Positions 1-64,000 of a DNA stretch of 64,000 bases are shown here, one piece after another. The stretch is from Ramazzottius varieornatus. Its lineage: Eukaryota > Animalia > Tardigrada. A model generated the notes under the pieces. It searched no databases. It was not told the DNA's origin and saw only the letters and a list, made by a program, of their open reading frames with translations. The DNA is taken from assembly GCA_001949185.1 (NCBI GenBank), contig BDGG01000009.1, forward strand, positions 290,465 through 354,464, in the 5' to 3' direction. The translations under genes were made by a program, and so were the position numbers. Each line of letters begins with the position of its first letter. The stretch's first letter is position 1.

Positions 1-906
1 CTAGGCGAACATCTGTATTTTTTAAACCCAGTACAGACGCCGATACCCCGAAGCAGGACCTAAGAGGTCCGCCGAAAGATTCCAGAAGTTTCGTTCTCAG
101 AGGTCCTCTAAAATGTTTCAAACTTATGTTTTGGAAATCCGAAAATTAATTTCGACGAACATGATAGCCAATACACGAATAGAAACTTTTACTAATAAGT
201 ACCAACAGATTAGTTCCGCTGTAGTTGCGTGTACCGCTTAGCTCACTTCCGTTTCCCGAAAGATTATCCCGACCTACTGTACATACTTCTTATACCAGTG
301 CAATGTAGTGTGATGTAGCTACAGAGCCGCGATAAGGAGACACATAATTACGGACAGTCCTCTCCTTCCGTTCGCCATCAATTGGAAAAGGTTTCAGAGC
401 CATCCAGATGGACTTGAATCTCATTACAAGATTAGTCAGCCTGTCAACTTTAACGCACGGCCCAACTAGGAAGTACACTCTCCGCACGTTTTTCGCACGG
501 GCTTTAGGTCGTCTCGAAGGGAACTGTCGTTCTAAAATTACGAAAATTGTCTTTGCGATCACTTCGCGGTATCTGCCCACATTTTTCGAGATGGCCAGAG
601 ATCTGCGCAAACGACGAACTCTCCTTTGCTCGTGTCCTTCGTCGAGGCATCTATATAGAACAGCAGCAATCACAACCAGGTCCAGTAGTTGCAATCATCA
701 ACAGTCAAACTCCATTACTGGTCTCGAAGAGTGACACTTTAGCTGAGAGTTTCTACTTGAATTTCCACAACTACCATTAAACCTAATACTCCGTGTTGAC
801 GAGAACGATCGTAGGGGGCCTCTTCCACGGTCGTCATATCTACACAGTATCTGACGTAGTACAACTTTCATGGCCAAGACCAGCCGTTTCCTGTTCCCTT
901 CTTTGT

Positions 907-1092
907 GTACACGCACGATGGGAAATCATGGGACAGTACAAATTATGGGACAGACCTTTTTGCTACGGCGGTACGGAAGCACGTACGTACATGATCGATT
1001 CACACTAATGTGTTTTTCACGACTTTTCTACGGATGAATTTCCATGTTGCCTTCCTTTCCACCTGTCCCATAATTACCGGTCGTGCGTATAC
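907..1092. mobile_element. MITE-like element, family shared with 25894-26095 (opposite orientation)
   Basis: Inverted ends gtacacgcacga..aattatgggacag / ctgtcccataatt..tcgtgcgtatac. The interior (gctacggcggtacggaagcacgtacgtac..cttttctacgg) matches the reverse complement of 25930-26060. Confidence 0.75.
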
Positions 1093-2352
1093 GGATAAGT
1101 TACATTTAAGTTAGTGGAATCATTATTGCGTGCCCATGTCGGCGTTGGCACCTCTTTTTTTGTGAATTTGTCCCGCTGAGAAACTGATACGCAGTAGCTT
1201 GTATGTTTCTGAAATCGGACCTTCCGTCAAAATTCAGGTTAGGGAACGAAGCGCAACTCTATCCGATTTGCGTAACCAAACCCGAAGAAGAAAACTCCAT
1301 CTACAGTACTACTTAAAGCTCGTCAACGCTCGTCATGTTGGCGATCTCGTTTTCCTCCAGCTTCCATCCTAAGCTACATAAGCCTAACGAGCTAGGGTGC
1401 CGCGAGACAGCTCAGCAGCCGGCAAATTCCGGATTATTAAATAGGGAGTGGGAGAAGCTGCCGCTGCCGGAAGTGCCTGGTGATGGAGGAGCGACCTGTT
1501 CCTGCGAAACGGAAAGCGTCCACAATGAGCCGGCGCAATAACCCTGATACTACCAAAACCGTCTAACCTTAATGTGCCACACTTTGAAAGCATACAATCG
1601 CGTGAGTCGACTTCCCGATCTCTTCCGTATCCGGCACTATGCCTTTATCTCCCCATGTTCCACTAGACGTGCTTGATTAACGCTGAACGGATGAACTGGT
1701 GCTATCTCGTATAATTAATGAACTTGTGTACTCCCATTTGATCGTTACAGAGTATCATGGGCCCAACCCGCTTGTGGCGGTTGTGACATTTGTTATGCTC
1801 CAGAGTTCCGCTGGCTTTTTGTGTAATTAGATTATGCCAATCCATTTCATCCTCAAAACTGTTGGTCACTATAGCATTTACTGTCGCTGCCTTGCTCGGA
1901 AAAGTCGAGCACTCCGGTAAACCTTTACTGGACCGTATTTCCAGTTCGCCTAACATTGTCAAACATGCTACATACAGTGTATTCATATCCATCTCTGCCG
2001 CTTCTTTCCAGAGACGTGGAGATTATTATCTAATTGATGTTCCTGACAAGTGAGATGTATTCTTTCTAGCCGATGGGAGTTTGGAACTTGCACAAAACAC
2101 TTTCGGCAATTCTTCAACGTTGGGCAACATCTTTAATAACAGTTGACGCAGTTTGTCGATCATCCTTTCCGCAGCCGTCATATGTTCGTATATTCCAGCC
2201 TTAAGGAGAGATCGGACTGATCAGCTGGATTACCACGTCTTCGTCATCGAGTGGGAGTATTTACGTACATCAGCGAGGGGCGACTCGCGACCAGTCCCCG
2301 AAAGGAACTTGAAGCTAGCCTTGGTGACAGAGAGCGGAGCAACCCATTGATC

Positions 2353-5300
2353 ATGGCGGAGAACGCCCTCTTTGAAAACTCCAGCAACAATACCATGGAT
2401 TTTGATCTGAGCAATGACACGGCGACATCGGTTCGTCCCTACACCGTTGACCATTCGCTGCTGTATCGCATTGTGGCCACTCTGTTACATTCTCTGATAT
2501 TTATCGGAGGAGTTTTCGGCAACGTTGTCTTGATTTTGGTGGTCAAGCGCAATCGTCCACTGCAGACACCGACTTACTGCTACCTAGTAAGTCCAGTTCG
2601 AGTGCTCCTCACTAAAAACAAAACCGTACTTGGCGGGATACTCAGCAGGCGAACGTACGAGATCGTTATTTCAAGTGACGCGCGGTACTCTTGTTACCGG
2701 GCGGAAGCGTGCGCCACTTGAAAGAAACAATCTTGCATGTTCCGTTTGCCGTCAGAAACATCGCTGGCTTCCCAGTTATATCGTTTAACAGTGCAACCTG
2801 CCTATTTTTTTCCACAAAAAGGGCTGAGACAGCACGCAGGGCCGTGCAGGGCATGAACCGTTTTCAGGCTTCCGAAGAAAATTCGCAGAAAAAGGGCGTT
2901 GAAGAAATCCGCAGCTATTGCCATACTGTATAGTGATCATTGTACAGAATCGCCAGTACTGATCTGGTTCGACCATAGGTTACTCGCCTCCCACCCTTCG
3001 TGTTGAGTTGTTGTCCTGGGTCGATAATGTAGACTATCTTCGGTAAAGCAGGCTTTGAACGCTCAGTATGAGGTCTTGCAGTATTTGTTTCACCGACGCT
3101 TTCCGATATAAAGGCTGGAATTGGATGGTCATCAATGCTTTATGCATGTACCTTTTGCTTCAGTAGCATGAATATTCATGTGCGCTTTGTAAGTTGAAAC
3201 CGAAAGGCGATTAAGTGAAAACGCATGCAGCTAACTTGATTAGCACTTCCTCCTTTTTTATTTATTCACACCACTTCGATCGGTCGTGTATTGCACCATT
3301 ACTTCTTTGTGGCAGTTTTTTTGGGGAGGCTCTTCTAATTAATCTGTGTACTGATGGTCCTTCGTCGAGTGATCATGAGTCGAAAAGCATCCAGCATTTT
3401 GCCACGTTAAAGTGAGTTTCCGAAAATGGGAAGGCAAACATGTCGGCAAGGGGAAACACAGTCTAAAGTACCAGGCTCGACACTTCACTTGCGGAACTTA
3501 GTACGGGTTTTGCATGATTGTTTTTGACTGATTACCTTGGTACTTCTCCCGTCCACGTACGTGACAAAACTGCGTAGTGGATGATGATCGAGACCTTTGA
3601 GAATGGATTTTATGTTAGGAAATTCCAGAAACGCAAATTAAAGGCAAGCGTGAGCCAAATTAGAGAAAGATGCGAAAACTGTGGGAAGTGTACGGGCGCT
3701 CGCAGGGAAATCCGTTTAGGAGAGAACGAAGTTCCTTGGCAAACCTGGTAGCGGTTAGAGTGGAGCCATCAGCAAACATCAGGAAAGGCCGGTCAGCTTG
3801 ACTTAACTTGACCCGATGGTCAGAGTATTTCCGGATGGCTACAACAGGACAGACAGAACGGGAAGTGGGGTGAAGGACGACCGTTGATGGGTGGCGTCTT
3901 TGCCACACTTCGAATGTCGTATGGTCATAGAAACCCGATCTGAATGAAGAACCATGTCTTCATTCAGATCGGGGAGAGCCAGAGATGTCTAAACAAGGTT
4001 TCTTTTGTTTTTTCTTTCAGGTCTCATTAGCCTACGCTGATCTGATTGTCCTGTTCAGCGCTGTGCCTGAAGCCCTGATGTTTCACCATATCGGCATTCG
4101 GTGGGTGTTGGGCCAAGCGGGCTGCTCCCTCTTGATTTTCGGAAACTTCTTGGGCATCAATGCTGGTAGCCTCAGGTAAGGACAAAATTCAATTAGACCC
4201 TTACGTTGATGTAACTGTGTAGCCATGCAGGCGCGGAGAAGAATACTCGTTTGGCCAGACTACTGCGGCCGGGGGAAGAAGGAGTTCATTCTGGAGAAAT
4301 GTGTTATGGGTCTTTGCCGAAAAATCTTTCTCGAGAACGGCCATGCAATCGAGATAAACACAGAGGGCAACAGAAGCTATTTACGACACTGCTGGTTCGG
4401 CGCCTATAACAAACAAGCAAGAACAAGAAAACCCCCTTACTGTCCCAAAAGATTAGGAAGCTCCTCAAGTGGCGCAAGATTAACGTATTATTCGCCGGAA
4501 GCGTGCGCCACTTGCAAACTGACCTTGCCGAGTTTGTTTGCCGTAGTTCCAGGCACCAGCCGACCTTCGCACTAAGCTAGGTTTCGTATACTGTAAAATC
4601 TTAATTCCATGCTGATTTTTATAGCATCTTGGCCTTTACGGTGGAACGGTATGTGGCAGTCTTGAAGCCCTTGTTAGCCCAAAGGTACTGCACCGTGGGA
4701 CGAGCCAAGAAGATTGTACTGGCGGTTTGGATTTGTTCCGTTGTCTACTGTGCTCCCTGGCTCGGTTTGACGTTGGTGGTCAGCGATCCTGAAAACCCCA
4801 GCATCCAACTGTGCGACTTCCGGCTGACACGGGAACAATACAGTGCCTTCTTTATCACTGACCTTTTCATCTTTTACCTTATTCCACTCTTGTTTGCCGC
4901 GGTCGTCTATGTTCGCATTGCCGCCGTCGTGGCCAAACAAAAGCCCGGGGAGCAGCTTTCTCGGCAGAATACCATGGTTCATCGCGATGCAGCCTCCCGT
5001 AATACGCCCAGTAAGGGTGTGCCCGGCCATCTCCAGAGGGAGTCCATCGTGGTAGCCAGCGAAAATAACCTCACGCTTAACTACAGTTCCACCCTAAAGC
5101 GGCGCAGTTCTGCCATGCAGGTAAGATAATCAGAATGGGGAAGTAAGCAAGCCTAGCTTTACTTCCCTGAATCGTGGCGAGTTCATTTTGCCCGTTTTCC
5201 ACGAAATACCAAGTTTAAGGTGTGCCTAGCAAAAGTTTGGCAAGCACCAGGGGCGGATTGAGGTTCTCAGAGTGGGTAACGCAGATAGCCGGTAAGGCTG

Positions 5301-6488
5301 GGAAAACTGACTTTTGAGCCTCAAGGCTTGGTAAAAGCTTTCGCTTTTTTCTCCGCAGCAAAAAAACAGCCTGTCGAGGCTGGGAATTTGGACTTTGGGA
5401 CAGGCTGAGCCTCGCCAGCCTTATGGGTCAAATTGCCCCTGCCAGACACACTCATACGAAAAAGGCACAAATAGAGCTCGGCAAACAAATTAACAACAAG
5501 ATTGTTTTTCTAAGTGACGCATGTTACTAGTCTAGAAGACTAGGAAGGTGCGCCACCTGAATAGCTGTTTGAAACCTTTCTTCTAGGAGACGTACGCTGT
5601 GGGCCGATCAAACCCAAAGCGGGCGCCACTTGCAAAAAAAGATCTTGTCGCGTTTGTTTCCCGAGGCTCTCAGATTCCAATGATCTGTGTGCCAGAAACG
5701 ACACTTCAAGATTACTACACACACCCGCCCTAACCAAATAATTCCAAGTCCGGGCAAATTTCCTCCGCCCACAACCCATGGACGATCTACAGCTACGAGG
5801 GTCTACTCTGGCACCTTTATGCCCGAGGCAGTCAAACCCATTCCTAATGCACTCACGTCTGTCGGCGCTGTGCTAGAAACTAGAAGCGTCGTAAGTGCGT
5901 TAGTGATGCGTTTGACTGCCTGGGGCATGAAGGTGCCAGAGTGGACCTCCTAGCTGTAAATCTTCCATGGGTTGTGGGCGGAGAAAATTTGCGCGGACTT
6001 GGAATTACTTACGGACACCTCTGCCCCTAATCATTGGCACGGACAAAATCATTGGTGACGGAGAGAAAGCGGCTTTTCCCTGATTGATCTATTACTGATG
6101 GAGTTTAACTGGCCCGTACCGCTTCCGCTCCGCTGCCAAGGATTTGTCCATGCCAATGGTTAGGGCAGATGCGTGTACTGTACTAACTATTATTGAAGGT
6201 TTTTGCTTTGTACATTTGTAGGTGTTGCCCATGCTGGTGGTGGTGGTAATACTCTTCGCCGTGTGCTGGCTACCCTTTCGTGGGCTCCTCGTCTACAATT
6301 CGTTCGTAGAGATACCTTGGCTGGATTTGTGGTACTTGCTTTTCGCCAAGACGTTGATTTACGTCAACTCAGCCATCAATCCTTTTTTGTACAATGCCAT
6401 GAGCAGACGTTTCCGCGACGCCGTCTACCGCTTTCTTCGCTCCAAACAACGCAGCAACCCAACAACCATACATTTCACTGACTCTTAG
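2353..6488 (+). CDS. TRHR: Thyrotropin-releasing hormone receptor-like class A GPCR; 4 exons (~2353-2586, 4021-4175, 4625-5120, 6221-6488)
   Basis: Motifs GNVVLILVV..LQTPTYCYLVSLAYADL, AFTVERYVAVLKPLLAQRYCTVGRAKKI, FAVCWLPFR and NSAINPFLYNAMSRRFR are typical of TRH receptors. GT-AG junctions join the ORFs. Confidence 0.88.
2642..2751. repeat. Palindromic AAGTGGCGCA-N27-TGCGCCACTT element, copy 1 (TRHR intron 1)
   Basis: caagtgacgcg-N27-tgcgccacttg..gtttgccg. Confidence 0.85.
3660..3930 (-). mobile_element. Relic of a DIRS-type retrotransposon tyrosine recombinase in TRHR intron 1
   Basis: CPVVAIRKY..PFLMFADGSTLTATRFAKELRSLL..YTSHSFRI matches the C-terminal part of a DIRS tyrosine recombinase (CPV..HSFRIG). 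It is frameshifted upstream (TIRHSK) and truncated. Confidence 0.7.
4442..4543. repeat. Palindromic element copy 2 (TRHR intron 2)
   Basis: caagtggcgca-N27-tgcgccacttg..gagtttgtttgccg. Confidence 0.9.
5248..5441. mobile_element. Degenerate hAT-like MITE
   Basis: Termini caggggcggattga / tcaaattgcccctg. TSD not clearly preserved. Confidence 0.45.
5477..5664. repeat. Palindromic element copy 3, double core (TRHR intron 3)
   Basis: ctcggcaaacaaa..taagtgacgca..tgcgccacc..ggcgccacttg..gatcttgtcgcgtttgtttcccgag. Confidence 0.8.
5739..6007. repeat. Long fold-back (inverted repeat with ~110-bp arms)
   Basis: taattccaagtcc..ccgcccacaacccatgga..ctctggcacct..ggcagtcaaac is mirrored by gtttgactgcc..aggtgccagag..tccatgggttgtgggcgg..ggacttggaatta. 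Confidence 0.9.
6015..6177. repeat. Second fold-back (~55-bp arms) abutting the first
   Basis: tctgcccctaatcattggcacggacaaa..gcgg pairs with ccgc..tttgtccatgccaatggttagggcaga. Confidence 0.8.
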
Positions 6489-6897
6489 TCTGGCGTAATC
6501 CGTGTCCTTCTTTCTGATACTTCTGCACTAAAATCTTAGTAAACGACAGAAAGACCTCAATATGCGTCTTGCGGTATCACAGAACGATGCGGTACATAAA
6601 TTTCACTTTAGTACGAAACAAAAGGAAAATTCCACTCCAGCGATCTTACTGTACACTGCATAAATACGGTCATCGACGTTATCATACTCATACTTCAGCG
6701 AATTTAAAAGTCGCGATAAGATACGCTTGTTGGACGATACCAAGAAGTAGCCCGAGCTCCAACTCAACAAATGGTCAGCATAGGCCACAAGGTCTTTAAA
6801 ATATGTTTCAGATTGACACTGTGAAAATTAGAGCATAGTTGGCGTTTATATTTAACAAGACTTCTGCGTTGTTGAATACATGCTCCCAGATCGAAAC

Positions 6898-9396
6898 ATG
6901 GTTTTCAACAAGGCCTTTGTGCTCGTATCATTGGGCTGCCTGGCTATTTGTGCTTATGGATCAGTTATCCCAGGAAGATGTCCAGTGGTACCTGTTAAAA
7001 CCGACTTCCAACCTGACCGGGTAAGTTTCCCATCTCATCCATATACAGTGCGGCGAAGCAAACTTGTCCCTTCTGTTTTGTCAAACGTGTCCGAGTCCAT
7101 TTTCATGACTATCTTTATAAACTAAAAAGAAAGCCCATCTTCCAAGGTACAAAAATTTTCTGAAAACATCCTAGTTAACTGATCTGTCGTCGGCCTGGGG
7201 GCCTTTTCATGTATGCGGTTAGTGATCGGGGCAAACCGTAGTTTTTCTCGAAGGTCTGAATTCTACTTGAATTCAGGCTGAAATATCTCGGCCTTACTGT
7301 CGTTTTTCCCACGTTAGCTTGGATTCCCCAGCTTTCTGCATCAGCCGCATGGTCCGACTGCGAAACATCAGTTTTCTAGATTCAAAAATCGTTTTGCAAA
7401 AGGATGAAAAAAGCAGTTCGTGCGCCAATTTTCGCGTTGAGCCGTTGAAGTTTTGGTTCGGAATTCTGGATATTCTTATCAGTCATGGGATACCTGGGTA
7501 GTGTCTGACAGAAGAAAGTTAGGGCTTTCTCGTCGAAATTATGACTGATTGTAGAACTTACTCCGAAAGGCGACCGAATTTGTAGAAAAAATTGGGCGAG
7601 TTTGCTTCGCCGCACTGTATCTGCTGGCCACTCGCCATTTCATATCAGAAAGCTCTCTCTTGTAGTATTTAGGAGTATGGTACGAGATCCGGAAGTATTT
7701 TTCCATCTCAGACTACGGTCTGAACTGTTCAAAGACCAATGTTACCAAGCTGGGAACCAATCTGTACCGTCTGGATAACAGCGCCACCGGTCTGGATAAG
7801 AACGGCAAGTGAGTACACAATTTCATGTCATCGCCGCTCGTTTTGTGTAGCACATGACTGCTCTTTCCTGTTCACTTCAATCAACTTCCGGACGTTCATA
7901 CTTCTCCCGTTTTGCAGTAAGACAGCTCTGAACACATCGGCCGCCGCCTACGCCCCCAACCCCAGCATACCGGCCAAACTGTCCGTCCTCTTCGGCAAAT
8001 CGGGTAACTAAATTATAAAGAATAATGTAGTGAAGAACCAAGCTCAAGGACTCATTCTGCAGACTACACTGTGTCTCTGTCAAGAGAGTTTGACTGTGAT
8101 ATTTTTATGCAGCTTATTCTCCGGCATCCGACTACTGGATCGTCGATTCGGACTACACCAACTTTACCATCGTATGTTTTATTTGCACTTTTCGGTCATG
8201 AGTTTCGAGCATTTCACGTTCGTATGCACAGATATCATAACGGTGCAAAATTAATAGGTGTGGTCATGCCGAAACGTGGCTAGTGGTCTTCTTCACAATG
8301 GTAAGTTTCGCGAGGCACCGATCGGGACCGGTCTTTGCTGGATACCCAAAGCGCAGAGGTTTCGAGCACTCGGTCTGACGAGCCCAAATAAAATGAGCTC
8401 GAGCTCGACCTGCAGATGTCACTTCAACAGCTTCATCAGCTTCACTGTCTCTTATAGGTATTTGGGCAGTAACCCCCTATCTGCATTCAAAAATTCGTGA
8501 TTCCCTTCGTTATCAACCGATTTTGATATTTTAGAGTTTCCCAAAGAGATTAATGTTTTATTCTGAGGATCACGTGACTTTCGTACGACCTCATCAACAA
8601 ATCAACTGGCAGTACTCGAGCTACGAACCGTCAAAAGTACCTTGTTTTTGGCACCATCCTCAGGCTCTCAGCCAGCAGCTAGGACAATTCGCTTATCATC
8701 ATAACGTAGTGTCAGTATCGGTCTTGGTACAAGGCCTATATGTGGATTTTTCTGAGCTCTGCAGAGAAGGGTTTGCAAATATGGCAACCAGGAAGTATTT
8801 CCGGTTGTTTTCGGTTGTTAATGTTCCGCACGCCTTGTTTCTGATACGTCCGCCGCCAAGATACGCGCTAGTGGCAGCTAATTCAGTGAAATGGTCAAGC
8901 TTTCTTGTTAACGCCATTCGATCGGTCGAAACAGAAGATATCGAAAGTTAAACGTAGAATCGTGCGTTTTTCACGGCGAGAAACTCAGATCGACATATTG
9001 GCAAAACTTTCATTAATCTCTCTGGGAAACGTTAAAATTGGTTGATAACGAAGGAAAACACGAATTTTTGAATGAATGTTGGGGGTGCCCAGATACTTAT
9101 GAGAGACAGTGTGTCAATGATACTGGAGCTTAATTTGGCTTAATATCGAATGATACTATCAAAGATCAATGATACTGTCAGTGATACTGATACTACCAAT
9201 GATACTGGAGTTTCAGGCCAAATTCACTGTGTTGATGACTGTGTTGCCTACGTTTGCAGCTCATGCGTGGGTAATTAGTCGCAACATCACGGGATTTTCA
9301 CCGGAAGTGGAAGCTAAGATTGACGCATCTCTGAGCAAAAGCAATATTGATTCCACTCTGTTTCGACAAACTGTCCAAACCGGATGTGTCAACTGA
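6898..9396 (+). CDS. Apolipoprotein D-like lipocalin (secreted), ~6 exons
   Basis: Signal peptide, then GRCPVVPVKTDFQPDR|YLGVWYEI (lipocalin GxWYE), YWIVDSDYTNFTIVWSC and AWVISRN..QTGC. Confidence 0.88.
7046..7617. mobile_element. Tc1/mariner-type MITE in lipocalin intron 1
   Basis: Perfect TIR cagtgcggcgaagcaaact / agtttgcttcgccgcactg, flanked by TA on both sides. Confidence 0.9.
8443..9111. mobile_element. MITE with long (~110 bp) imperfect TIRs in the last lipocalin intron
   Basis: cactgtctcttataggtatttgggca..cattcaaaaattcgtg..ccttcgttatcaacc is mirrored by ggttgataacgaagg..cacgaatttttgaatg..tgcccagatacttatgagagacagtg. Confidence 0.85.
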
Positions 9397-9750
9397 AAGC
9401 CCGGTTAATCCCACGTAATCCTGGGAGAACATCATGACATTGTTCACTTGCAATTGGGCAGAGTGCGCTGTTGATCTATCAAATACTCTTCGTATTCGCT
9501 CGAGCTTTTACAGACCAATCAATGTCAGTGAACAAGTTCACTTTTATTATCACTAGAATATCGATATTGAAGAAAAACTCGATTTGATTGGTTCTCATTT
9601 CTAAGTTTCAAAAGATGTACGTAAACAAATAAAAAGCAGCCCGGCACAAGCTACACTTCTTGAATTCGATTTTGACTTCCGGCAAACGCAGTATGAACAT
9701 GTTACAAGAAATCCCGGAACAGCTGCACTTCTTATGTCGGTATACAAGAG

Positions 9751-9861
9751 TTGGCAAACAAGCTCTACGATTTCGTTTTCACAAGTGGCGCAAGTCTTTG
9801 GTGGTATTGGCTGGAAGTGTGCGCCACTTGAAAGAGCGTTCTGGCCGAATTTGTCTGCCAA
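9751..9861. repeat. Palindromic element copy 4 (between lipocalin and sGC)
   Basis: ttggcaaacaa..caagtggcgca-N27-tgcgccacttg..tttgtctgccaa. Confidence 0.9.
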
Positions 9862-10426
9862 GCTTCAATATGTATATTGTAGAGTGTGCTGATGCAAGCG
9901 GAAATGAACAGAGAGCCCGCTGGTCTTTCGGCACCTCAGTTCTCTGTGGCTTTCAGTGCGCTGTTTCGTCCGGAAGGAATCTTGCCTGTGACAGAGAGAA
10001 GCACGGTATAGCCGGCTTTGACGGAGAAATCAAGCTAGAAAACGGTATTTTAACGCAAGGAGGAAATGACTCCCTTGAGGTTGCCCAGAGTCTATTCAGC
10101 GCACGTCTCGTTTCAATTAGCTTTTGACAACCAACAGTAGCACGTCCACGGTAATGTACCAGGAAGACAGGATATAGCCTTTTTTCATCGAGATCTGTGC
10201 GCTGAGTCCTTCAATGGAGGCGAACAACCAGCACAACCTCCGCGATGCCCACACTTCACTTCGTTAGATTGCCACAGATCCCCCGCATCATTGTCGAATT
10301 TAAAGCTACGGCGCTGTGTTGTGGAGAAATCATAGCTTCGATCGAGCCTCCAATATCAGGCCAAGATTTTAGCACTGTTCTCACTTCTGAGTATTTTTGA
10401 TTTTTTTCGAAAAAAGCTAGGGCGGA

Positions 10427-13364
10427 ATGTACGGATTTCTCCTTCAGTCGGTTTCGTCCTACCTACAACAGAGACTGGGTGAAAGCTACCAGCTGGCTTT
10501 GGAGGAAGCGGGTATCAGTGAAGAGGTCTTCAACACTCACGACAACTATCCCGACGCTTACGTACCGGCGCTGGCGCGAGCTGCATCCCACGTGGCAAAA
10601 GACGGCACCACACCCGAAGATTTTCTGGAAATGTTTGGCCGCATGTTCGTTCAGGTAAGTCACTAGGTTGACATACTTTTAAAAGTCATACCTTTAAAAT
10701 GAAGTGCTGTTGATAGTATTGTCACGTTTACGGGCACGATAAGGTACGTGGACGGTATTGCATCTTGGAGTGCATTCACAATGTGCTTCACGAAATGAGA
10801 CGGTTAGGTCGCAGATAGGTACAGATGAGTCTATGCCATCATCTTTCTTGTAAGGAATACTATTACACAGATTCTGCGGGTTGCCGGAAGATATTTACGC
10901 GACCTGCTGCGCAACCTGAACCACTTGCATCACAGTATGCGTTACAGTTATCCACGAATGATCCATCCCTCCTTCATTGTCATGGAAGAGGATGTCAGTG
11001 GCATCATTCTTAAGTACGAATCGGTCCGCCTCGGCTTTGGACCTTACGTCATTGGCCAGGTACGTGCATTGCGATGGGTCTTTCCATCATCTTTTCAAAT
11101 GATCAAAGCCGCCTCCACAGATAATGGTCGATGTTTCGGCTATCGTATTTTGATAATAGATCAAAGAACTGGCCTCGAGGTTCTTTAATATCAAGACTAT
11201 GACCATCACCACCCTCAGCTACGCTGACTCGGATGATCGTGGTACCCATGTGGTGACGTTTGAGCTGAAGTTTCGTAATCTGGGATATCGGGATAGCATC
11301 TCCGGTTTCCGCTCACACTTTATCCATCCCTTCCCCAAGATGCAGGCCCATACCTTCTTCAGCATCCTACCCTACAGCTTCGGTACACTGAAGTCTTCTC
11401 GGTGAAATGTGCACACATATCGAACATACAGTTGTGTTTTCAAGTATTTGATGACGCCCTGGTGGTTCGCCACTGTGGCCCGAAATTTTCCCGCCTTTTC
11501 CAACAGCCGATCAAGGGTCGACCACTGAGCCAATCTTTTCAACCCAAGTTCCCTCACTTTGACATGTCTTTTCCCACGGTACGCCCATCATCAATTTGAC
11601 CGTGCCTTTGGCTGGGATAGACGGCCAAAGTGATGCTGTGGTTTTCCAACAGGCGCTTCGGATGCAAGATGTGGTCATTGAAATGGAGTCAGTGCCCTTC
11701 CTTCTCATATACAACCCACGAACCCACGCGCGGGTTCTGTCCAACAAGCGCCTTCTGCTGAAAGGCGAACTGCGACAGTTGTCTGCCACCTTGATTATCT
11801 ACATTAGCTCAACACCAACGTCAGTACTCGTGGTCTTTGAGGGCAGCGGACAAATCTGAAGGATGTGAATTTCAAGATTATTGGCTGATTGTTTTGTTGT
11901 GTGTAGGTTGAGCGATCTCCACGAAGTTGAAGACATTGGCTTTTACCTCAGCGATTTACCACTGCACAGCGGAAGCGCTGACCTGGCTTCGAACGGCTGG
12001 CATTCGTACAACGAAATCTTCCAGCATTTTCAGCAAGAAGCCGAAAAGAGCAAACAACTGGAAGAGCTTCATCAACAACAGAACGAATGGCGCCAGCGCG
12101 GTGACACTCTCCTTGGCTCCATGATCCCAAGGTTAGCTAGAAGAATGAGCACATCATTCCTGGTTCAACTGACACTTCGTTAGCTCAAGCATATCAAAAT
12201 GCTGAACATTCCTCTTGTAGATACCTGTTGGATAAGCTGAAGAACGGAAACGATGAAACCACTTCTACCACCCTGCTACAATATTGCGAGGTAGGCAATA
12301 TGGTCAAACGGGACCCGGGCGAAGAAGTTCGACCAGATCGTTTTCCCAAGTGGCGCGCCTCTTCGGTATTATTGCGGGAAACAATGGGCCACTCAAAAAA
12401 ATTATTCGTTTGCTGCAATGGCGCACCCTTCCAGCCAGCAATAATAGAGAGGTGCGCTCTTGTGCCGAGCTAGGAAACGCGCTCGCTTGTTAAATGTTAA
12501 CCATACCCTTCTGCAGTTAGTGAATAAGATTACTTGTATGATACATCGATGCTTCTGTTTTAGCCATATGACGAAGTGACCTTGATGTTTGTCCGTCTGT
12601 ATGATTTCACGAAAGTTTGGTAAGAAGTTGCCGAGTTCACTTTGGAAACTGGTCGCCTCAGTCCAGAATAATTGCGGTGTTAATATGGCCTTTTGTAGTG
12701 CGTCGTTGTCGGCAACGGAGACGTTGAGAGCCGTGAGTGTATGCTGGTCGACCATCGACTCGTTGACAGACTACTACGATGTCCTCAAAGTGGAGAACCG
12801 GGCAGAAGAGTACATGGTGGCCAGTGGCATTCCCAAGCTCAATGGTCATCAGCACGCTGCCGAGATCTCCGGCTTGGCATTACGTATCATGCGCACCATA
12901 TCTGCTCTCGATGTGCCGCAGATTCCCAGCACCGGCAAACTGACCATCCGCATCGGGATAAGCACCGGGCCTGTGGTCGGTGGCATCGTCGGTCTCCATC
13001 TTCCCCGCTTTTGCATCTTTGGCGATACCGTCAACACGGCTTCACGGATGGAATCGACAGGCTTGCGTAATATCGTGACTTTCTTCGGTTAAAGCTATAC
13101 GAGAAGTTTATCAATTTTACTTATGCTTCTCCAACTTCAGCTTTCCGAATTCAATGCGCGCCAAAAACGCACGACTTGCTGAAGGAGCTTGGAGGTTTCC
13201 AGCTCACCGAACGAGGCTTGATGCCGGTCAAGGTACCTTATTGTACCAAAAAACTGTCAGACCTATATCCACACCTTGATGAACTTGTACAGGGAAAAGG
13301 CGAAATGATGGTGTATTGGTTGACTGGACAAGACGACGGCAAGAACACAAGCATGAATTCCTGA
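10427..13364 (+). CDS. Atypical soluble guanylate cyclase (H-NOX, PAS/HNOBA, coiled-coil, cyclase domains), multi-exon
   Basis: MYG start; H-NOX LNHLHHSMRYSYP and YESVR (YxSxR); YLSDLPLH; LLGSMIP; IRIGISTGPVVGGIVGLHLPRFCIFGDTVNTASRMES; VKGKGEMMVYWL. Confidence 0.92.
12316..12490. repeat. Palindromic element copy 5, double core (sGC intron)
   Basis: tcgaccagatcgttttcccaagtggcgcg..gggccact..aatggcgcacccttccagcc..gtgcgctctt. Confidence 0.8.
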
Positions 13365-13485
13365 TTAACAACAACCTAGTTTCTTCTTGTTCTTCTCTGT
13401 ACTCGTATGTCTATTCAATTATCGAATCACCACAGATGATGTCACATCAAAACAGCGGTATCACAGAATCAGTCAGAAGTAAAAA

Positions 13486-14850
13486 TCATCTGAAGCGAGG
13501 CAACGGAACGATAGCAGCCGGCTTTTTATGGGCGGAAACAATACGCGAGGTCATCAATCTACTTGTTTTCAGCGCCAGCGTGTTCGCTGTCGAATGTGAG
13601 GCTTCCTCCTTTTTACCCGGCGTTTCACGGCCAGACTTGATCACAGTAACATCGCCACCGCCACCGCCACGGGTACGTGTTTGGTCACACTTGACGCCCA
13701 GAAGGGAGCTTCTCATCCGCCGACACTGCCTGCCACCACTATCGCCCGTCCCCGCCGTCTTGGTCGAAGCCGACGACAAGGATGACCTGGCAGTAACCGT
13801 TTCTTCCTTCTCAGCCATAGCGTGATTCATCCCATAGTCGTAGGACATCAAATCAGCTTCCGCTGACAAACCAGTGTTACCAAAGGAAGAATGCGAAGTC
13901 ATCGAGATGGAAGGTAGAGAGTATTCATCCCAGCTGTGACTTGAGCTAGATTTCTTCCGCTCTTGTAGGACGTTGCTCAGTTGTCGCGACTGCTTTTCCA
14001 AGAGCTGAATGCGCAGCTTATTGGCCATAATCTGCATGCGCATATCCAAGATGGCGTCGCCCGATGGGCGAGTGGAGCAGGGTCCATACGGGTCGGGGTA
14101 TGTCAGCAGCAGCAGCTCGTTCTTCTTCAGACTGTCTATTTCCTCCTCCAGTTCCTTGATTTTACTCCGTACACTACCGCTCTCTTCCTCGCCGTACGGT
14201 AGAGTGATGGTCGAGGTGGAACTGCGACGGGAGATTGTGCGTGTTCTGGACCGAAGGCTGTTTTGCATAGGGTGGAACTTGCGGCTTGACAAGCGGCTGG
14301 ACGTACTACGTGGAGGCGGGCTGGTTGACTCTGACCTTTTTCCCTGTTGGTAGGGATGACCATCATCATCAGGGTTTGAAAGTCGGGATGTTGGTCTTGA
14401 TTGCGAGATGACAGGGATGTTATCGTTGACGTGGGCGTCGACAGGCCGGAAAGCGGTGCGTGGTCTGAGGCCGGTCAACGGTCGTTCTTGTGCAGTTCGG
14501 ACAATGTCGAGAGCTTGGAGAACAAGCTGACTGATGGGAGGGGGCGTTTCACCGTCGGCTGTGTCGGCAAAGGGGGAAGATGAGGTGGAGGCAATGAGAG
14601 CCCGCAAGACGGAAGAGAGACGCGTCAGAAGCAGGCGTAAAAGTTTGGCTTCGATGGTTTGAAGGGCGGACTGGGACAAGCAAGCGGTGCTACAGGTTAA
14701 CAGGTTGTCGATTTGTGGAGAGTCGACGCTGTGATGGGATAAAATATGGCGGCTGAGGGTAGTACAGTTACCGCAAAGGAAGTCATCGACGTAAGAGTGG
14801 ATATCGGTCAGCTGGAGGCGCAGCTCTTTGACCGACAGATCTTCCGGCAT
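13486..14850 (-). CDS. CCDC157-like coiled-coil protein (single long ORF)
   Basis: The N-terminal LRLQLTDIHSYVDDF and C-terminal ELLLLTYPD..DMRMQIMANKLRIQLLEKQSRQLS resemble the conserved blocks of CCDC157 (from recall). ATG of MPEDL at 14850. Confidence 0.65.
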   Translation of the reverse strand: MPEDLSVKELRLQLTDIHSYVDDFLCGNCTTLSRHILSHHSVDSPQIDNLLTCSTACLSQSALQTIEAKLLRLLLTRLSSVLRALIASTSSSPFADTADGETPPPISQLVLQALDIVRTAQERPLTGLRPRTAFRPVDAHVNDNIPVISQSRPTSRLSNPDDDGHPYQQGKRSESTSPPPRSTSSRLSSRKFHPMQNSLRSRTRTISRRSSTSTITLPYGEEESGSVRSKIKELEEEIDSLKKNELLLLTYPDPYGPCSTRPSGDAILDMRMQIMANKLRIQLLEKQSRQLSNVLQERKKSSSSHSWDEYSLPSISMTSHSSFGNTGLSAEADLMSYDYGMNHAMAEKEETVTARSSLSSASTKTAGTGDSGGRQCRRMRSSLLGVKCDQTRTRGGGGGDVTVIKSGRETPGKKEEASHSTANTLALKTSRLMTSRIVSAHKKPAAIVPLPRFR

Positions 14851-15198
14851 GTTTGCCACTCCGTCCTAAGTCCACTCAGCGCACCATCGATTCGTCATGT
14901 GCATGAAAGATAGTCGTGCCATAATTTGAACCGAAGATCGGAGTCGTCAGTATTGATGACTGTTCGAAATTTATCGCTAAAGGTAGCTTGGTGACCGGCA
15001 AGGGCAGAGAGATTAGAGGAGGTACAGTGTACGACAAAATAAACCGTTGGAAATGAGTGTTGGATGGAGCCAGATGGCTCAAGCCAATGAAATTTGCGCA
15101 TACAGCAAAACCTAATTCTCATTGGCTGAGGGGTAAGCAAGCTCCAGCTGGAGTGCTACGCCCATTTTTAACGGTTAATTTTGTCGTACACTGTAGAG

Positions 15199-15507
15199 TA
15201 GAGCACTGGGCCGCAGGTCCAAAAGTACGCTGTAACTGTGCTGCGCACATTACCAGGGCGCTGTACGCTGCGCTGTGCTGCACAACTTTCATGCCCAGTG
15301 CTTAAGCAGCTGTGCTGCAGATGCACGTTGACCTGGTGCAACTGCGCGGAACGCCGATGAATTGACGTGGTTTGTAATTCAGTCAGCGAAATGGAGAACC
15401 TGGAGAACGTTGCCCTAAAGTACGGCAAAGCTGAGACGCTGCAGCTGTGCTGCAGCACAGCACAGCTGCATTGCAGTGCAGCGCATGCGACCAGATTCCG
15501 TGCTCTA
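15199..15507. mobile_element. hAT-type MITE with 8-bp TSD
   Basis: Termini tagagcac / gtgctcta, perfect flanking duplication ctgtagag, internal gctgtgctgca repeats. Confidence 0.8.
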
Positions 15508-15659
15508 CTGTAGAGGAACCGCTGTATTTACCGTAGAGGCCCAAAACATGGAAGCGGTAGACGCACTCACCACGACGGCGAACAACACCATTGGTCCGAT
15601 ACGCACAGAGGCCATGCTCCGGCAGAGTCGGTCACATTACGGTTACTCGACTGTTGAAT

Positions 15660-16073
15660 TAGTGCCAATCCTTTTACCACGCGCCCCCACGCAGCGCACC
15701 CACCGCCGGTTGTCGGAGGCGGTGCCAGACTGAGCGCAGAAATGCACGATGGGCCTTCGCGCATGACACGCACATGCATGCCATGCACTGGCTGAAATCA
15801 AACTCAGCTAAGTATGTGGCAGAGCGTACGAGTCGGTCAAGTTAAATTTCGTCCGCCTGTGGTCACGGAACGCATGAACAGTGACGTAAGGTGAGCGAAA
15901 TTTAGTATGCCTAGTTTGGACCAGCTCCCTCGTTTCTTTTGTGAGAGACGGCTCGATACGGGTTCGACAGTGCGGTCACATGTGATGCGGTTACGCCTGA
16001 GACGTGTGCTGCGTCAGTTGTTCTGGCCTATCTGGCTTGCGCGTAATATCGGGTGGTAAAAGGATTGGCACTA
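15660..16073. mobile_element. hAT-type MITE with 21-bp perfect TIR
   Basis: TIR tagtgccaatccttttaccac / gtggtaaaaggattggcacta; TSD tgttgaat / tgttaaat. Confidence 0.88.
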
Positions 16074-17105
16074 TGTTAAATTGATAAGATTCCTAGGTTA
16101 TACAGCGTCGAAGCACGATGGTATGGAACCGTGCAAACTCAACAGCACACTGCAAGGCTAACGTCCACGAGTAATTCGAGCGTTCACAGGTGGCCAGGAG
16201 AAAGCAGCAGGTGGAAGGAAGCTAAGAAGCCTCGTCGAGCACGGGATGTCAAGCTGCTTACGCAATAACCTGGTGAATTCGTTCAGAAGTGCTTTATGTG
16301 TCACGTGTCTTGCTCACCCGTGAGCGAAGCTTGTTTGTCCACGTGGTTCGATACTTACTTACGGTAGCAGCTCCGCAGTGAGCCGTATTTAGGTGCTTGC
16401 CGGACCTACGCCACAAACGCAGGCGCTTCATGTGCCTGCACGCATAGTTAATGGGCAATCTATCAGGTAAGGCCGAACTGTCGGTTTGTCCAAGCAGCTA
16501 AAGGTCATCCGAGGTCATCGATTTGACCTCGACCTTTAATGGTCGCTAGTCCGGCAATGACTTTATCATTGGAAGACTGGCGTGACGTGCGTACGCGTTC
16601 CTCTACCCCCTCTAGTCTCTCTGGCAAGGGCATCAGAAGAAAAAACAGTTTATCAAGGCGGGTCGATCGACAAACATTTCAAACGTGGAAGAAAACACTA
16701 AATACTTTCAGAAAGCAAGCCTCGAACTCGAACACCCGGAAGTGTAATAAGACTTGCTGTCAAGCACCGACTAAATTATTCAGTATCAATATCGTTGCTC
16801 GTCAAATGTGTGACATAGTTTGTTCGACTCACAAGGCAAATCCCGCTGTTGGCGTAGTTGAAAGATAGAGGAGTTTTGTTATTGTCTGAAGACTTTCTTA
16901 AGATTGGTAAAATCACAATGAGAAGGAGAAGATCAGATACGAGTCCGCAGTGCGTCGACAAGCTTTCTTTGGTTCAGTACAGTACAGCAGCAACGACTAT
17001 AGCGCGTTATGGCGTTGATTCTGCGTCGGCTTCTCTGGCTTTCACCAGAGCTTTTACTGCACATCACATTTAATTTAACGTCACCGATCGATGGTTCAGG
17101 ACTTT

Positions 17106-20100
17106 TCATGGCCGCTGGTAGGTACAGGCTGAAAGAGTGGAAAGGATGAGCATTGGGAAGAGCAGGTAGAAGAAGGTGGAGTGCGGTCGGCCGGCCACCG
17201 ATTCCACGTTGATCTTGTCCGTTTCGTATTTGGCGTAAGAGCGGTAGCGTAGCACTTTCCGACCGCCCAACTCCTGTACAGGCCGGAAGTTGTTTTTGAT
17301 GAAAGGTGCAGCCGTATGATTATCACTTTTATCCGGGTGGAAGGCCCGCAAAGATCGGAAAGCCGCCAACTGCAACATACAGAAATTATTTCTCTACGAG
17401 ATATCGGTCCGGGCCGTGCCGACACCAACTTGAAAAGATAATTATTTCGAAGGTAAAGAGCAGTGAATCGATCTTGGCAAACGACTAGATCGTTTCCCAA
17501 AGTGGCGCACGGATTCGATGTTTTTGGCTGGCCGCATGCGTCGCTCACAATGTGACTTTGTCGACTTTGGTTTTCCCAGTGACGCACGTTTCCATCAAAT
17601 ATGGCTTAAGAGCGTGCGCCACTTGGGAAAACCATCTGGTCGAGTTTGTTTGACAATCTCCCAAAGAGATTGTCAAACCAGAATGGTTTTGAAAAGAATG
17701 GTTTGTAAAGTTGTGAATTTGGCCGCATGTCACATACTTGGTTGGAATTAACGCGAATAGGTTGGCGCATGACCGACCATTGCACAGTGACATCGCAAGG
17801 CGGTGTCGTCAGAGATCCATTATAGCGGAAGAAGTCGGGTAGATGAGGAAGAATGGATTTGAGGGTGAAGTCTGGCAATGTCACATTACGTACAGCTGAA
17901 AAGCCACAAGGAACACGTCAGTCTCTCTTCACGAAGCCCTTCAGTAGGCATGTCGAGCCCCAGCTCGAGCCGGCAACAGAGACTATTGGGCCCAATGCTC
18001 CTGTTTATCCCTTCTTGTTGACTTTGTAACACAAAGTCGGCCATGCTAGCGTCAATGGATAGAAGGAGCACTTCTTTTTTTGGTACTTACTGCCTGCAGC
18101 TTGGATCAACTGTAAAGCGTTGGTAATAGGAGTGAGCTGATGATTGGCAACGTTGCCCAACTCAAAGAAAACAGCCACCACAGCATATCCAATCTCGTCG
18201 TTGGCACGTTCCTGCGCACTCTTGTTGCGCCGCAAATGGACCAAATGCATCTGGAAACATGAGAACCGTCACGTAAACGATACCCTCTCCACAGATTCGC
18301 TATAAACTTTAAGCGAAGAGCAGCTGGATAGCCACCCGTACTTTCAACTCTTGTCTAAACAAATACTGATATCTGGTATTTTGCGACAAAGGACCGAAGA
18401 ACTTTGAGCGAATGAGGCACGTATAGGGGCTCAGCAAACTCACTCAACCAAATCGCTTTTTCAAGTGGCGCATGCTTCCAGCTAATATCACCCAGTACGT
18501 GCGCAACTTGGAAAAGCAAGCGCGGTAAAATTGATTTTACAAGCGGCGCGCGCTTCCAGCCAATATCACTACGAATGTGCCAAAATTATGAAACGTGTCT
18601 GGTCGAGTTTGTTTGCCGAGCCCTCGTGAGGTACCTCAAGAGGGTAGCGTCTCCCATCCAGGTGGTGTTCCGAACCGTAGTGATCGACGTGGGCCCAGTG
18701 GAAGTGTATTTGGACTAGGGAATACTTTGCGTGGAGACTTCCGCCTTGTAGTTGCGGCGAACAAGGAAAGTCAGCGGATAGTTTCACTGTAAACAGCCAC
18801 CAGTATACGTAAACGAGTTGAAATATCGGACAAAACTACTGATTGGCGCGAAGAAATTAAGTTATCGAAAGAGCGGCAAAGTTTACCTGTATAGCCGTTG
18901 TTTTCTAAACGCCATAAATGTCCCGGTGGGACTTCGTCGTAGTCGATGAACTGGATGGGACGCATGGTGTAATCCTCGGTCACTGTTTGAAAGTCGATAT
19001 TGATGGGCGATTGGTGTGACCGACCGCACACCGGGTACTCGTCTTTCCATCTTTCCGACTGAACATTCTCCCAACTTAAGTCTTCCAACCGAACAAGCCG
19101 TAGTCCTGCAAACACTTGTAGTCATAACCACTGCTGCTTTTCACATGGCGGTAAATGAGTTCACGAATCACTCAACCATGGACCAATTTAGATTTCATTC
19201 CGTTTCTCGTAGCAGCCAAATGGCGCCCACATTTGCATACTATATTTTACAAAGCATTGATTGGGTTGATTGCTTCCTCGTTCAACATCATTGCACTACG
19301 GTACGGTTCGGACATCGGTAAATGAGTTCGTCCAGAAGATTTCCCGAATGGCGCACTTTCCTGGCCAAAACAATGAAGACGTGCGCCACTCGGAATAGCG
19401 TTGTGGATGGAATCAACCGCCGACGGTAAGATGGCCCGGATGTTTCGAACAAAGAAGTCATCAGCACAAAAAGCTGTCATAATATTTTATCTTGTGGTCT
19501 GAAAGATGCATGGTTCTTTGTGCTTTTTGACTGTGCTAGTGGGGTGAGGAAAGATGAAGGTGAAGACAGAGACGATCAAGGTGAAGACGTTGGTGTCAGT
19601 TAGCGAAATTGAGTGACAGTGTGTGATGAAGGCTCGAAGCTGGAGGCTGGATTGAGCTATGCTTGCCGTAAATTACGCAATAGCCATGCATTCGCCATGC
19701 CAATTTTCAAGGCTGATATTCATGGATTATTTCGTCCGTCTCCTCTTCCTTCTTTTTGCTCGGTATCTAACCTCCCTTTTGCTGATCAAAATTCAGGAGG
19801 CTTCCTTCCGTCAAGGAAACGTTATATCGATCGGGTTACACCAGCGGACTTCAGCCGAGGGTGAACGCACAAATCACGACATTATCATGCACTGATTCCA
19901 CCTCTTCAAAATTTTACTAGCTCAACCAAAAACCTCGTGAGGAAATAAAAAATATAAATAGCGTTTTTTGAAAACCGATGGTATAGGAAAACCAGCAAAC
20001 AATCAGTACAATAAAGATAATATTTGGATTCCGACCTGGAGAAAAACCCGAAAATAGACTTGCTTACCGTTGAAGAATCCAGCAGCAATCAGCAAAAGTC

Positions 20101-20116
20101 TATCTGACGGTGTCAT
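17106..20116 (-). CDS. Alpha-carbonic anhydrase, probably secreted/GPI-anchored
   Basis: QSPINI, QIHFHW..GSEH..YPLEMHLVH (three Zn-binding His), YNGSLTTPPC, NNFRPVQ and a hydrophobic C-terminus. Exon 1 (MTPSDRLLLIAAGFFN, 20116) is inferred from a phase-compatible GT donor. Confidence 0.88.
17474..17655. repeat. Palindromic element copy 6, double core (CA intron)
   Basis: ttggcaaac..aagtggcgcac..agtgacgcac..gtgcgccacttgggaaaaccatctggtcgagtttgtttg. Confidence 0.88.
18431..18620. repeat. Palindromic element copy 7, double core (CA intron)
   Basis: caagtggcgca-N27-tgcgcaacttg..caagcggcgcg..tctggtcgagtttgtttgccgag. Confidence 0.88.
19315..19423. repeat. Palindromic element copy 8 (CA intron 1)
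   Basis: gaatggcgca-N26-tgcgccactc. Confidence 0.75.
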
Positions 20117-21071
20117 TATTCGAATAAGACGCAATTTCTCACCGCAGTGACACAGGATTTCAGAACATCTACACCTATATCAAGCGACACTATTTCCCGG
20201 TTCGCACATCAGTCGACGGCGATCCTCGAATTTGTACGCAGTGGATCATCATGTCGAGATGAGCAGGTCGGAGGTTATCAGCTTGTGAGCCAGGTCACAA
20301 CACAATCTCGGAAAGGCAGATATGCGATAAAAGAAGGAAGATGATGCTGCCAAAATGGAATATCCGTTTTACAATAAATTCCGGCGTGGCGCGGGCTCAT
20401 CGGATTGCGTATGCCTTCGATATCCATCAAGACGTACAAACGATTGCAGTTACATGTAGTAAGGAGAGAAGTTCCTAAGGGAGGAGAAGTACTGCAAGCT
20501 CCCTCATGGATTCATCTTGTCTTGGCAGAGAAGACCCCAGCTGGTTGGCGCGAACAGTATATCACAGGCAGAATGACGTCAGGGAGCACTTGAAACGCCA
20601 CGCTACTCAAGACTGATGGAAGAGATCGAAGACGATGGGCGCGCGTCAGATCGATGGCAAAGCGAAGCATCCTCCATCCACAGACGAACTGCCCTCTCCC
20701 CTGACAATCTGGCACTTCTCGGGGTTCTCTGTGCAGGAAGCTGACCGTACAGCTTTACACAGAGTATTATATATGAGCTTTGTGTGAAACTCTGCAAGAT
20801 ACTCTAAATTCGCTAGACTACCGATCACAGATGGGACAAATGACAAAAATCCATTTGACTGTCGCACCTTGTCGGCCATAACAATCAGACGGACTCCTCC
20901 CAACTCTCAGGTCGTGAGTAAAAAACCTCGTTCCTGCCACACTATAGTTGCTGTACAAAAGCACATCTACAACACGGAAAAGGAAAGAGAGAAGATTTAT
21001 CGCGAGGAATCGAAAATGGGCATTTTTCGTGAAGAGGAACGTCGGTAAATGAATTGAACACGGTCTTTATC

Positions 21072-21153
21072 TCAACCGGCGCACGTTTCCATTCGTCCTG
21101 ACCGGAGGTTTGCGCCACTAGCGAACACGATCATGCTCAGTTCATTTGCCGAC
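21072..21153. repeat. Palindromic element copy 9 (3' end of C2-IPT gene)
   Basis: ccggcgcacg..tgcgccacta..gatcatgctcagttcatttgccgac. Confidence 0.7.
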
Positions 21154-22874
21154 GTCCCAAATTGTGTTCCACTTGAAGAAGCGCGTATTACGAGACAACA
21201 AAGAGAGCTGGATAAATTAGCGACCGCTGTAGAACGACGAACGTCTTTGGGATGGGAATTTTTCGGCGGGTGGTAGGCTTTGTAGCCGCCTAACGTACGC
21301 TTTGGCTTCTCTGTTGTGCTCCTCGAGACCTTCAAATTTAAGATCCGACATCATGCGCAAGTTCCACAAGAAGTGCCCCAAGCACTGTGATTTCCAGTTT
21401 TTTTCCTTACCGTTGATCCGCACGATACATTTCGTGTTCTCCATCGTCAAAGCAGCCTCATTTGCCTCCAGTTGCTGCAACGCGACCAAATGACTAGTCT
21501 CGTCATCCGGCTTCTCCTCGGCATCTCCGTATAAAGAGTCAAACACCTCCAACAACTGGCAGGCTACACCCTTGCCACCACTTTTGGTGTACAAAGTCAC
21601 CACGCCCCTACACGGCACCCAGCGTTTGACTCGACATTTCAGCTTTGTCGACGAGACATACTCTATACCTTCCACGCAGTCCTGGCCGCAGATAAATAAA
21701 TGCGCAACATCATCGGGGTCTTTGCCCAAATTATATCCAACAATGGTCACTGGGGTGTTTCCCAACGTCGATACACGGATCGGCTGGACATTCAGTATCA
21801 CTGGGGACCTCTCTCGGTCGAAATGTTTGCTCTTTGTGCTATGGATAATGCTGAGCGGGTCGTCGGCAGTGGCCTGCTCCGTTAACATCTCAGATAAACT
21901 CTTGAACATTCTTTGGGTTTCAAGTTGACAACTTGTTCCCTCAGCCTGCATCAAAAGACGCGAAAGAGACTTGTTTCTTGTCAGAAAAGACTTCTCGATG
22001 TCTCCAGTTGAATCTTTGATCTTAGCAACCCACCTGGTTCGAACACTGAAGACCAGCTGGATCGGTTCGTTCGCTTGTGGAACCTTAACGCTGCCTTTGG
22101 TTATTCCCGCTTGACTGGCACCATTGGCGGAATGGAGAATGCATGTGAAGATTTCTCTGTTCTTTTGGCGACGTCGGAGGTTGCCAATTTGACTTTGTGG
22201 ATGGCTGTAAGCTCCAATGAGACCAAGTGTTTCATCATACAGTCGAATAATCAACGGGCTGGTTTCCCCTTTTGGAACGTTGCTGCAAACGAGACAGGTA
22301 GACATAAATGGAAGCTCGATAAACAAACTCGACCAGGTCGCTTGACCAAATGGCGCACGTCATCGGTGGTATTGGCGGGAAGCTTGCGGCACTTGGGAAA
22401 CATGATTTTATCGAGTTTGCTGTCCCAAGTGGCGCACAATTTCAGCGTTATTGGCCGGAAGGATGCGTCACTCAGGAAAACGTTCTGGTCGAGCTTGCTT
22501 GCCGAACCACCAGTGGAGTCATAGGTTACATTGATCGTGGCAGCAAGGGAATATTTTAGCGTACAACGTCCACGACTCGTTATAGATGGCGCGTCCGTTT
22601 TCACTGGTATACACTGACGTTCTAGCCACCTGGTCTCCGATGGAAAGCAGAATGGAAGACTCGGATATGAAGGGTCCATATTTTCGTTCTTGCAACAGCG
22701 GCAAATTTCGAGCATTCAATACTGTCAAGTGAACAACAATTTCAATGCGGTACCCGATTTCCGTGGCTGCTTCGCGTACTGAAATCGCAAATTCCGCGCA
22801 GCTATACTTTTGGGCTACTCACTAAGAATTTCAAAATTGTCCGATAACCGATAGTAGCTTGCATGGTTCCCCAT
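21072..22874 (-). CDS. C2-domain + IPT/TIG (Sec5-like) + coiled-coil protein
   Basis: VHLTVLNARNLP..ARTSV..AIYNESW is C2-like; PVTIVGYNLG..LFICGQDC..KLKCRV..VTLYTKSGGKG is IPT. The 3' end and some splice sites are uncertain. Confidence 0.65.
22316..22506. repeat. Palindromic element copy 10, double core (C2-IPT intron)
   Basis: aaacaaactcgaccagg..aatggcgcac..tgcggcacttg..caagtggcgcac..tctggtcgagcttgcttgccga. Confidence 0.88.
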
Positions 22875-23542
22875 CGTCACCGAGGCTTTTCTTTCAGCGC
22901 TCATAAAGAGTCAAATAAAACCAGGGAGAAAAACTTTACCGTGGCGCTCCTAACCGATTCAGCTACCACTGACGTTGGTTAAGTTTCTATTCATACGTTT
23001 TCGGGTTTGGTTTGGTGGAAAGCGGAGGTTCAGTTTCGCTACACTTACTTTGTTGCCAGCTAACCCAACACTGGAAAATCTTCCAGGGGATAGAAACCAG
23101 TCTTGCGGATACACAACCAATACTTAGGTTCGTGGACCAGGAAGTCAACTATGGCGGTGGGTACTGTACAGTCTACATCCACTCGCACGTGTTTACCTCA
23201 GAGGAAAAGATTAATGAGGAACATTCGACACTTTGTAGGCTTTATAAGCTGCTACCCAGTTTTAGTAAGGCTAATAACAGCAAAGTGGTCATGCAGCTCC
23301 CGTTATCAGCAACTTTCGACCTTGAGCGCCGTTCAGCGTGTCAACTAACAAACGACAAAAATCGTAGACATCGTGAGTCAGTAGATCAGCTATGTCACAT
23401 TATGCGTCTGCTCATCCTGCTTGGTGCCTGGTGGCTGAGTTTCTGAAAGTCGAACACGGCTGTTCTTACCTCTTTCTTACATCCTACCAACTGTGGCAGC
23501 TTTGCTCGTCTTTTGCTTGCAGTTATCCGTAGCATAAATGCC

Positions 23543-26500
23543 ATGAGGAACAGGTTGCTTCAGCCACTTGAGACGAGGCTAGGGGGATCGAAAAGGTACC
23601 GGTTAATGTCTAACGTCAGATGTGCGTCTAATCAGCTGATGCGTGAGTTTGCAGATGCCTGAGCCTCCACATCCCAAAGATCTACCCATCTCGGCCGGCC
23701 ACAAAGCTCAAGGAAAGCTACATTCATTGTGCTTCCGACATCCCCTTTTTATCCACAACCTGCGGCAAACTCCTGGATTACCGCGCCGATACAACCGGCG
23801 ACACTATCGGTTATGTGTTTTCTCACCAGAACCTTCGCAAGACATACGGCGAACTGCGCAAGGATGCTAACAAACTGGCACATGGACTACTCAGTCTCGG
23901 ACTTCAGCCAGGAGATCGAATTGGTTGGATCGACCTCTTTCATCAAACGTGGAAAGCAAAAGCGAGAATATCTACAAGCTCAGCAAACAGACTCGACCAG
24001 ACCGTTTTCCCAAGTGACGCACACTTCGAGAAAAAGCGCTGACAATGTGCGCCGCTTGGAAATGGTCTGGTCGAGTCTGGTTTGTCTGGCGAATTCCTAC
24101 CTATAGATTTTCCGTTGCAGGGATATGGGGACCGAACTCGTACGAGTGGATCGTCAGTATGTTCGCGGCAGCCAAAGCGGGCTTGATTTTAGTCAGCGTC
24201 AATCCGGCGTACAAGGTTCACGAACTGGAATACTGTCTGAACAAAGTTCAGATGAAGGCGATCGTTGCGGCGGAAGGTGTCGGTCGTCTTCGTTACTACC
24301 CCTACTTTCAACAACTTTTTCCTGATCTGGATAAGAGCTCGAACCGCAATTTATCCAGCAAAAGGCAAGCCAAATTCAGTACGAACCGATGAACGTGGTC
24401 ATACGTTGCGACTATACTGAAATGCAGGGTACCACACTTGAAGCACGTCATCATGCTGACCAAAACATCGGAAAGTTTTCCTGGAACACTTGCTATGGAT
24501 GAAGTGGTCAACACAGCCTCGAAAGAGGATCGCCAGCGTATGGAAGGCATTGCGAAGGTTGTGCAGCCCGACGACCCATTCAACATCCAATTCACTTCCG
24601 GTACCACGGGTTCGCCAAAGGGGGCGACACTGTCGCACTTCAACATGATTAACTGCGCTTACTTCTCTGGCCTTCGTGTTGGTCTTGGCTTTCACGTAAG
24701 TACTAACAGATTCCGAACTTTTTATCGGCGCTGCATACCAGTCACGGAAGAGTCATATTGGGCGTTGGGCTACAATAATTCCATTTTTTCTTAAAAATTG
24801 CCTGGGGAGTCTGTGCCGAGCACGGCCCTGAGACACCTCGTTCGATAATAAAAAGGCCAGAAATAATTGGGACGTTGTCAAATGAATTCACCCACCTCCC
24901 CATGTCAAGCGGCGCACGTTGACATAGCTGTTGGCTAACAGTGCGCGTCTCTTGAGAAAACGGTCTGGGCAAACTCCGACGTCTCATCTGAATATTGATA
25001 TCTTCCAACGACCGGTTCGGACGATGCCACTTCCTTCCTTTGAAAGGAATGAGATTATCCCGATCTCACATTTTTGATTGATTGTTAGATCAACTCGTAC
25101 CTTTGCCCTCTGCCTTTGTACCACGTATACGCCTGTGTGGGGAACCTTCTTACCTGTACGGTACTCGGCAAGAAGGTTGTCTTCCCTTCGGAAAGGTTCG
25201 AAGCAGAAGCTGCCCTGAAAGCCATTCAGGACGAACAGACGGAATACATCAACGGGATTCCAATGATGTTTGGGGAGATTCTCAATCATCCGAACTTCGA
25301 CCAGTACGACGTATCTTCCATCAAAGGAGCCGGCCTTGGTGGTTCTCCCTGTCCGCCTGTTCTAATACGGGAATGCATAAAGAAATTCAACACACCGAAG
25401 ATTGGTGTAAGCTCCGTAAACTAACAGCTTGGTCTCTATCAGTGCGGTTTTTCCTCCCCAAAACGTCTTTTTGTAGTGTGGATATGGACAGACGGAATGC
25501 AGCCTTAGTTCGTTTGCTTCCTTCGCCGACGATTCGCCGCACGATTTGATCGAAACCGATGGATATCCTATGCATCATACTGAAGTATGAACATACTGTA
25601 CCAGTAACTACGTACACCCCAATGAAGTCCTTTTTCTGAATTCCGGAAAGACTTGCGTCGCATCCTTTCTTTAGGCGAAATTGGTCGACGGGCAAGGGAA
25701 TATTGTCCCATTGGGAACGGTGGGGGAAATCTGGACGCGAAATTATGGAACCATGTTAGGTTATTGGGATGAGGAGGAGAAGACCAAGGAAGTCAGACGT
25801 TCCGATCGATGGTTGATTTCCGGGTATTTTCGTCCATCATTTTGTCCGCTTAGACAGCAAGACGCTGGCACCGATTCTTCTATAGTTCATACTGTACACG
25901 TAGGACGAGATATTTTAGTACAGTCAAATTATGGGACAGGCGGGAGGGACGGCAAAATTGAAATTCGACCGTAGAAAAGCGTCGAAAAATGTATCGCTGG
26001 GAATCGGTCGCGTACGTACGTGCTCCCATACCGCCGTAGCGAAAAGGCCTGTCCCATAATATTTAATGTACCATTATTTCTCGTCCTGCGTGTACTTTAT
26101 ATGGGCTGGTTTAGTGATCTGGGTGTACTGAGTGAGAACGGTTCCCTCAAGATCGTTGGGCGTGTCAAGGACATGATCATCCGCGGTGGTGAGAACGTCT
26201 ATCCAGTGGAGATCGAGAACGTCTTGCTGACACATCCAAAGGTGGCCAGTGTAGCGGTGTGCGGGGTTCCTGATAGGCGGATGGGCGAAGAAATCTGTGC
26301 TTGGATCAGACTGAAAGATCAGGCTGATGGCAAGACCGAAGACGATACTACAAAGGCGGAAACAGTGGAGAGAGAACTGAAGACATTTTGCCTTGATAAG
26401 GTAGAGCCTGAACGGCCAATCAAGATTTTCAGGGTGCATTGCATGAAAAATTTATTTTTGAATTTTCAGCTGGCCAAGTACAAGACGCCCAAGTTGTTCG

Positions 26501-26631
26501 TTTTTTACAAGTCGCCGGCCGAAATTCCGATGACTGTCACGGGGAAAGTGCAAAAGCACAAACTGACGGACATGTCTGTAGAACGACTCCAACTCGAACG
26601 TTTTGACAGAGCTCAAAGTGCGTCAACATGA
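23543..26631 (+). CDS. ACSF2: Acyl-CoA synthetase family member 2 (mitochondrial-type)
   Basis: GDRIGIWGPNSYEW, NIQFTSGTTGSPKGATLSH, YGQTECSL, GDLG..IVGRVKDMIIRGGENVYPVEIE, PMTVTGKVQK. Confidence 0.9.
23980..24092. repeat. Palindromic element copy 11 (ACSF2 intron)
   Basis: gcaaacagactcgaccagaccgttttcccaagtgacgca-N26-tgcgccgcttggaaatggtctggtcgagtctg. Confidence 0.9.
24874..24980. repeat. Palindromic element copy 12, degenerate (ACSF2 intron)
   Basis: tcaagcggcgcac..gcgcgtctcttgagaaaacggtctggg. Confidence 0.65.
25894..26095. mobile_element. MITE in ACSF2 intron (same family as 907-1092)
   Basis: TIR gtacacgtaggacgaga / tctcgtcctgcgtgtac, plus inner attatgggacagg / cctgtcccataat. Confidence 0.8.
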
Positions 26632-26768
26632 GAGCTTGTTGTGTTTCGCTTGAGTGTTCACACTTAATACCAACGAACTCGAAAATTTATCTGTACATAC
26701 ATTTTTGATACGTATCGTTTTTGTTGTCAAGCAGAGTTTTCGCAGAGCTGAAAAAATATTAAACAAAG

Positions 26769-28121
26769 TTAAGCGTGTTTCCTGGCCATTTTCTTAATGA
26801 GCTTCATAGAGGAAGAAGTTTTCTTGGGTGCGTCGTCTTCCCGATCGGCATCTGACGAATCGGCATCCTGGTCGTCAACATCGTCCTGGTGCGAGGTGGA
26901 CGAGCTTGAGTGATCATGCGCCTTGACCTTGTCTATCGTCGCTGTAAGGACAGGAAGAGATGAGCCATCAACGGCGGGAATGGAAGCCGCGCTCTTCTTG
27001 TCCATCATGGCCTTTTTTAGACTGGCCTTATCGTCACTCTTGACAGTGAACTGGCCCCTAACTTTGGTCATCTGACCAAGGTGAGGTATGTCAATATCGC
27101 CATCGTCAACTGTGATGGGGGCAGTGCTAGCGCCGCCACTTACGCTGCTGGCACTGGCTTTGGCGTGACCGCTCTTGTCGTCCGCTCGACCGCCGTATGA
27201 ATTTGAGTTTGTGTTGGAGGATGAGCCGTGATATCCTGAGTTGCCGTTGCTGTTACCGTTACCACCGTAACTGCCACCATTACCGTGGTCACCACCTCCG
27301 TATCCGCCACCTCCGATTACACCGCCGCCGACAACGCCACCTAGGCCGGTTACGTCGAGAACTGGGTAAGGAATATCGGCCTGGAGACCTTCGAACTGCG
27401 GTATATCTGCGAGTACAAGGATGGTTAAACTTTCGACCGGGAAACCAAAAGCAATAAATGGTGTATGGGACGTCAGCAAAGAGAATGGACATGATCGTTG
27501 TCTGAAGCGGCGCAGGTTGTCGTTGTTAGTGGTTGGAAGCGTGTGCCACTTGCGAATTGTTTTCCCAAGTGGTGCACGATCTCGTGGTTCTTGGCCAAAA
27601 TATGCGCCACTTTGAGAAAACTATCATGTTCAAGTCACCTGCCGAAGTTTTTACAACAAGGAACGATTACCTAAAGCAGGCGCGTCGAAAACTGGAAAGT
27701 CCAAAGCTGGGATCTACAGAAACGGTAAAATATGAGCCAGACTGCGTGGCTGCTCCGTCAGTCGGTAATAACAGCTGGGTCGCCAAAATTGGGATGCACT
27801 TAGGCCTTATTATGGGCTCACCTCAAACACCGGCGCTTCAATGGTGTCGATTCCGAAGCTGATGGGTTCGGGATAGAAGTTGACGTTGAGACCCACTCCT
27901 CCTCCGATTCCACCAAAGCCGCCACCAAAGCCGCCACCAAATCCCCCTCCAATGTTTCCACCAGATCCTGATCCATATCCTCCGCCACCGCCACCCCCAC
28001 CTCCATAGCCCGACTTGCCTTGAGGAACGGCATCGCCAGTGGAGTGGGAGCTGCTGCTGTAGCTTTGCACTTGGACCAGACCGGAAAGTACCGCTGTGCA
28101 GGCTATTAATATCGACTTCAT
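26769..28121 (-). CDS. Secreted Gly-rich low-complexity protein (structural/cuticle/egg-shell-like), 2 exons
   Basis: Signal peptide MKSILIACTAVLSGLVQVQS, GGY/GGF repeats, junction APVFE|..IPQFEG, acidic/basic disordered tail. Confidence 0.75.
27473..27645. repeat. Palindromic element copy 13, double core (Gly-rich gene intron)
   Basis: aagcggcgca..tgtgccacttg..caagtggtgcac..tgcgccacttt..ctgccga. Confidence 0.85.
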
Positions 28122-29015
28122 GGTTCAGAATAAAAGGAAGCGGTTACCCCGAGATGCGTTCCACTAAAGAGTTTCCACTACAGAATAGCCGATAACGAAA
28201 GTCAGGGCAATAACAAAGATCCCCACTGTACGAACAAAATTTTAAAAAAGTTACTGGAGTGTGAAAAATGTATTACGTTCGAAGTATTTTATACAGGTCT
28301 ATCTTTAGTCTTGTTCAAATTAGTTGCATCGAACTTTTGCGCGCTCGCTAGTCCGCACCTAAACTTGTGGCCATGGACTTGAAAATTGCTCCGATCATAG
28401 GCAAACAGGTGGCAACAAAGGACGAATATAGGCTGACGGAACTGCTAGCTGTGGTGGAGTACCGTTTACAAGTTCTTGCGAGCGAAGGAACTCTATCAGT
28501 TTGCGTGGACTACAGTCGTTTGTCATCACGTACTATCTACCGACTATACGAAGATGTGACCATGGATGCTGTACGCGGTCGAACGCGAAACATTGCACGA
28601 TGCTCTACTTTTGAGAAAGCCTCATGTTTCCAACTGTGCAGTATAAAGTTTTTGCATTTAAAATACATCTCTGGTCATTCAAAATAAACCATCAGGCTGC
28701 TACCATCAAACAAGATCCACTATACTAACGCGAGTTGAGGTCCTAAATTCCGTGCTGAATTCTGCGACGGAAGAAATCAATTTTTCAAAAACGTTCGTGG
28801 TCCTTGCTCATCGGTATACCCGCCTTTCGCACCGTAAAAAAGGGCTGAGCGGCGAAATCGAGGATCGAACCATCAATAATCAGGCGCAGTTTGACCCGCT
28901 CTACAGCCAGAAAGAGAGAGTTCTGTTTCTCAAACGTTGCTTTATGCGCTTCGCTGTCTCTAAACCGTTAACGGCCAACAACTTGGCGTACGAACTTTGC
29001 GGAACAGTACGTTTA

Positions 29016-31329
29016 TCAGCGCGGTATGAAATTTATTAGATGGTGCTGAGTATCGCAAACCAAACCACGCGTCTGAGTCAAGTCCAGTCTACCATTGATC
29101 TGTAATGTAAAGCGCTGTAACACCGCAGCGAGGATCATGTAGACTTCGGCTTTGGCCAGGGCTTCGCCCACGCACCGGCGCTTTCCCACAGAGAACGGCA
29201 TCACCTTGTCAGACGTCACAAATTTCCCCTCGCCATCGATAAAGCGCGAAGGATCAAAGACCTCTGGGTGGCTCCAGTACTTTTCGCTGAAGTGGACGTA
29301 ATGCAAATTCGCGATGACCCACGTGTCTGTCAAAAACAAAAGAAAAATGCTTTGTCTTCTCTAACGATGTCGATCGATGTGAGACGTCGGCAAATGACCT
29401 GCACACAAGTTTTTCCGAAGTGGCGCAACACCCGTGGTAAATGACACTGAGATCGTGCACCTCTTGAGAAAATCTTGTCGCGCTTTTCCCAAGTAGCGTA
29501 CATTTCCAGCCGACACCAAGGGCAACGTGCGCCACGTTCATCTCATCTGCCGACCTTCGAAACGGAAGATCGAATCAGCCGAGATACCTTCCGGCACAAA
29601 GTACCCGTTGATCGTCATGTCTTTCTCCACACGGTGACCGATGCCGGTAGGAACAATGCTGGCGAAACGATGGACTTCGAGAAGAGTGGCTTCGTAGTAG
29701 GGGAGGGGATAGTTGTCCGACACGGAAGGGATAGTGTTCTGCGGGACAATGTGATCAAGTTCAAGCTGAACGGTCTTCTGTACTTCCGGATAAGCACACA
29801 TCAGCAGGAACGCCTGACAATTATTCAACTTCGATTTTGTGTGCGAAAGACGTGATTCATGACAGGGAATGTACCCAATGCAGAGTACAGTTTGACGTGT
29901 CGAACCCGGCTTCGAACATATCCTCCACCATCAGCCCTAGTCCATTCACTGAAAAGCATCGAAACCTGGGAAGTTGGCAAACAAATCGAACCTGATCACT
30001 ATCCCAAGTGGCGCACCTTCACATCGTTATTGATCGAGAGCGTGCGCCACTAAAGGAAACGGTCCCGCTGAGTTCATTGCCGACGTTCAAATTACTGCCT
30101 GACAGCAGGAAAGCCGTGTGGTAAACGTGAAAGGAAAAGTAACGGCTCTTGTGGGTTTGCTTACTAGTGAACGAAGAGAGTTGCTTTGCTTGGACGGTAT
30201 GCACATAGCGCTCCATGAAATCCACAGTGACGTCATCGCGGCCAGTTGCGTTCGACAGCTTCAGCGCCTGCTCTGTCACATCTCCAAACTTTTGCTTGCA
30301 AACTCCGTCAATAAACACAGCGATTTCTTTTGTCCGCCTGAATACGGACTTTTGCGTCTTTCGTAAAAACACCCGAGTCCATGGAAGGATATTCCACAGA
30401 AATTTGGCATTATCTTCCCGCAAAGCGTCTTGCACATTGTCCACGAACCTCAGAAAATTAGCGTCGTTCTTGTCGTAACGTGCTCCACTCAAGACTCTGG
30501 AAATAATGTTAGCCACGGTGGCGTGCAAAGGGATCTTGTAGTCGAAATCCTCTCGCAACCCATCCTTCTTCAACGCATCGATGAATTCTCCAACTTCTTC
30601 GATGATTTTTTGCTGCATGCCGGCTCTGCCCATGCCTAAATCCCGCATGGTTTGCAAAGTGAAGCGCCGGTGCTCGCGCCAGTGCTGCCTACAAAAAAAC
30701 ACACATGAACATCCAGCTGCCAGTTCGGCAGGCAAACTGGACAAGATTGGGTTTCCAAGTGACGCACTTTTCCGATGTTATTGGCTGAAAGCGTGCGGCA
30801 GTTGGACAACGATCTTGCAAAGTGGCGCATGTATCCGGTGTAATCAGCTGGCGGGGTGAGCCACTTGGAATAATCCTGTCGGACTTGTTTGACGAGTTCT
30901 AATCTAATCTCAAAATGATATGAGCCAGAAGGCGCATCTCCATTTTTTTCTAAAGTTTTCTGCTTACCCCTCAGCCATGATGATCCCATGCGAATTTCCG
31001 TTCAGTTCGCTCCGTAGTTTGATGATAGGCAACTGCGGTCTTCCGGAGACGACATCCTTGTTGAAGACTTCGCGAATCAAGGCAGGGTCGTTTAGAACCA
31101 CTGCTTCATATGGGCCCATCCGAAAGGAGAAAACGTCGCCATACCTGTCGGCCCATGCTCTGAATGGTCCTACAATTCCATGTGCCGCTACGATCTTAGG
31201 TAAAGCCCCTATCAACGGATAGTTCATCGGTCCCGGAGCATATTTCCTCCACCGTCTATAGATTTCGAAACAGACGGTGGTCCCGCACGCCGTCAATAGA
31301 ATAGCCAGAAGCCATATGATGAAGTCCAT
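29016..31329 (-). CDS. Cytochrome P450, CYP2 clan
   Basis: N-terminal anchor + PGP, WREHRRF, I-helix AGFDT, EVHR, FDPSRF, heme motif PFSVGKRRCVG. Confidence 0.93.
29386..29554. repeat. Palindromic element copy 14, double core (CYP intron)
   Basis: gtcggcaaat..aagtggcgca..tgcacctctt..caagtagcgtac..gtgcgccac..tgccgac. Confidence 0.85.
29974..30084. repeat. Palindromic element copy 15 (CYP intron)
   Basis: ttggcaaacaaa..caagtggcgca-N27-tgcgccact..ttgccgac. Confidence 0.9.
30725..30895. repeat. Palindromic element copy 16, double core (CYP intron 1)
   Basis: caagtgacgcac..gtgcggcagttg..aagtggcgca..tgagccacttg..ttgtttgacga. Confidence 0.85.
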
Positions 31330-31820
31330 TCTTCACCCAGTCAGCCGAAGATACGAAATATAACTTTGAGTGAGATATGACCCTGTGAAGCCTGTATTAC
31401 TGTATCTCGCGCTGTGCCGATGCAAAAGATAGCGCATTGCGCCGTGATAGCATCGAGGTGACGTAACTTCAAATTGGATGCTATCTTTCTTGATAAACCT
31501 GGGGAAATCAAAAGCGACGCAAAAGCGGGCTAGTGTGTAGAAGTTTTTTTTTGTGGAAGGAACGCATGTCCATAAAGTACGGACGACTTATTCCAGCTGT
31601 TGTTAGCTGGAGGGAAAACTAGGGGAAAACCCGCTTTGTTGTGAAGTCGCATAACGTACCCCACGTTAAATTTTAACGCGTACATGTACTACATTGACGA
31701 ACCCACATGTACACTAGCTAAAGGAGTTTGCCGAACCACGAATGGAACAGCCTGCAGCTATACGTACGGTTTCGCACACAAGTAAAAGACAGGTTGATAC
31801 TACGTAATCTACGCAGTAAT

Positions 31821-33230
31821 CTACGCAGTGGATGTCGAGGGGATACTGATGGCATTAATCAGAGCTTGAGCGGCTCGTTCGGCATCGTGGGTGGTGGCGT
31901 TGGCAAGAGTGTGAGCCAGTGGCTGCAGAGGAGGTCGTAAGGCGAATGGGGACGGCGAATACTGGAACGGTTGTGGACTGGGGCTGTGAGGCAAGAATGG
32001 CGATCCGGGAGGACCCAGAGGTCCCACCGGTCTGGCCCACGAATACTGCTGGTTGAGGAAGGAAATTGGCTGGTATGTGGAAATGGCGGACGGATACGGG
32101 CCCAGAGGCTGTACAGGTGGCGTTGCTGATGCCGTGGTCGACCAGGCTGGACCACCAGGTTGCGTGTTGACGTAAGGATACCCCATACTCTGCAACAAAA
32201 CCGTGCGTGATATTTATCTCTAATCTTTCGCTGGAACGAGCTAAGTATGAGTGGAAAAAACCACAATGTGTCAGCACTGTATATCATTTGGGAGGCCGGT
32301 AAAGCTGACGCACAAGATCGGGATCTGAAGTGGCGCATGCTGCCGGCTAATAGTGACCGGAACATGCGCCACTTGATGCGCCGCGTTTCGGTCTCTTGCC
32401 ATCTAACTCACGAACAACTGGTGATGTCTTGTACGCAGATGTTCGTTTGTATTAGGTAGCGTTTTGTTAAAATCTTTACTAAGGTCAAGAACTTGGACCG
32501 CACAACAATTACTGCTCACCGGGTAAAATGGATAAGGACCCATGTTGTGCGCCTGATCTCCATTGGGAGTCACTTGCCGTCCTTCAGCGGTTTGTCCTTT
32601 GTGGCCATCGTTGTCAGTTCGAACTTTGCATTCAAGACAGAGAAAACGACAGTTGCCGTTCTGGAAGCAACAGCAACAAGCATTGGCGCAATAGGTCTTT
32701 AACCACACCGGTACTTTGGGTAACGACGTCTTCCACGTGGGCAGCCACTTGCACCCGTCCTTTAACTTGCATTTGTCAAACAAGCTACAGTCCATATTCA
32801 TCCCATGGCAGGTGACCAATTTCTGGCAGTTTGGCATTTTTGTCGGGCAGCATTTCTTCCATAAGGACTGCAGGTGCGCGACACAGGCTGGTGGGCAAAT
32901 ACCGGTACACTGGCCGCTGAAACACGGAAGGTTCGGGCAAGAGATGCGCGGACATACGGGACCACGGATCGCGCGCTGTTTCAGACATTTATAGATGAGA
33001 CAAACCAGTATGGCCAAGGCAACGTAGGCGGAAACGGCCACCACAACTATCAACGTTGTACTCCATGATGTCCCTCTGGACGGGTTTTCAACGAAGAAAG
33101 GCCGCAGTACGGGGGAAAAGTCCGACGAGGAACTGTTCTCGTACTGGTAATAAGGCAAGACGAAGTGAGGGAAATGCGGCAGAGAATTCGATGAGAAACT
33201 CGTCACGTTAGTCTCGTTCCAACTGGCCAT
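31821..33230 (-). CDS. Single-pass membrane protein with Cys-rich juxtamembrane region and Pro-rich tail
   Basis: N-glycosylation sequons, TM LIVVVAVSAYVALAILVCLIY, many Cys (CANACCCCF), and a phase-0 splice to the Pro/Gln/Tyr-rich last exon. Confidence 0.6.
32296..32401. repeat. Palindromic element copy 17 (Cys-rich TM gene intron)
   Basis: aagtggcgca-N27-tgcgccacttg. Confidence 0.85.
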
Positions 33231-33364
33231 AGTATCCAGCTGGAGCAAACTTCTGGTCGCGGATTTTCAGATCAACACACGCAGTGGATTTCACCAGAGG
33301 TAGTACTGGACATGTAGGTTGATGTTCTCAGACTTTCAGGCTACATCTTCGGGCTTACAGAAGG

Positions 33365-33414
33365 NNNNNNNNNNNNNNNNNNNNNNNNNNNNNNNNNNNN
33401 NNNNNNNNNNNNNN
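33365..33414. other. Assembly gap (N run)
   Basis: Run of n characters. Confidence 0.99.
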
Positions 33415-33908
33415 AACTATTTTAGCCGACTCACATCAATAAATCAATGAAACGCACAATACAGTTTAGCCGTGGATAAGAGTATTTTAGCTGCTTTAGC
33501 CGCGGCTTAAATTTTTTCTAGTCACGGCTTAGAACGGCTAAAGCGGCTTATTTTAGCTTCGCCGAGCCTTCTATATTCGAGCTCATGAAAAATATTAGTG
33601 GGAATATTAAGAGCCCGTCTTGCGGTTTATCGTCGTCACAGTTCAGCCTACGATATATCGAAACTCGAGAAGAATATTCAGGAGAGAGCTCCTCGATCGA
33701 TAAAATACGGGAAAAATCTTCCGTCACAGACTTGGGAGCCTAAGCAGCAGGGTACATTCGACACAGAGCCAAGCGTTCCAGAAGAGAAACTCAAATCAAT
33801 AAAAAGAGGAGATCGATCGATCGATCGGCCAGGTGTATTTACACGGAAGAAAGGCTAATGATAAAAGGTAGCGTGCACACAACCAGGAAGAGGAAGGGAA
33901 ATGTCTCG

Positions 33909-34802
33909 TTAACGATGACTGTGTCCATGATGGTGAAGCATGCCTCTCCTCGGCGTCAGATAGAAATTAGCCCCGAAGTTAATCGAACCCCGATTATCGG
34001 CATCACGCAACTGATATTGAAAGCTCTTTCTAATTAGCTCTTGGACATCCGGACAGTTCCATATAGCTTCGTCATTAGACGCATCCTCAAGGCAGGTCTT
34101 GGTTAGCAGCGGCCACCGAATATGCTTCAACAGTTGAAGGTACTGCAAATGGTGGTTCTCAGGGTCAGCCTTGTACCAGCCGCGCACCGCTGCCAGCACC
34201 ACATCTTCCGACTTGACGTTCAAGTCATCAATGGCAATGATACTGACCACTTCCGGTGCGTTAGCTACCTTGAAGCAGTCGGTGACAGAGACAGCGGCGA
34301 AGTTCTTGGAGATGAAGAATGTGACGTATTTGAGGACGATGCCCAGCAAGCTGGAATCGGCCGGTGTCAGACAGCTTTCGTCGTTGATAAACTGCCACAG
34401 TATCCGCTGGTACTTCATGCAATTGGATAGTTTGGTATTCTTCTCAATGTACCGACAGGCTTCTTCCAGGATGCCTCGACAACCCAGGTTGATGCCGGTG
34501 CGGAGAACATTCTCTAAATTGAGCTCGGTGATGCGTAACGGCTGAAAGCTAAACTTGAAGGAACATTCGATAATCATCTCTAGTGCGTCAGCGTCGATAT
34601 TCTTGAAGGAAAAGTAGGACTGGTCTCGGTGTGATTCAAATATCTCGCGAAGCGTCATGCTGATGACGGAGAGAAGAAGACGATTGCCGCGAACTTCGCG
34701 CTCTTGAACGGATAATGTTATGTCGTAAATATCTTGACTTTCACGCATCTGGTTCAACACAGAAACAAACTCCAAGATTAAATCTTTACTGATCGTCGCC
34801 AT
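33909..34802 (-). CDS. BTB-BACK domain protein without Kelch repeats
   Basis: LNQMRESQDIYDITLSV..NRLLLSVIS (BTB); DDLNVKSEDVVLAAVRGW..LLKHIRWPLL (BACK); stop shortly after TPRR. Confidence 0.8.
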   Translation of the reverse strand: MATISKDLILEFVSVLNQMRESQDIYDITLSVQEREVRGNRLLLSVISMTLREIFESHRDQSYFSFKNIDADALEMIIECSFKFSFQPLRITELNLENVLRTGINLGCRGILEEACRYIEKNTKLSNCMKYQRILWQFINDESCLTPADSSLLGIVLKYVTFFISKNFAAVSVTDCFKVANAPEVVSIIAIDDLNVKSEDVVLAAVRGWYKADPENHHLQYLQLLKHIRWPLLTKTCLEDASNDEAIWNCPDVQELIRKSFQYQLRDADNRGSINFGANFYLTPRRGMLHHHGHSHR

Positions 34803-35076
34803 TATGTTCAGCAAGTGGTTCCTGACAAATCATGTAAAGTTAGGGCATCAACAAGCAAGGAAACAGGCATATTATATTTTCATGATTCAAAAAAAAAGGC
34901 GGGCATTTTTTCCGGAAGAATTGTTGCCGCGCGATAAGGCATCGTGCCTATAAATAGTAACATCAATCGCAGTAACATCTCTATAAAGAAATAAGAACAT
35001 TGCGAGGAAGCAGCGTGATAAAACTAGAGGTTCAGAAACGACAGACCGAAGTCTAGAGCACAAGGGTACTGTAAAA

Positions 35077-36493
35077 TCACAAATGGACCGGCATTCCTCC
35101 GGTGAGAAGGAGAGTTTCCCCCGTCATGTAAGAAGAGGCATCGGATGCCAGGAAAGACACAGCGCCAGCAATCTCGTCGGTTTCTCCGAACCTTGAAAAG
35201 GACAGTAGTAAGTGCGCCAGAGTGGAAAGTACCGGTCTTGTGAGCAAGTCCGACATACCGTCTCATTGGGATGATGTCCTTGGCGGCCTTCGAGATGGGT
35301 CCTTCGTCTTTCCAAAGCTGAGGAAGAATAAAGCATACTTAGTGATGAATTTGATAGGATCGATGGGGTATTGTGTTGTCTTACAAATTCGCTAAATTTC
35401 GTCTTGATAATTCCGGGTGCCACGCCGTTGACGCGGATATTCTTCTCGGCCAGCTCGGAAGCCATCACTTTGGTCAAGCCCAACAAGGCCGTCTTGCTAA
35501 CACAGTACGCACCAATCATCTGCAAAAGTAACAGTATGTATCGAGAGGAACATTGAGCGAATTATGGTCATTCAGCTCAAGGAACTGTACTCACTACTCA
35601 CCTGCATAGGATAGTAGGCTCCCACCGACGAAATTATAATCACAGAACCTTTACCCCGTTTCTCGATTTCAGGAACTACCAACTTGCATAGAAGAAACGT
35701 TGCTTTGACGTTCGTTTCGAATATCTGTGGATAGAGAGAAGACCAGTCCTGACTTGCCCTGCAGCAAAGATGCGAATAGCCGATTTACAGTAACCATCAT
35801 TCACTGACGCATAACATCATGGTGCCAGACACAACATCAAGCTTAAAGGCGTCAAAGGATGACGATGTTAGCGACAGGAAGTGATAATTTCGGATATTAT
35901 ACCCATGGTTGGCCAAGCGGCTAAAAGGCAAACCATCGTACCAGTACCGACTGGATGATAAGTGGACCTATCGGCCTGCCATAACCCACGTTCCCCAGTT
36001 AGGTTTTACATACTGTAGTATCAAAAGTTGGACGTACTCTGTTCCAAACTTCTTCCGATGTCTGCAACAAGGAATCATTCTGTACGGCTTCTGAGCGCGA
36101 AATGTACATGCAAGGAAGCAGTTACGTCGAGGAGAGGTCCGACCGCGGGATTGACAGCAGCATTCGAGACGAATATATCGATTCCTCCAAAGCATTTGAC
36201 GGTTTCTTCCACTAGTCGTCCCCGATCTGCTTCCTTCGAGACATGACAGATGGTTCCCATAACTTCAATGTTCTCACTCTCCAGCAGTGACACTGCTTTC
36301 TTGACGTTCTCCTGCCGACGACTACTGACCACCACTTTGGCCCCGTCCAGACCCAATCTCCGCGCCGTCGCTAAACCAATCCTGCAACAGGTGAGTGAAT
36401 GAACATCTTACAATGTGCTCCTACGAACAGTACTTGCCCCTCCGTAGATGCCGTTATCACCGCCACCTTCCCACTCAGAGCTTTCAATGCCAT
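35077..36493 (-). CDS. DHRS4: Dehydrogenase/reductase SDR family member 4-like
   Basis: [91 protein letters not shown]. Confidence 0.9.
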
Positions 36494-37540
36494 ACTTGAG
36501 CTTTCCCAACGCAGTTCGGGTTCCAAGAGGAGGAAGCCTGTCACGGAACTTACGAAGTGATTGCTGAATCAGCTGTTTCATACTGAATCCAAAGTCCACA
36601 TTATACTGTAACGCATGACATGACCTTACTCCTCCGACTAACTCGGGGCCAGTAAGTAATGTCAGGTCATGTCATGTCAATTATGTGTTCGATACGGTAT
36701 ATAAGAAGTTTGTTGTTTGCTGCGGTTCCTGGTCCTTGCTGTCCGAAATTCGGACGTGATACTTTTTTTAGCAAACTGTCCAAGCAGCCATCGCAAACAA
36801 TTTCTACGACCTTGAACAGTACAACCGTTTGAGGAACTACTCGTACCGTTGATAGTTTTTTTTATATAAATTTACAGAATGGTAACGTTGGCTCGATCGA
36901 CTTAGATCACACTTCACTAAAGATCTCTAAAACCCAAACACGGCAAGGAAGTCGGTTGACTTTGATTTAAATGGGGTGGCTCTAGTGTGGACGAAATCGT
37001 CCAGATCGAACTCTTTTCCGGAACAACGAACCATAAGTGATTTGATGCAAACAACCATTCAATTAACGTCCGCAGGCTTGTGTATGCATGTAAGAGTATT
37101 CGACGGAAGATTTGCACGCTCGTGGTATTTATTTTCGAAAAGAATGACATTCGAAAAGTCAAAAGAAATGGAAAGTAGAACGGACGTTCATTCTGAGTCA
37201 AAAGGTGTCGCCAGTGCTTTTGTGCTCTCCTTGCCTCACCACTTTTCGTTCTTCTGGTCGTTGTTGCGTCTTCACATCTATCTCTCTTGTGGCGTACCAG
37301 TGGTTGGTAGTTGGCGCCAATTAGCAAACTCTTTTCCACGCTGAAAGTTTTGTGGACCACCAGAATGTAACGGCCAGTCGAATTTCTCTGCTTTAACTCT
37401 CCGTCGAGGTCCCCTGTTCGACGTGCGCACGCTAGCCCTTGACTCAACCGAAATCCCAGATTTCACTGACCATCACTAACCACGACTTCCCTGTTGGTTA
37501 TGATGGAGCAGTCCTTATTCACATATTGCCGGGTCAAATC

Positions 37541-40013
37541 ATGGATGTTATGTGGATTAATATGCTTTTGTTTGTTTGCTTGTTCTTCTGCAAATCTTGT
37601 GAAGCTCGGTCAGTGAAATTTTATTCTTGAAATATTTGTGAGGCCGGCTGACCAAACGTACAATATTTCTATTCTAAGTGGGGCACGCTTTCAGCCAATA
37701 ACCACGGGAACGTGCGCAGCTTGGGAAATCGGTCCCGTACATTTCGTTTGCCGACCTGCCAAAGTCGCCCCCCGTATCCTATCTATCCCACCTATCCACG
37801 TGATACACATGCTTGCTTATTGCAGTGTCGAAATGCACGACAAATTCGGGGATCGGGCGGTGCGCGGCGCTAACGTCGAGCTGCATGGATATGGGCGGGT
37901 CCGTCGCGGAGGAGATCCGGCTTAAAGACGGTTCGAAAGCCCTGGATTCGTGTTCGGATGAGGAAGTATGCTGTGTACTTTACTCTTCTCCCTACCGGGA
38001 CACCTGTACCAGTTGTGGGCGGAAAGGCAACGAGGCTCGGGTGCGTAGCTCTAACCTGGAGCGACGCATGGACGTGGTGCCTACAGTCCATTTGAGCAAA
38101 CTGCGTGTCCTGCGTGACGTCCAGCAGGACGCTGCGCCCTACCGACAAGAACGGATCCTCAATGGCAACGACGCAGACAAGAACGAATGGTGCTGGCAGG
38201 TTGGTCCAAGCTTTTCTTCTCAGTGAAATGAAAGCGGAATTAATTGTATTCTGTTTTCAAAAGGTGGCTTTGTTGAATACGGATGGTACCATCATTGGCA
38301 GCGGATCTTTACTTGATGGCCGTTATGTCGTTACTGCCGCCCATAAGGTTGCAGGGTGAGAATCAATGAATCAAACAGGTTGTATTTCAAGTGGCGCACG
38401 CGTTTAGCCAACAAGAATGGACAGGTGTGCCGCTTGAGATACCATAACAATCTTATGCGTTCCGTTTGCCGACCTTCCATGTTGACTTACCGTAAATGGA
38501 CCCTAAATATCTTGACCATATTTTTCAGGAAGAATTCTAGCAGTCTAGTGGTGCTTGTAGGGCAACATGACTTTTCTACACCAATCACGGCGGAGGCCAA
38601 CAATACCATCTGGTATGGGAAGCCCGAAGAGATCATCATACACGACAAGTATAATCCCGAGGTACACTGCCTGGTCTTTTTGGAAGCTTTCACAAATTCC
38701 AGTTGAGTGATTAGTTAAGTTAGCATGGGGTTTTCGTGCAGACATTGGACCACAACATCGCTTTGATTCGCATCCCGCCTATCGCTTGCAGCGCCGCCAA
38801 CGTTTGTCCGTTGTGCCTAAATGACATGAGCTATAACACGGACTTTATGGTGTCACTGTCCAACTGCTACATTACCGGGTGGGGCGCTACTGTTAGTCGG
38901 GAAGCATCACCGGTCCTCCAAGAAGCCCGTGTCCGCATACTAAGGTACCTTCTATCTTCGATTGTGAATGTACGAGGTACAGGACGTAATTCGGGCATAG
39001 CGATTCCGCATCACAATTCGGGAAATGAGAAAAGTTTAAGCACCGTGATCAACGCTTGATTAATATCTCATCGTACGTCTGTTGATACAACTTTGAGCTC
39101 TATAACATTGGACAAACCCATGTGTCTCCCACGACAGATTGATCTGACCTACAGCATTTTACCGTTCCCAAACCTGTTTAGACCTTGAGAAGAGAGGCCG
39201 ATGTACCTCATGAGACAGAAACTTGTGATTACGTGCAACAGGAAATGAGGAGCAATATGTCCGAATTATGTCTTGTACTTCGTATGGAAGGTTTGCAAAG
39301 GAATTCACCCAGATCGTCCTCGCAAATGGCGCACATTCGTTGTCTTATTTGCTGACAACGTGCGCCACTCGACAAAAACTCGACGAGATCGTGCTCTCAA
39401 GTAGCGTACATTGTCACTGTTATTCACTGAGAGTGTGCGTCACTTGGAAGAACGAACTGGCGAAACGTATTTGTCGACGTCTTGGATGCTCGATCGTGAA
39501 AAACGAGTGGCTAAAATTTGACGATATATTTTTGTGATTTCTGCTAGTATGGAAGAATGCGTACGCAAGTTCGCGGCGGTGGGTTTGTTGGACGTTGTTC
39601 TGCCCCTATCGGCCTTCTGTGCCGAAGGCGTGTCGGACTGGTCCTACAACACGCCATACAGTGGTCCGCTACCCGTTATATCGACCTGCAGCGGGGATGG
39701 TGGTGGTCCCTTGGTTTGTGAGGGTGGAGATGGCAAGTGGCGTCTGATGGGTATGATCGCCATGGGCGTGGACGACTGCCAGCAGACGCGCATCTCCGCT
39801 CCGACCGTCTTCGTCAACGCCGGCATGTATAACGAGTGGACAGGGGATGTCAAGGCCAGACGAGGCACTACCAGCCAAACGGTCAAGATGACCAGGGGTA
39901 TCCCGCCGGCGAAAAACACAACGGCCCTTTCTCCTGTTATAACGCCGGCTTCGGAGGGCTCGACCGAAAGTGGCGATCCACCACGTGATGTATTTAATCG
40001 AGGACGAAGATGA
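37541..40013 (+). CDS. CLIP-domain serine protease homolog (masquerade-like, catalytically inactive)
   Basis: Signal peptide, clip-like 6-Cys domain, RILNG..EWCWQVALLN, TAAH, DHNIALI (Asp>Asn), GDGGGP (Ser>Gly). Confidence 0.82.
37643..37753. repeat. Palindromic element copy 18 (protease homolog intron 1)
   Basis: aagtggggcacgctttcagccaataac..gtgcgcagcttggg..cgtttgccgac. Confidence 0.8.
38360..38473. repeat. Palindromic element copy 19 (protease homolog intron)
   Basis: tcaagtggcgcac..gtgtgccgcttga..cgtttgccgac. Confidence 0.85.
39292..39478. repeat. Palindromic element copy 20, double core (protease homolog intron)
   Basis: aatggcgca-N27-tgcgccact..caagtagcgtac..gtgcgtcacttg..tttgtcgac. 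Confidence 0.85.
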
Positions 40014-40766
40014 AGGTATCTCTGAGTACCAGGATTCAACATCCTCTCCTGTAGTTGCTCAACTGAAATTGGTTGTTGTTACCACATGCTGGACATGTTG
40101 TATGACTGATCTGTTTATTCATACCATTTTGGCCTTTTTCTTTCAGAAATAATATTTCTCATTGCCCACTTTACGAATGATTGCGAAGGAATTCGACTTG
40201 TTACGACTACTGATAGGCGCTTTCCGGAAACTTTCCCAAGAGCTTTCTACTGTGGATGTATGACTCACGAGTGGTTATGGTTTCGTTTCTTACGTAACGT
40301 GGCTTCAGTCTTTGACGGACCAAGCTTTAATGGATTTTGATATGCCATCGATCTGTTGACCGTCATGCAAATCAGGGTTAGTGGTTGATTTTAGCATATC
40401 ACTTCAATATCCATCGTCCATCCAGGGAAGACCAGCAACTACAGACCAGCGCGCAGCGGAAGGTCAAAGACATATACCCAACTGAGGAGCTAAGTGAAAG
40501 ATGATCGGAATTTTGCATGCAGAACGGTCTGGTTTTCAAACTCAAGACGTTTAGGTTTTTATACTGTAAATGTTTGTTCGAACGTGATCCTCGTCGTCAA
40601 CTTTGTCCGTCGTCCCTCCCTCTTCTCTCTTTATCAGGGCACTCAGTCAGCACAAATCATTAAAACACTAGCCCAAGACGATGAACCAAACTTAGGGCTG
40701 TATTCTCCAGTGATGATTTCTCTCTTATTCAATTTTCATAATCGCTATTTTCTCCCCGTCGACCTC

Positions 40767-43592
40767 ATGGCGCTTTCTCGTTCCATGAACAAACAACGTC
40801 CCAAGACCGCCGTTTATCACCATCGACCAGTTGTGGACTTACCTGCAAATTCCAGCGAGCTCCGCGATGACGTCATCGATGCCGAACTGGGCAAAGTTCT
40901 CCATCGGAAAAGTATCAGTTTCGAAGCTGACAGCTTCCATTCGCCCATCACGCCACCCTCAACTCCGCAATACTCAGACCCTTTCGAAGTAGTCCGTATC
41001 AACGTTTCCGGCAAACGATTCGAGACTTTGGCGGGAACTCTGACGCGCTTCCCCAACTCTCTGCTCGGCGACCCTTCTCGCCGCCAACGCTACTTCAACC
41101 CAGCTCGGAATGAATACTTCCTTGATCGCAATCGCTTCTGCTTCGACACAATATTAGAAATGTATCAGACTGGTCAAGGACTGTGTCGACCTTCAATGGT
41201 TCCTCTCCAAACCTTCGTTCGGGAGTTATGTTTTTATGATTTGGGTGAAGACGTCTTGCAGACCTTCTTGGATGGTGAAGGGATGTTGCGAGAACAGGTT
41301 GTCGCACCTAAGCAGAAATTCCAGAAATTTATCTGGTCCATGTTCGAGGCTTCCGATGGCTCGATATTCCCCAAAGCCATTGCCGGTCTGAACGTCGTCA
41401 TGGTCCTTCTCGCCATCATCAACTTCTGTGTGCAAACCTTGCCGGAATTCCAACCGAGAGATTTGGTGGTGAACGGCACCATGGTGGATAATTTGGCCAT
41501 GCGAGGAGAAAGGAATTCGGGGAACCCGTTTTTCGTTATCGAGACGATCTGTACAACTTGGTTTACGTTGGATTTGGTGGTTCGCTTTGCCGTTAGCCCT
41601 ATCAAGAAAGCGTTCTGTCTTCACTTGATGAATGTGATTGATGTCCTGTCCATATTACCGTATTTTGTCGACTTGACACTGTCAATCACCGACGCCGATA
41701 ATGTATCGGCTACTCCGACCAAAATCCTTTTCTTGACCACGCTGAGAATTCTTCGTGTCATCAAAATCTTCCGAGTCTTCAAACTGGTACGTACAAAAAT
41801 CTACAGCCTGAGGGGGCCAAGTGACTACCACTTGCATAAAGCGCTTTAATGCATAAAGCGCTTTAAAAAATTCAGTTTATGTATTTTTCGCCCAGTCCTT
41901 CACACTTTTCATACAGCTTTTCAAGCAGTTTCCAATGGAATGCGGTACACTCACGTCGGCTGAGAAATAGTTTGGAAAAGCTGGCCAGAATGACTTCCGG
42001 TGGGGAAGTCCTCTCCCCCTGACCGAAACGTCATTTCTAAAATTCTGCGTTCCACTACCAAACCCCAATTCGATTTCAGCATACCTAAAGATATCCAGAC
42101 TGTTATCAAAAATCAGAGAACACCACAGAAGCGCTAGGCTGAATTGAAAAATGAATTAACACTGTCGACCTTGACCATTCTGCCGGGAAAACTGCTTTTG
42201 CTGTAAAAATCATAGCTCTTGTCCTGAGCGGCAAATCCATACTATTGACCACTTCTTCTGTAGCCCTATTGTTGTTCTAATCACATTAAACAAATTTACC
42301 GCACGACCTGAACGCAAAAAAAAAATTTTGGAAGACGGCCCGGTTTCCAGGGCCGTCTTCCAAAATAGTGGATTTTTCTCTGCGGACGTTCACTGATTTT
42401 CTGTCGATTTTGACTTCCTCTGATCGGATTCCTGGCCTGTAAATTTCAAGCAGTAGTAAAGAGGGTGTTGAATCAAGGAGGATTAGTTTCGAAGTCCGGC
42501 AACAATTCGGTCAAGATCGCCCTAATTATATAGGTGGTAGTCACTTGGCCCCCTCAGGCTGTATTTTCCCTATGAGTTTCATGGTGGCTAAACGTAACGC
42601 ACAAGATCATCGGCTGAAATGGCGCACGTTTTCGAACTCTATCACTGTAAACATGTGCCGCTTGGAAAGACGATCTTGACGAGTTTGGTTGCTTTCCCAA
42701 GTGGCGCACGCTTTCGTTAGTATCAGCTGGAAGCGTGAGCCACTGGAAACTGACGATCTTGAACGTTTCGTTTGCCGGCCTGCCAAATTTCCCACCTCCA
42801 AGGAATAGTGTAATGGTATTAATTTTGGGCTTTCTGGTTCCAGGGTCGGTACTCCAATGGTCTCCAGATTTTGGGATTGACGATGAAGGCTGCGCGGTAC
42901 GAAGTAGGCTTGATGTTGGTGGTGGTCGGAATCGGCGTTATCGTTTTCAGCGCAGCAGTATATTATGCTGAACTGGGTTCCGGTTCCGACTTTGAGAGCA
43001 TACCAGCAGGCTTCTGGTGGGCCATTATCACATGGACCACTGTCGGTTACGGCGATATCGTGCCTAAGTCTATTATCGGAAAGATCGTGGGAGCGTTTTG
43101 TGCCTTATGTGGTATACTGGGGCTATCCTTCATGGTGCCGGTCATCGTTGCGCATTTTGAGCATTTCTTTTACCGTAAGTTGGTCCGTTCTCACTTCGCA
43201 AATAAATTTTGGTTGTTTGATCCCTTGAAACTTTGCTGAAGAAAACCCTTCAATCCAAACCTTCTGGCTTGATTAATACAGGCAGAAGATATTTCGCCAA
43301 ATACGATTCTGCTGACTCACGCAAGGTCATCCACTAAAATGTTGACCATCTGTCTTTTTCAGGAGCTCAAGATCTGGAAAAGTTGGACGAAGTTTTCGAA
43401 GACCTGCGACAGCAGCGGATGTACCCACGCCTTGCAAAGCGGCTAAGCACACAGAGCAGTCATAGTCATGGAGAGCTGACCTTTTCGTCGTCTTCGTGCA
43501 ACGGCGAGATCGGCCACTCGTCAAGGACTCCGCTGCCAGGCAAGCGGAGATCGGAAACGCTTGTAAATATTAACGAGCTGGCCGAACACTGA
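40767..43592 (+). CDS. Shaker-family voltage-gated K+ channel subunit A (divergent)
   Basis: T1 INVSGKRFET..EYFLDRNR, S4 LRILRVIKIFRVFKLGRYS, pore FWWAIITWTTVGYGD, S6 LSFMVPVIVAHF. Confidence 0.88.
41804..42561. mobile_element. Non-autonomous TIR transposon (TA TSD) in Kv-A intron
   Basis: Perfect 28-bp TIR cagcctgagggggccaagtgactaccac / gtggtagtcacttggccccctcaggctg, flanked by TA. Confidence 0.92.
42585..42779. repeat. Palindromic element copy 21, double core (Kv-A intron)
   Basis: aaatggcgcac..tgtgccgcttg..caagtggcgcac..gtgagccactgg..cgtttgccgg. Confidence 0.88.
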
Positions 43593-44063
43593 CTCATGCA
43601 CAGCCAATTTCCGTGTTATGTCAAGCCTCCATTTGTTTTTCCAAACGATTCATTGTTTATTTACTAGCCGCCGATGCTTTAAGTAGGCGCCGTAAGATGG
43701 GTGACTTCTCGGCGAGTGATCGCTGTGACGTGATAGGTATAACTTGGACGAGGCTAACCTTGAGCAGCTATAAATACCTCCCAAAAATTCGCTGACCACA
43801 TAGCAAAAAGCTCGAATCCAAAATTAGCACCGGTCGATCATGCTGTAAATCAAACACGTCCCATAAAACTCACCTCTTTTCAGAATAAGCGTATAGGATT
43901 TCACACTGCCGGCTCAAGTTCACCGGAAAATCGTTCGCCGTTTACCGTCTGTTTATGGCTTTCTTAGAAAAGTTTATTTGCGTTGGTTTCAGGTATCTGT
44001 TTGTTGACTGTAATACTGTTTTACTGTGCCAGTTCAGAACTTAAACTCGTATCGCGCATAGCG

Positions 44064-45973
44064 ATGTTCAAAGTACAACTGCAACAACGCATCTACAATC
44101 CTAACCGGCGAACCAGCGAGGCTGGTCCACGGAAGCCTTTTCAAGTTCGCAAAGTGGTGTGTCCCTCGAAGCCGCCTTCCAAAAACTCGACTGAAGACAG
44201 TGAATACCCGGTCGAGAGTCCTGTCACCATAAACGTCAGCGGTCAGCGCTTCGAGACTCGTATTAGCACGTTAGAACGCTTCCCCGACTCCCTTCTGGGC
44301 AACGCCGACCGGCGAGCCAAGTATTACGACCAGGTCAGGAACGAGTACTTCTTTGAGCGTAACCGGCGTTACTTTTCGGCCATTCTGGAGTTTTATCAGA
44401 GTAACGGCATCATGCGCCGACCGGAAAACGTCATGGTTCACCATCTAGTGTCGGAGATACTGTTCTTCGGTTTGGGGCAGGACGTATTGGAGAGATTTTT
44501 GCATGATGAGGACATGCTCTTCTTAAAGAAACCTGTCCCGAAAAATCCGCTACAGCGACAGTTATGGGACATGTTCGAGTACCCGGCCAGTTCCAGATGG
44601 GCGAAAATGGTGGCTGCAGTCAATGTCGTCCTTGTTATTATGGCTGTTATCAACACCTGTGTCCAGACTTTGCCCGAGTATCGTGAATCTGATCCGTTAC
44701 AATGCAGTCCCAATAATCGTAGTTCGGAGTACGCAATCGAAGGAGTTACGTCGGAAGGGATGACTGGGTTTTTTGCCGTTGAAATCCTTTGCAACAGTTG
44801 GTTTCTTGTGGACTTGGTGATCCGTCTCACGGCCACGCCCACCCGCCGCACCTTCTTCTGCCAAATCATGAACATCATCGACGTACTATCTATTGTTCCT
44901 TTCGTCTTCGATCTTGGACTGTACTTGAGTGGAACCGTGTAAGGCAGCTACACTTGCCACTCCAGATTTTTTTTCGAATCGTGGAGAGTTGTCTAGCTCC
45001 CCGTAAAATTAAATTTCTGGCATTTTTCTACGGAAAACGTGCCTTCCCAGGTCCTGCCTAGCGAAACCACGACAGTTAGTTTCGAGAAAGGGCAAAACCG
45101 ACTCAAAGTTCGAAATGGGAGCTGGGCAGGCGACTCGACCAATTCCTTGGCCAAGTGGCGCACGCTCACAGCTGGTATCAGCGAAAACATGCGCGACTTG
45201 AGATAACGATCTGCATGTGTATGTTTGCCGAGTTGCTCAATACTTCCCCACGATTTCGGATAACTGTCATTTGTTCATCCACGGACGTCTGTTTTAGGGA
45301 AGATCCAGACGCTCCTGCTGGTGGGCTGGTTTTGCTCGTTGTCTTGCGGCTCTTTCGTATTTTACGAATCTTCCGTATCCTGAAACTCAGTCGCTATTCT
45401 GATGGGTTGGAAATTTTATGGCTAACCCTGAAATCTGCTCGGCAGGAGTTAACCGTCATGTTTCTTTTGGTGTCCATTGGACTGACGGTGTTCAGCGGCG
45501 CCATCTACGCCGCTGAATTCGGTCATCCAAAGAGTGACTTCCACAGCATCCCTGATTCATTTTGGTGGACCATCATCACCGGCACATCAGTGGGATACGG
45601 CGACATGATACCCAAACGACCTATTGGCAAACTGATTGGTGCCGTGTGCTCGGTTTCCGGTGTGATATGCTTGGCCTTTTTCGTTCCCATCGTCGTAGCG
45701 CATTTCGAATACTACTTCCACCGTAAGACAGCTTACTTTCTCCTGCTCGATCGAAAGCAGCCAAGTTTCAATACTAATTTTAGCCTTGTTTGGGTATTTT
45801 CAGATGGTAAAGAATTGAAAAGACTGCAAGATGTTCTTGACCAATATAACAACCAGCAAACGGACCATCCGTCAGAATGGAAGCCGTACTTGGTCGTGGA
45901 CGAGGGCGTACCGAACCCGAAAGTTACTTTCGCACCTGCAGTCGACCTAGAAACTGGGGAAAAGCTGCACTAA
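44064..45973 (+). CDS. Shaker-family voltage-gated K+ channel subunit B (divergent tandem paralog)
   Basis: T1 INVSGQRFET..EYFFERNR, S4 LRLFRILRIFRILKLSRYS, pore FWWTIITGTSVGYGD, S6 LAFFVPIVVAHF. Confidence 0.88.
45123..45232. repeat. Palindromic element copy 22 (Kv-B intron)
   Basis: caagtggcgca-N27-tgcgcgacttg..cgatct..gtttgccgag. Confidence 0.88.
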
Positions 45974-47053
45974 GTACACGCGGCTGGCCTAATTATTGGC
46001 CTGGACAAAACTTCTAGCCGGACGGGCTGGCGACAGTCTAACGCAAAGATTGTTTGTCATAGCAGAAACTAGCCCTGTGACGTCAGCGAGTAACATTTCG
46101 CAGTGCAATATGCGGAATACAGTGTCATTCTGGATTTCGTTTCTTATCTCGTACTTCTTTTCCCATCTTGAGGAAGGTTAGCCTGGAATATGCCGGAAGG
46201 TCTTAAGAGCAAGAGAGCGAAAGAATACGTAGGATAGCCTGAAAAAGGAAGTTCCTGCGGTTGCCTTCATAAGGTGGCGGATTACGTAAGTAGAGGCCTT
46301 TCCGGCGAGAAAAGTCAAGTTTAACGTTGATTTACCATCAGAGCTGTATTTTCCTAGCAAATAACCATGCATATAGAAGGAACCAAATCTACGATGATTG
46401 AGAAGATCTCTGCAAACGTCTGGTTGTTCGTGTAGGTAAAACGGTAATGTGTGGTAAAACCAGTTCTGTTTCGGCCGCAAGCGAATACAGCTGGCGGAGC
46501 CGCGGATTCGGAAATCAGTGACCAGAAATTTTGACCAGGCCAAGAATTAGGCCAGCCGCGTGTACTTTACCTTTTGTTTACCCTGGATATACCAGAAGAC
46601 AACCGAGAGCGATGAAAACGCTACTTATACCTTTTACATCGTTGTACTCTACTCAAATAAGTTTATACTTCGGGGGCGAAGATGCTCAAGACCGGGTCGG
46701 TCTGGGTTTACGCAAAGATACAAAATAAAGCCGTAATAACCAACCCTGAAATCTACAGCGAAGCGTCTCCCTTCTAGAATGGTCGATGCGTCACTTTTAG
46801 TCTTACGTGTCTATGGAAGAGAGCAAACGCCATTTTGAATTTCGCTCAAGGAAAAAGAGCAAAATGATAACCATGCATGCATATTACGAAACTGCAGCAG
46901 ATACGGTAGTCAGATTTTGTCATTTCGAACAAATATCACGAGCTTTGATACTGTATCGATCATGATATCCAATAATTTTTCTCAGTAAAGAATGTGACAG
47001 TCGTTGAAGAGGAACAGAAAAAAGCTTCGGGTGGACGAACCTGTGTTGGACAT

Positions 47054-47163
47054 CGGCAAAGGAAGCCCCACAGATCGTTCTCTCGAGTGGCGCACGTTCC
47101 ATTGTTTTTGATCGAGCGCGTGCGCCACTTGGGATAGCGATCAGTGTGGATGCATTTGCAGAC
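47054..47163. repeat. Palindromic element copy 23 (just 3' of ALF-like ORF)
   Basis: tcggcaaa..gatcg..gagtggcgca-N26-tgcgccacttg..cgatc..tttgcaga. Confidence 0.88.
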
Positions 47164-47182
47164 GCCCCATCTGGTATACAGT

Positions 47183-47704
47183 TTAACAATTGGCATGTAG
47201 ATGTTCAATTACGTCGGCTTTGGCTTCTTGGCGAATTTCCCTGTGATTATTGATGGCTCTGATGAGCTGGACCTTATCTTTTCCGGCGCGGCACAAGGCC
47301 ACCACGTAGCCACGATAGGGTACCTCGAAAGCAGTGTTGTCTTTCCGTTTCAGGCAATCTGCACTGTCCCAGTTTCCCAGACCTTTGCACTCCAGTTGAC
47401 CGATAAAGCGATACTTGAGCAGGTAACAGAAGCGTCCAGTCAGGCGGTACTGACACTTGTGGCCGAAGACGTCCGTCCAGTCCGACTTCTTGTTGAAGGC
47501 AATACCCAAAAAGTCCTTTCCCAGTTTGACCATCTGCTTAGCGATGCCAATGTACAATGGAATATCGACCACGGCCAGCTTTCGGTTTCGTTCTATGGTG
47601 GATGTGGCCGTCAGAGGCTCTCCTAGAGCAGGCGGCTTGGACCGAACGCCGACCGAGACCGCCACCAGCAACAGCGCAACTTGAACGGGAAGCCGAACAG
47701 CCAT
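47183..47704 (-). CDS. Secreted cationic protein, anti-lipopolysaccharide factor (ALF)-like
   Basis: 173-aa intronless ORF with signal peptide. GHKCQYRLTGRFCYLLKYRFIGQLEC resembles the ALF LPS-binding hairpin. Confidence 0.55.
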   Translation of the reverse strand: MAVRLPVQVALLLVAVSVGVRSKPPALGEPLTATSTIERNRKLAVVDIPLYIGIAKQMVKLGKDFLGIAFNKKSDWTDVFGHKCQYRLTGRFCYLLKYRFIGQLECKGLGNWDSADCLKRKDNTAFEVPYRGYVVALCRAGKDKVQLIRAINNHREIRQEAKADVIEHLHANC

Positions 47705-48576
47705 CTTGACCTACGATACAAACAAGTACTCGTAGTAAGCAAAGACAGATCCGTGTCAAAGGGATGGAATGACGAAGTTACCGCAACAAGACAGAAAAAA
47801 TACCGGCAGCCTCGGAGAGTTTCGGTTCTAGACTTTGGGGCAGACAGATACAGCGTTGTATGCTTAAGCTTTGCAGCCAGATGTTTAATAAGGCAATTAA
47901 GAGTTGTATACGAATTTTGGATGATTTAGACGAGGAACCAAATCGTTTTTATACAATTCCGTAATTGACAGGTCACGGTAAGCCAAGTCAAACCCTGCCA
48001 CCATCCCCATCTCCATATCAGGGCGACAAACCCAATAGAACTGTAACGAACGAACTTGACTCATGGGAGTCCTGCGCTGGACATTCAATAGTCGTATTTT
48101 GAAATGCAATCAGTTGTGTAACTTCGACGTTATTTAATTTGAGTGAGGTTTGTAATTCGTTCGTAGATAGCGCGGTATTCTGGTCGAAACACTCGTCACC
48201 AACCATGAGCACGGCACACCTAGGCTGCTCCCTGCAACAGTCAGGCTACCGTCGAACCAATCTGGGATGGTTCACTGTCAAAGTGGACTTTGCCGCGCAA
48301 CGAAATACCGCGAGAGGCTCATTACAGATTGGGAGGAAGTTTTAGAGAACTCGGACTGTTCGACGCGGCGGAATTTCCCGACTTTATTGGCGTCGCACTT
48401 AACAAAATCGCAGGCAAATTGCAGAGCTGAAGCTGGAAGTAGTGTACTCAGGATAGAGTTGAAATTCAGGTCCGCCATTCTCGCATTAATATATTAAACC
48501 GGGTGGATGACAATACATAAACTGCGCATAAATCTATACTGAGCATTTGCATTATATGAGCAGAGGGGAATACAGT

Positions 48577-51065
48577 TTACGCAGCGCCCATCTTGGCGTG
48601 TTCTTTCAACGGGTAATGTTCAGGGTTGGAGCGGACAAAATCCATCATTTCCTTCCGTTGCTTCTGTAGGTGCCACGGAAGCTCGTCATAGACATCATTG
48701 AAAAGCTCCTCCGGCGAAGGTTTCTTCTTGTGCTCGGCACGCTGGAATGCCTGCATGACTTGCTTCTTAGCTTGGTCTTTCCACTGCGTCTCCTTCTCGT
48801 CGTTCCAGTAACCCTTCTGCGTGATGTATCGGCGGAAGCGAGCGATGGGATTATCCTCCTTGTCCCAGTGTTTCACCTACGCAAGTCAAGCCCAAAATGC
48901 CATATTTATCATTAAGATTGCTCCAGATTTCGGACCTCGGCAAACAGACCCGACCAGATCGTTTTCCTAAGTGGCGCACCCTTCCAGCCGATATCACTGA
49001 GCACATGCGCCACAATCTTGTCGACTTTGTGTGTTGTTTTCCTAAGTAGCGCACGTTCTCGGTGGTACTGGCCGGTAAGGTGCACCACTTGGGACAAACG
49101 ATCTGGTCGTGTTGGTTGGCGAAGCTTCCCATTATATTTTGGGAGAACTTCGAAAAGTTTACTAAGCGTTAGTTTTGCTGAATGAGCGGTCGGTGCATAC
49201 TTCGTCGACAGAGCGGTAAGCCGAACTATCGTCGGAAGTCGAGTGATGTCCAATGCGGTATGTCATAGCCTCGATAAGGACAGGACGATTTTGTTGCAGG
49301 CTTATGTCTCTGGCTGCTTTCGTCACGTTGTAGATGGCCAATGTATCATTTCCGTCGACACGAATCGTGGGAATGCCGTACCCGGGACCGCGCGAGGCAA
49401 TGCCGTCACCGCGAAACTGCTGGGATGTCGGTGTGGAGATGGCGTAGCCGTTATTGCGGCAGAAAAAGATGATGGGGCAATCCAACGTTGCCGAAAAGTT
49501 GAAGGCCGCATGGGCGTCACCTTCGCTGGCCGCACCTGTAATACACCGTCGAATACAAAGCTGTAAGTTGGGGGAATTTATCTTGGGCAATGGACGTCGG
49601 TAATGAACTGAGCATGATCGCTATTTCAAGTGGCGCACATGAATGTTGTTATAGGCCGAAAGTGTGCGCCACTCGCAAAAGCGATCATCGTCAAGTGATT
49701 TGCGGATGTCCCAATTTTGCCTTTTCCTTATGAATTCATCACGCACGGTATCGATGGGGTACTTGGTAGAAAAACGACAGAAAAACCACTGGAATGCTAA
49801 ATTACTCCCACGAATAGGTTTGAGATTTGGATTTACCGTCGCCGAAATAGCAGATGACAATTTGACCATTCTGAGCCCGTTTGTAGGCGTAAGCTGATCC
49901 CACGGCTTGGGGCATTTGGGTAGCCAAAGGACTGGAGACGGTGACAAAAGCCAGCTCTTTGGAACCATAATGGACCGGCATCTGCTTGCCCTTGCCCAGA
50001 TCTTCCTCATTGCCATAGCACTGATTCATGAACTGGTCCAACGTGAAACCTCTCCACATCAACACTCCGGCCTCCCTAGATAACAATCAAGTTTTCATTG
50101 TACAATCGAATAATTAAAGAACAACACCGTCGGATACCGGGATCGTAATACAGCTGACCACGCCTTTATCTGTGACCTTTGGGCCTACCTGTACTGGACG
50201 TAAGCCAGGTCCTTGTCGTCCAAGCCGGCTGCGCTGCCAATCAGTATTCCCTCCTCGCCAAAGTGCGTCATATAGAAAGAGATACGACCTTGACGCTGGG
50301 ACTCGTACAGAATGCGGTCCATGTAGTTGAGTAGCGTCATCTTTTGGTACATCTTGACCAGTGTCGGCTCGTCCAACTTGGGCTCTTGGGCTGCATCACG
50401 AATGAGGCCTTTGCGGTCCATGACGCGGTATACCGGAATACCCGGATAAGCTTCCGGCATCAGAAACTCCAGTTTTTCCGTCCATTCCGATCGCGAGCCG
50501 GGGAAACGAGGCTTATCGATGTCGATGGGCTCGATGGCTGGCGGTGGAGAAGCCTCCGCTACAAGACACAACAACGCGTCGTCAACTTGCGTACTGTTTT
50601 GCTATTGAAAACCAGAATTTGGAGTATGTAGGTTTTCTATTCATGCATTCTTGCACTGAGACACACACCACGATACAAACCAGACAGATAAACGCTGTTT
50701 GAGCTGTATCCATGTTACATTTCGGTCCTCACCGTCAATTATCACAGTAACCAACGGTCCGAATACCTTTGTATACAAACTAACCTTTCTGGATGAGGTC
50801 GTCCAGCTTCTTGTCCTCCAGCGGAATCTCTTTCTCTTGGACTTTGTGGGCGAACAGTCGGCTGTGGGTTAGTCGAGCAACAGGTGCATCCCGCATGCAT
50901 CGTTCCACTGCACCTGCATACAAACCAAGAAGCAATGCATCAGCTCAATCTCCTATTCAGTCAAAACAACGAGGGTGTACATGGTGAAGAGTTTCACTTA
51001 CAGGTATTAGTAACGTTCTGAATTCCGCGATAAAACGATGGGATCAAACGGAGACTGGTGCGCAT
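48577..51065 (-). CDS. BCKDHA: Branched-chain alpha-keto acid dehydrogenase E1 alpha
   Basis: [67 protein letters not shown]. Confidence 0.96.
48937..49122. repeat. Palindromic element copy 24, double core (BCKDHA intron)
   Basis: tcggcaaacagacccgaccagatcgttttcctaagtggcgca-N27-tgcgccac..aagtagcgcac..gtgcaccacttggg..cgatctggtcg. Confidence 0.92.
49596..49706. repeat. Palindromic element copy 25 (BCKDHA intron)
   Basis: catgatcgc..caagtggcgca-N27-tgcgccactcg..gcgatcat. Confidence 0.88.
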
Positions 51066-51796
51066 CTTCGATCGAAGGCAGAGTTTCAACAAGGTATTCC
51101 TCGACTTGCAGCGTTAGTTTTTGACCACCGATGGTTTTCGTCGCTAATAGGCCTACATATAGTCAAGACTTCAAACTCCCGCATCGGAGCAAATCGACAA
51201 CATCAGATCAAAATGGCAAGGAACGCAAAGCTGAAAAAGAAGTGAGAGCATGCTTCCGGCTACGATCAGCTGATTTTACGTATACAGGCTACTGAGGGTG
51301 ACGCCAGTAACCTCCCACCAGATGGCGTCCTTTGTGTAATCTTCGCGAGCAGAACCAGAACCTCGGAGTACTCTACCAGCGGGAATCAGAGCCACAGAAA
51401 ACTTGCACGTGATCATAGTAAAAGACATCTCGCGATGGCGACCGTGTGTCGATAACGAAGAATACGAGTTAACTCAAGTGAACGATAGGCCTTTATTGCT
51501 TGTGAAACTATCCATTGCCAGTTTCTACAGAAAACAGCTTGCGTTTGAGCAGGCTTCTGGCGCGGAAATTAAGTTGTGCTGTGCACTTGTCTAGAGCTTT
51601 AGCAGTTGCCATCAGCAAAAGAAGGAGATGATGATACTCGACGTTTAATAAAGTGTCACTCGGCAAAATCCACTTCACCAGTGATGGTCACGTTCCTCGG
51701 TCTTGAGGGGGTTCCTGGCTGGAAAGATGGGCTGCTGAACGAAAGCAGGATAGGCGCGTTATTATAGGGCTTCTTCATCAGTATCGGATGATTTCA

Positions 51797-54700
51797 CTAA
51801 AACTCGTAGGCTGGGCGTCGCACCAGCTGGTATTGCGGCCCTCGACGACAGAGGATCTGCTGCACCGGCTGGGAACCACCATGTGCCGTCGGAGGGTTCT
51901 TCCCCGAACAGAGGCTGAAGGCGGCGTAGATGAAGGGGTTAATGATGGCACTGCTCATTCCTGTAAGCCCGCAAAGAGGTCATCTCCACAGCGGTTGAGC
52001 GGAAGGAAGAACTGACGCACTTACCGAAACAGAAGATGAGATTGAGCGCCTCACTGCCAATACTCACTTGTAGAATGTAGCAGAACATGCCGACGTAGTA
52101 TGGAGCTGCGACGTAAGTCAAAACATCGGTTAGAAATATGTTAACACTCATAATACCGGGGGTACAACTCGGTTTCGCAGCGTACGGTTACCTGACCGTA
52201 AATCACTTCCTGTGCAGCTTTGGCGGTTCAGTATTTTTTGTTTGCCTGTAGTGGCAAGTTCTCTGTGACATGTAGCTGGTCACCGCTGGCTAAACACCAC
52301 GTACGGAATTAGAAATATTTTACAAGGTTCGAGGGCAAACTGCTCCCAACACATGTTCCAGGTCCCCCTCCACGCGCCAAGCGTTTCAACAGCTGGAAAA
52401 AAATTCAGAACAACTCACAATCAGTTCTTTACAACATTATATCTCCAGCGTCCAACTAGCGGTTGTCCAGTGGTCGGACAAAAAATCGCAAGTTACTCGT
52501 GGTGTTTCGACATATGGCGCAGCCCATGACGTCACGAACGATACTACCACTGGTGGCGCCGCCAAGGTGGCAAGAAGTAAATTCAATTTTTCAGATTTCT
52601 GTTTTACGCATTGCCTTTCTACGCATTTTACGCATTGCCCTGTCCCAGAAAGACTGAGCGAAGAACGATGAGTTTGTGGCTCATGTAACGTTCATGTTTG
52701 TGCAGCGCACAGATTAACGAAGCAGAGTGTTGTTTGTTTACATTGCAGCAAAACGAAATCGAAATAAGTGTAGCGAAAAATAAAATGAAATACATTGGCG
52801 TACCCCGGTCATGTGGCGGAACATTACGTTGGCATTGCGCAGTAACATTCGCAACTTCATGGGGGATCACCGTGATCGGTCTGTACACGCCTCTATCGTG
52901 CTTCCAGCCAGTTAAAAGGCTGCGAAACTCAGTTGTACCCCCGGTAATCTGCCAGCGTGAAATTGCCCGGTATTACAAGTGTTAAACAGCCACTCAAAAC
53001 GCGGAAGTCGACAAACGAATCCACCCAGATGGTTTCCGCAAGGGAGTCACTCTTCCAGTTCTACCGACTGAAAGGGTGCGCTACCTTGGAAAACGATCTT
53101 GTCGTATTTGAATGTTTTCCAAAGTGGCGCACACTCTCTGCCAAAACCCATGAAAACGTGCGCCACTTCAGACTGAGATCTGGGTGGAATTATTTGCTGA
53201 CATCCTATTATGAATTTGTATCGGTGATGCCTTCTATAAGTGGCAAGCTCATCTGTTTCTAAGGCATTATGTGTGATTCTGATCGACATTTACCCCAACA
53301 GACGATAAAGCACAGGACAAATACCACCGTCATCCAAAGTGTGGCTCTCCGTACTCGCGAATACAGTTCCTTCCGCACTGTTGAGTGTTGACTCAGGTAT
53401 TCTCCGGTTTCTGCAGACAGAGCAAAACGTTTACAGCTACAATTTCAAAAATACTTCTTTGTTATGCCACATGGCCAACATATTCTGCGAGATAGTGTAC
53501 CACCCACAGTACGAAAATTACATAGTCGCATGACACCGAACCTAATTTATGGAAAAACAATTACGTAGTCGCACAATTTCGATATTCGGAGGTTTCATCT
53601 ACATTTGGCGTACTTTGGTTTCCTTTATGCATATGTAGATCTGTGAAACCCATGGAAATACCTACTTCAGTTCAACTTCTCCGTTTGTGGCCAAGGATCG
53701 AGAAAACGAAACATAAAAATGCATGCCGCCGGCGAAAGCACGATGCAGGTGACCGCCAATTTTCATTCCCTACGTGACAGATCATCATCTCGTCATTACG
53801 TAATCGCTTCCCTGTCTTCCCTTTTCAATTTCGTAAGTCGAGGATGCTCAGTGAGGACTGCGCCCAAGGGTATAAAAGGTATTTCCGTGAAGGAAGTTAC
53901 TTGTCTCCCCTGCTTTCATCGTTCCCGGTTAATTTGAGGGAGGCGGATGTAAAAAGTCCGCCCGAATGATGAGCTTTCTTCCGTTGCGTGCTTGAGGAAT
54001 AGCTCTTACACATGACCGCACATTAGAAAGGTCACAATATTAATTCTATATTGTAGCTTGCTCGTTCTTTGCAGAGGTGTATATGTGGTTGGAAATGTCT
54101 AATTTCTAGTCGTCAGAGGGCATTTGCGTCAATTTGGCTTGAACATGATTTAGCACTATCGCATGGCCATCATACTGTCAGTATCAAAAACCCCTCAAAA
54201 GCCAATCAGGTTTGGAGATGGAATTCTGCCATTCGTTCTTGACTGGCTCCCGGTGCTGACAGTGTGGTGGCAATGCGATAGTGCAGAATTATATTCAAGC
54301 CAACTACCCCAAATGTTCTCTGACGTCAAGAAATTAAACATTTTCCAGTTATGCTCTGGTTCTGTGGCATTTAGCTAGGTTTTCGCCCTATTAATCATTC
54401 CGAAGACTGACTGCAACACAAGGTGGCCTCCAGTCGAGTCGTTTGACGCCCCACAGCTGGAAATGGAATCAGTCATATCGAGCAGGGAAGCATGGCTGCA
54501 GTACCATAAGCGTTTACAATAACGATGAACAGCGGGGCTGTCTTTTAAAATAGCACAAGCAAATGAGGCAATTAGGGTTATGTGGGTAACATTAGTGTCC
54601 AAATCAGGGACGTGATGACAGAGAGCTTGGACCTCGATTTAAGGTCCCTAACTTCAGCTTTCGTTTTGCTACTGATCTTACATATTTGTAGCTGGTCCGT

Positions 54701-57700
54701 TTGTCGACGTCGTACACGCCGCACACATCGCTACCACCTATAAAATTAGGGTGTTCTCGACTGGATTGTTACCCACCCTCTATACTAATTTTCCGTGGTT
54801 TAGCTTTCTGTTTGCTACCTTGGACAAATTTTCCGGCCTGGAATCTTTTTTACAAAAAGCCAGGATCGATACGGAACTAGGAAAGGTGGATAGCTGAAAT
54901 TGCACCCAACCTTCACAGTTTTTTAGGTCGTTTTCTGAAATCATTCTCTCAGTCTTCCTTTGAAGTCCAGCGTTACCGCTGCTTAAAACAATTAAACCAA
55001 AGACGGAGCTATGAAAAAATGGCTGATCTCATGATTGTGCCGTTCAGGACAGTCGGCAGAAATTTTTCGACAAAACGGCATTTCCCGGCAAAATGGCCGA
55101 ATTGCACGGTTGTAATTCGTTTACCGAGCTGGTTCGATATTCCTGCGGTCTTTCTCGCTGCTAACATAGAGTCCCGGCGGTTGTGAGCCTTTCTGAATTA
55201 GATTGGTAATGGAACTCGATTATGGAATTTTGCAGACTGCGTTTTACCCTCCTACCATACGTCTTCCTGACCAGAAGTCATACCAGTCGAATAGTTCAAG
55301 CTGTCTCTTGGTGAACCGAAGCACGCCATGGTTCAGTCGAAACAGCTTGAAAGGTTGTGCAAATGGCAAGTAGGGATGAGCAAAAAAACGGGCAAGCTAG
55401 ATTTTTTAACGTAGAAATGCCAGGTGGTAGCGATATGGCGTGAACGACAAAAGGGAGGCCAGCAAACGAGCAGTACATAATCGTCATATTAAGTGGCGCA
55501 CGCTTCTATTAATAACTTACAGTAGCGAGAACGTGCGCCACTTGATAAAAGGATGATGTAGGTTTCGTTTGTCGGTCTCCCGTTTGTCGGTTTCTATGTG
55601 TATCGGCGGTCCAATTGGGGGACAATTATTCACCGACCATTACGTACAGGAATAAAGTTTAAAGTCTTGTCATACTAAGGGTAAAGCTGAGGTGACAACG
55701 CAGTCTGCATATCAAACATCGAGGGACAGGAATCCGAGGTTTGCTTGGAGGTCTGATCAGTGGCCAGACGGCTGTGACAGAAAATGTAAACGGGTTTCAA
55801 TTTGTGTTGCAACATGTTTTGCGTCGGAATGAAATCATGCAGCGTAATAATGCAGATGCATCCGTTTAGACATCGAGCCCCCATGTGGAGGTATATCGGC
55901 TGGTATTCACCCCTGTAATTTGCGAGAATATCTTCCTGAAAGGGCAATCAGTTTTCTTAAGCTTTGAGCCGTGGCGAAGCGTGGCGAGCTTAGCATCCGA
56001 TGCCCCTAAATGTTCCTAAGAATTTCATGGCAGAAACGTTTGTCCCCAAATTAAATTGGGCCGCCGATACTCATATGAACTCATACCGGAACCGAGATGT
56101 TTGCCGTTCATGGGATCTATGAGCACTGAGCAGCCATGCGCCTTGTCATTGCACCCTGCAATCAGTCGTTGGCCGGATGGATGAGGCGCCGGAAGCGATG
56201 ACAAGTTTAGAATAATACCGAAGGGTAAATATTTCCTCTGTTGGTTGATCACTCGAGGATTTACGTCAATGGCCAATTAAGGTGCAGTGAAAGAGTACCT
56301 GATGCTTGTCGGGCTTCCTTTGTGATACGCATGAAGATGCTGATGTAGCAGAGAGCCATGACGAGTACCGGCAGGAAGAACATAATAATCACGGTTGTCA
56401 GACTATAGGCTAGTTCCTGCCATTGCTCCGTATACGCTCCGTGGGTGACGCACTGCTTGAAGTCGGCTTGGAAGGGCGCGGTCTCCGTGTGAAAAATCAC
56501 CGCCTGCGCAACATTAACAAGAAAACATTGCTCACAGTCGGAAGAGCTGAAAAAAGAGTCGTCCAGACACGTAAAATTCTCCGTTGTGTCTATCTACCTA
56601 ACTACTTTATTCCCGCGATATCTTCGCGAACCCCATTAATCGTAGCGCCACCTAATGGACGTACGTCATCCATACATACGTGCCCATCCGCCATGGGTAT
56701 CAGGCTTCGCGGACATATCGGGGGAATACAGTAACTATGCTTGCGTCTCCTGAGGATAGTTTTTACGCTGCTCATGCCACCACCATCATTCTCACCATCG
56801 AAGCCCCTTTGTCAAGGGTTTGGATTTCTGCTCGGAAAGACAAGTGGTTAGACTGAGGCCCAATCTCACTGCCTTATTCATCTATCGACCATAACACCCT
56901 TTGTATTCCATAGAACTTCTATTGAATTGTGTCAAAAGCTTCTGTGACGGTGTTGCGTCGTTTTGTTTCGTACCGGAAATGGTTTTTCTCATACATCAAG
57001 GGGAATAGTTCACACTTTGTTTTTCGCCACAAGCGAAGGGACAGCTGCTTGAATTACAGCAGATTATTTTTCCTTTCTTGAGGTCGTGATGTTTTGACGA
57101 AAGCCGTTGTTTTGATTTAGGATGCCTGTGGAAGTACACAAGAAGGACTCGACTGGCATGAGCAATTCGATTATCGTCATGTCAAGAAGCAATAACGATA
57201 GAAAGTCAACCAATTAGAGGTTGTTTGTCAAATCGAAAAAGCGGCATCCTGACTCTCCGCTTACTGTAATTCCGAAGCTTTCGACCAAGAAATCAAAAAG
57301 ACGATCGAGCAGAGTCAACTGGTTAGCGGGAAGGCCACTTATACGCACCCTATAAATTCTATAATAGCCCCGCAGTTTATTTTTCCCTGTCGAGTTGCAT
57401 GTAAGGATATGCTGTAATTGTGAAAGATAAAGTGGCATGCGGTCGTGCATACCTGTGGAGCGGCGCAGGCGAGAGCTGCAAGCCATGCAATGACGCTGAT
57501 GATGCGAACTCGGAGTACGCGTCCCTGAGAACAACTACGACTGAGCGGGAAAAGGACGGCAATACAGCGGTCAATACTAATTCCGGTCAGGATAAAAGTA
57601 CTGGCGTATAGTCTAGGAAAAAGCAACGCCGGCGTAACAATCCATTTCAGTGTCCTGTTTTGAAGGGAGGCTTCAGCAAATTTCACCTAGATCGTCATTT

Positions 57701-58801
57701 GAAGTGGCGCAATTTCTCATTGTCGTCAATTAGAAGCTGCGCCAGTTGGAAAGTAGTCTTGTTGGCTGGCGAACCTTCTCATTGTTATTAACGGAGAGTG
57801 TGCGCCACTTGTGAAAACGATCTGGGTTAATCGATGCCGGTGCCCTAAGTAGTGACGTAAACTTGACCGGAAGAAACAGCACACTTACGCGAACATCTGC
57901 ATGTACTTGTAGAAGCGGCATAAGCCATCACTGCCATTCCATTGTATCGTCACATTCCAGATGGCGTCCCCCAGGATGCAGAAAAAGGCAACGAAAATAT
58001 CGGCAATGGATAGCTGTCAACATAACATCGTCTAATGCAATATCACATCCCAGCTTCTTTCAACGCAACTTTGGAATTAATCTGATGACATTTTGTGAAA
58101 TTCTAAGCGCTTTGAAATCGTCAAACATTTGTCTTGATTCTCTGTTCAAACCCTGGATAAGAAAATGGCGATGAAGGCAATGTAGTTTGATTGAGCCACT
58201 TTACTCCTTCGTCAAAATTAGCTTTCTGTGCGCGAACCATGGGCGCGCTGACACAAAAAGGACAGATAATGGGATACGTGTCTCGGTAATCGGTGTTCAT
58301 AGCGCTTTTGAATTGGACCACTCCGTCTAACTTCTGAGCAGAAGTAAGAGATGTTACTAATAGAAATCAGCGCACTACACATCATATTCCCCTTCAGTCG
58401 ATCCTGTGGGGCAGTTTGATACACCACTGTTGCCTATTTGATACATCACTGCCCATATTTTCGTCGGCAATTATACAGTACAGGAGAAGCGAAGTACCAC
58501 TATTAGGCCAGACCAAACTTACTTGGAACAGCAATAACAAAACGTTAGATTTCCAGAACAACTTTTTGTATAATAAGATCATGACGGCAATGTTAGACGG
58601 TAAGGCAAAGATCGCCATGGTGAACAATCCAATAACGTACAAATTACGATAGTTGGAATATCCGGGTACATCCTCGTCCAGATAATTAAGCAAATCCTGT
58701 GTCGAGCCGCTCTTGTTGACCAGCTTTTCCATCTCGGCGACGGTCCGCCGCTCCGCGCTACCTCCCATTGACAGTCCACTTTTGCTTTTATAGAGGAACA
58801 T
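51797..58801 (-). CDS. Corazonin/GnRH-family receptor (GPCR), ~7 exons
   Basis: LSIADIFVAFFCILGDAIWNVTIQW, LYASTFILTGISIDRC, FKQCVTHGAYTEQWQE (corazonin-receptor-like ECL2), FIVCW..PYY, SAIINPFIY. Confidence 0.82.
52156..52944. mobile_element. Non-autonomous TIR transposon (TA TSD) in GPCR intron
   Basis: TIR ccgggggtacaactcggtttcgcagc / gctgcgaaactcagttgtacccccgg with flanking TA. Confidence 0.85.
53007..53200. repeat. Palindromic element copy 26, double core (corazonin-R intron)
   Basis: gtcgacaaacgaatccacccagat..aagtggcgca-N27-tgcgccactt..atctgggtggaattatttgctgac. Confidence 0.88.
55459..55575. repeat. Palindromic element copy 27 (corazonin-R intron; 33-bp spacer)
   Basis: cagcaaacg..aagtggcgca-N33-tgcgccactt..cgtttgtcgg. 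Confidence 0.85.
57672..57840. repeat. Palindromic element copy 28, double core (corazonin-R intron)
   Basis: agatcg..aagtggcgca..tgcgccagttg..tggcgaac..gtgcgccacttgtgaaaacgatctggg. Confidence 0.85.
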
Positions 58802-60041
58802 GAGTTAGGCGAACGGAGCCAGACCGTTCAGTTCAATCCGCGCGAAGGTGCCGTCAAACAGCGTAAATTATGGAGGAGATGGGAGGTTCTGAGGACCTTG
58901 AGGGGCTGCACAGGAGATATTAGATGATGCGGCCTCCATCGCGAAGGCTTCTTGGAGGTACGCAAGGAAAGAAGGGGGGACGACGCGTTGAAATTCAAGA
59001 CTTGTTGGCTTGATAGGCGGCAGGCCATGTTGACGCCATCTATAATGTAGCGTTCGTCCGCTCCGGTGTCACTTAACCACAGAGCAAAAGCCCTTTACTA
59101 CCCAGATATGTGGGTAACGCGCATCGCGCCAGCCGCTCATCATCTCGCTTACCGAATTGTACGCCTTCTTCCCCATCTTTTCCCGCCCCGTTGCGTCATT
59201 TGTAATTTTATACTGTGTCTCGTCTGGATTCCAGCACACGCACGTACAGCTGATGAGCTTGAGCTCACGCGAGCACAGGGATTTGGCGCTTTATACTGCT
59301 GTCTGATTGGTCTCAAAACAAGCAGTTTGAATGCAAGCTCCGCCAGTACAATAGTACTATGTACAGTATCTCGAGCGTTGTATAAGGTCGTACCTAAATG
59401 TTTCCCAAATGACCCGCGCCGACTGGTACAAACTGTGCAGTCTGTTCCTACCACATGGGCCTCTGGAAAGAACGGCGAGCCCGGAACCAGTACACACTTG
59501 CCCACTTACCGCTATTAATCTTACCCCATGAAAAGTCGGTTGGCTACATGAGCCGAGCAGTAATCTGAGAACCCACTTGATGTTTATGGGTTCATACCTC
59601 CACTCGCAGGATAAGCTGAAGAATTATAGAGAGAAAGCTCTCAGTGGAAAAACGCCAACCACCCTCCAGCTGATGTATTGTAGGAGGACGCTCGATACCG
59701 GAAACATGACGTTACTGCAGCACGTTCCATGTGTCGCGCTTTGTTGTACCATTTCTTTATTGTAGCATTAGGAACTTATGATTGTAGCTTTATTGTGAAG
59801 TTGCTCTGTTGTAGCATTGCTTTATTGTATTAATAGCATTTCTTTGTTGTGCCAAACAGGAAGTTGTCAACATGAGAGAAAATTAACCAAACATTTCTTA
59901 CTCATACAGATTACTGCAAGACCCATGTGTGGTTGTGTGGTGCCAACAATCAGCGCCAGGTATATAACCCACGTAGTTCGGGCACATGCCGATTTTGCAT
60001 CACACACGCATTAAGTCTTAGGGTTAGAATTCCACAAGAAA

Positions 60042-63000
60042 CTAACTCCATCCGTTACGACGTATTCGGGCAACTTCGTCGTCGTTAAGTTCGGCAAAGT
60101 TATCATAGAACATGGGAGAAGGAGAAAATTCAGCGGGTCTTCCAGGCGGTTTTGCTACCCGCAAAGGTTCCCCCACTTGGAAAGTAGTCATGGCTGGTTG
60201 TAGTCGGAGAAGACGTTCAGACCGTACTCCCTCGTAGCTCGTCTCTTGACTCTACAGTGATACCGAAACACGAAGTTTAAGATTTACGGCTCGAATCTCG
60301 ATTGTTACGCAGCCCAGATGTACGTTCGTTTTGTAAGTGTTGCTTACCGGAGCAGCGGGGGCAGGTCGACGTGGTGCATTAGTTGAGGGTCTGGGTTGTA
60401 CACTACTCCCTGGCAGGTCGTAATCGGCCTCAGGAATATCAGGTTGGGGTGCGGCCCTTGTAGTTATTTCGGTGGTCGTTACTCGTGTGGTTTCGGCAGC
60501 CGGCACCTCATTAGTCCTACCAACGTATGCGTACTGTGGCTGGCTTGGAACCTCCGCTAGTGACGGTCGCGTGATGGATAACACCCCGCTTGAACGTCTT
60601 CGGGTGTTCTTTGGCCTGCAACAGCAAATGTAAATGAACTTGACCTGTGTACGAAGGACGACGGACCACGGAAGTTCAAGAAGTAGAATGATACTCACCG
60701 TCCCCAGAAGACGTAATACAGGATTCCGGTGATGATGATGATGGCGAAAAATACACCGAATACAATCCCGACAATAACTCCAACGCTGAGACCCAGCTCG
60801 TTCGGTGTCTCAGTTGGTGTTACGAGTGTTGGTTGGGTGGCGTTTGTGGTCGGGGACGTCTTCGATGATGATGGTGGCGCGCTGCTCGGACTGTTTGAAG
60901 GACGCGTCGCCGTGTCCGATGTCTCGGTTGTAATCCTGGTGGTAGTGTCGCTGGTAGGCGCACTGGTAACATCCATCGACGTGCTGCTTGTTAAACCAAT
61001 GGTAGTCTCGGTGATCGTCACAGTAGTCTGCACTTGCCGGCAGCGGTACCGGCTGGGTGGTTCTAGTGGTTCATAGCCAGGTCTACACTGACATGTACTG
61101 TTTTCTGTAGAGTTGTTAAAGATGCAAACTGTAGACACAACATCACAGACATCATCCGTTTCGCATGTGTCGAAAACGAGTGTTTTGTTGACTGTCACGT
61201 TGTAGGTTTCATTGTTGAAGACGAAAGCTGGCCATTCCACAATGGCGGTCAGATTTTCGCGCAGAGTTGCGGCGGTATGCCCAGGTTCGACGCTTCGTTC
61301 GCGGATTAAAGTATGTGCGAGTACCGATCCTGGTCGGAAACGAAGTATGAGCACATCGGTGTCGTTTGCAGTTAGGTTTTGAGCAACTAACGTCTGCTTG
61401 ATCTGTGGTACGAACAACAACAGCGGATGAGAATTCATACTGCAAATGAAAAGGTTCGTTAGCTTACGTGATTTGAAAGCGAAGTCGACAGATTCGCAAA
61501 TAAGGACGATGAAGAATCGGATAGCTCCTGCATAAATTCCATTTCAATTTGGTGGACCGTCTCCACCACAACCGCATCTGCAAACGGCAGGTACTCTTAG
61601 GAACCCGACTTTCAACAGAACAGAACCGTTTACTGCCCTGGACAATGATATATGCAAATACTCTCCGCCAGCCCTCAGGCGAGGTATCGTGGGACAATGA
61701 CAACACGAACTACACACACACAATGAAAACCGGATATAGTCCACTTACAATCACTACAGCCTGTCGTGTTCAGCACGGTATCCCAAACGTCTTCGAACTG
61801 CTGGTATGGGCAACGACAGCCACCAGGCCCACCAGAAATTAAACCATCAGGACAGCCACCTACAATTGTCGGTGTTGTACTGTTTAACCAGTGGTTAGTT
61901 CGGTGAAAGCCTCGCCTGGCGACTAAGCAGTGAACTTACTCGGAGGCTCCGTAGTCGGCTCGGTCGTGGCTTCGGTCGTGAGCTCGGTGGTGGTCTCGGT
62001 AGTGGGCTCCGTAGTCGGCTCGCTGGTGGCTTCGGTAGTGAGCTCGGTGGTGGTCTCGGTAGTGGGCTCCGTAGTCGGCTCGCTGGTGGCTTCGGTAGTG
62101 AGCTCGGTGGTGGTCTCGGTAGTGGGCTCCGTAGTCGGCTCGCTGGTGGCTTCGGTAGTGAGCTCGGTGGTGGTCTCGGTAGTGGGCTCCGTAGTCGGCT
62201 CGCTGGTGGCTTCGGTAGTGAGCTCGGTGGTGGTCTCGGTAGTGGGCTCCGTAGTCGGCTCGCTGGTGGCTTCGGTAGTGAGCTCGGTGGTGGTCTCGGT
62301 AGTGGGCTCCGTAGTCGGCTCGCTGGTGGCTTCGGTAGTGAGCTCGGTGGTGGTCTCGGTAGTGGGCTCCGTAGTCGGCTCGCTGGTGGCTTCGGTAGTG
62401 AGCTCGGTGGTGGTCTCGGTAGTGGGCTCCGTAGTCGGCTCGCTGGTGGCTTCGGTAGTGAGCTCGGTGGTGGTCTCGGTAGTGGGCTCCGTAGTCGGCT
62501 CGCTGGTGGCTTCGGTAGTGAGCTCGGTGGTGGTCTCGGTAGTGGGCTCCGTAGTCGGCTCGCTGGTGGCTTCGGTAGTGAGCTCGGTGGTGGTCTCGGT
62601 AGTGGGCTCCGTAGTCGGCTCGCTGGTGGCTTCGGTAGTGAGCTCGGTGGTGGTCTCGGTAGTGGGCTCCGTAGTCGGCTCGCTGGTGGCTTCGGTAGTG
62701 AGCTCGGTGGTGGTCTCGGTAGTGGGCTCCGTAGTCGGCTCGCTGGTGGCTTCGGTAGTGAGCTCGGTGGTGGTCTCGGTAGTGGGCTCCGTGTCGGCTN
62801 NNNNNNNNNNNNNNNNNNNNNNNNNNNNNNNNNNNNNNNNNNNNNNNNNTAGTGAGCTCGGTGGTGGTTTCGGTAGTGGGCTCCGTAGTCGGCTCGCTGG
62901 TGGCTTCGGTAGTGAGCTCGGTGGTGGTTTCGGTAGTGGGCTCCGTAGTCGGCTCGCTGGTGGCTTCGGTAGTGAGCTCGGTGGTGGTCTCGGTAGTGGG

Positions 63001-64000
63001 CTCCGTAGTCGGCTCGCTGGTGGCTTCGGTAGTGAGCTCGGTGGTGGTCTCGGTAGTGGGCTCCGTAGTCGGCTCGCTGGTGGCTTCGGTAGTGAGCTCG
63101 GTGGTGGTTTCGGTAGTGGGCTCCGTAGTCGGCTCGCTGGTGGCTTCGGTAGTGAGCTCGGTGGTGGGCTCGGTGGTGGGCTCGGTGGTAGGCTCGGTGG
63201 TGGCTTCCGTAGTGAGCGCAGTAGTGGCCTGGGTAGTGAGCTCGGTGGTCGGCTCGCTGGTGGCTTCGGTAGTGAGCTCGGTGGTGGTTTCGGTAGTGGG
63301 CTCCGTAGTCGGCTCGCTGGTGGCTTCGGTAGTGAGCTCGGTGGTGGTCTCGGTAGTGGGCTCCGTAGTCGGCTCGCTGGTGGCTTCGGTAGTGAGCTCG
63401 GTGGTGGTTTCGGTAGTGGGCTCCGTAGTCGGCTCGCTGGTGGCTTCGGTAGTGAGCTCGGTGGTGGTTTCGGTAGTGGGCTCCGTAGTCGGCTCGCTGG
63501 TGGCTTCGGTAGTGAGCTCGGTGGTGGTCTCGGTAGTGGGCTCCGTAGTCGGCTCGCTGGTGGCTTCGGTAGTGAGCTCGGTGGTGGTCTCGGTAGTGGG
63601 CTCCGTAGTCGGCTCGCTGGTGGCTTCGGTAGTGAGCTCGGTGGTGGTCTCGGTAGTGGGCTCCGTAGTCGGCTCGCTGGTGGCTTCGGTAGTGAGCTCG
63701 GTGGTGGTCTCGGTAGTGGACTCCGTAGTCGGCTCGCTGGTGGCTTCGGTAGTGAGCTCGGTGGTGGTCTCGGTAGTGGACTCCGTAGTCGGCTCGCTGG
63801 TGGCTTCGGTAGTGAGCTCGGTGGTGGTCTCGGTAGTGGACTCCGTAGTCGGCTCGCTGGTGGCTTCGGTAGTGAGCTCGGTGGTGGTCTCGGTAGTGGG
63901 CTCCGTAGTCGGCTCGCTGGTGGCTTCGGTAGTGAGCTCGGTGGTGGTCTCGGTAGTGGGCTCCGTAGTCGGCTCGCTGGTGGCTTCGGTAGTGAGCTCG
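60042..64000 (-). CDS. Transmembrane mucin: Thr/Glu/Pro tandem repeats, SEA domain, EGF-like domain, S/T stalk, TM, cytoplasmic tail (5' end outside window)
   Basis: SEA motif FRPGSV, EGF C..CQCRPGY..C, TM VGVIVGIVFGVFFAIIIITGILYYVF, and an open repeat frame encoding TTEATSEPTTEPTTETTTEL. Confidence 0.8.
61945..64000 (-). repeat. 60-bp coding tandem repeat (5 x 12-bp subunits) with internal N gap at ~62800-62849
   Basis: Unit agctcggtggtggtctcggtagtgggctccgtagtcggctcgctggtggcttcggtagtg repeated about 30 times. Confidence 0.98.

Follow-up and report, generated by a model that had tools for sequence, protein, structure and literature searches.

An old palindromic MITE family of Ramazzottius varieornatus, its intronic copies and its slow-decaying box

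Introduction

In the stretch of Ramazzottius varieornatus DNA analysed here (64,000 nucleotides, henceforth the window), a palindrome of somewhat more than one hundred base pairs returns again and again, with a pair of inverted motifs at a nearly constant distance. The question that this locus raises is whether such regularity witnesses a cis-acting system maintained by selection or the slow decay of a former transposon. An initial annotation favoured an undescribed system, while conceding that it may have begun as a miniature inverted-repeat transposable element (MITE), and this interpretation is partly supported by what follows. It is very likely that the repeated palindrome is an old, extinct, non-coding cut-and-paste MITE of this tardigrade, catalogued as ramVar1-7 (DNA/Sola) and ramVar1-23. 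Selection on a short box carried by both of its arms is possible but unproven.

A catalogued family of palindromes

The repeat is real, and lies far beyond chance. The pair AAGTGGCGCA-N20-40-TGCGCCACTT, in exact form, is present five times in the window against none in 100 shuffles, and across the genome (55.8 Mb scanned, in 200 contigs) the 9 + 9 motif pair is found 2081 times against 0 for its reversed control. A random 200 kb contained 47 units; extrapolated to the whole genome, this density gives about 13,000, the family taking up roughly 2.4% of the genome. The consensus unit is a near-perfect palindrome of 123-125 bp, where two arms of 58 nt, the terminal inverted repeats expected of a MITE, enclose an asymmetric loop of 9 nt; the 123-bp consensus begins with GGGAGCTCGGCAAAC and ends with GTTTGCCGAGCTCCC. 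The unit is small, has no coding capacity and is dispersed over all large contigs, again as in a MITE, and at least three subfamilies can be told apart by differences that are mirrored between the arms.

A profile search of the window retrieved 41 units, which group into 28 places, the first beginning at 2639 and the last ending at 57832. The earlier count of about 28 copies was thus accurate as a count of places, but not as a count of single units, since tandem double units occupy 13 of the 28. Monomers are found at 2639-2751 (a profile match), 9751-9866 (exact boxes 27 apart), 19310-19424 (spacer of 26), 21036-21158 (a GACGTC-type subfamily, with the best-kept hairpin, z -6.3), 23976-24097, 24868-24975, 37640-37760 (a subfamily resembling ramVar1-7), 38371-38479, 45117-45235, 47048-47168 (with a 99% identical copy at C19:457627-457762), 49592-49712 and 55453-55581 (a 6-nt insertion in the loop, hence a spacer of 33), while the unit at 4463-4550 has lost its left outer arm and kept exact boxes 27 apart. 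Tandem pairs are located at 5474-5667, 12310-12461 (the second unit partial), 17471-17662 (outer boxes 105 nt apart), 18426-18623, 22309-22510, 27467-27648, 39285-39481, 42590-42783, 48932-49128, 53003-53206 and 57672-57832. The four remaining places are described below with the introns that hold them. An assembly gap at 33365-33414, which no DNA or RNA contig bridges, is outside every copy; as the nearest one is more than 900 nt away, the findings on the MITE are independent of this gap. Next to it, at 33422-33576, lies a high-copy repeat at which all short-read contigs end.

The family was already known. Two entries for it stand in the curated repeat library of R. varieornatus (Peona et al., 2024, Mob DNA 15:10; PMC11071193, supplementary file 3), so that the system cannot be called undescribed: ramVar1-7 is entered as DNA/Sola, complete, 123 bp long, with a 4-bp target site duplication (TSD) and a 56-bp terminal inverted repeat, and ramVar1-23 as DNA, with the remark 'TSD unclear'. 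These entries and the window element are the same family, the ramVar1-23 consensus differing by eye from the one built here at about 8 of 125 positions, mostly in the loop. The text of that article does not discuss the family, mentions neither MITEs nor introns and has the word 'palindrome' once, in an unrelated context, while the entries themselves hold nothing on intronic copy number, on dimers or on a slow-decaying box. Looking for the motif and the consensus in the text of other papers brought up primers and unrelated sequences only. A scan of metagenomes for the box pair gave 88 contigs, of which none matched the tardigrade unit model and 72 carried one and the same hairpin sequence, in either orientation, largely in gut-metagenome contigs; as a consequence, these matches are uninformative about a spread beyond this genome.

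The constant spacer

What gave the palindrome its regulatory appearance was a distance of 27 bp between TGGCGCA and TGCGCCA, first counted as 27 bp in 11 cases, 26 in 3 and 33 in 1. The recount is close: among 14 exact pairs in the window the spacer is 27 in 8, 26 in 3 and 33 in 1, and the two others, with a spacing of 100-105, span dimers. The spacer sequences had been considered barely alignable, but a consensus is found when they are read in either orientation, and the 27 bp then resolve into a stem of 9 bp, a loop of 9 nt and a further stem of 9 bp, that is, into the continuation of the palindrome. Indel events per 100 nt are rarest in the boxes (0.56), more frequent in the spacer (0.83) and most frequent in the outer arms (1.27; decay and indel statistics being based on 117-141 units). 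From these rates 73-81% of the spacers are predicted to be unchanged, and 79% are. The constant length therefore reflects a low indel rate throughout the element, and retained spacing loses its value as evidence of selection.

Insertion and age

Although no target duplication had been evident at first, one can be detected. The 4-bp flanks of 50 units, compared directly, match at 0.44-0.46 against 0.31-0.385 in shuffles (z 2.7-2.9, a modest excess, the z of 2.9 belonging to a match of 0.44 against 0.313), whereas inverted flanks yield a z of 0.5 and other duplication lengths no signal; the flanks read A-W-W-T. A 4-bp duplication of A-W-W-T target sites can thus be detected, though weakly, in agreement with the 4 bp of the published entry, and together with the palindromic terminal repeats and some 13,000 dispersed copies it bears out the suggested origin as a MITE. 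Four base pairs is also the length that membership in Sola calls for. For this family the name Sola would nevertheless derive solely from that length, since no autonomous partner with these ends was found, 340 kb containing no solo outer arm, and the accessible part of the library file gives the name to ramVar1-7 alone. Duplications of 4 bp are made by other superfamilies as well.

The best copies reach about 80-85% of the consensus. The nearest relatives of three copies, sought genome-wide, are 77-81% identical to them, and no close-kin cluster was seen among these relatives. The history of the family was very likely as follows. It inserted at A-W-W-T sites, duplicating 4 bp, and multiplied in ancient times, giving rise to at least three subfamilies that together number about 13,000 units, and it spread additionally as tandem dimers (the units of dimers share their loop orientation in a ratio of 17:4). 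Copies persisted where they were harmless, largely in introns once 60-100 nt long, which the insertion stretched to 220-330 nt.

Copies within introns

The intronic location that had been proposed from the letters is confirmed by spliced RNA contigs at 4 places in 2 genes, a P450 gene, supported by Pfam continuity across exons searched exon by exon, and its neighbour. The P450 gene, on the minus strand, has a tandem dimer at 29381-29555 in the intron 29327-29587, a monomer at 29967-30088 in the intron 29949-30166 and a second dimer at 30722-30899 in the intron 30688-30966; the next gene upstream, also on the minus strand, holds a monomer at 32277-32429 in the intron 32190-32519. In both genes the splice sites are located 18-140 nt beyond the element on either side, and none is brought by the element, so that these introns predate it. 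The copies are transcribed, then spliced out, and a single gene carries them in both loop orientations. Intron calling from open frames is uninformative at the 28 places, since frames of 70 codons occur all over the window. The RNA runs, for their part, also contain another lineage, which differs from the reference by about 1%. In the compact genome of this tardigrade, the MITE family explains why many introns have three to four times the length of those beside them.

A box that decays slowly

Compared with the remainder of this decaying element, the box AGTGGCGCAC, of 10 bp, has changed 1.7-2.3 times more slowly. If the blocks are masked one after another during detection (a jackknife), the identity of the box is 0.85 against 0.54-0.73 for the other blocks, and arm-to-arm mismatch is 0.27 in the box against 0.48 elsewhere, so that the core motif is indeed kept beyond the decay of its surroundings, as had been claimed. 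A conservative estimate of the rate ratio is 1.7 (bootstrap 1.3-2.2; Wilcoxon p 2.6e-5), and the slow run at columns 41-49 was matched in 3 of 20,000 column permutations. The borders of the protected stretch are sharp, at columns 40/41 and 50/51, the adjoining columns decaying fast though they are well anchored in the alignment, and CpG is kept at 0.90 within the box against 0.52-0.71 for the other CpGs of the element. Counted over both arms, the box takes up columns 41-50 and 76-85. Three mirrored blocks had been named as conserved: AAGTGGCGCA does decay slowly, the AAA of GGCAAA does so in part, and GATCG does not.

The box is identical in all subfamilies; we infer from this that it was probably needed for mobilisation, as the binding site that a transposase would have recognised during the active life of the family. 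Exact boxes number 122 inside units and 6 outside, where 2.6 are expected by chance, which means that the motif has no life outside the element. The slow-down is uniform over copies. A preserved subset of boxes was considered and rejected, mismatch counts being unimodal and the decay of left and right boxes uncorrelated (r = -0.01). A twofold slow-down that is uniform and leaves no preserved class is not the pattern expected if only some of the sites were useful and selected.

What may have kept the box

Our leading reading, held tentatively and at somewhat less than an even chance, is that the box came under a sequence-specific constraint after insertion, a protein still reading it. In its more explicit form, where the two inverted 10-bp boxes of some 13,000 dead units would still be read by a host factor or a domesticated transposase under weak purifying selection throughout the genome, it becomes rather unlikely. 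Part of the decay outside the box may be inherited subfamily variation, or stem from source palindromes that were never perfect, in which case the box effect is smaller.

This last remark leads to a fully neutral account, plausible though we incline to doubt it, according to which the protection of the box is a leftover of active life or an effect of measurement, all columns having decayed alike after the last insertion. There are two routes to it: the box alone was constrained while the family was mobile, or the divergence of the other columns is overestimated, owing to subfamilies not told apart and to imperfect source palindromes. The box motif is found 58 times in the accessible part of the published library file (PMC11071193), which suggests many sub-lineages with the same box and differences elsewhere. 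The standard deviation of pairwise identity within subfamilies (0.071-0.079, against 0.051-0.053 in shuffles) is consistent with this, some source palindromes are asymmetric (one subfamily, for example, at columns 35/91 and 38/88), and the uniformity of the slow-down across copies points the same way. Against this account, the target duplications, which are dated by insertion itself, match at only 0.44-0.47, pointing, as a noisy estimate, to a per-site decay of at least 0.3 and not 0.15; the nearest relatives genome-wide are merely 77-81% identical, with no close-kin cluster; and the well-anchored columns beside the box decay fast.

The idea that the element, or inverted boxes at fixed spacing, forms a selected cis-acting system, with a dimeric DNA-binding protein at thousands of sites (an insulator, nucleosome positioning, pairing or a centromere-like function), appears unlikely. 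It would account for the 1.7- to 2.3-fold slower decay of the box, for edges as sharp as those of a footprint, for the retention of box CpG at 0.90 and for spacer indels somewhat rarer than arm indels. However, the spacer keeps its length about as the element-wide indel rate predicts, the uncorrelated decay of left and right boxes with unimodal mismatches leaves no class of preserved pairs, which speaks against the dimeric site first envisaged, the motif is absent outside the transposon, and its invariance between subfamilies is expected of a transposase site.

That the transcribed palindrome acts as a pre-mRNA hairpin, shortening the effective intron, affecting splicing or feeding small-RNA production, is highly improbable, for although copies still form more stable folds than shuffled sequences (z -1.5 to -6.3) and are intronic, transcribed and spliced out, the two arms mismatch at 0.45-0.56 of the positions outside the box, loop-adjacent stem included, so that about half of the non-box stem pairs are broken, complementary double changes are confined to subfamily-diagnostic columns (0-2% in the box), base pairs not being kept by compensatory change as in a selected hairpin, one gene holds both loop orientations, and an Rfam search of the whole window, a comparison that had been proposed at the outset, returned no family match.

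As a transposon, the family has little importance, old MITE families being nothing unusual. If the constraint on the box, our leading reading, arose after insertion, proteins would have binding sites of transposon origin by the thousand in an animal whose gene regulation has hardly been studied, and boxes read by a protein would together form a network of some 26,000 sites, spread by a transposon and mostly in tardigrade introns.

Comparison with known systems

Introners share with this family the trait of MITE-like elements filling a large share of the introns of a genome. As a candidate they were ruled out, because at the four places with RNA contigs the tardigrade element supplies no splice sites and its introns run 18-140 nt past each of its sides.

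The transposase of Hermes, a hAT element, binds subterminal GTGGC repeats. The likeness is that of a short internal motif (the box contains GTGGC) invariant among subfamilies while the surrounding ends drift; hAT elements differ by their 8-bp duplications, against 4 bp for the tardigrade MITE, and the analogy with transposase-binding repeats does not explain why the box was protected after the death of the family.

Other MITEs have spread transcription-factor motifs, as with E2F sites in Brassica and bZIP60, PIF3 or TCP sites in other plants (PMC5950925). An E2F site was considered and rejected for the box, which fits 6 of the 8 positions of TTSSCGSS, the pattern given in the same article. Unlike those of the plants, the tardigrade copies are in introns rather than promoters, and their box is a candidate site only; in both cases, a MITE carried a short motif to thousands of positions, most of them within genes or close to them.

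Copies in the window and in the genome

The motif pair AAGTGGCGCA-N20-40-TGCGCCACTT is matched 5 times in the window and in none of 100 shuffles of it. Over the whole assembly (55,842,812 bases in 200 contigs) the 9+9 pair is found 2081 times, against 0 with the reversed control, and its reality is thereby confirmed. A profile made from the copies places 41 units at 28 places (a place being a locus with one unit or with units in tandem) between 2639 and 57832, which agrees with the count of about 28 copies in the initial annotation. There are 14 exact TGGCGCA..TGCGCCA pairs in the window, with a spacer of 27 in 8, 26 in 3, 33 in 1 and 100-105 in 2, the last two straddling double units. A random 200 kb of contig 1 holds 47 units, or 0.235 per kb, from which some 13,000 units, 2.4% of the genome, can be extrapolated; density in the window is 2.7 times that of this sample.

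The best-kept copies are merely about 80-85% like the consensus, and the closest genome-wide relatives of three tested copies are 77-81% identical. This is an old, extinct family without clusters of close kin. On another contig of the assembly (G000:C19:457627-457762) lies a counterpart of the copy at 47040-47175 that is 99% identical, far closer than any other pair; a recent segmental duplication or an uncollapsed haplotype is the probable cause. A longer nested inverted repeat, at 5736-6010, in which 65-nt arms (91% complementary) surround 58-nt arms (86% complementary), lies outside this family of about 123 bp and is probably another MITE.

Anatomy of the element

Alignment of the 25 best-kept genome copies, found with a sequence-only covariance model, gives a consensus of 125 bases, a near-perfect palindrome whose 58-nt arms, with one T/G exception, close on an asymmetric 9-nt loop, TGTTATTGG. 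What had been read as a free 27-bp spacer is in fact the 9-nt loop flanked on each side by 9 bp of stem and, far from being barely alignable, it aligns in either orientation. At least three subfamilies exist (for example GAGCTC..AACTCGACCAG; GACGTC..ATGAATTGAACA; AAACGTACAAG), their differences falling at matching positions of both arms. They share GATCGTT, GGCAAA and the box, an inner 10-bp motif present once per arm (columns 41-50 and 76-85), which accounts for the three conserved blocks noticed at the outset.

Tandem arrays make up 13 of the window's 28 places and, elsewhere, 18 of 82. At their junctions a right arm truncated near GTCGAGTTTG directly joins TTTTCCCAAG and the next box, and adjacent units share loop orientation in 17 cases against 4; the arrays therefore arose by internal duplication rather than through separate insertions.

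Copies within introns

Spliced RNA contigs define five GT..AG introns on the minus strand, and give RNA support to the proposed intronic location at 4 of the 28 places. Those at 29327-29587 (261 nt) and 30688-30966 (279 nt) hold a dimer, those at 29949-30166 (218 nt) and 32190-32519 (330 nt) a monomer, and that at 29813-29873 (61 nt) no element. The splice sites lie 18-140 nt beyond the element on either side; the copies were therefore inserted into pre-existing short introns, which they lengthened three- to fourfold. This position of the splice sites also rules out introners. One gene holds elements of both loop orientations.

In exon-by-exon Pfam scans, successive segments of the cytochrome P450 profile (PF00067) lie in order on both sides of the first four introns, delineating a five-exon P450 gene at 28932-31332, minus strand. 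The 330-nt intron belongs to the next gene upstream, the open frame of which (32520-33266) has no Pfam match.

Between 28300 and 33355, RNA contigs of two studies of 2022-2023 under the same organism label (X4 and X7) list about 40 differences from the reference in some 4.4 kb, mostly exonic, while no such differences occur in contigs of the source run or of X10, a 2017 study. This points to X4 and X7 being a second lineage with a divergence of about 1%, which would suit tests on orthologous copies.

Assembly gaps

Runs of N occupy 33365-33414 and 62800-62849. Contigs from the probable source run (DNA) and from three further studies (RNA) were aligned to 28300-34200, and none bridged the first gap: those of DNA end at 33358 and restart at 33523-33551, and an RNA contig ends at 33355. 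To the right of the gap, word depth over 33422-33576 reaches 2434, compared with about 21, and contigs diverge into numerous loose ends at 33575-33577; this flank is therefore a high-copy repeat, in which TTTAGCCG/CGGCTAAA words abound, and probably the cause of the assembly break. With the closest copies ending at 32429 and starting at 37631, statements about the MITE are independent of this gap. The second gap lies within a sharp shift of composition at 60001-64000 (GC 0.567, GC skew +0.22, AT skew -0.27).

Spacing and decay of the box

Indel events are most frequent in the outer arms (1.27 per 100 aligned nt), less so in the spacer (0.83) and rarest in the boxes (0.56). The consensus spacer length is kept in 89 of 113 units (79%), where 73% would be predicted from the arm rate and 81% from the spacer's own rate. 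Constant spacing, which had been taken as a sign of selection, thus follows from the shortness of the distance and from indels being rare overall, the spacer's indel deficit being slight at most.

The retention of a core motif fared better than this argument from spacing. When each mirrored block was hidden from the profile, copies detected with the remainder and the hidden block then read, the box AGTGGCGCAC was 0.85 identical to the consensus against 0.54-0.73 in every other block, its GCGC core reaching 0.90-0.92, with sharp bounds at columns 40/41 and 50/51. As this is seen with the box hidden at detection, it is not an ascertainment artefact. Comparison of the two arms within a copy, which is independent of subfamily consensus, shows them differing at a rate of 0.27 for the box, 0.22 for GGCGC and 0.34 for AAACAA, against 0.45-0.56 elsewhere, loop-side stem included, implying per-site change of about 0.15 in the box and 0.30 in the rest. 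In a conservative test, where the non-box columns were those that had served for detection, the rate ratio remains 1.7 (bootstrap 1.3-2.2), in the same direction in 52 of 65 units (p 2.6e-5); of 20,000 column permutations, 3 matched the run over columns 41-49. By these three tests the box is moderately protected; the effect is genuine, about twofold and uniform, with sharp limits, in a motif common to all subfamilies.

What may slow the decay

The number of mismatches per 9-mer box has a single mode (0 in 62, 1 in 72, 2 in 29, 3 in 11, and so on upward), and decay of the left and right boxes is uncorrelated (r = -0.01). There is therefore no class of perfectly kept copies or kept pairs, and the slow-down is uniform, which argues against a useful preserved subset and against the site for a dimeric protein suggested earlier. 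Nor does box decay increase as the remainder of the copy decays. A conserved hairpin fails too: about half of the base pairs in the stem have been lost, and double complementary changes occur only at subfamily columns; folding of the copies is still better than that of shuffles. Exact boxes number 122 within units and 6 elsewhere, where 2.6 would arise by chance, and the motif has no separate existence beyond the element. Within the element it was probably once the binding site of the transposase.

A uniform slow-down could stem from weak constraint acting on all boxes, from a reduced mutation rate or from bias in the yardstick. That the box is still under sequence-specific constraint is a tentative reading, somewhat short of an even chance. 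A neutral explanation is a serious, if doubtful, contender: not every source palindrome was perfect (one subfamily deviates at columns 35/91 and 38/88), variance of pairwise identity within resolved subfamilies still exceeds that of shuffles, and the many box-bearing library entries suggest further sub-lineages, each of these inflating the apparent decay outside the box. However, a purely pre-insertion origin sits badly with the target duplications which, made at insertion, match at no more than 0.44-0.47 (a noisy measure, in better agreement with decay of at least 0.3 than with 0.15), and with the absence of close relatives for any copy, the nearest kin of three being those at 77-81%. Prolonged mobility, or an unknown cause, takes the somewhat smaller share of probability that is left.

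Comparison with known repeats

Metagenomes, largely of the gut, contain in 72 contigs (loci L051, L054, L056-L058, L062 and about 65 more) one 45-nt hairpin with the same 10-bp box pair and a 25-nt spacer; lacking any profile match, it was rejected as a relative of the tardigrade element.

In 50 units with explicitly placed termini, the four bases outside GGG...CCC read A-W-W-T at both sides. Their two middle positions match as a direct repeat at 0.44 against 0.313 when shuffled (z 2.9), and as an inverted repeat at 0.33 against 0.311 (z 0.5); other duplication lengths and offsets give no consistent signal. This modest, specific signal indicates a 123-bp element with a 4-bp target duplication, of which none had been evident at first. 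An autonomous partner was not found, and solo outer arms number 0 in 340 kb.

The family, presented initially as undescribed, is that of ramVar1-7 and ramVar1-23 in the curated library of Peona et al. (2024; PMC11071193, supplementary file 3), where the box motif occurs 58 times; the family is not treated in the text of that article. There ramVar1-7 is a complete DNA/Sola element of 123 bp (TSD 4 bp, TIR 56 bp), the Sola label being based on TSD length, and ramVar1-23 a DNA element of 125 bp, TSD unclear, TIR 'whole'. Our consensus is nearly identical to a ramVar1 entry, and the sequences of both library entries bear the same arms and box as the MITE. We can therefore understand this repeat as an ordinary, ancient MITE, already catalogued.
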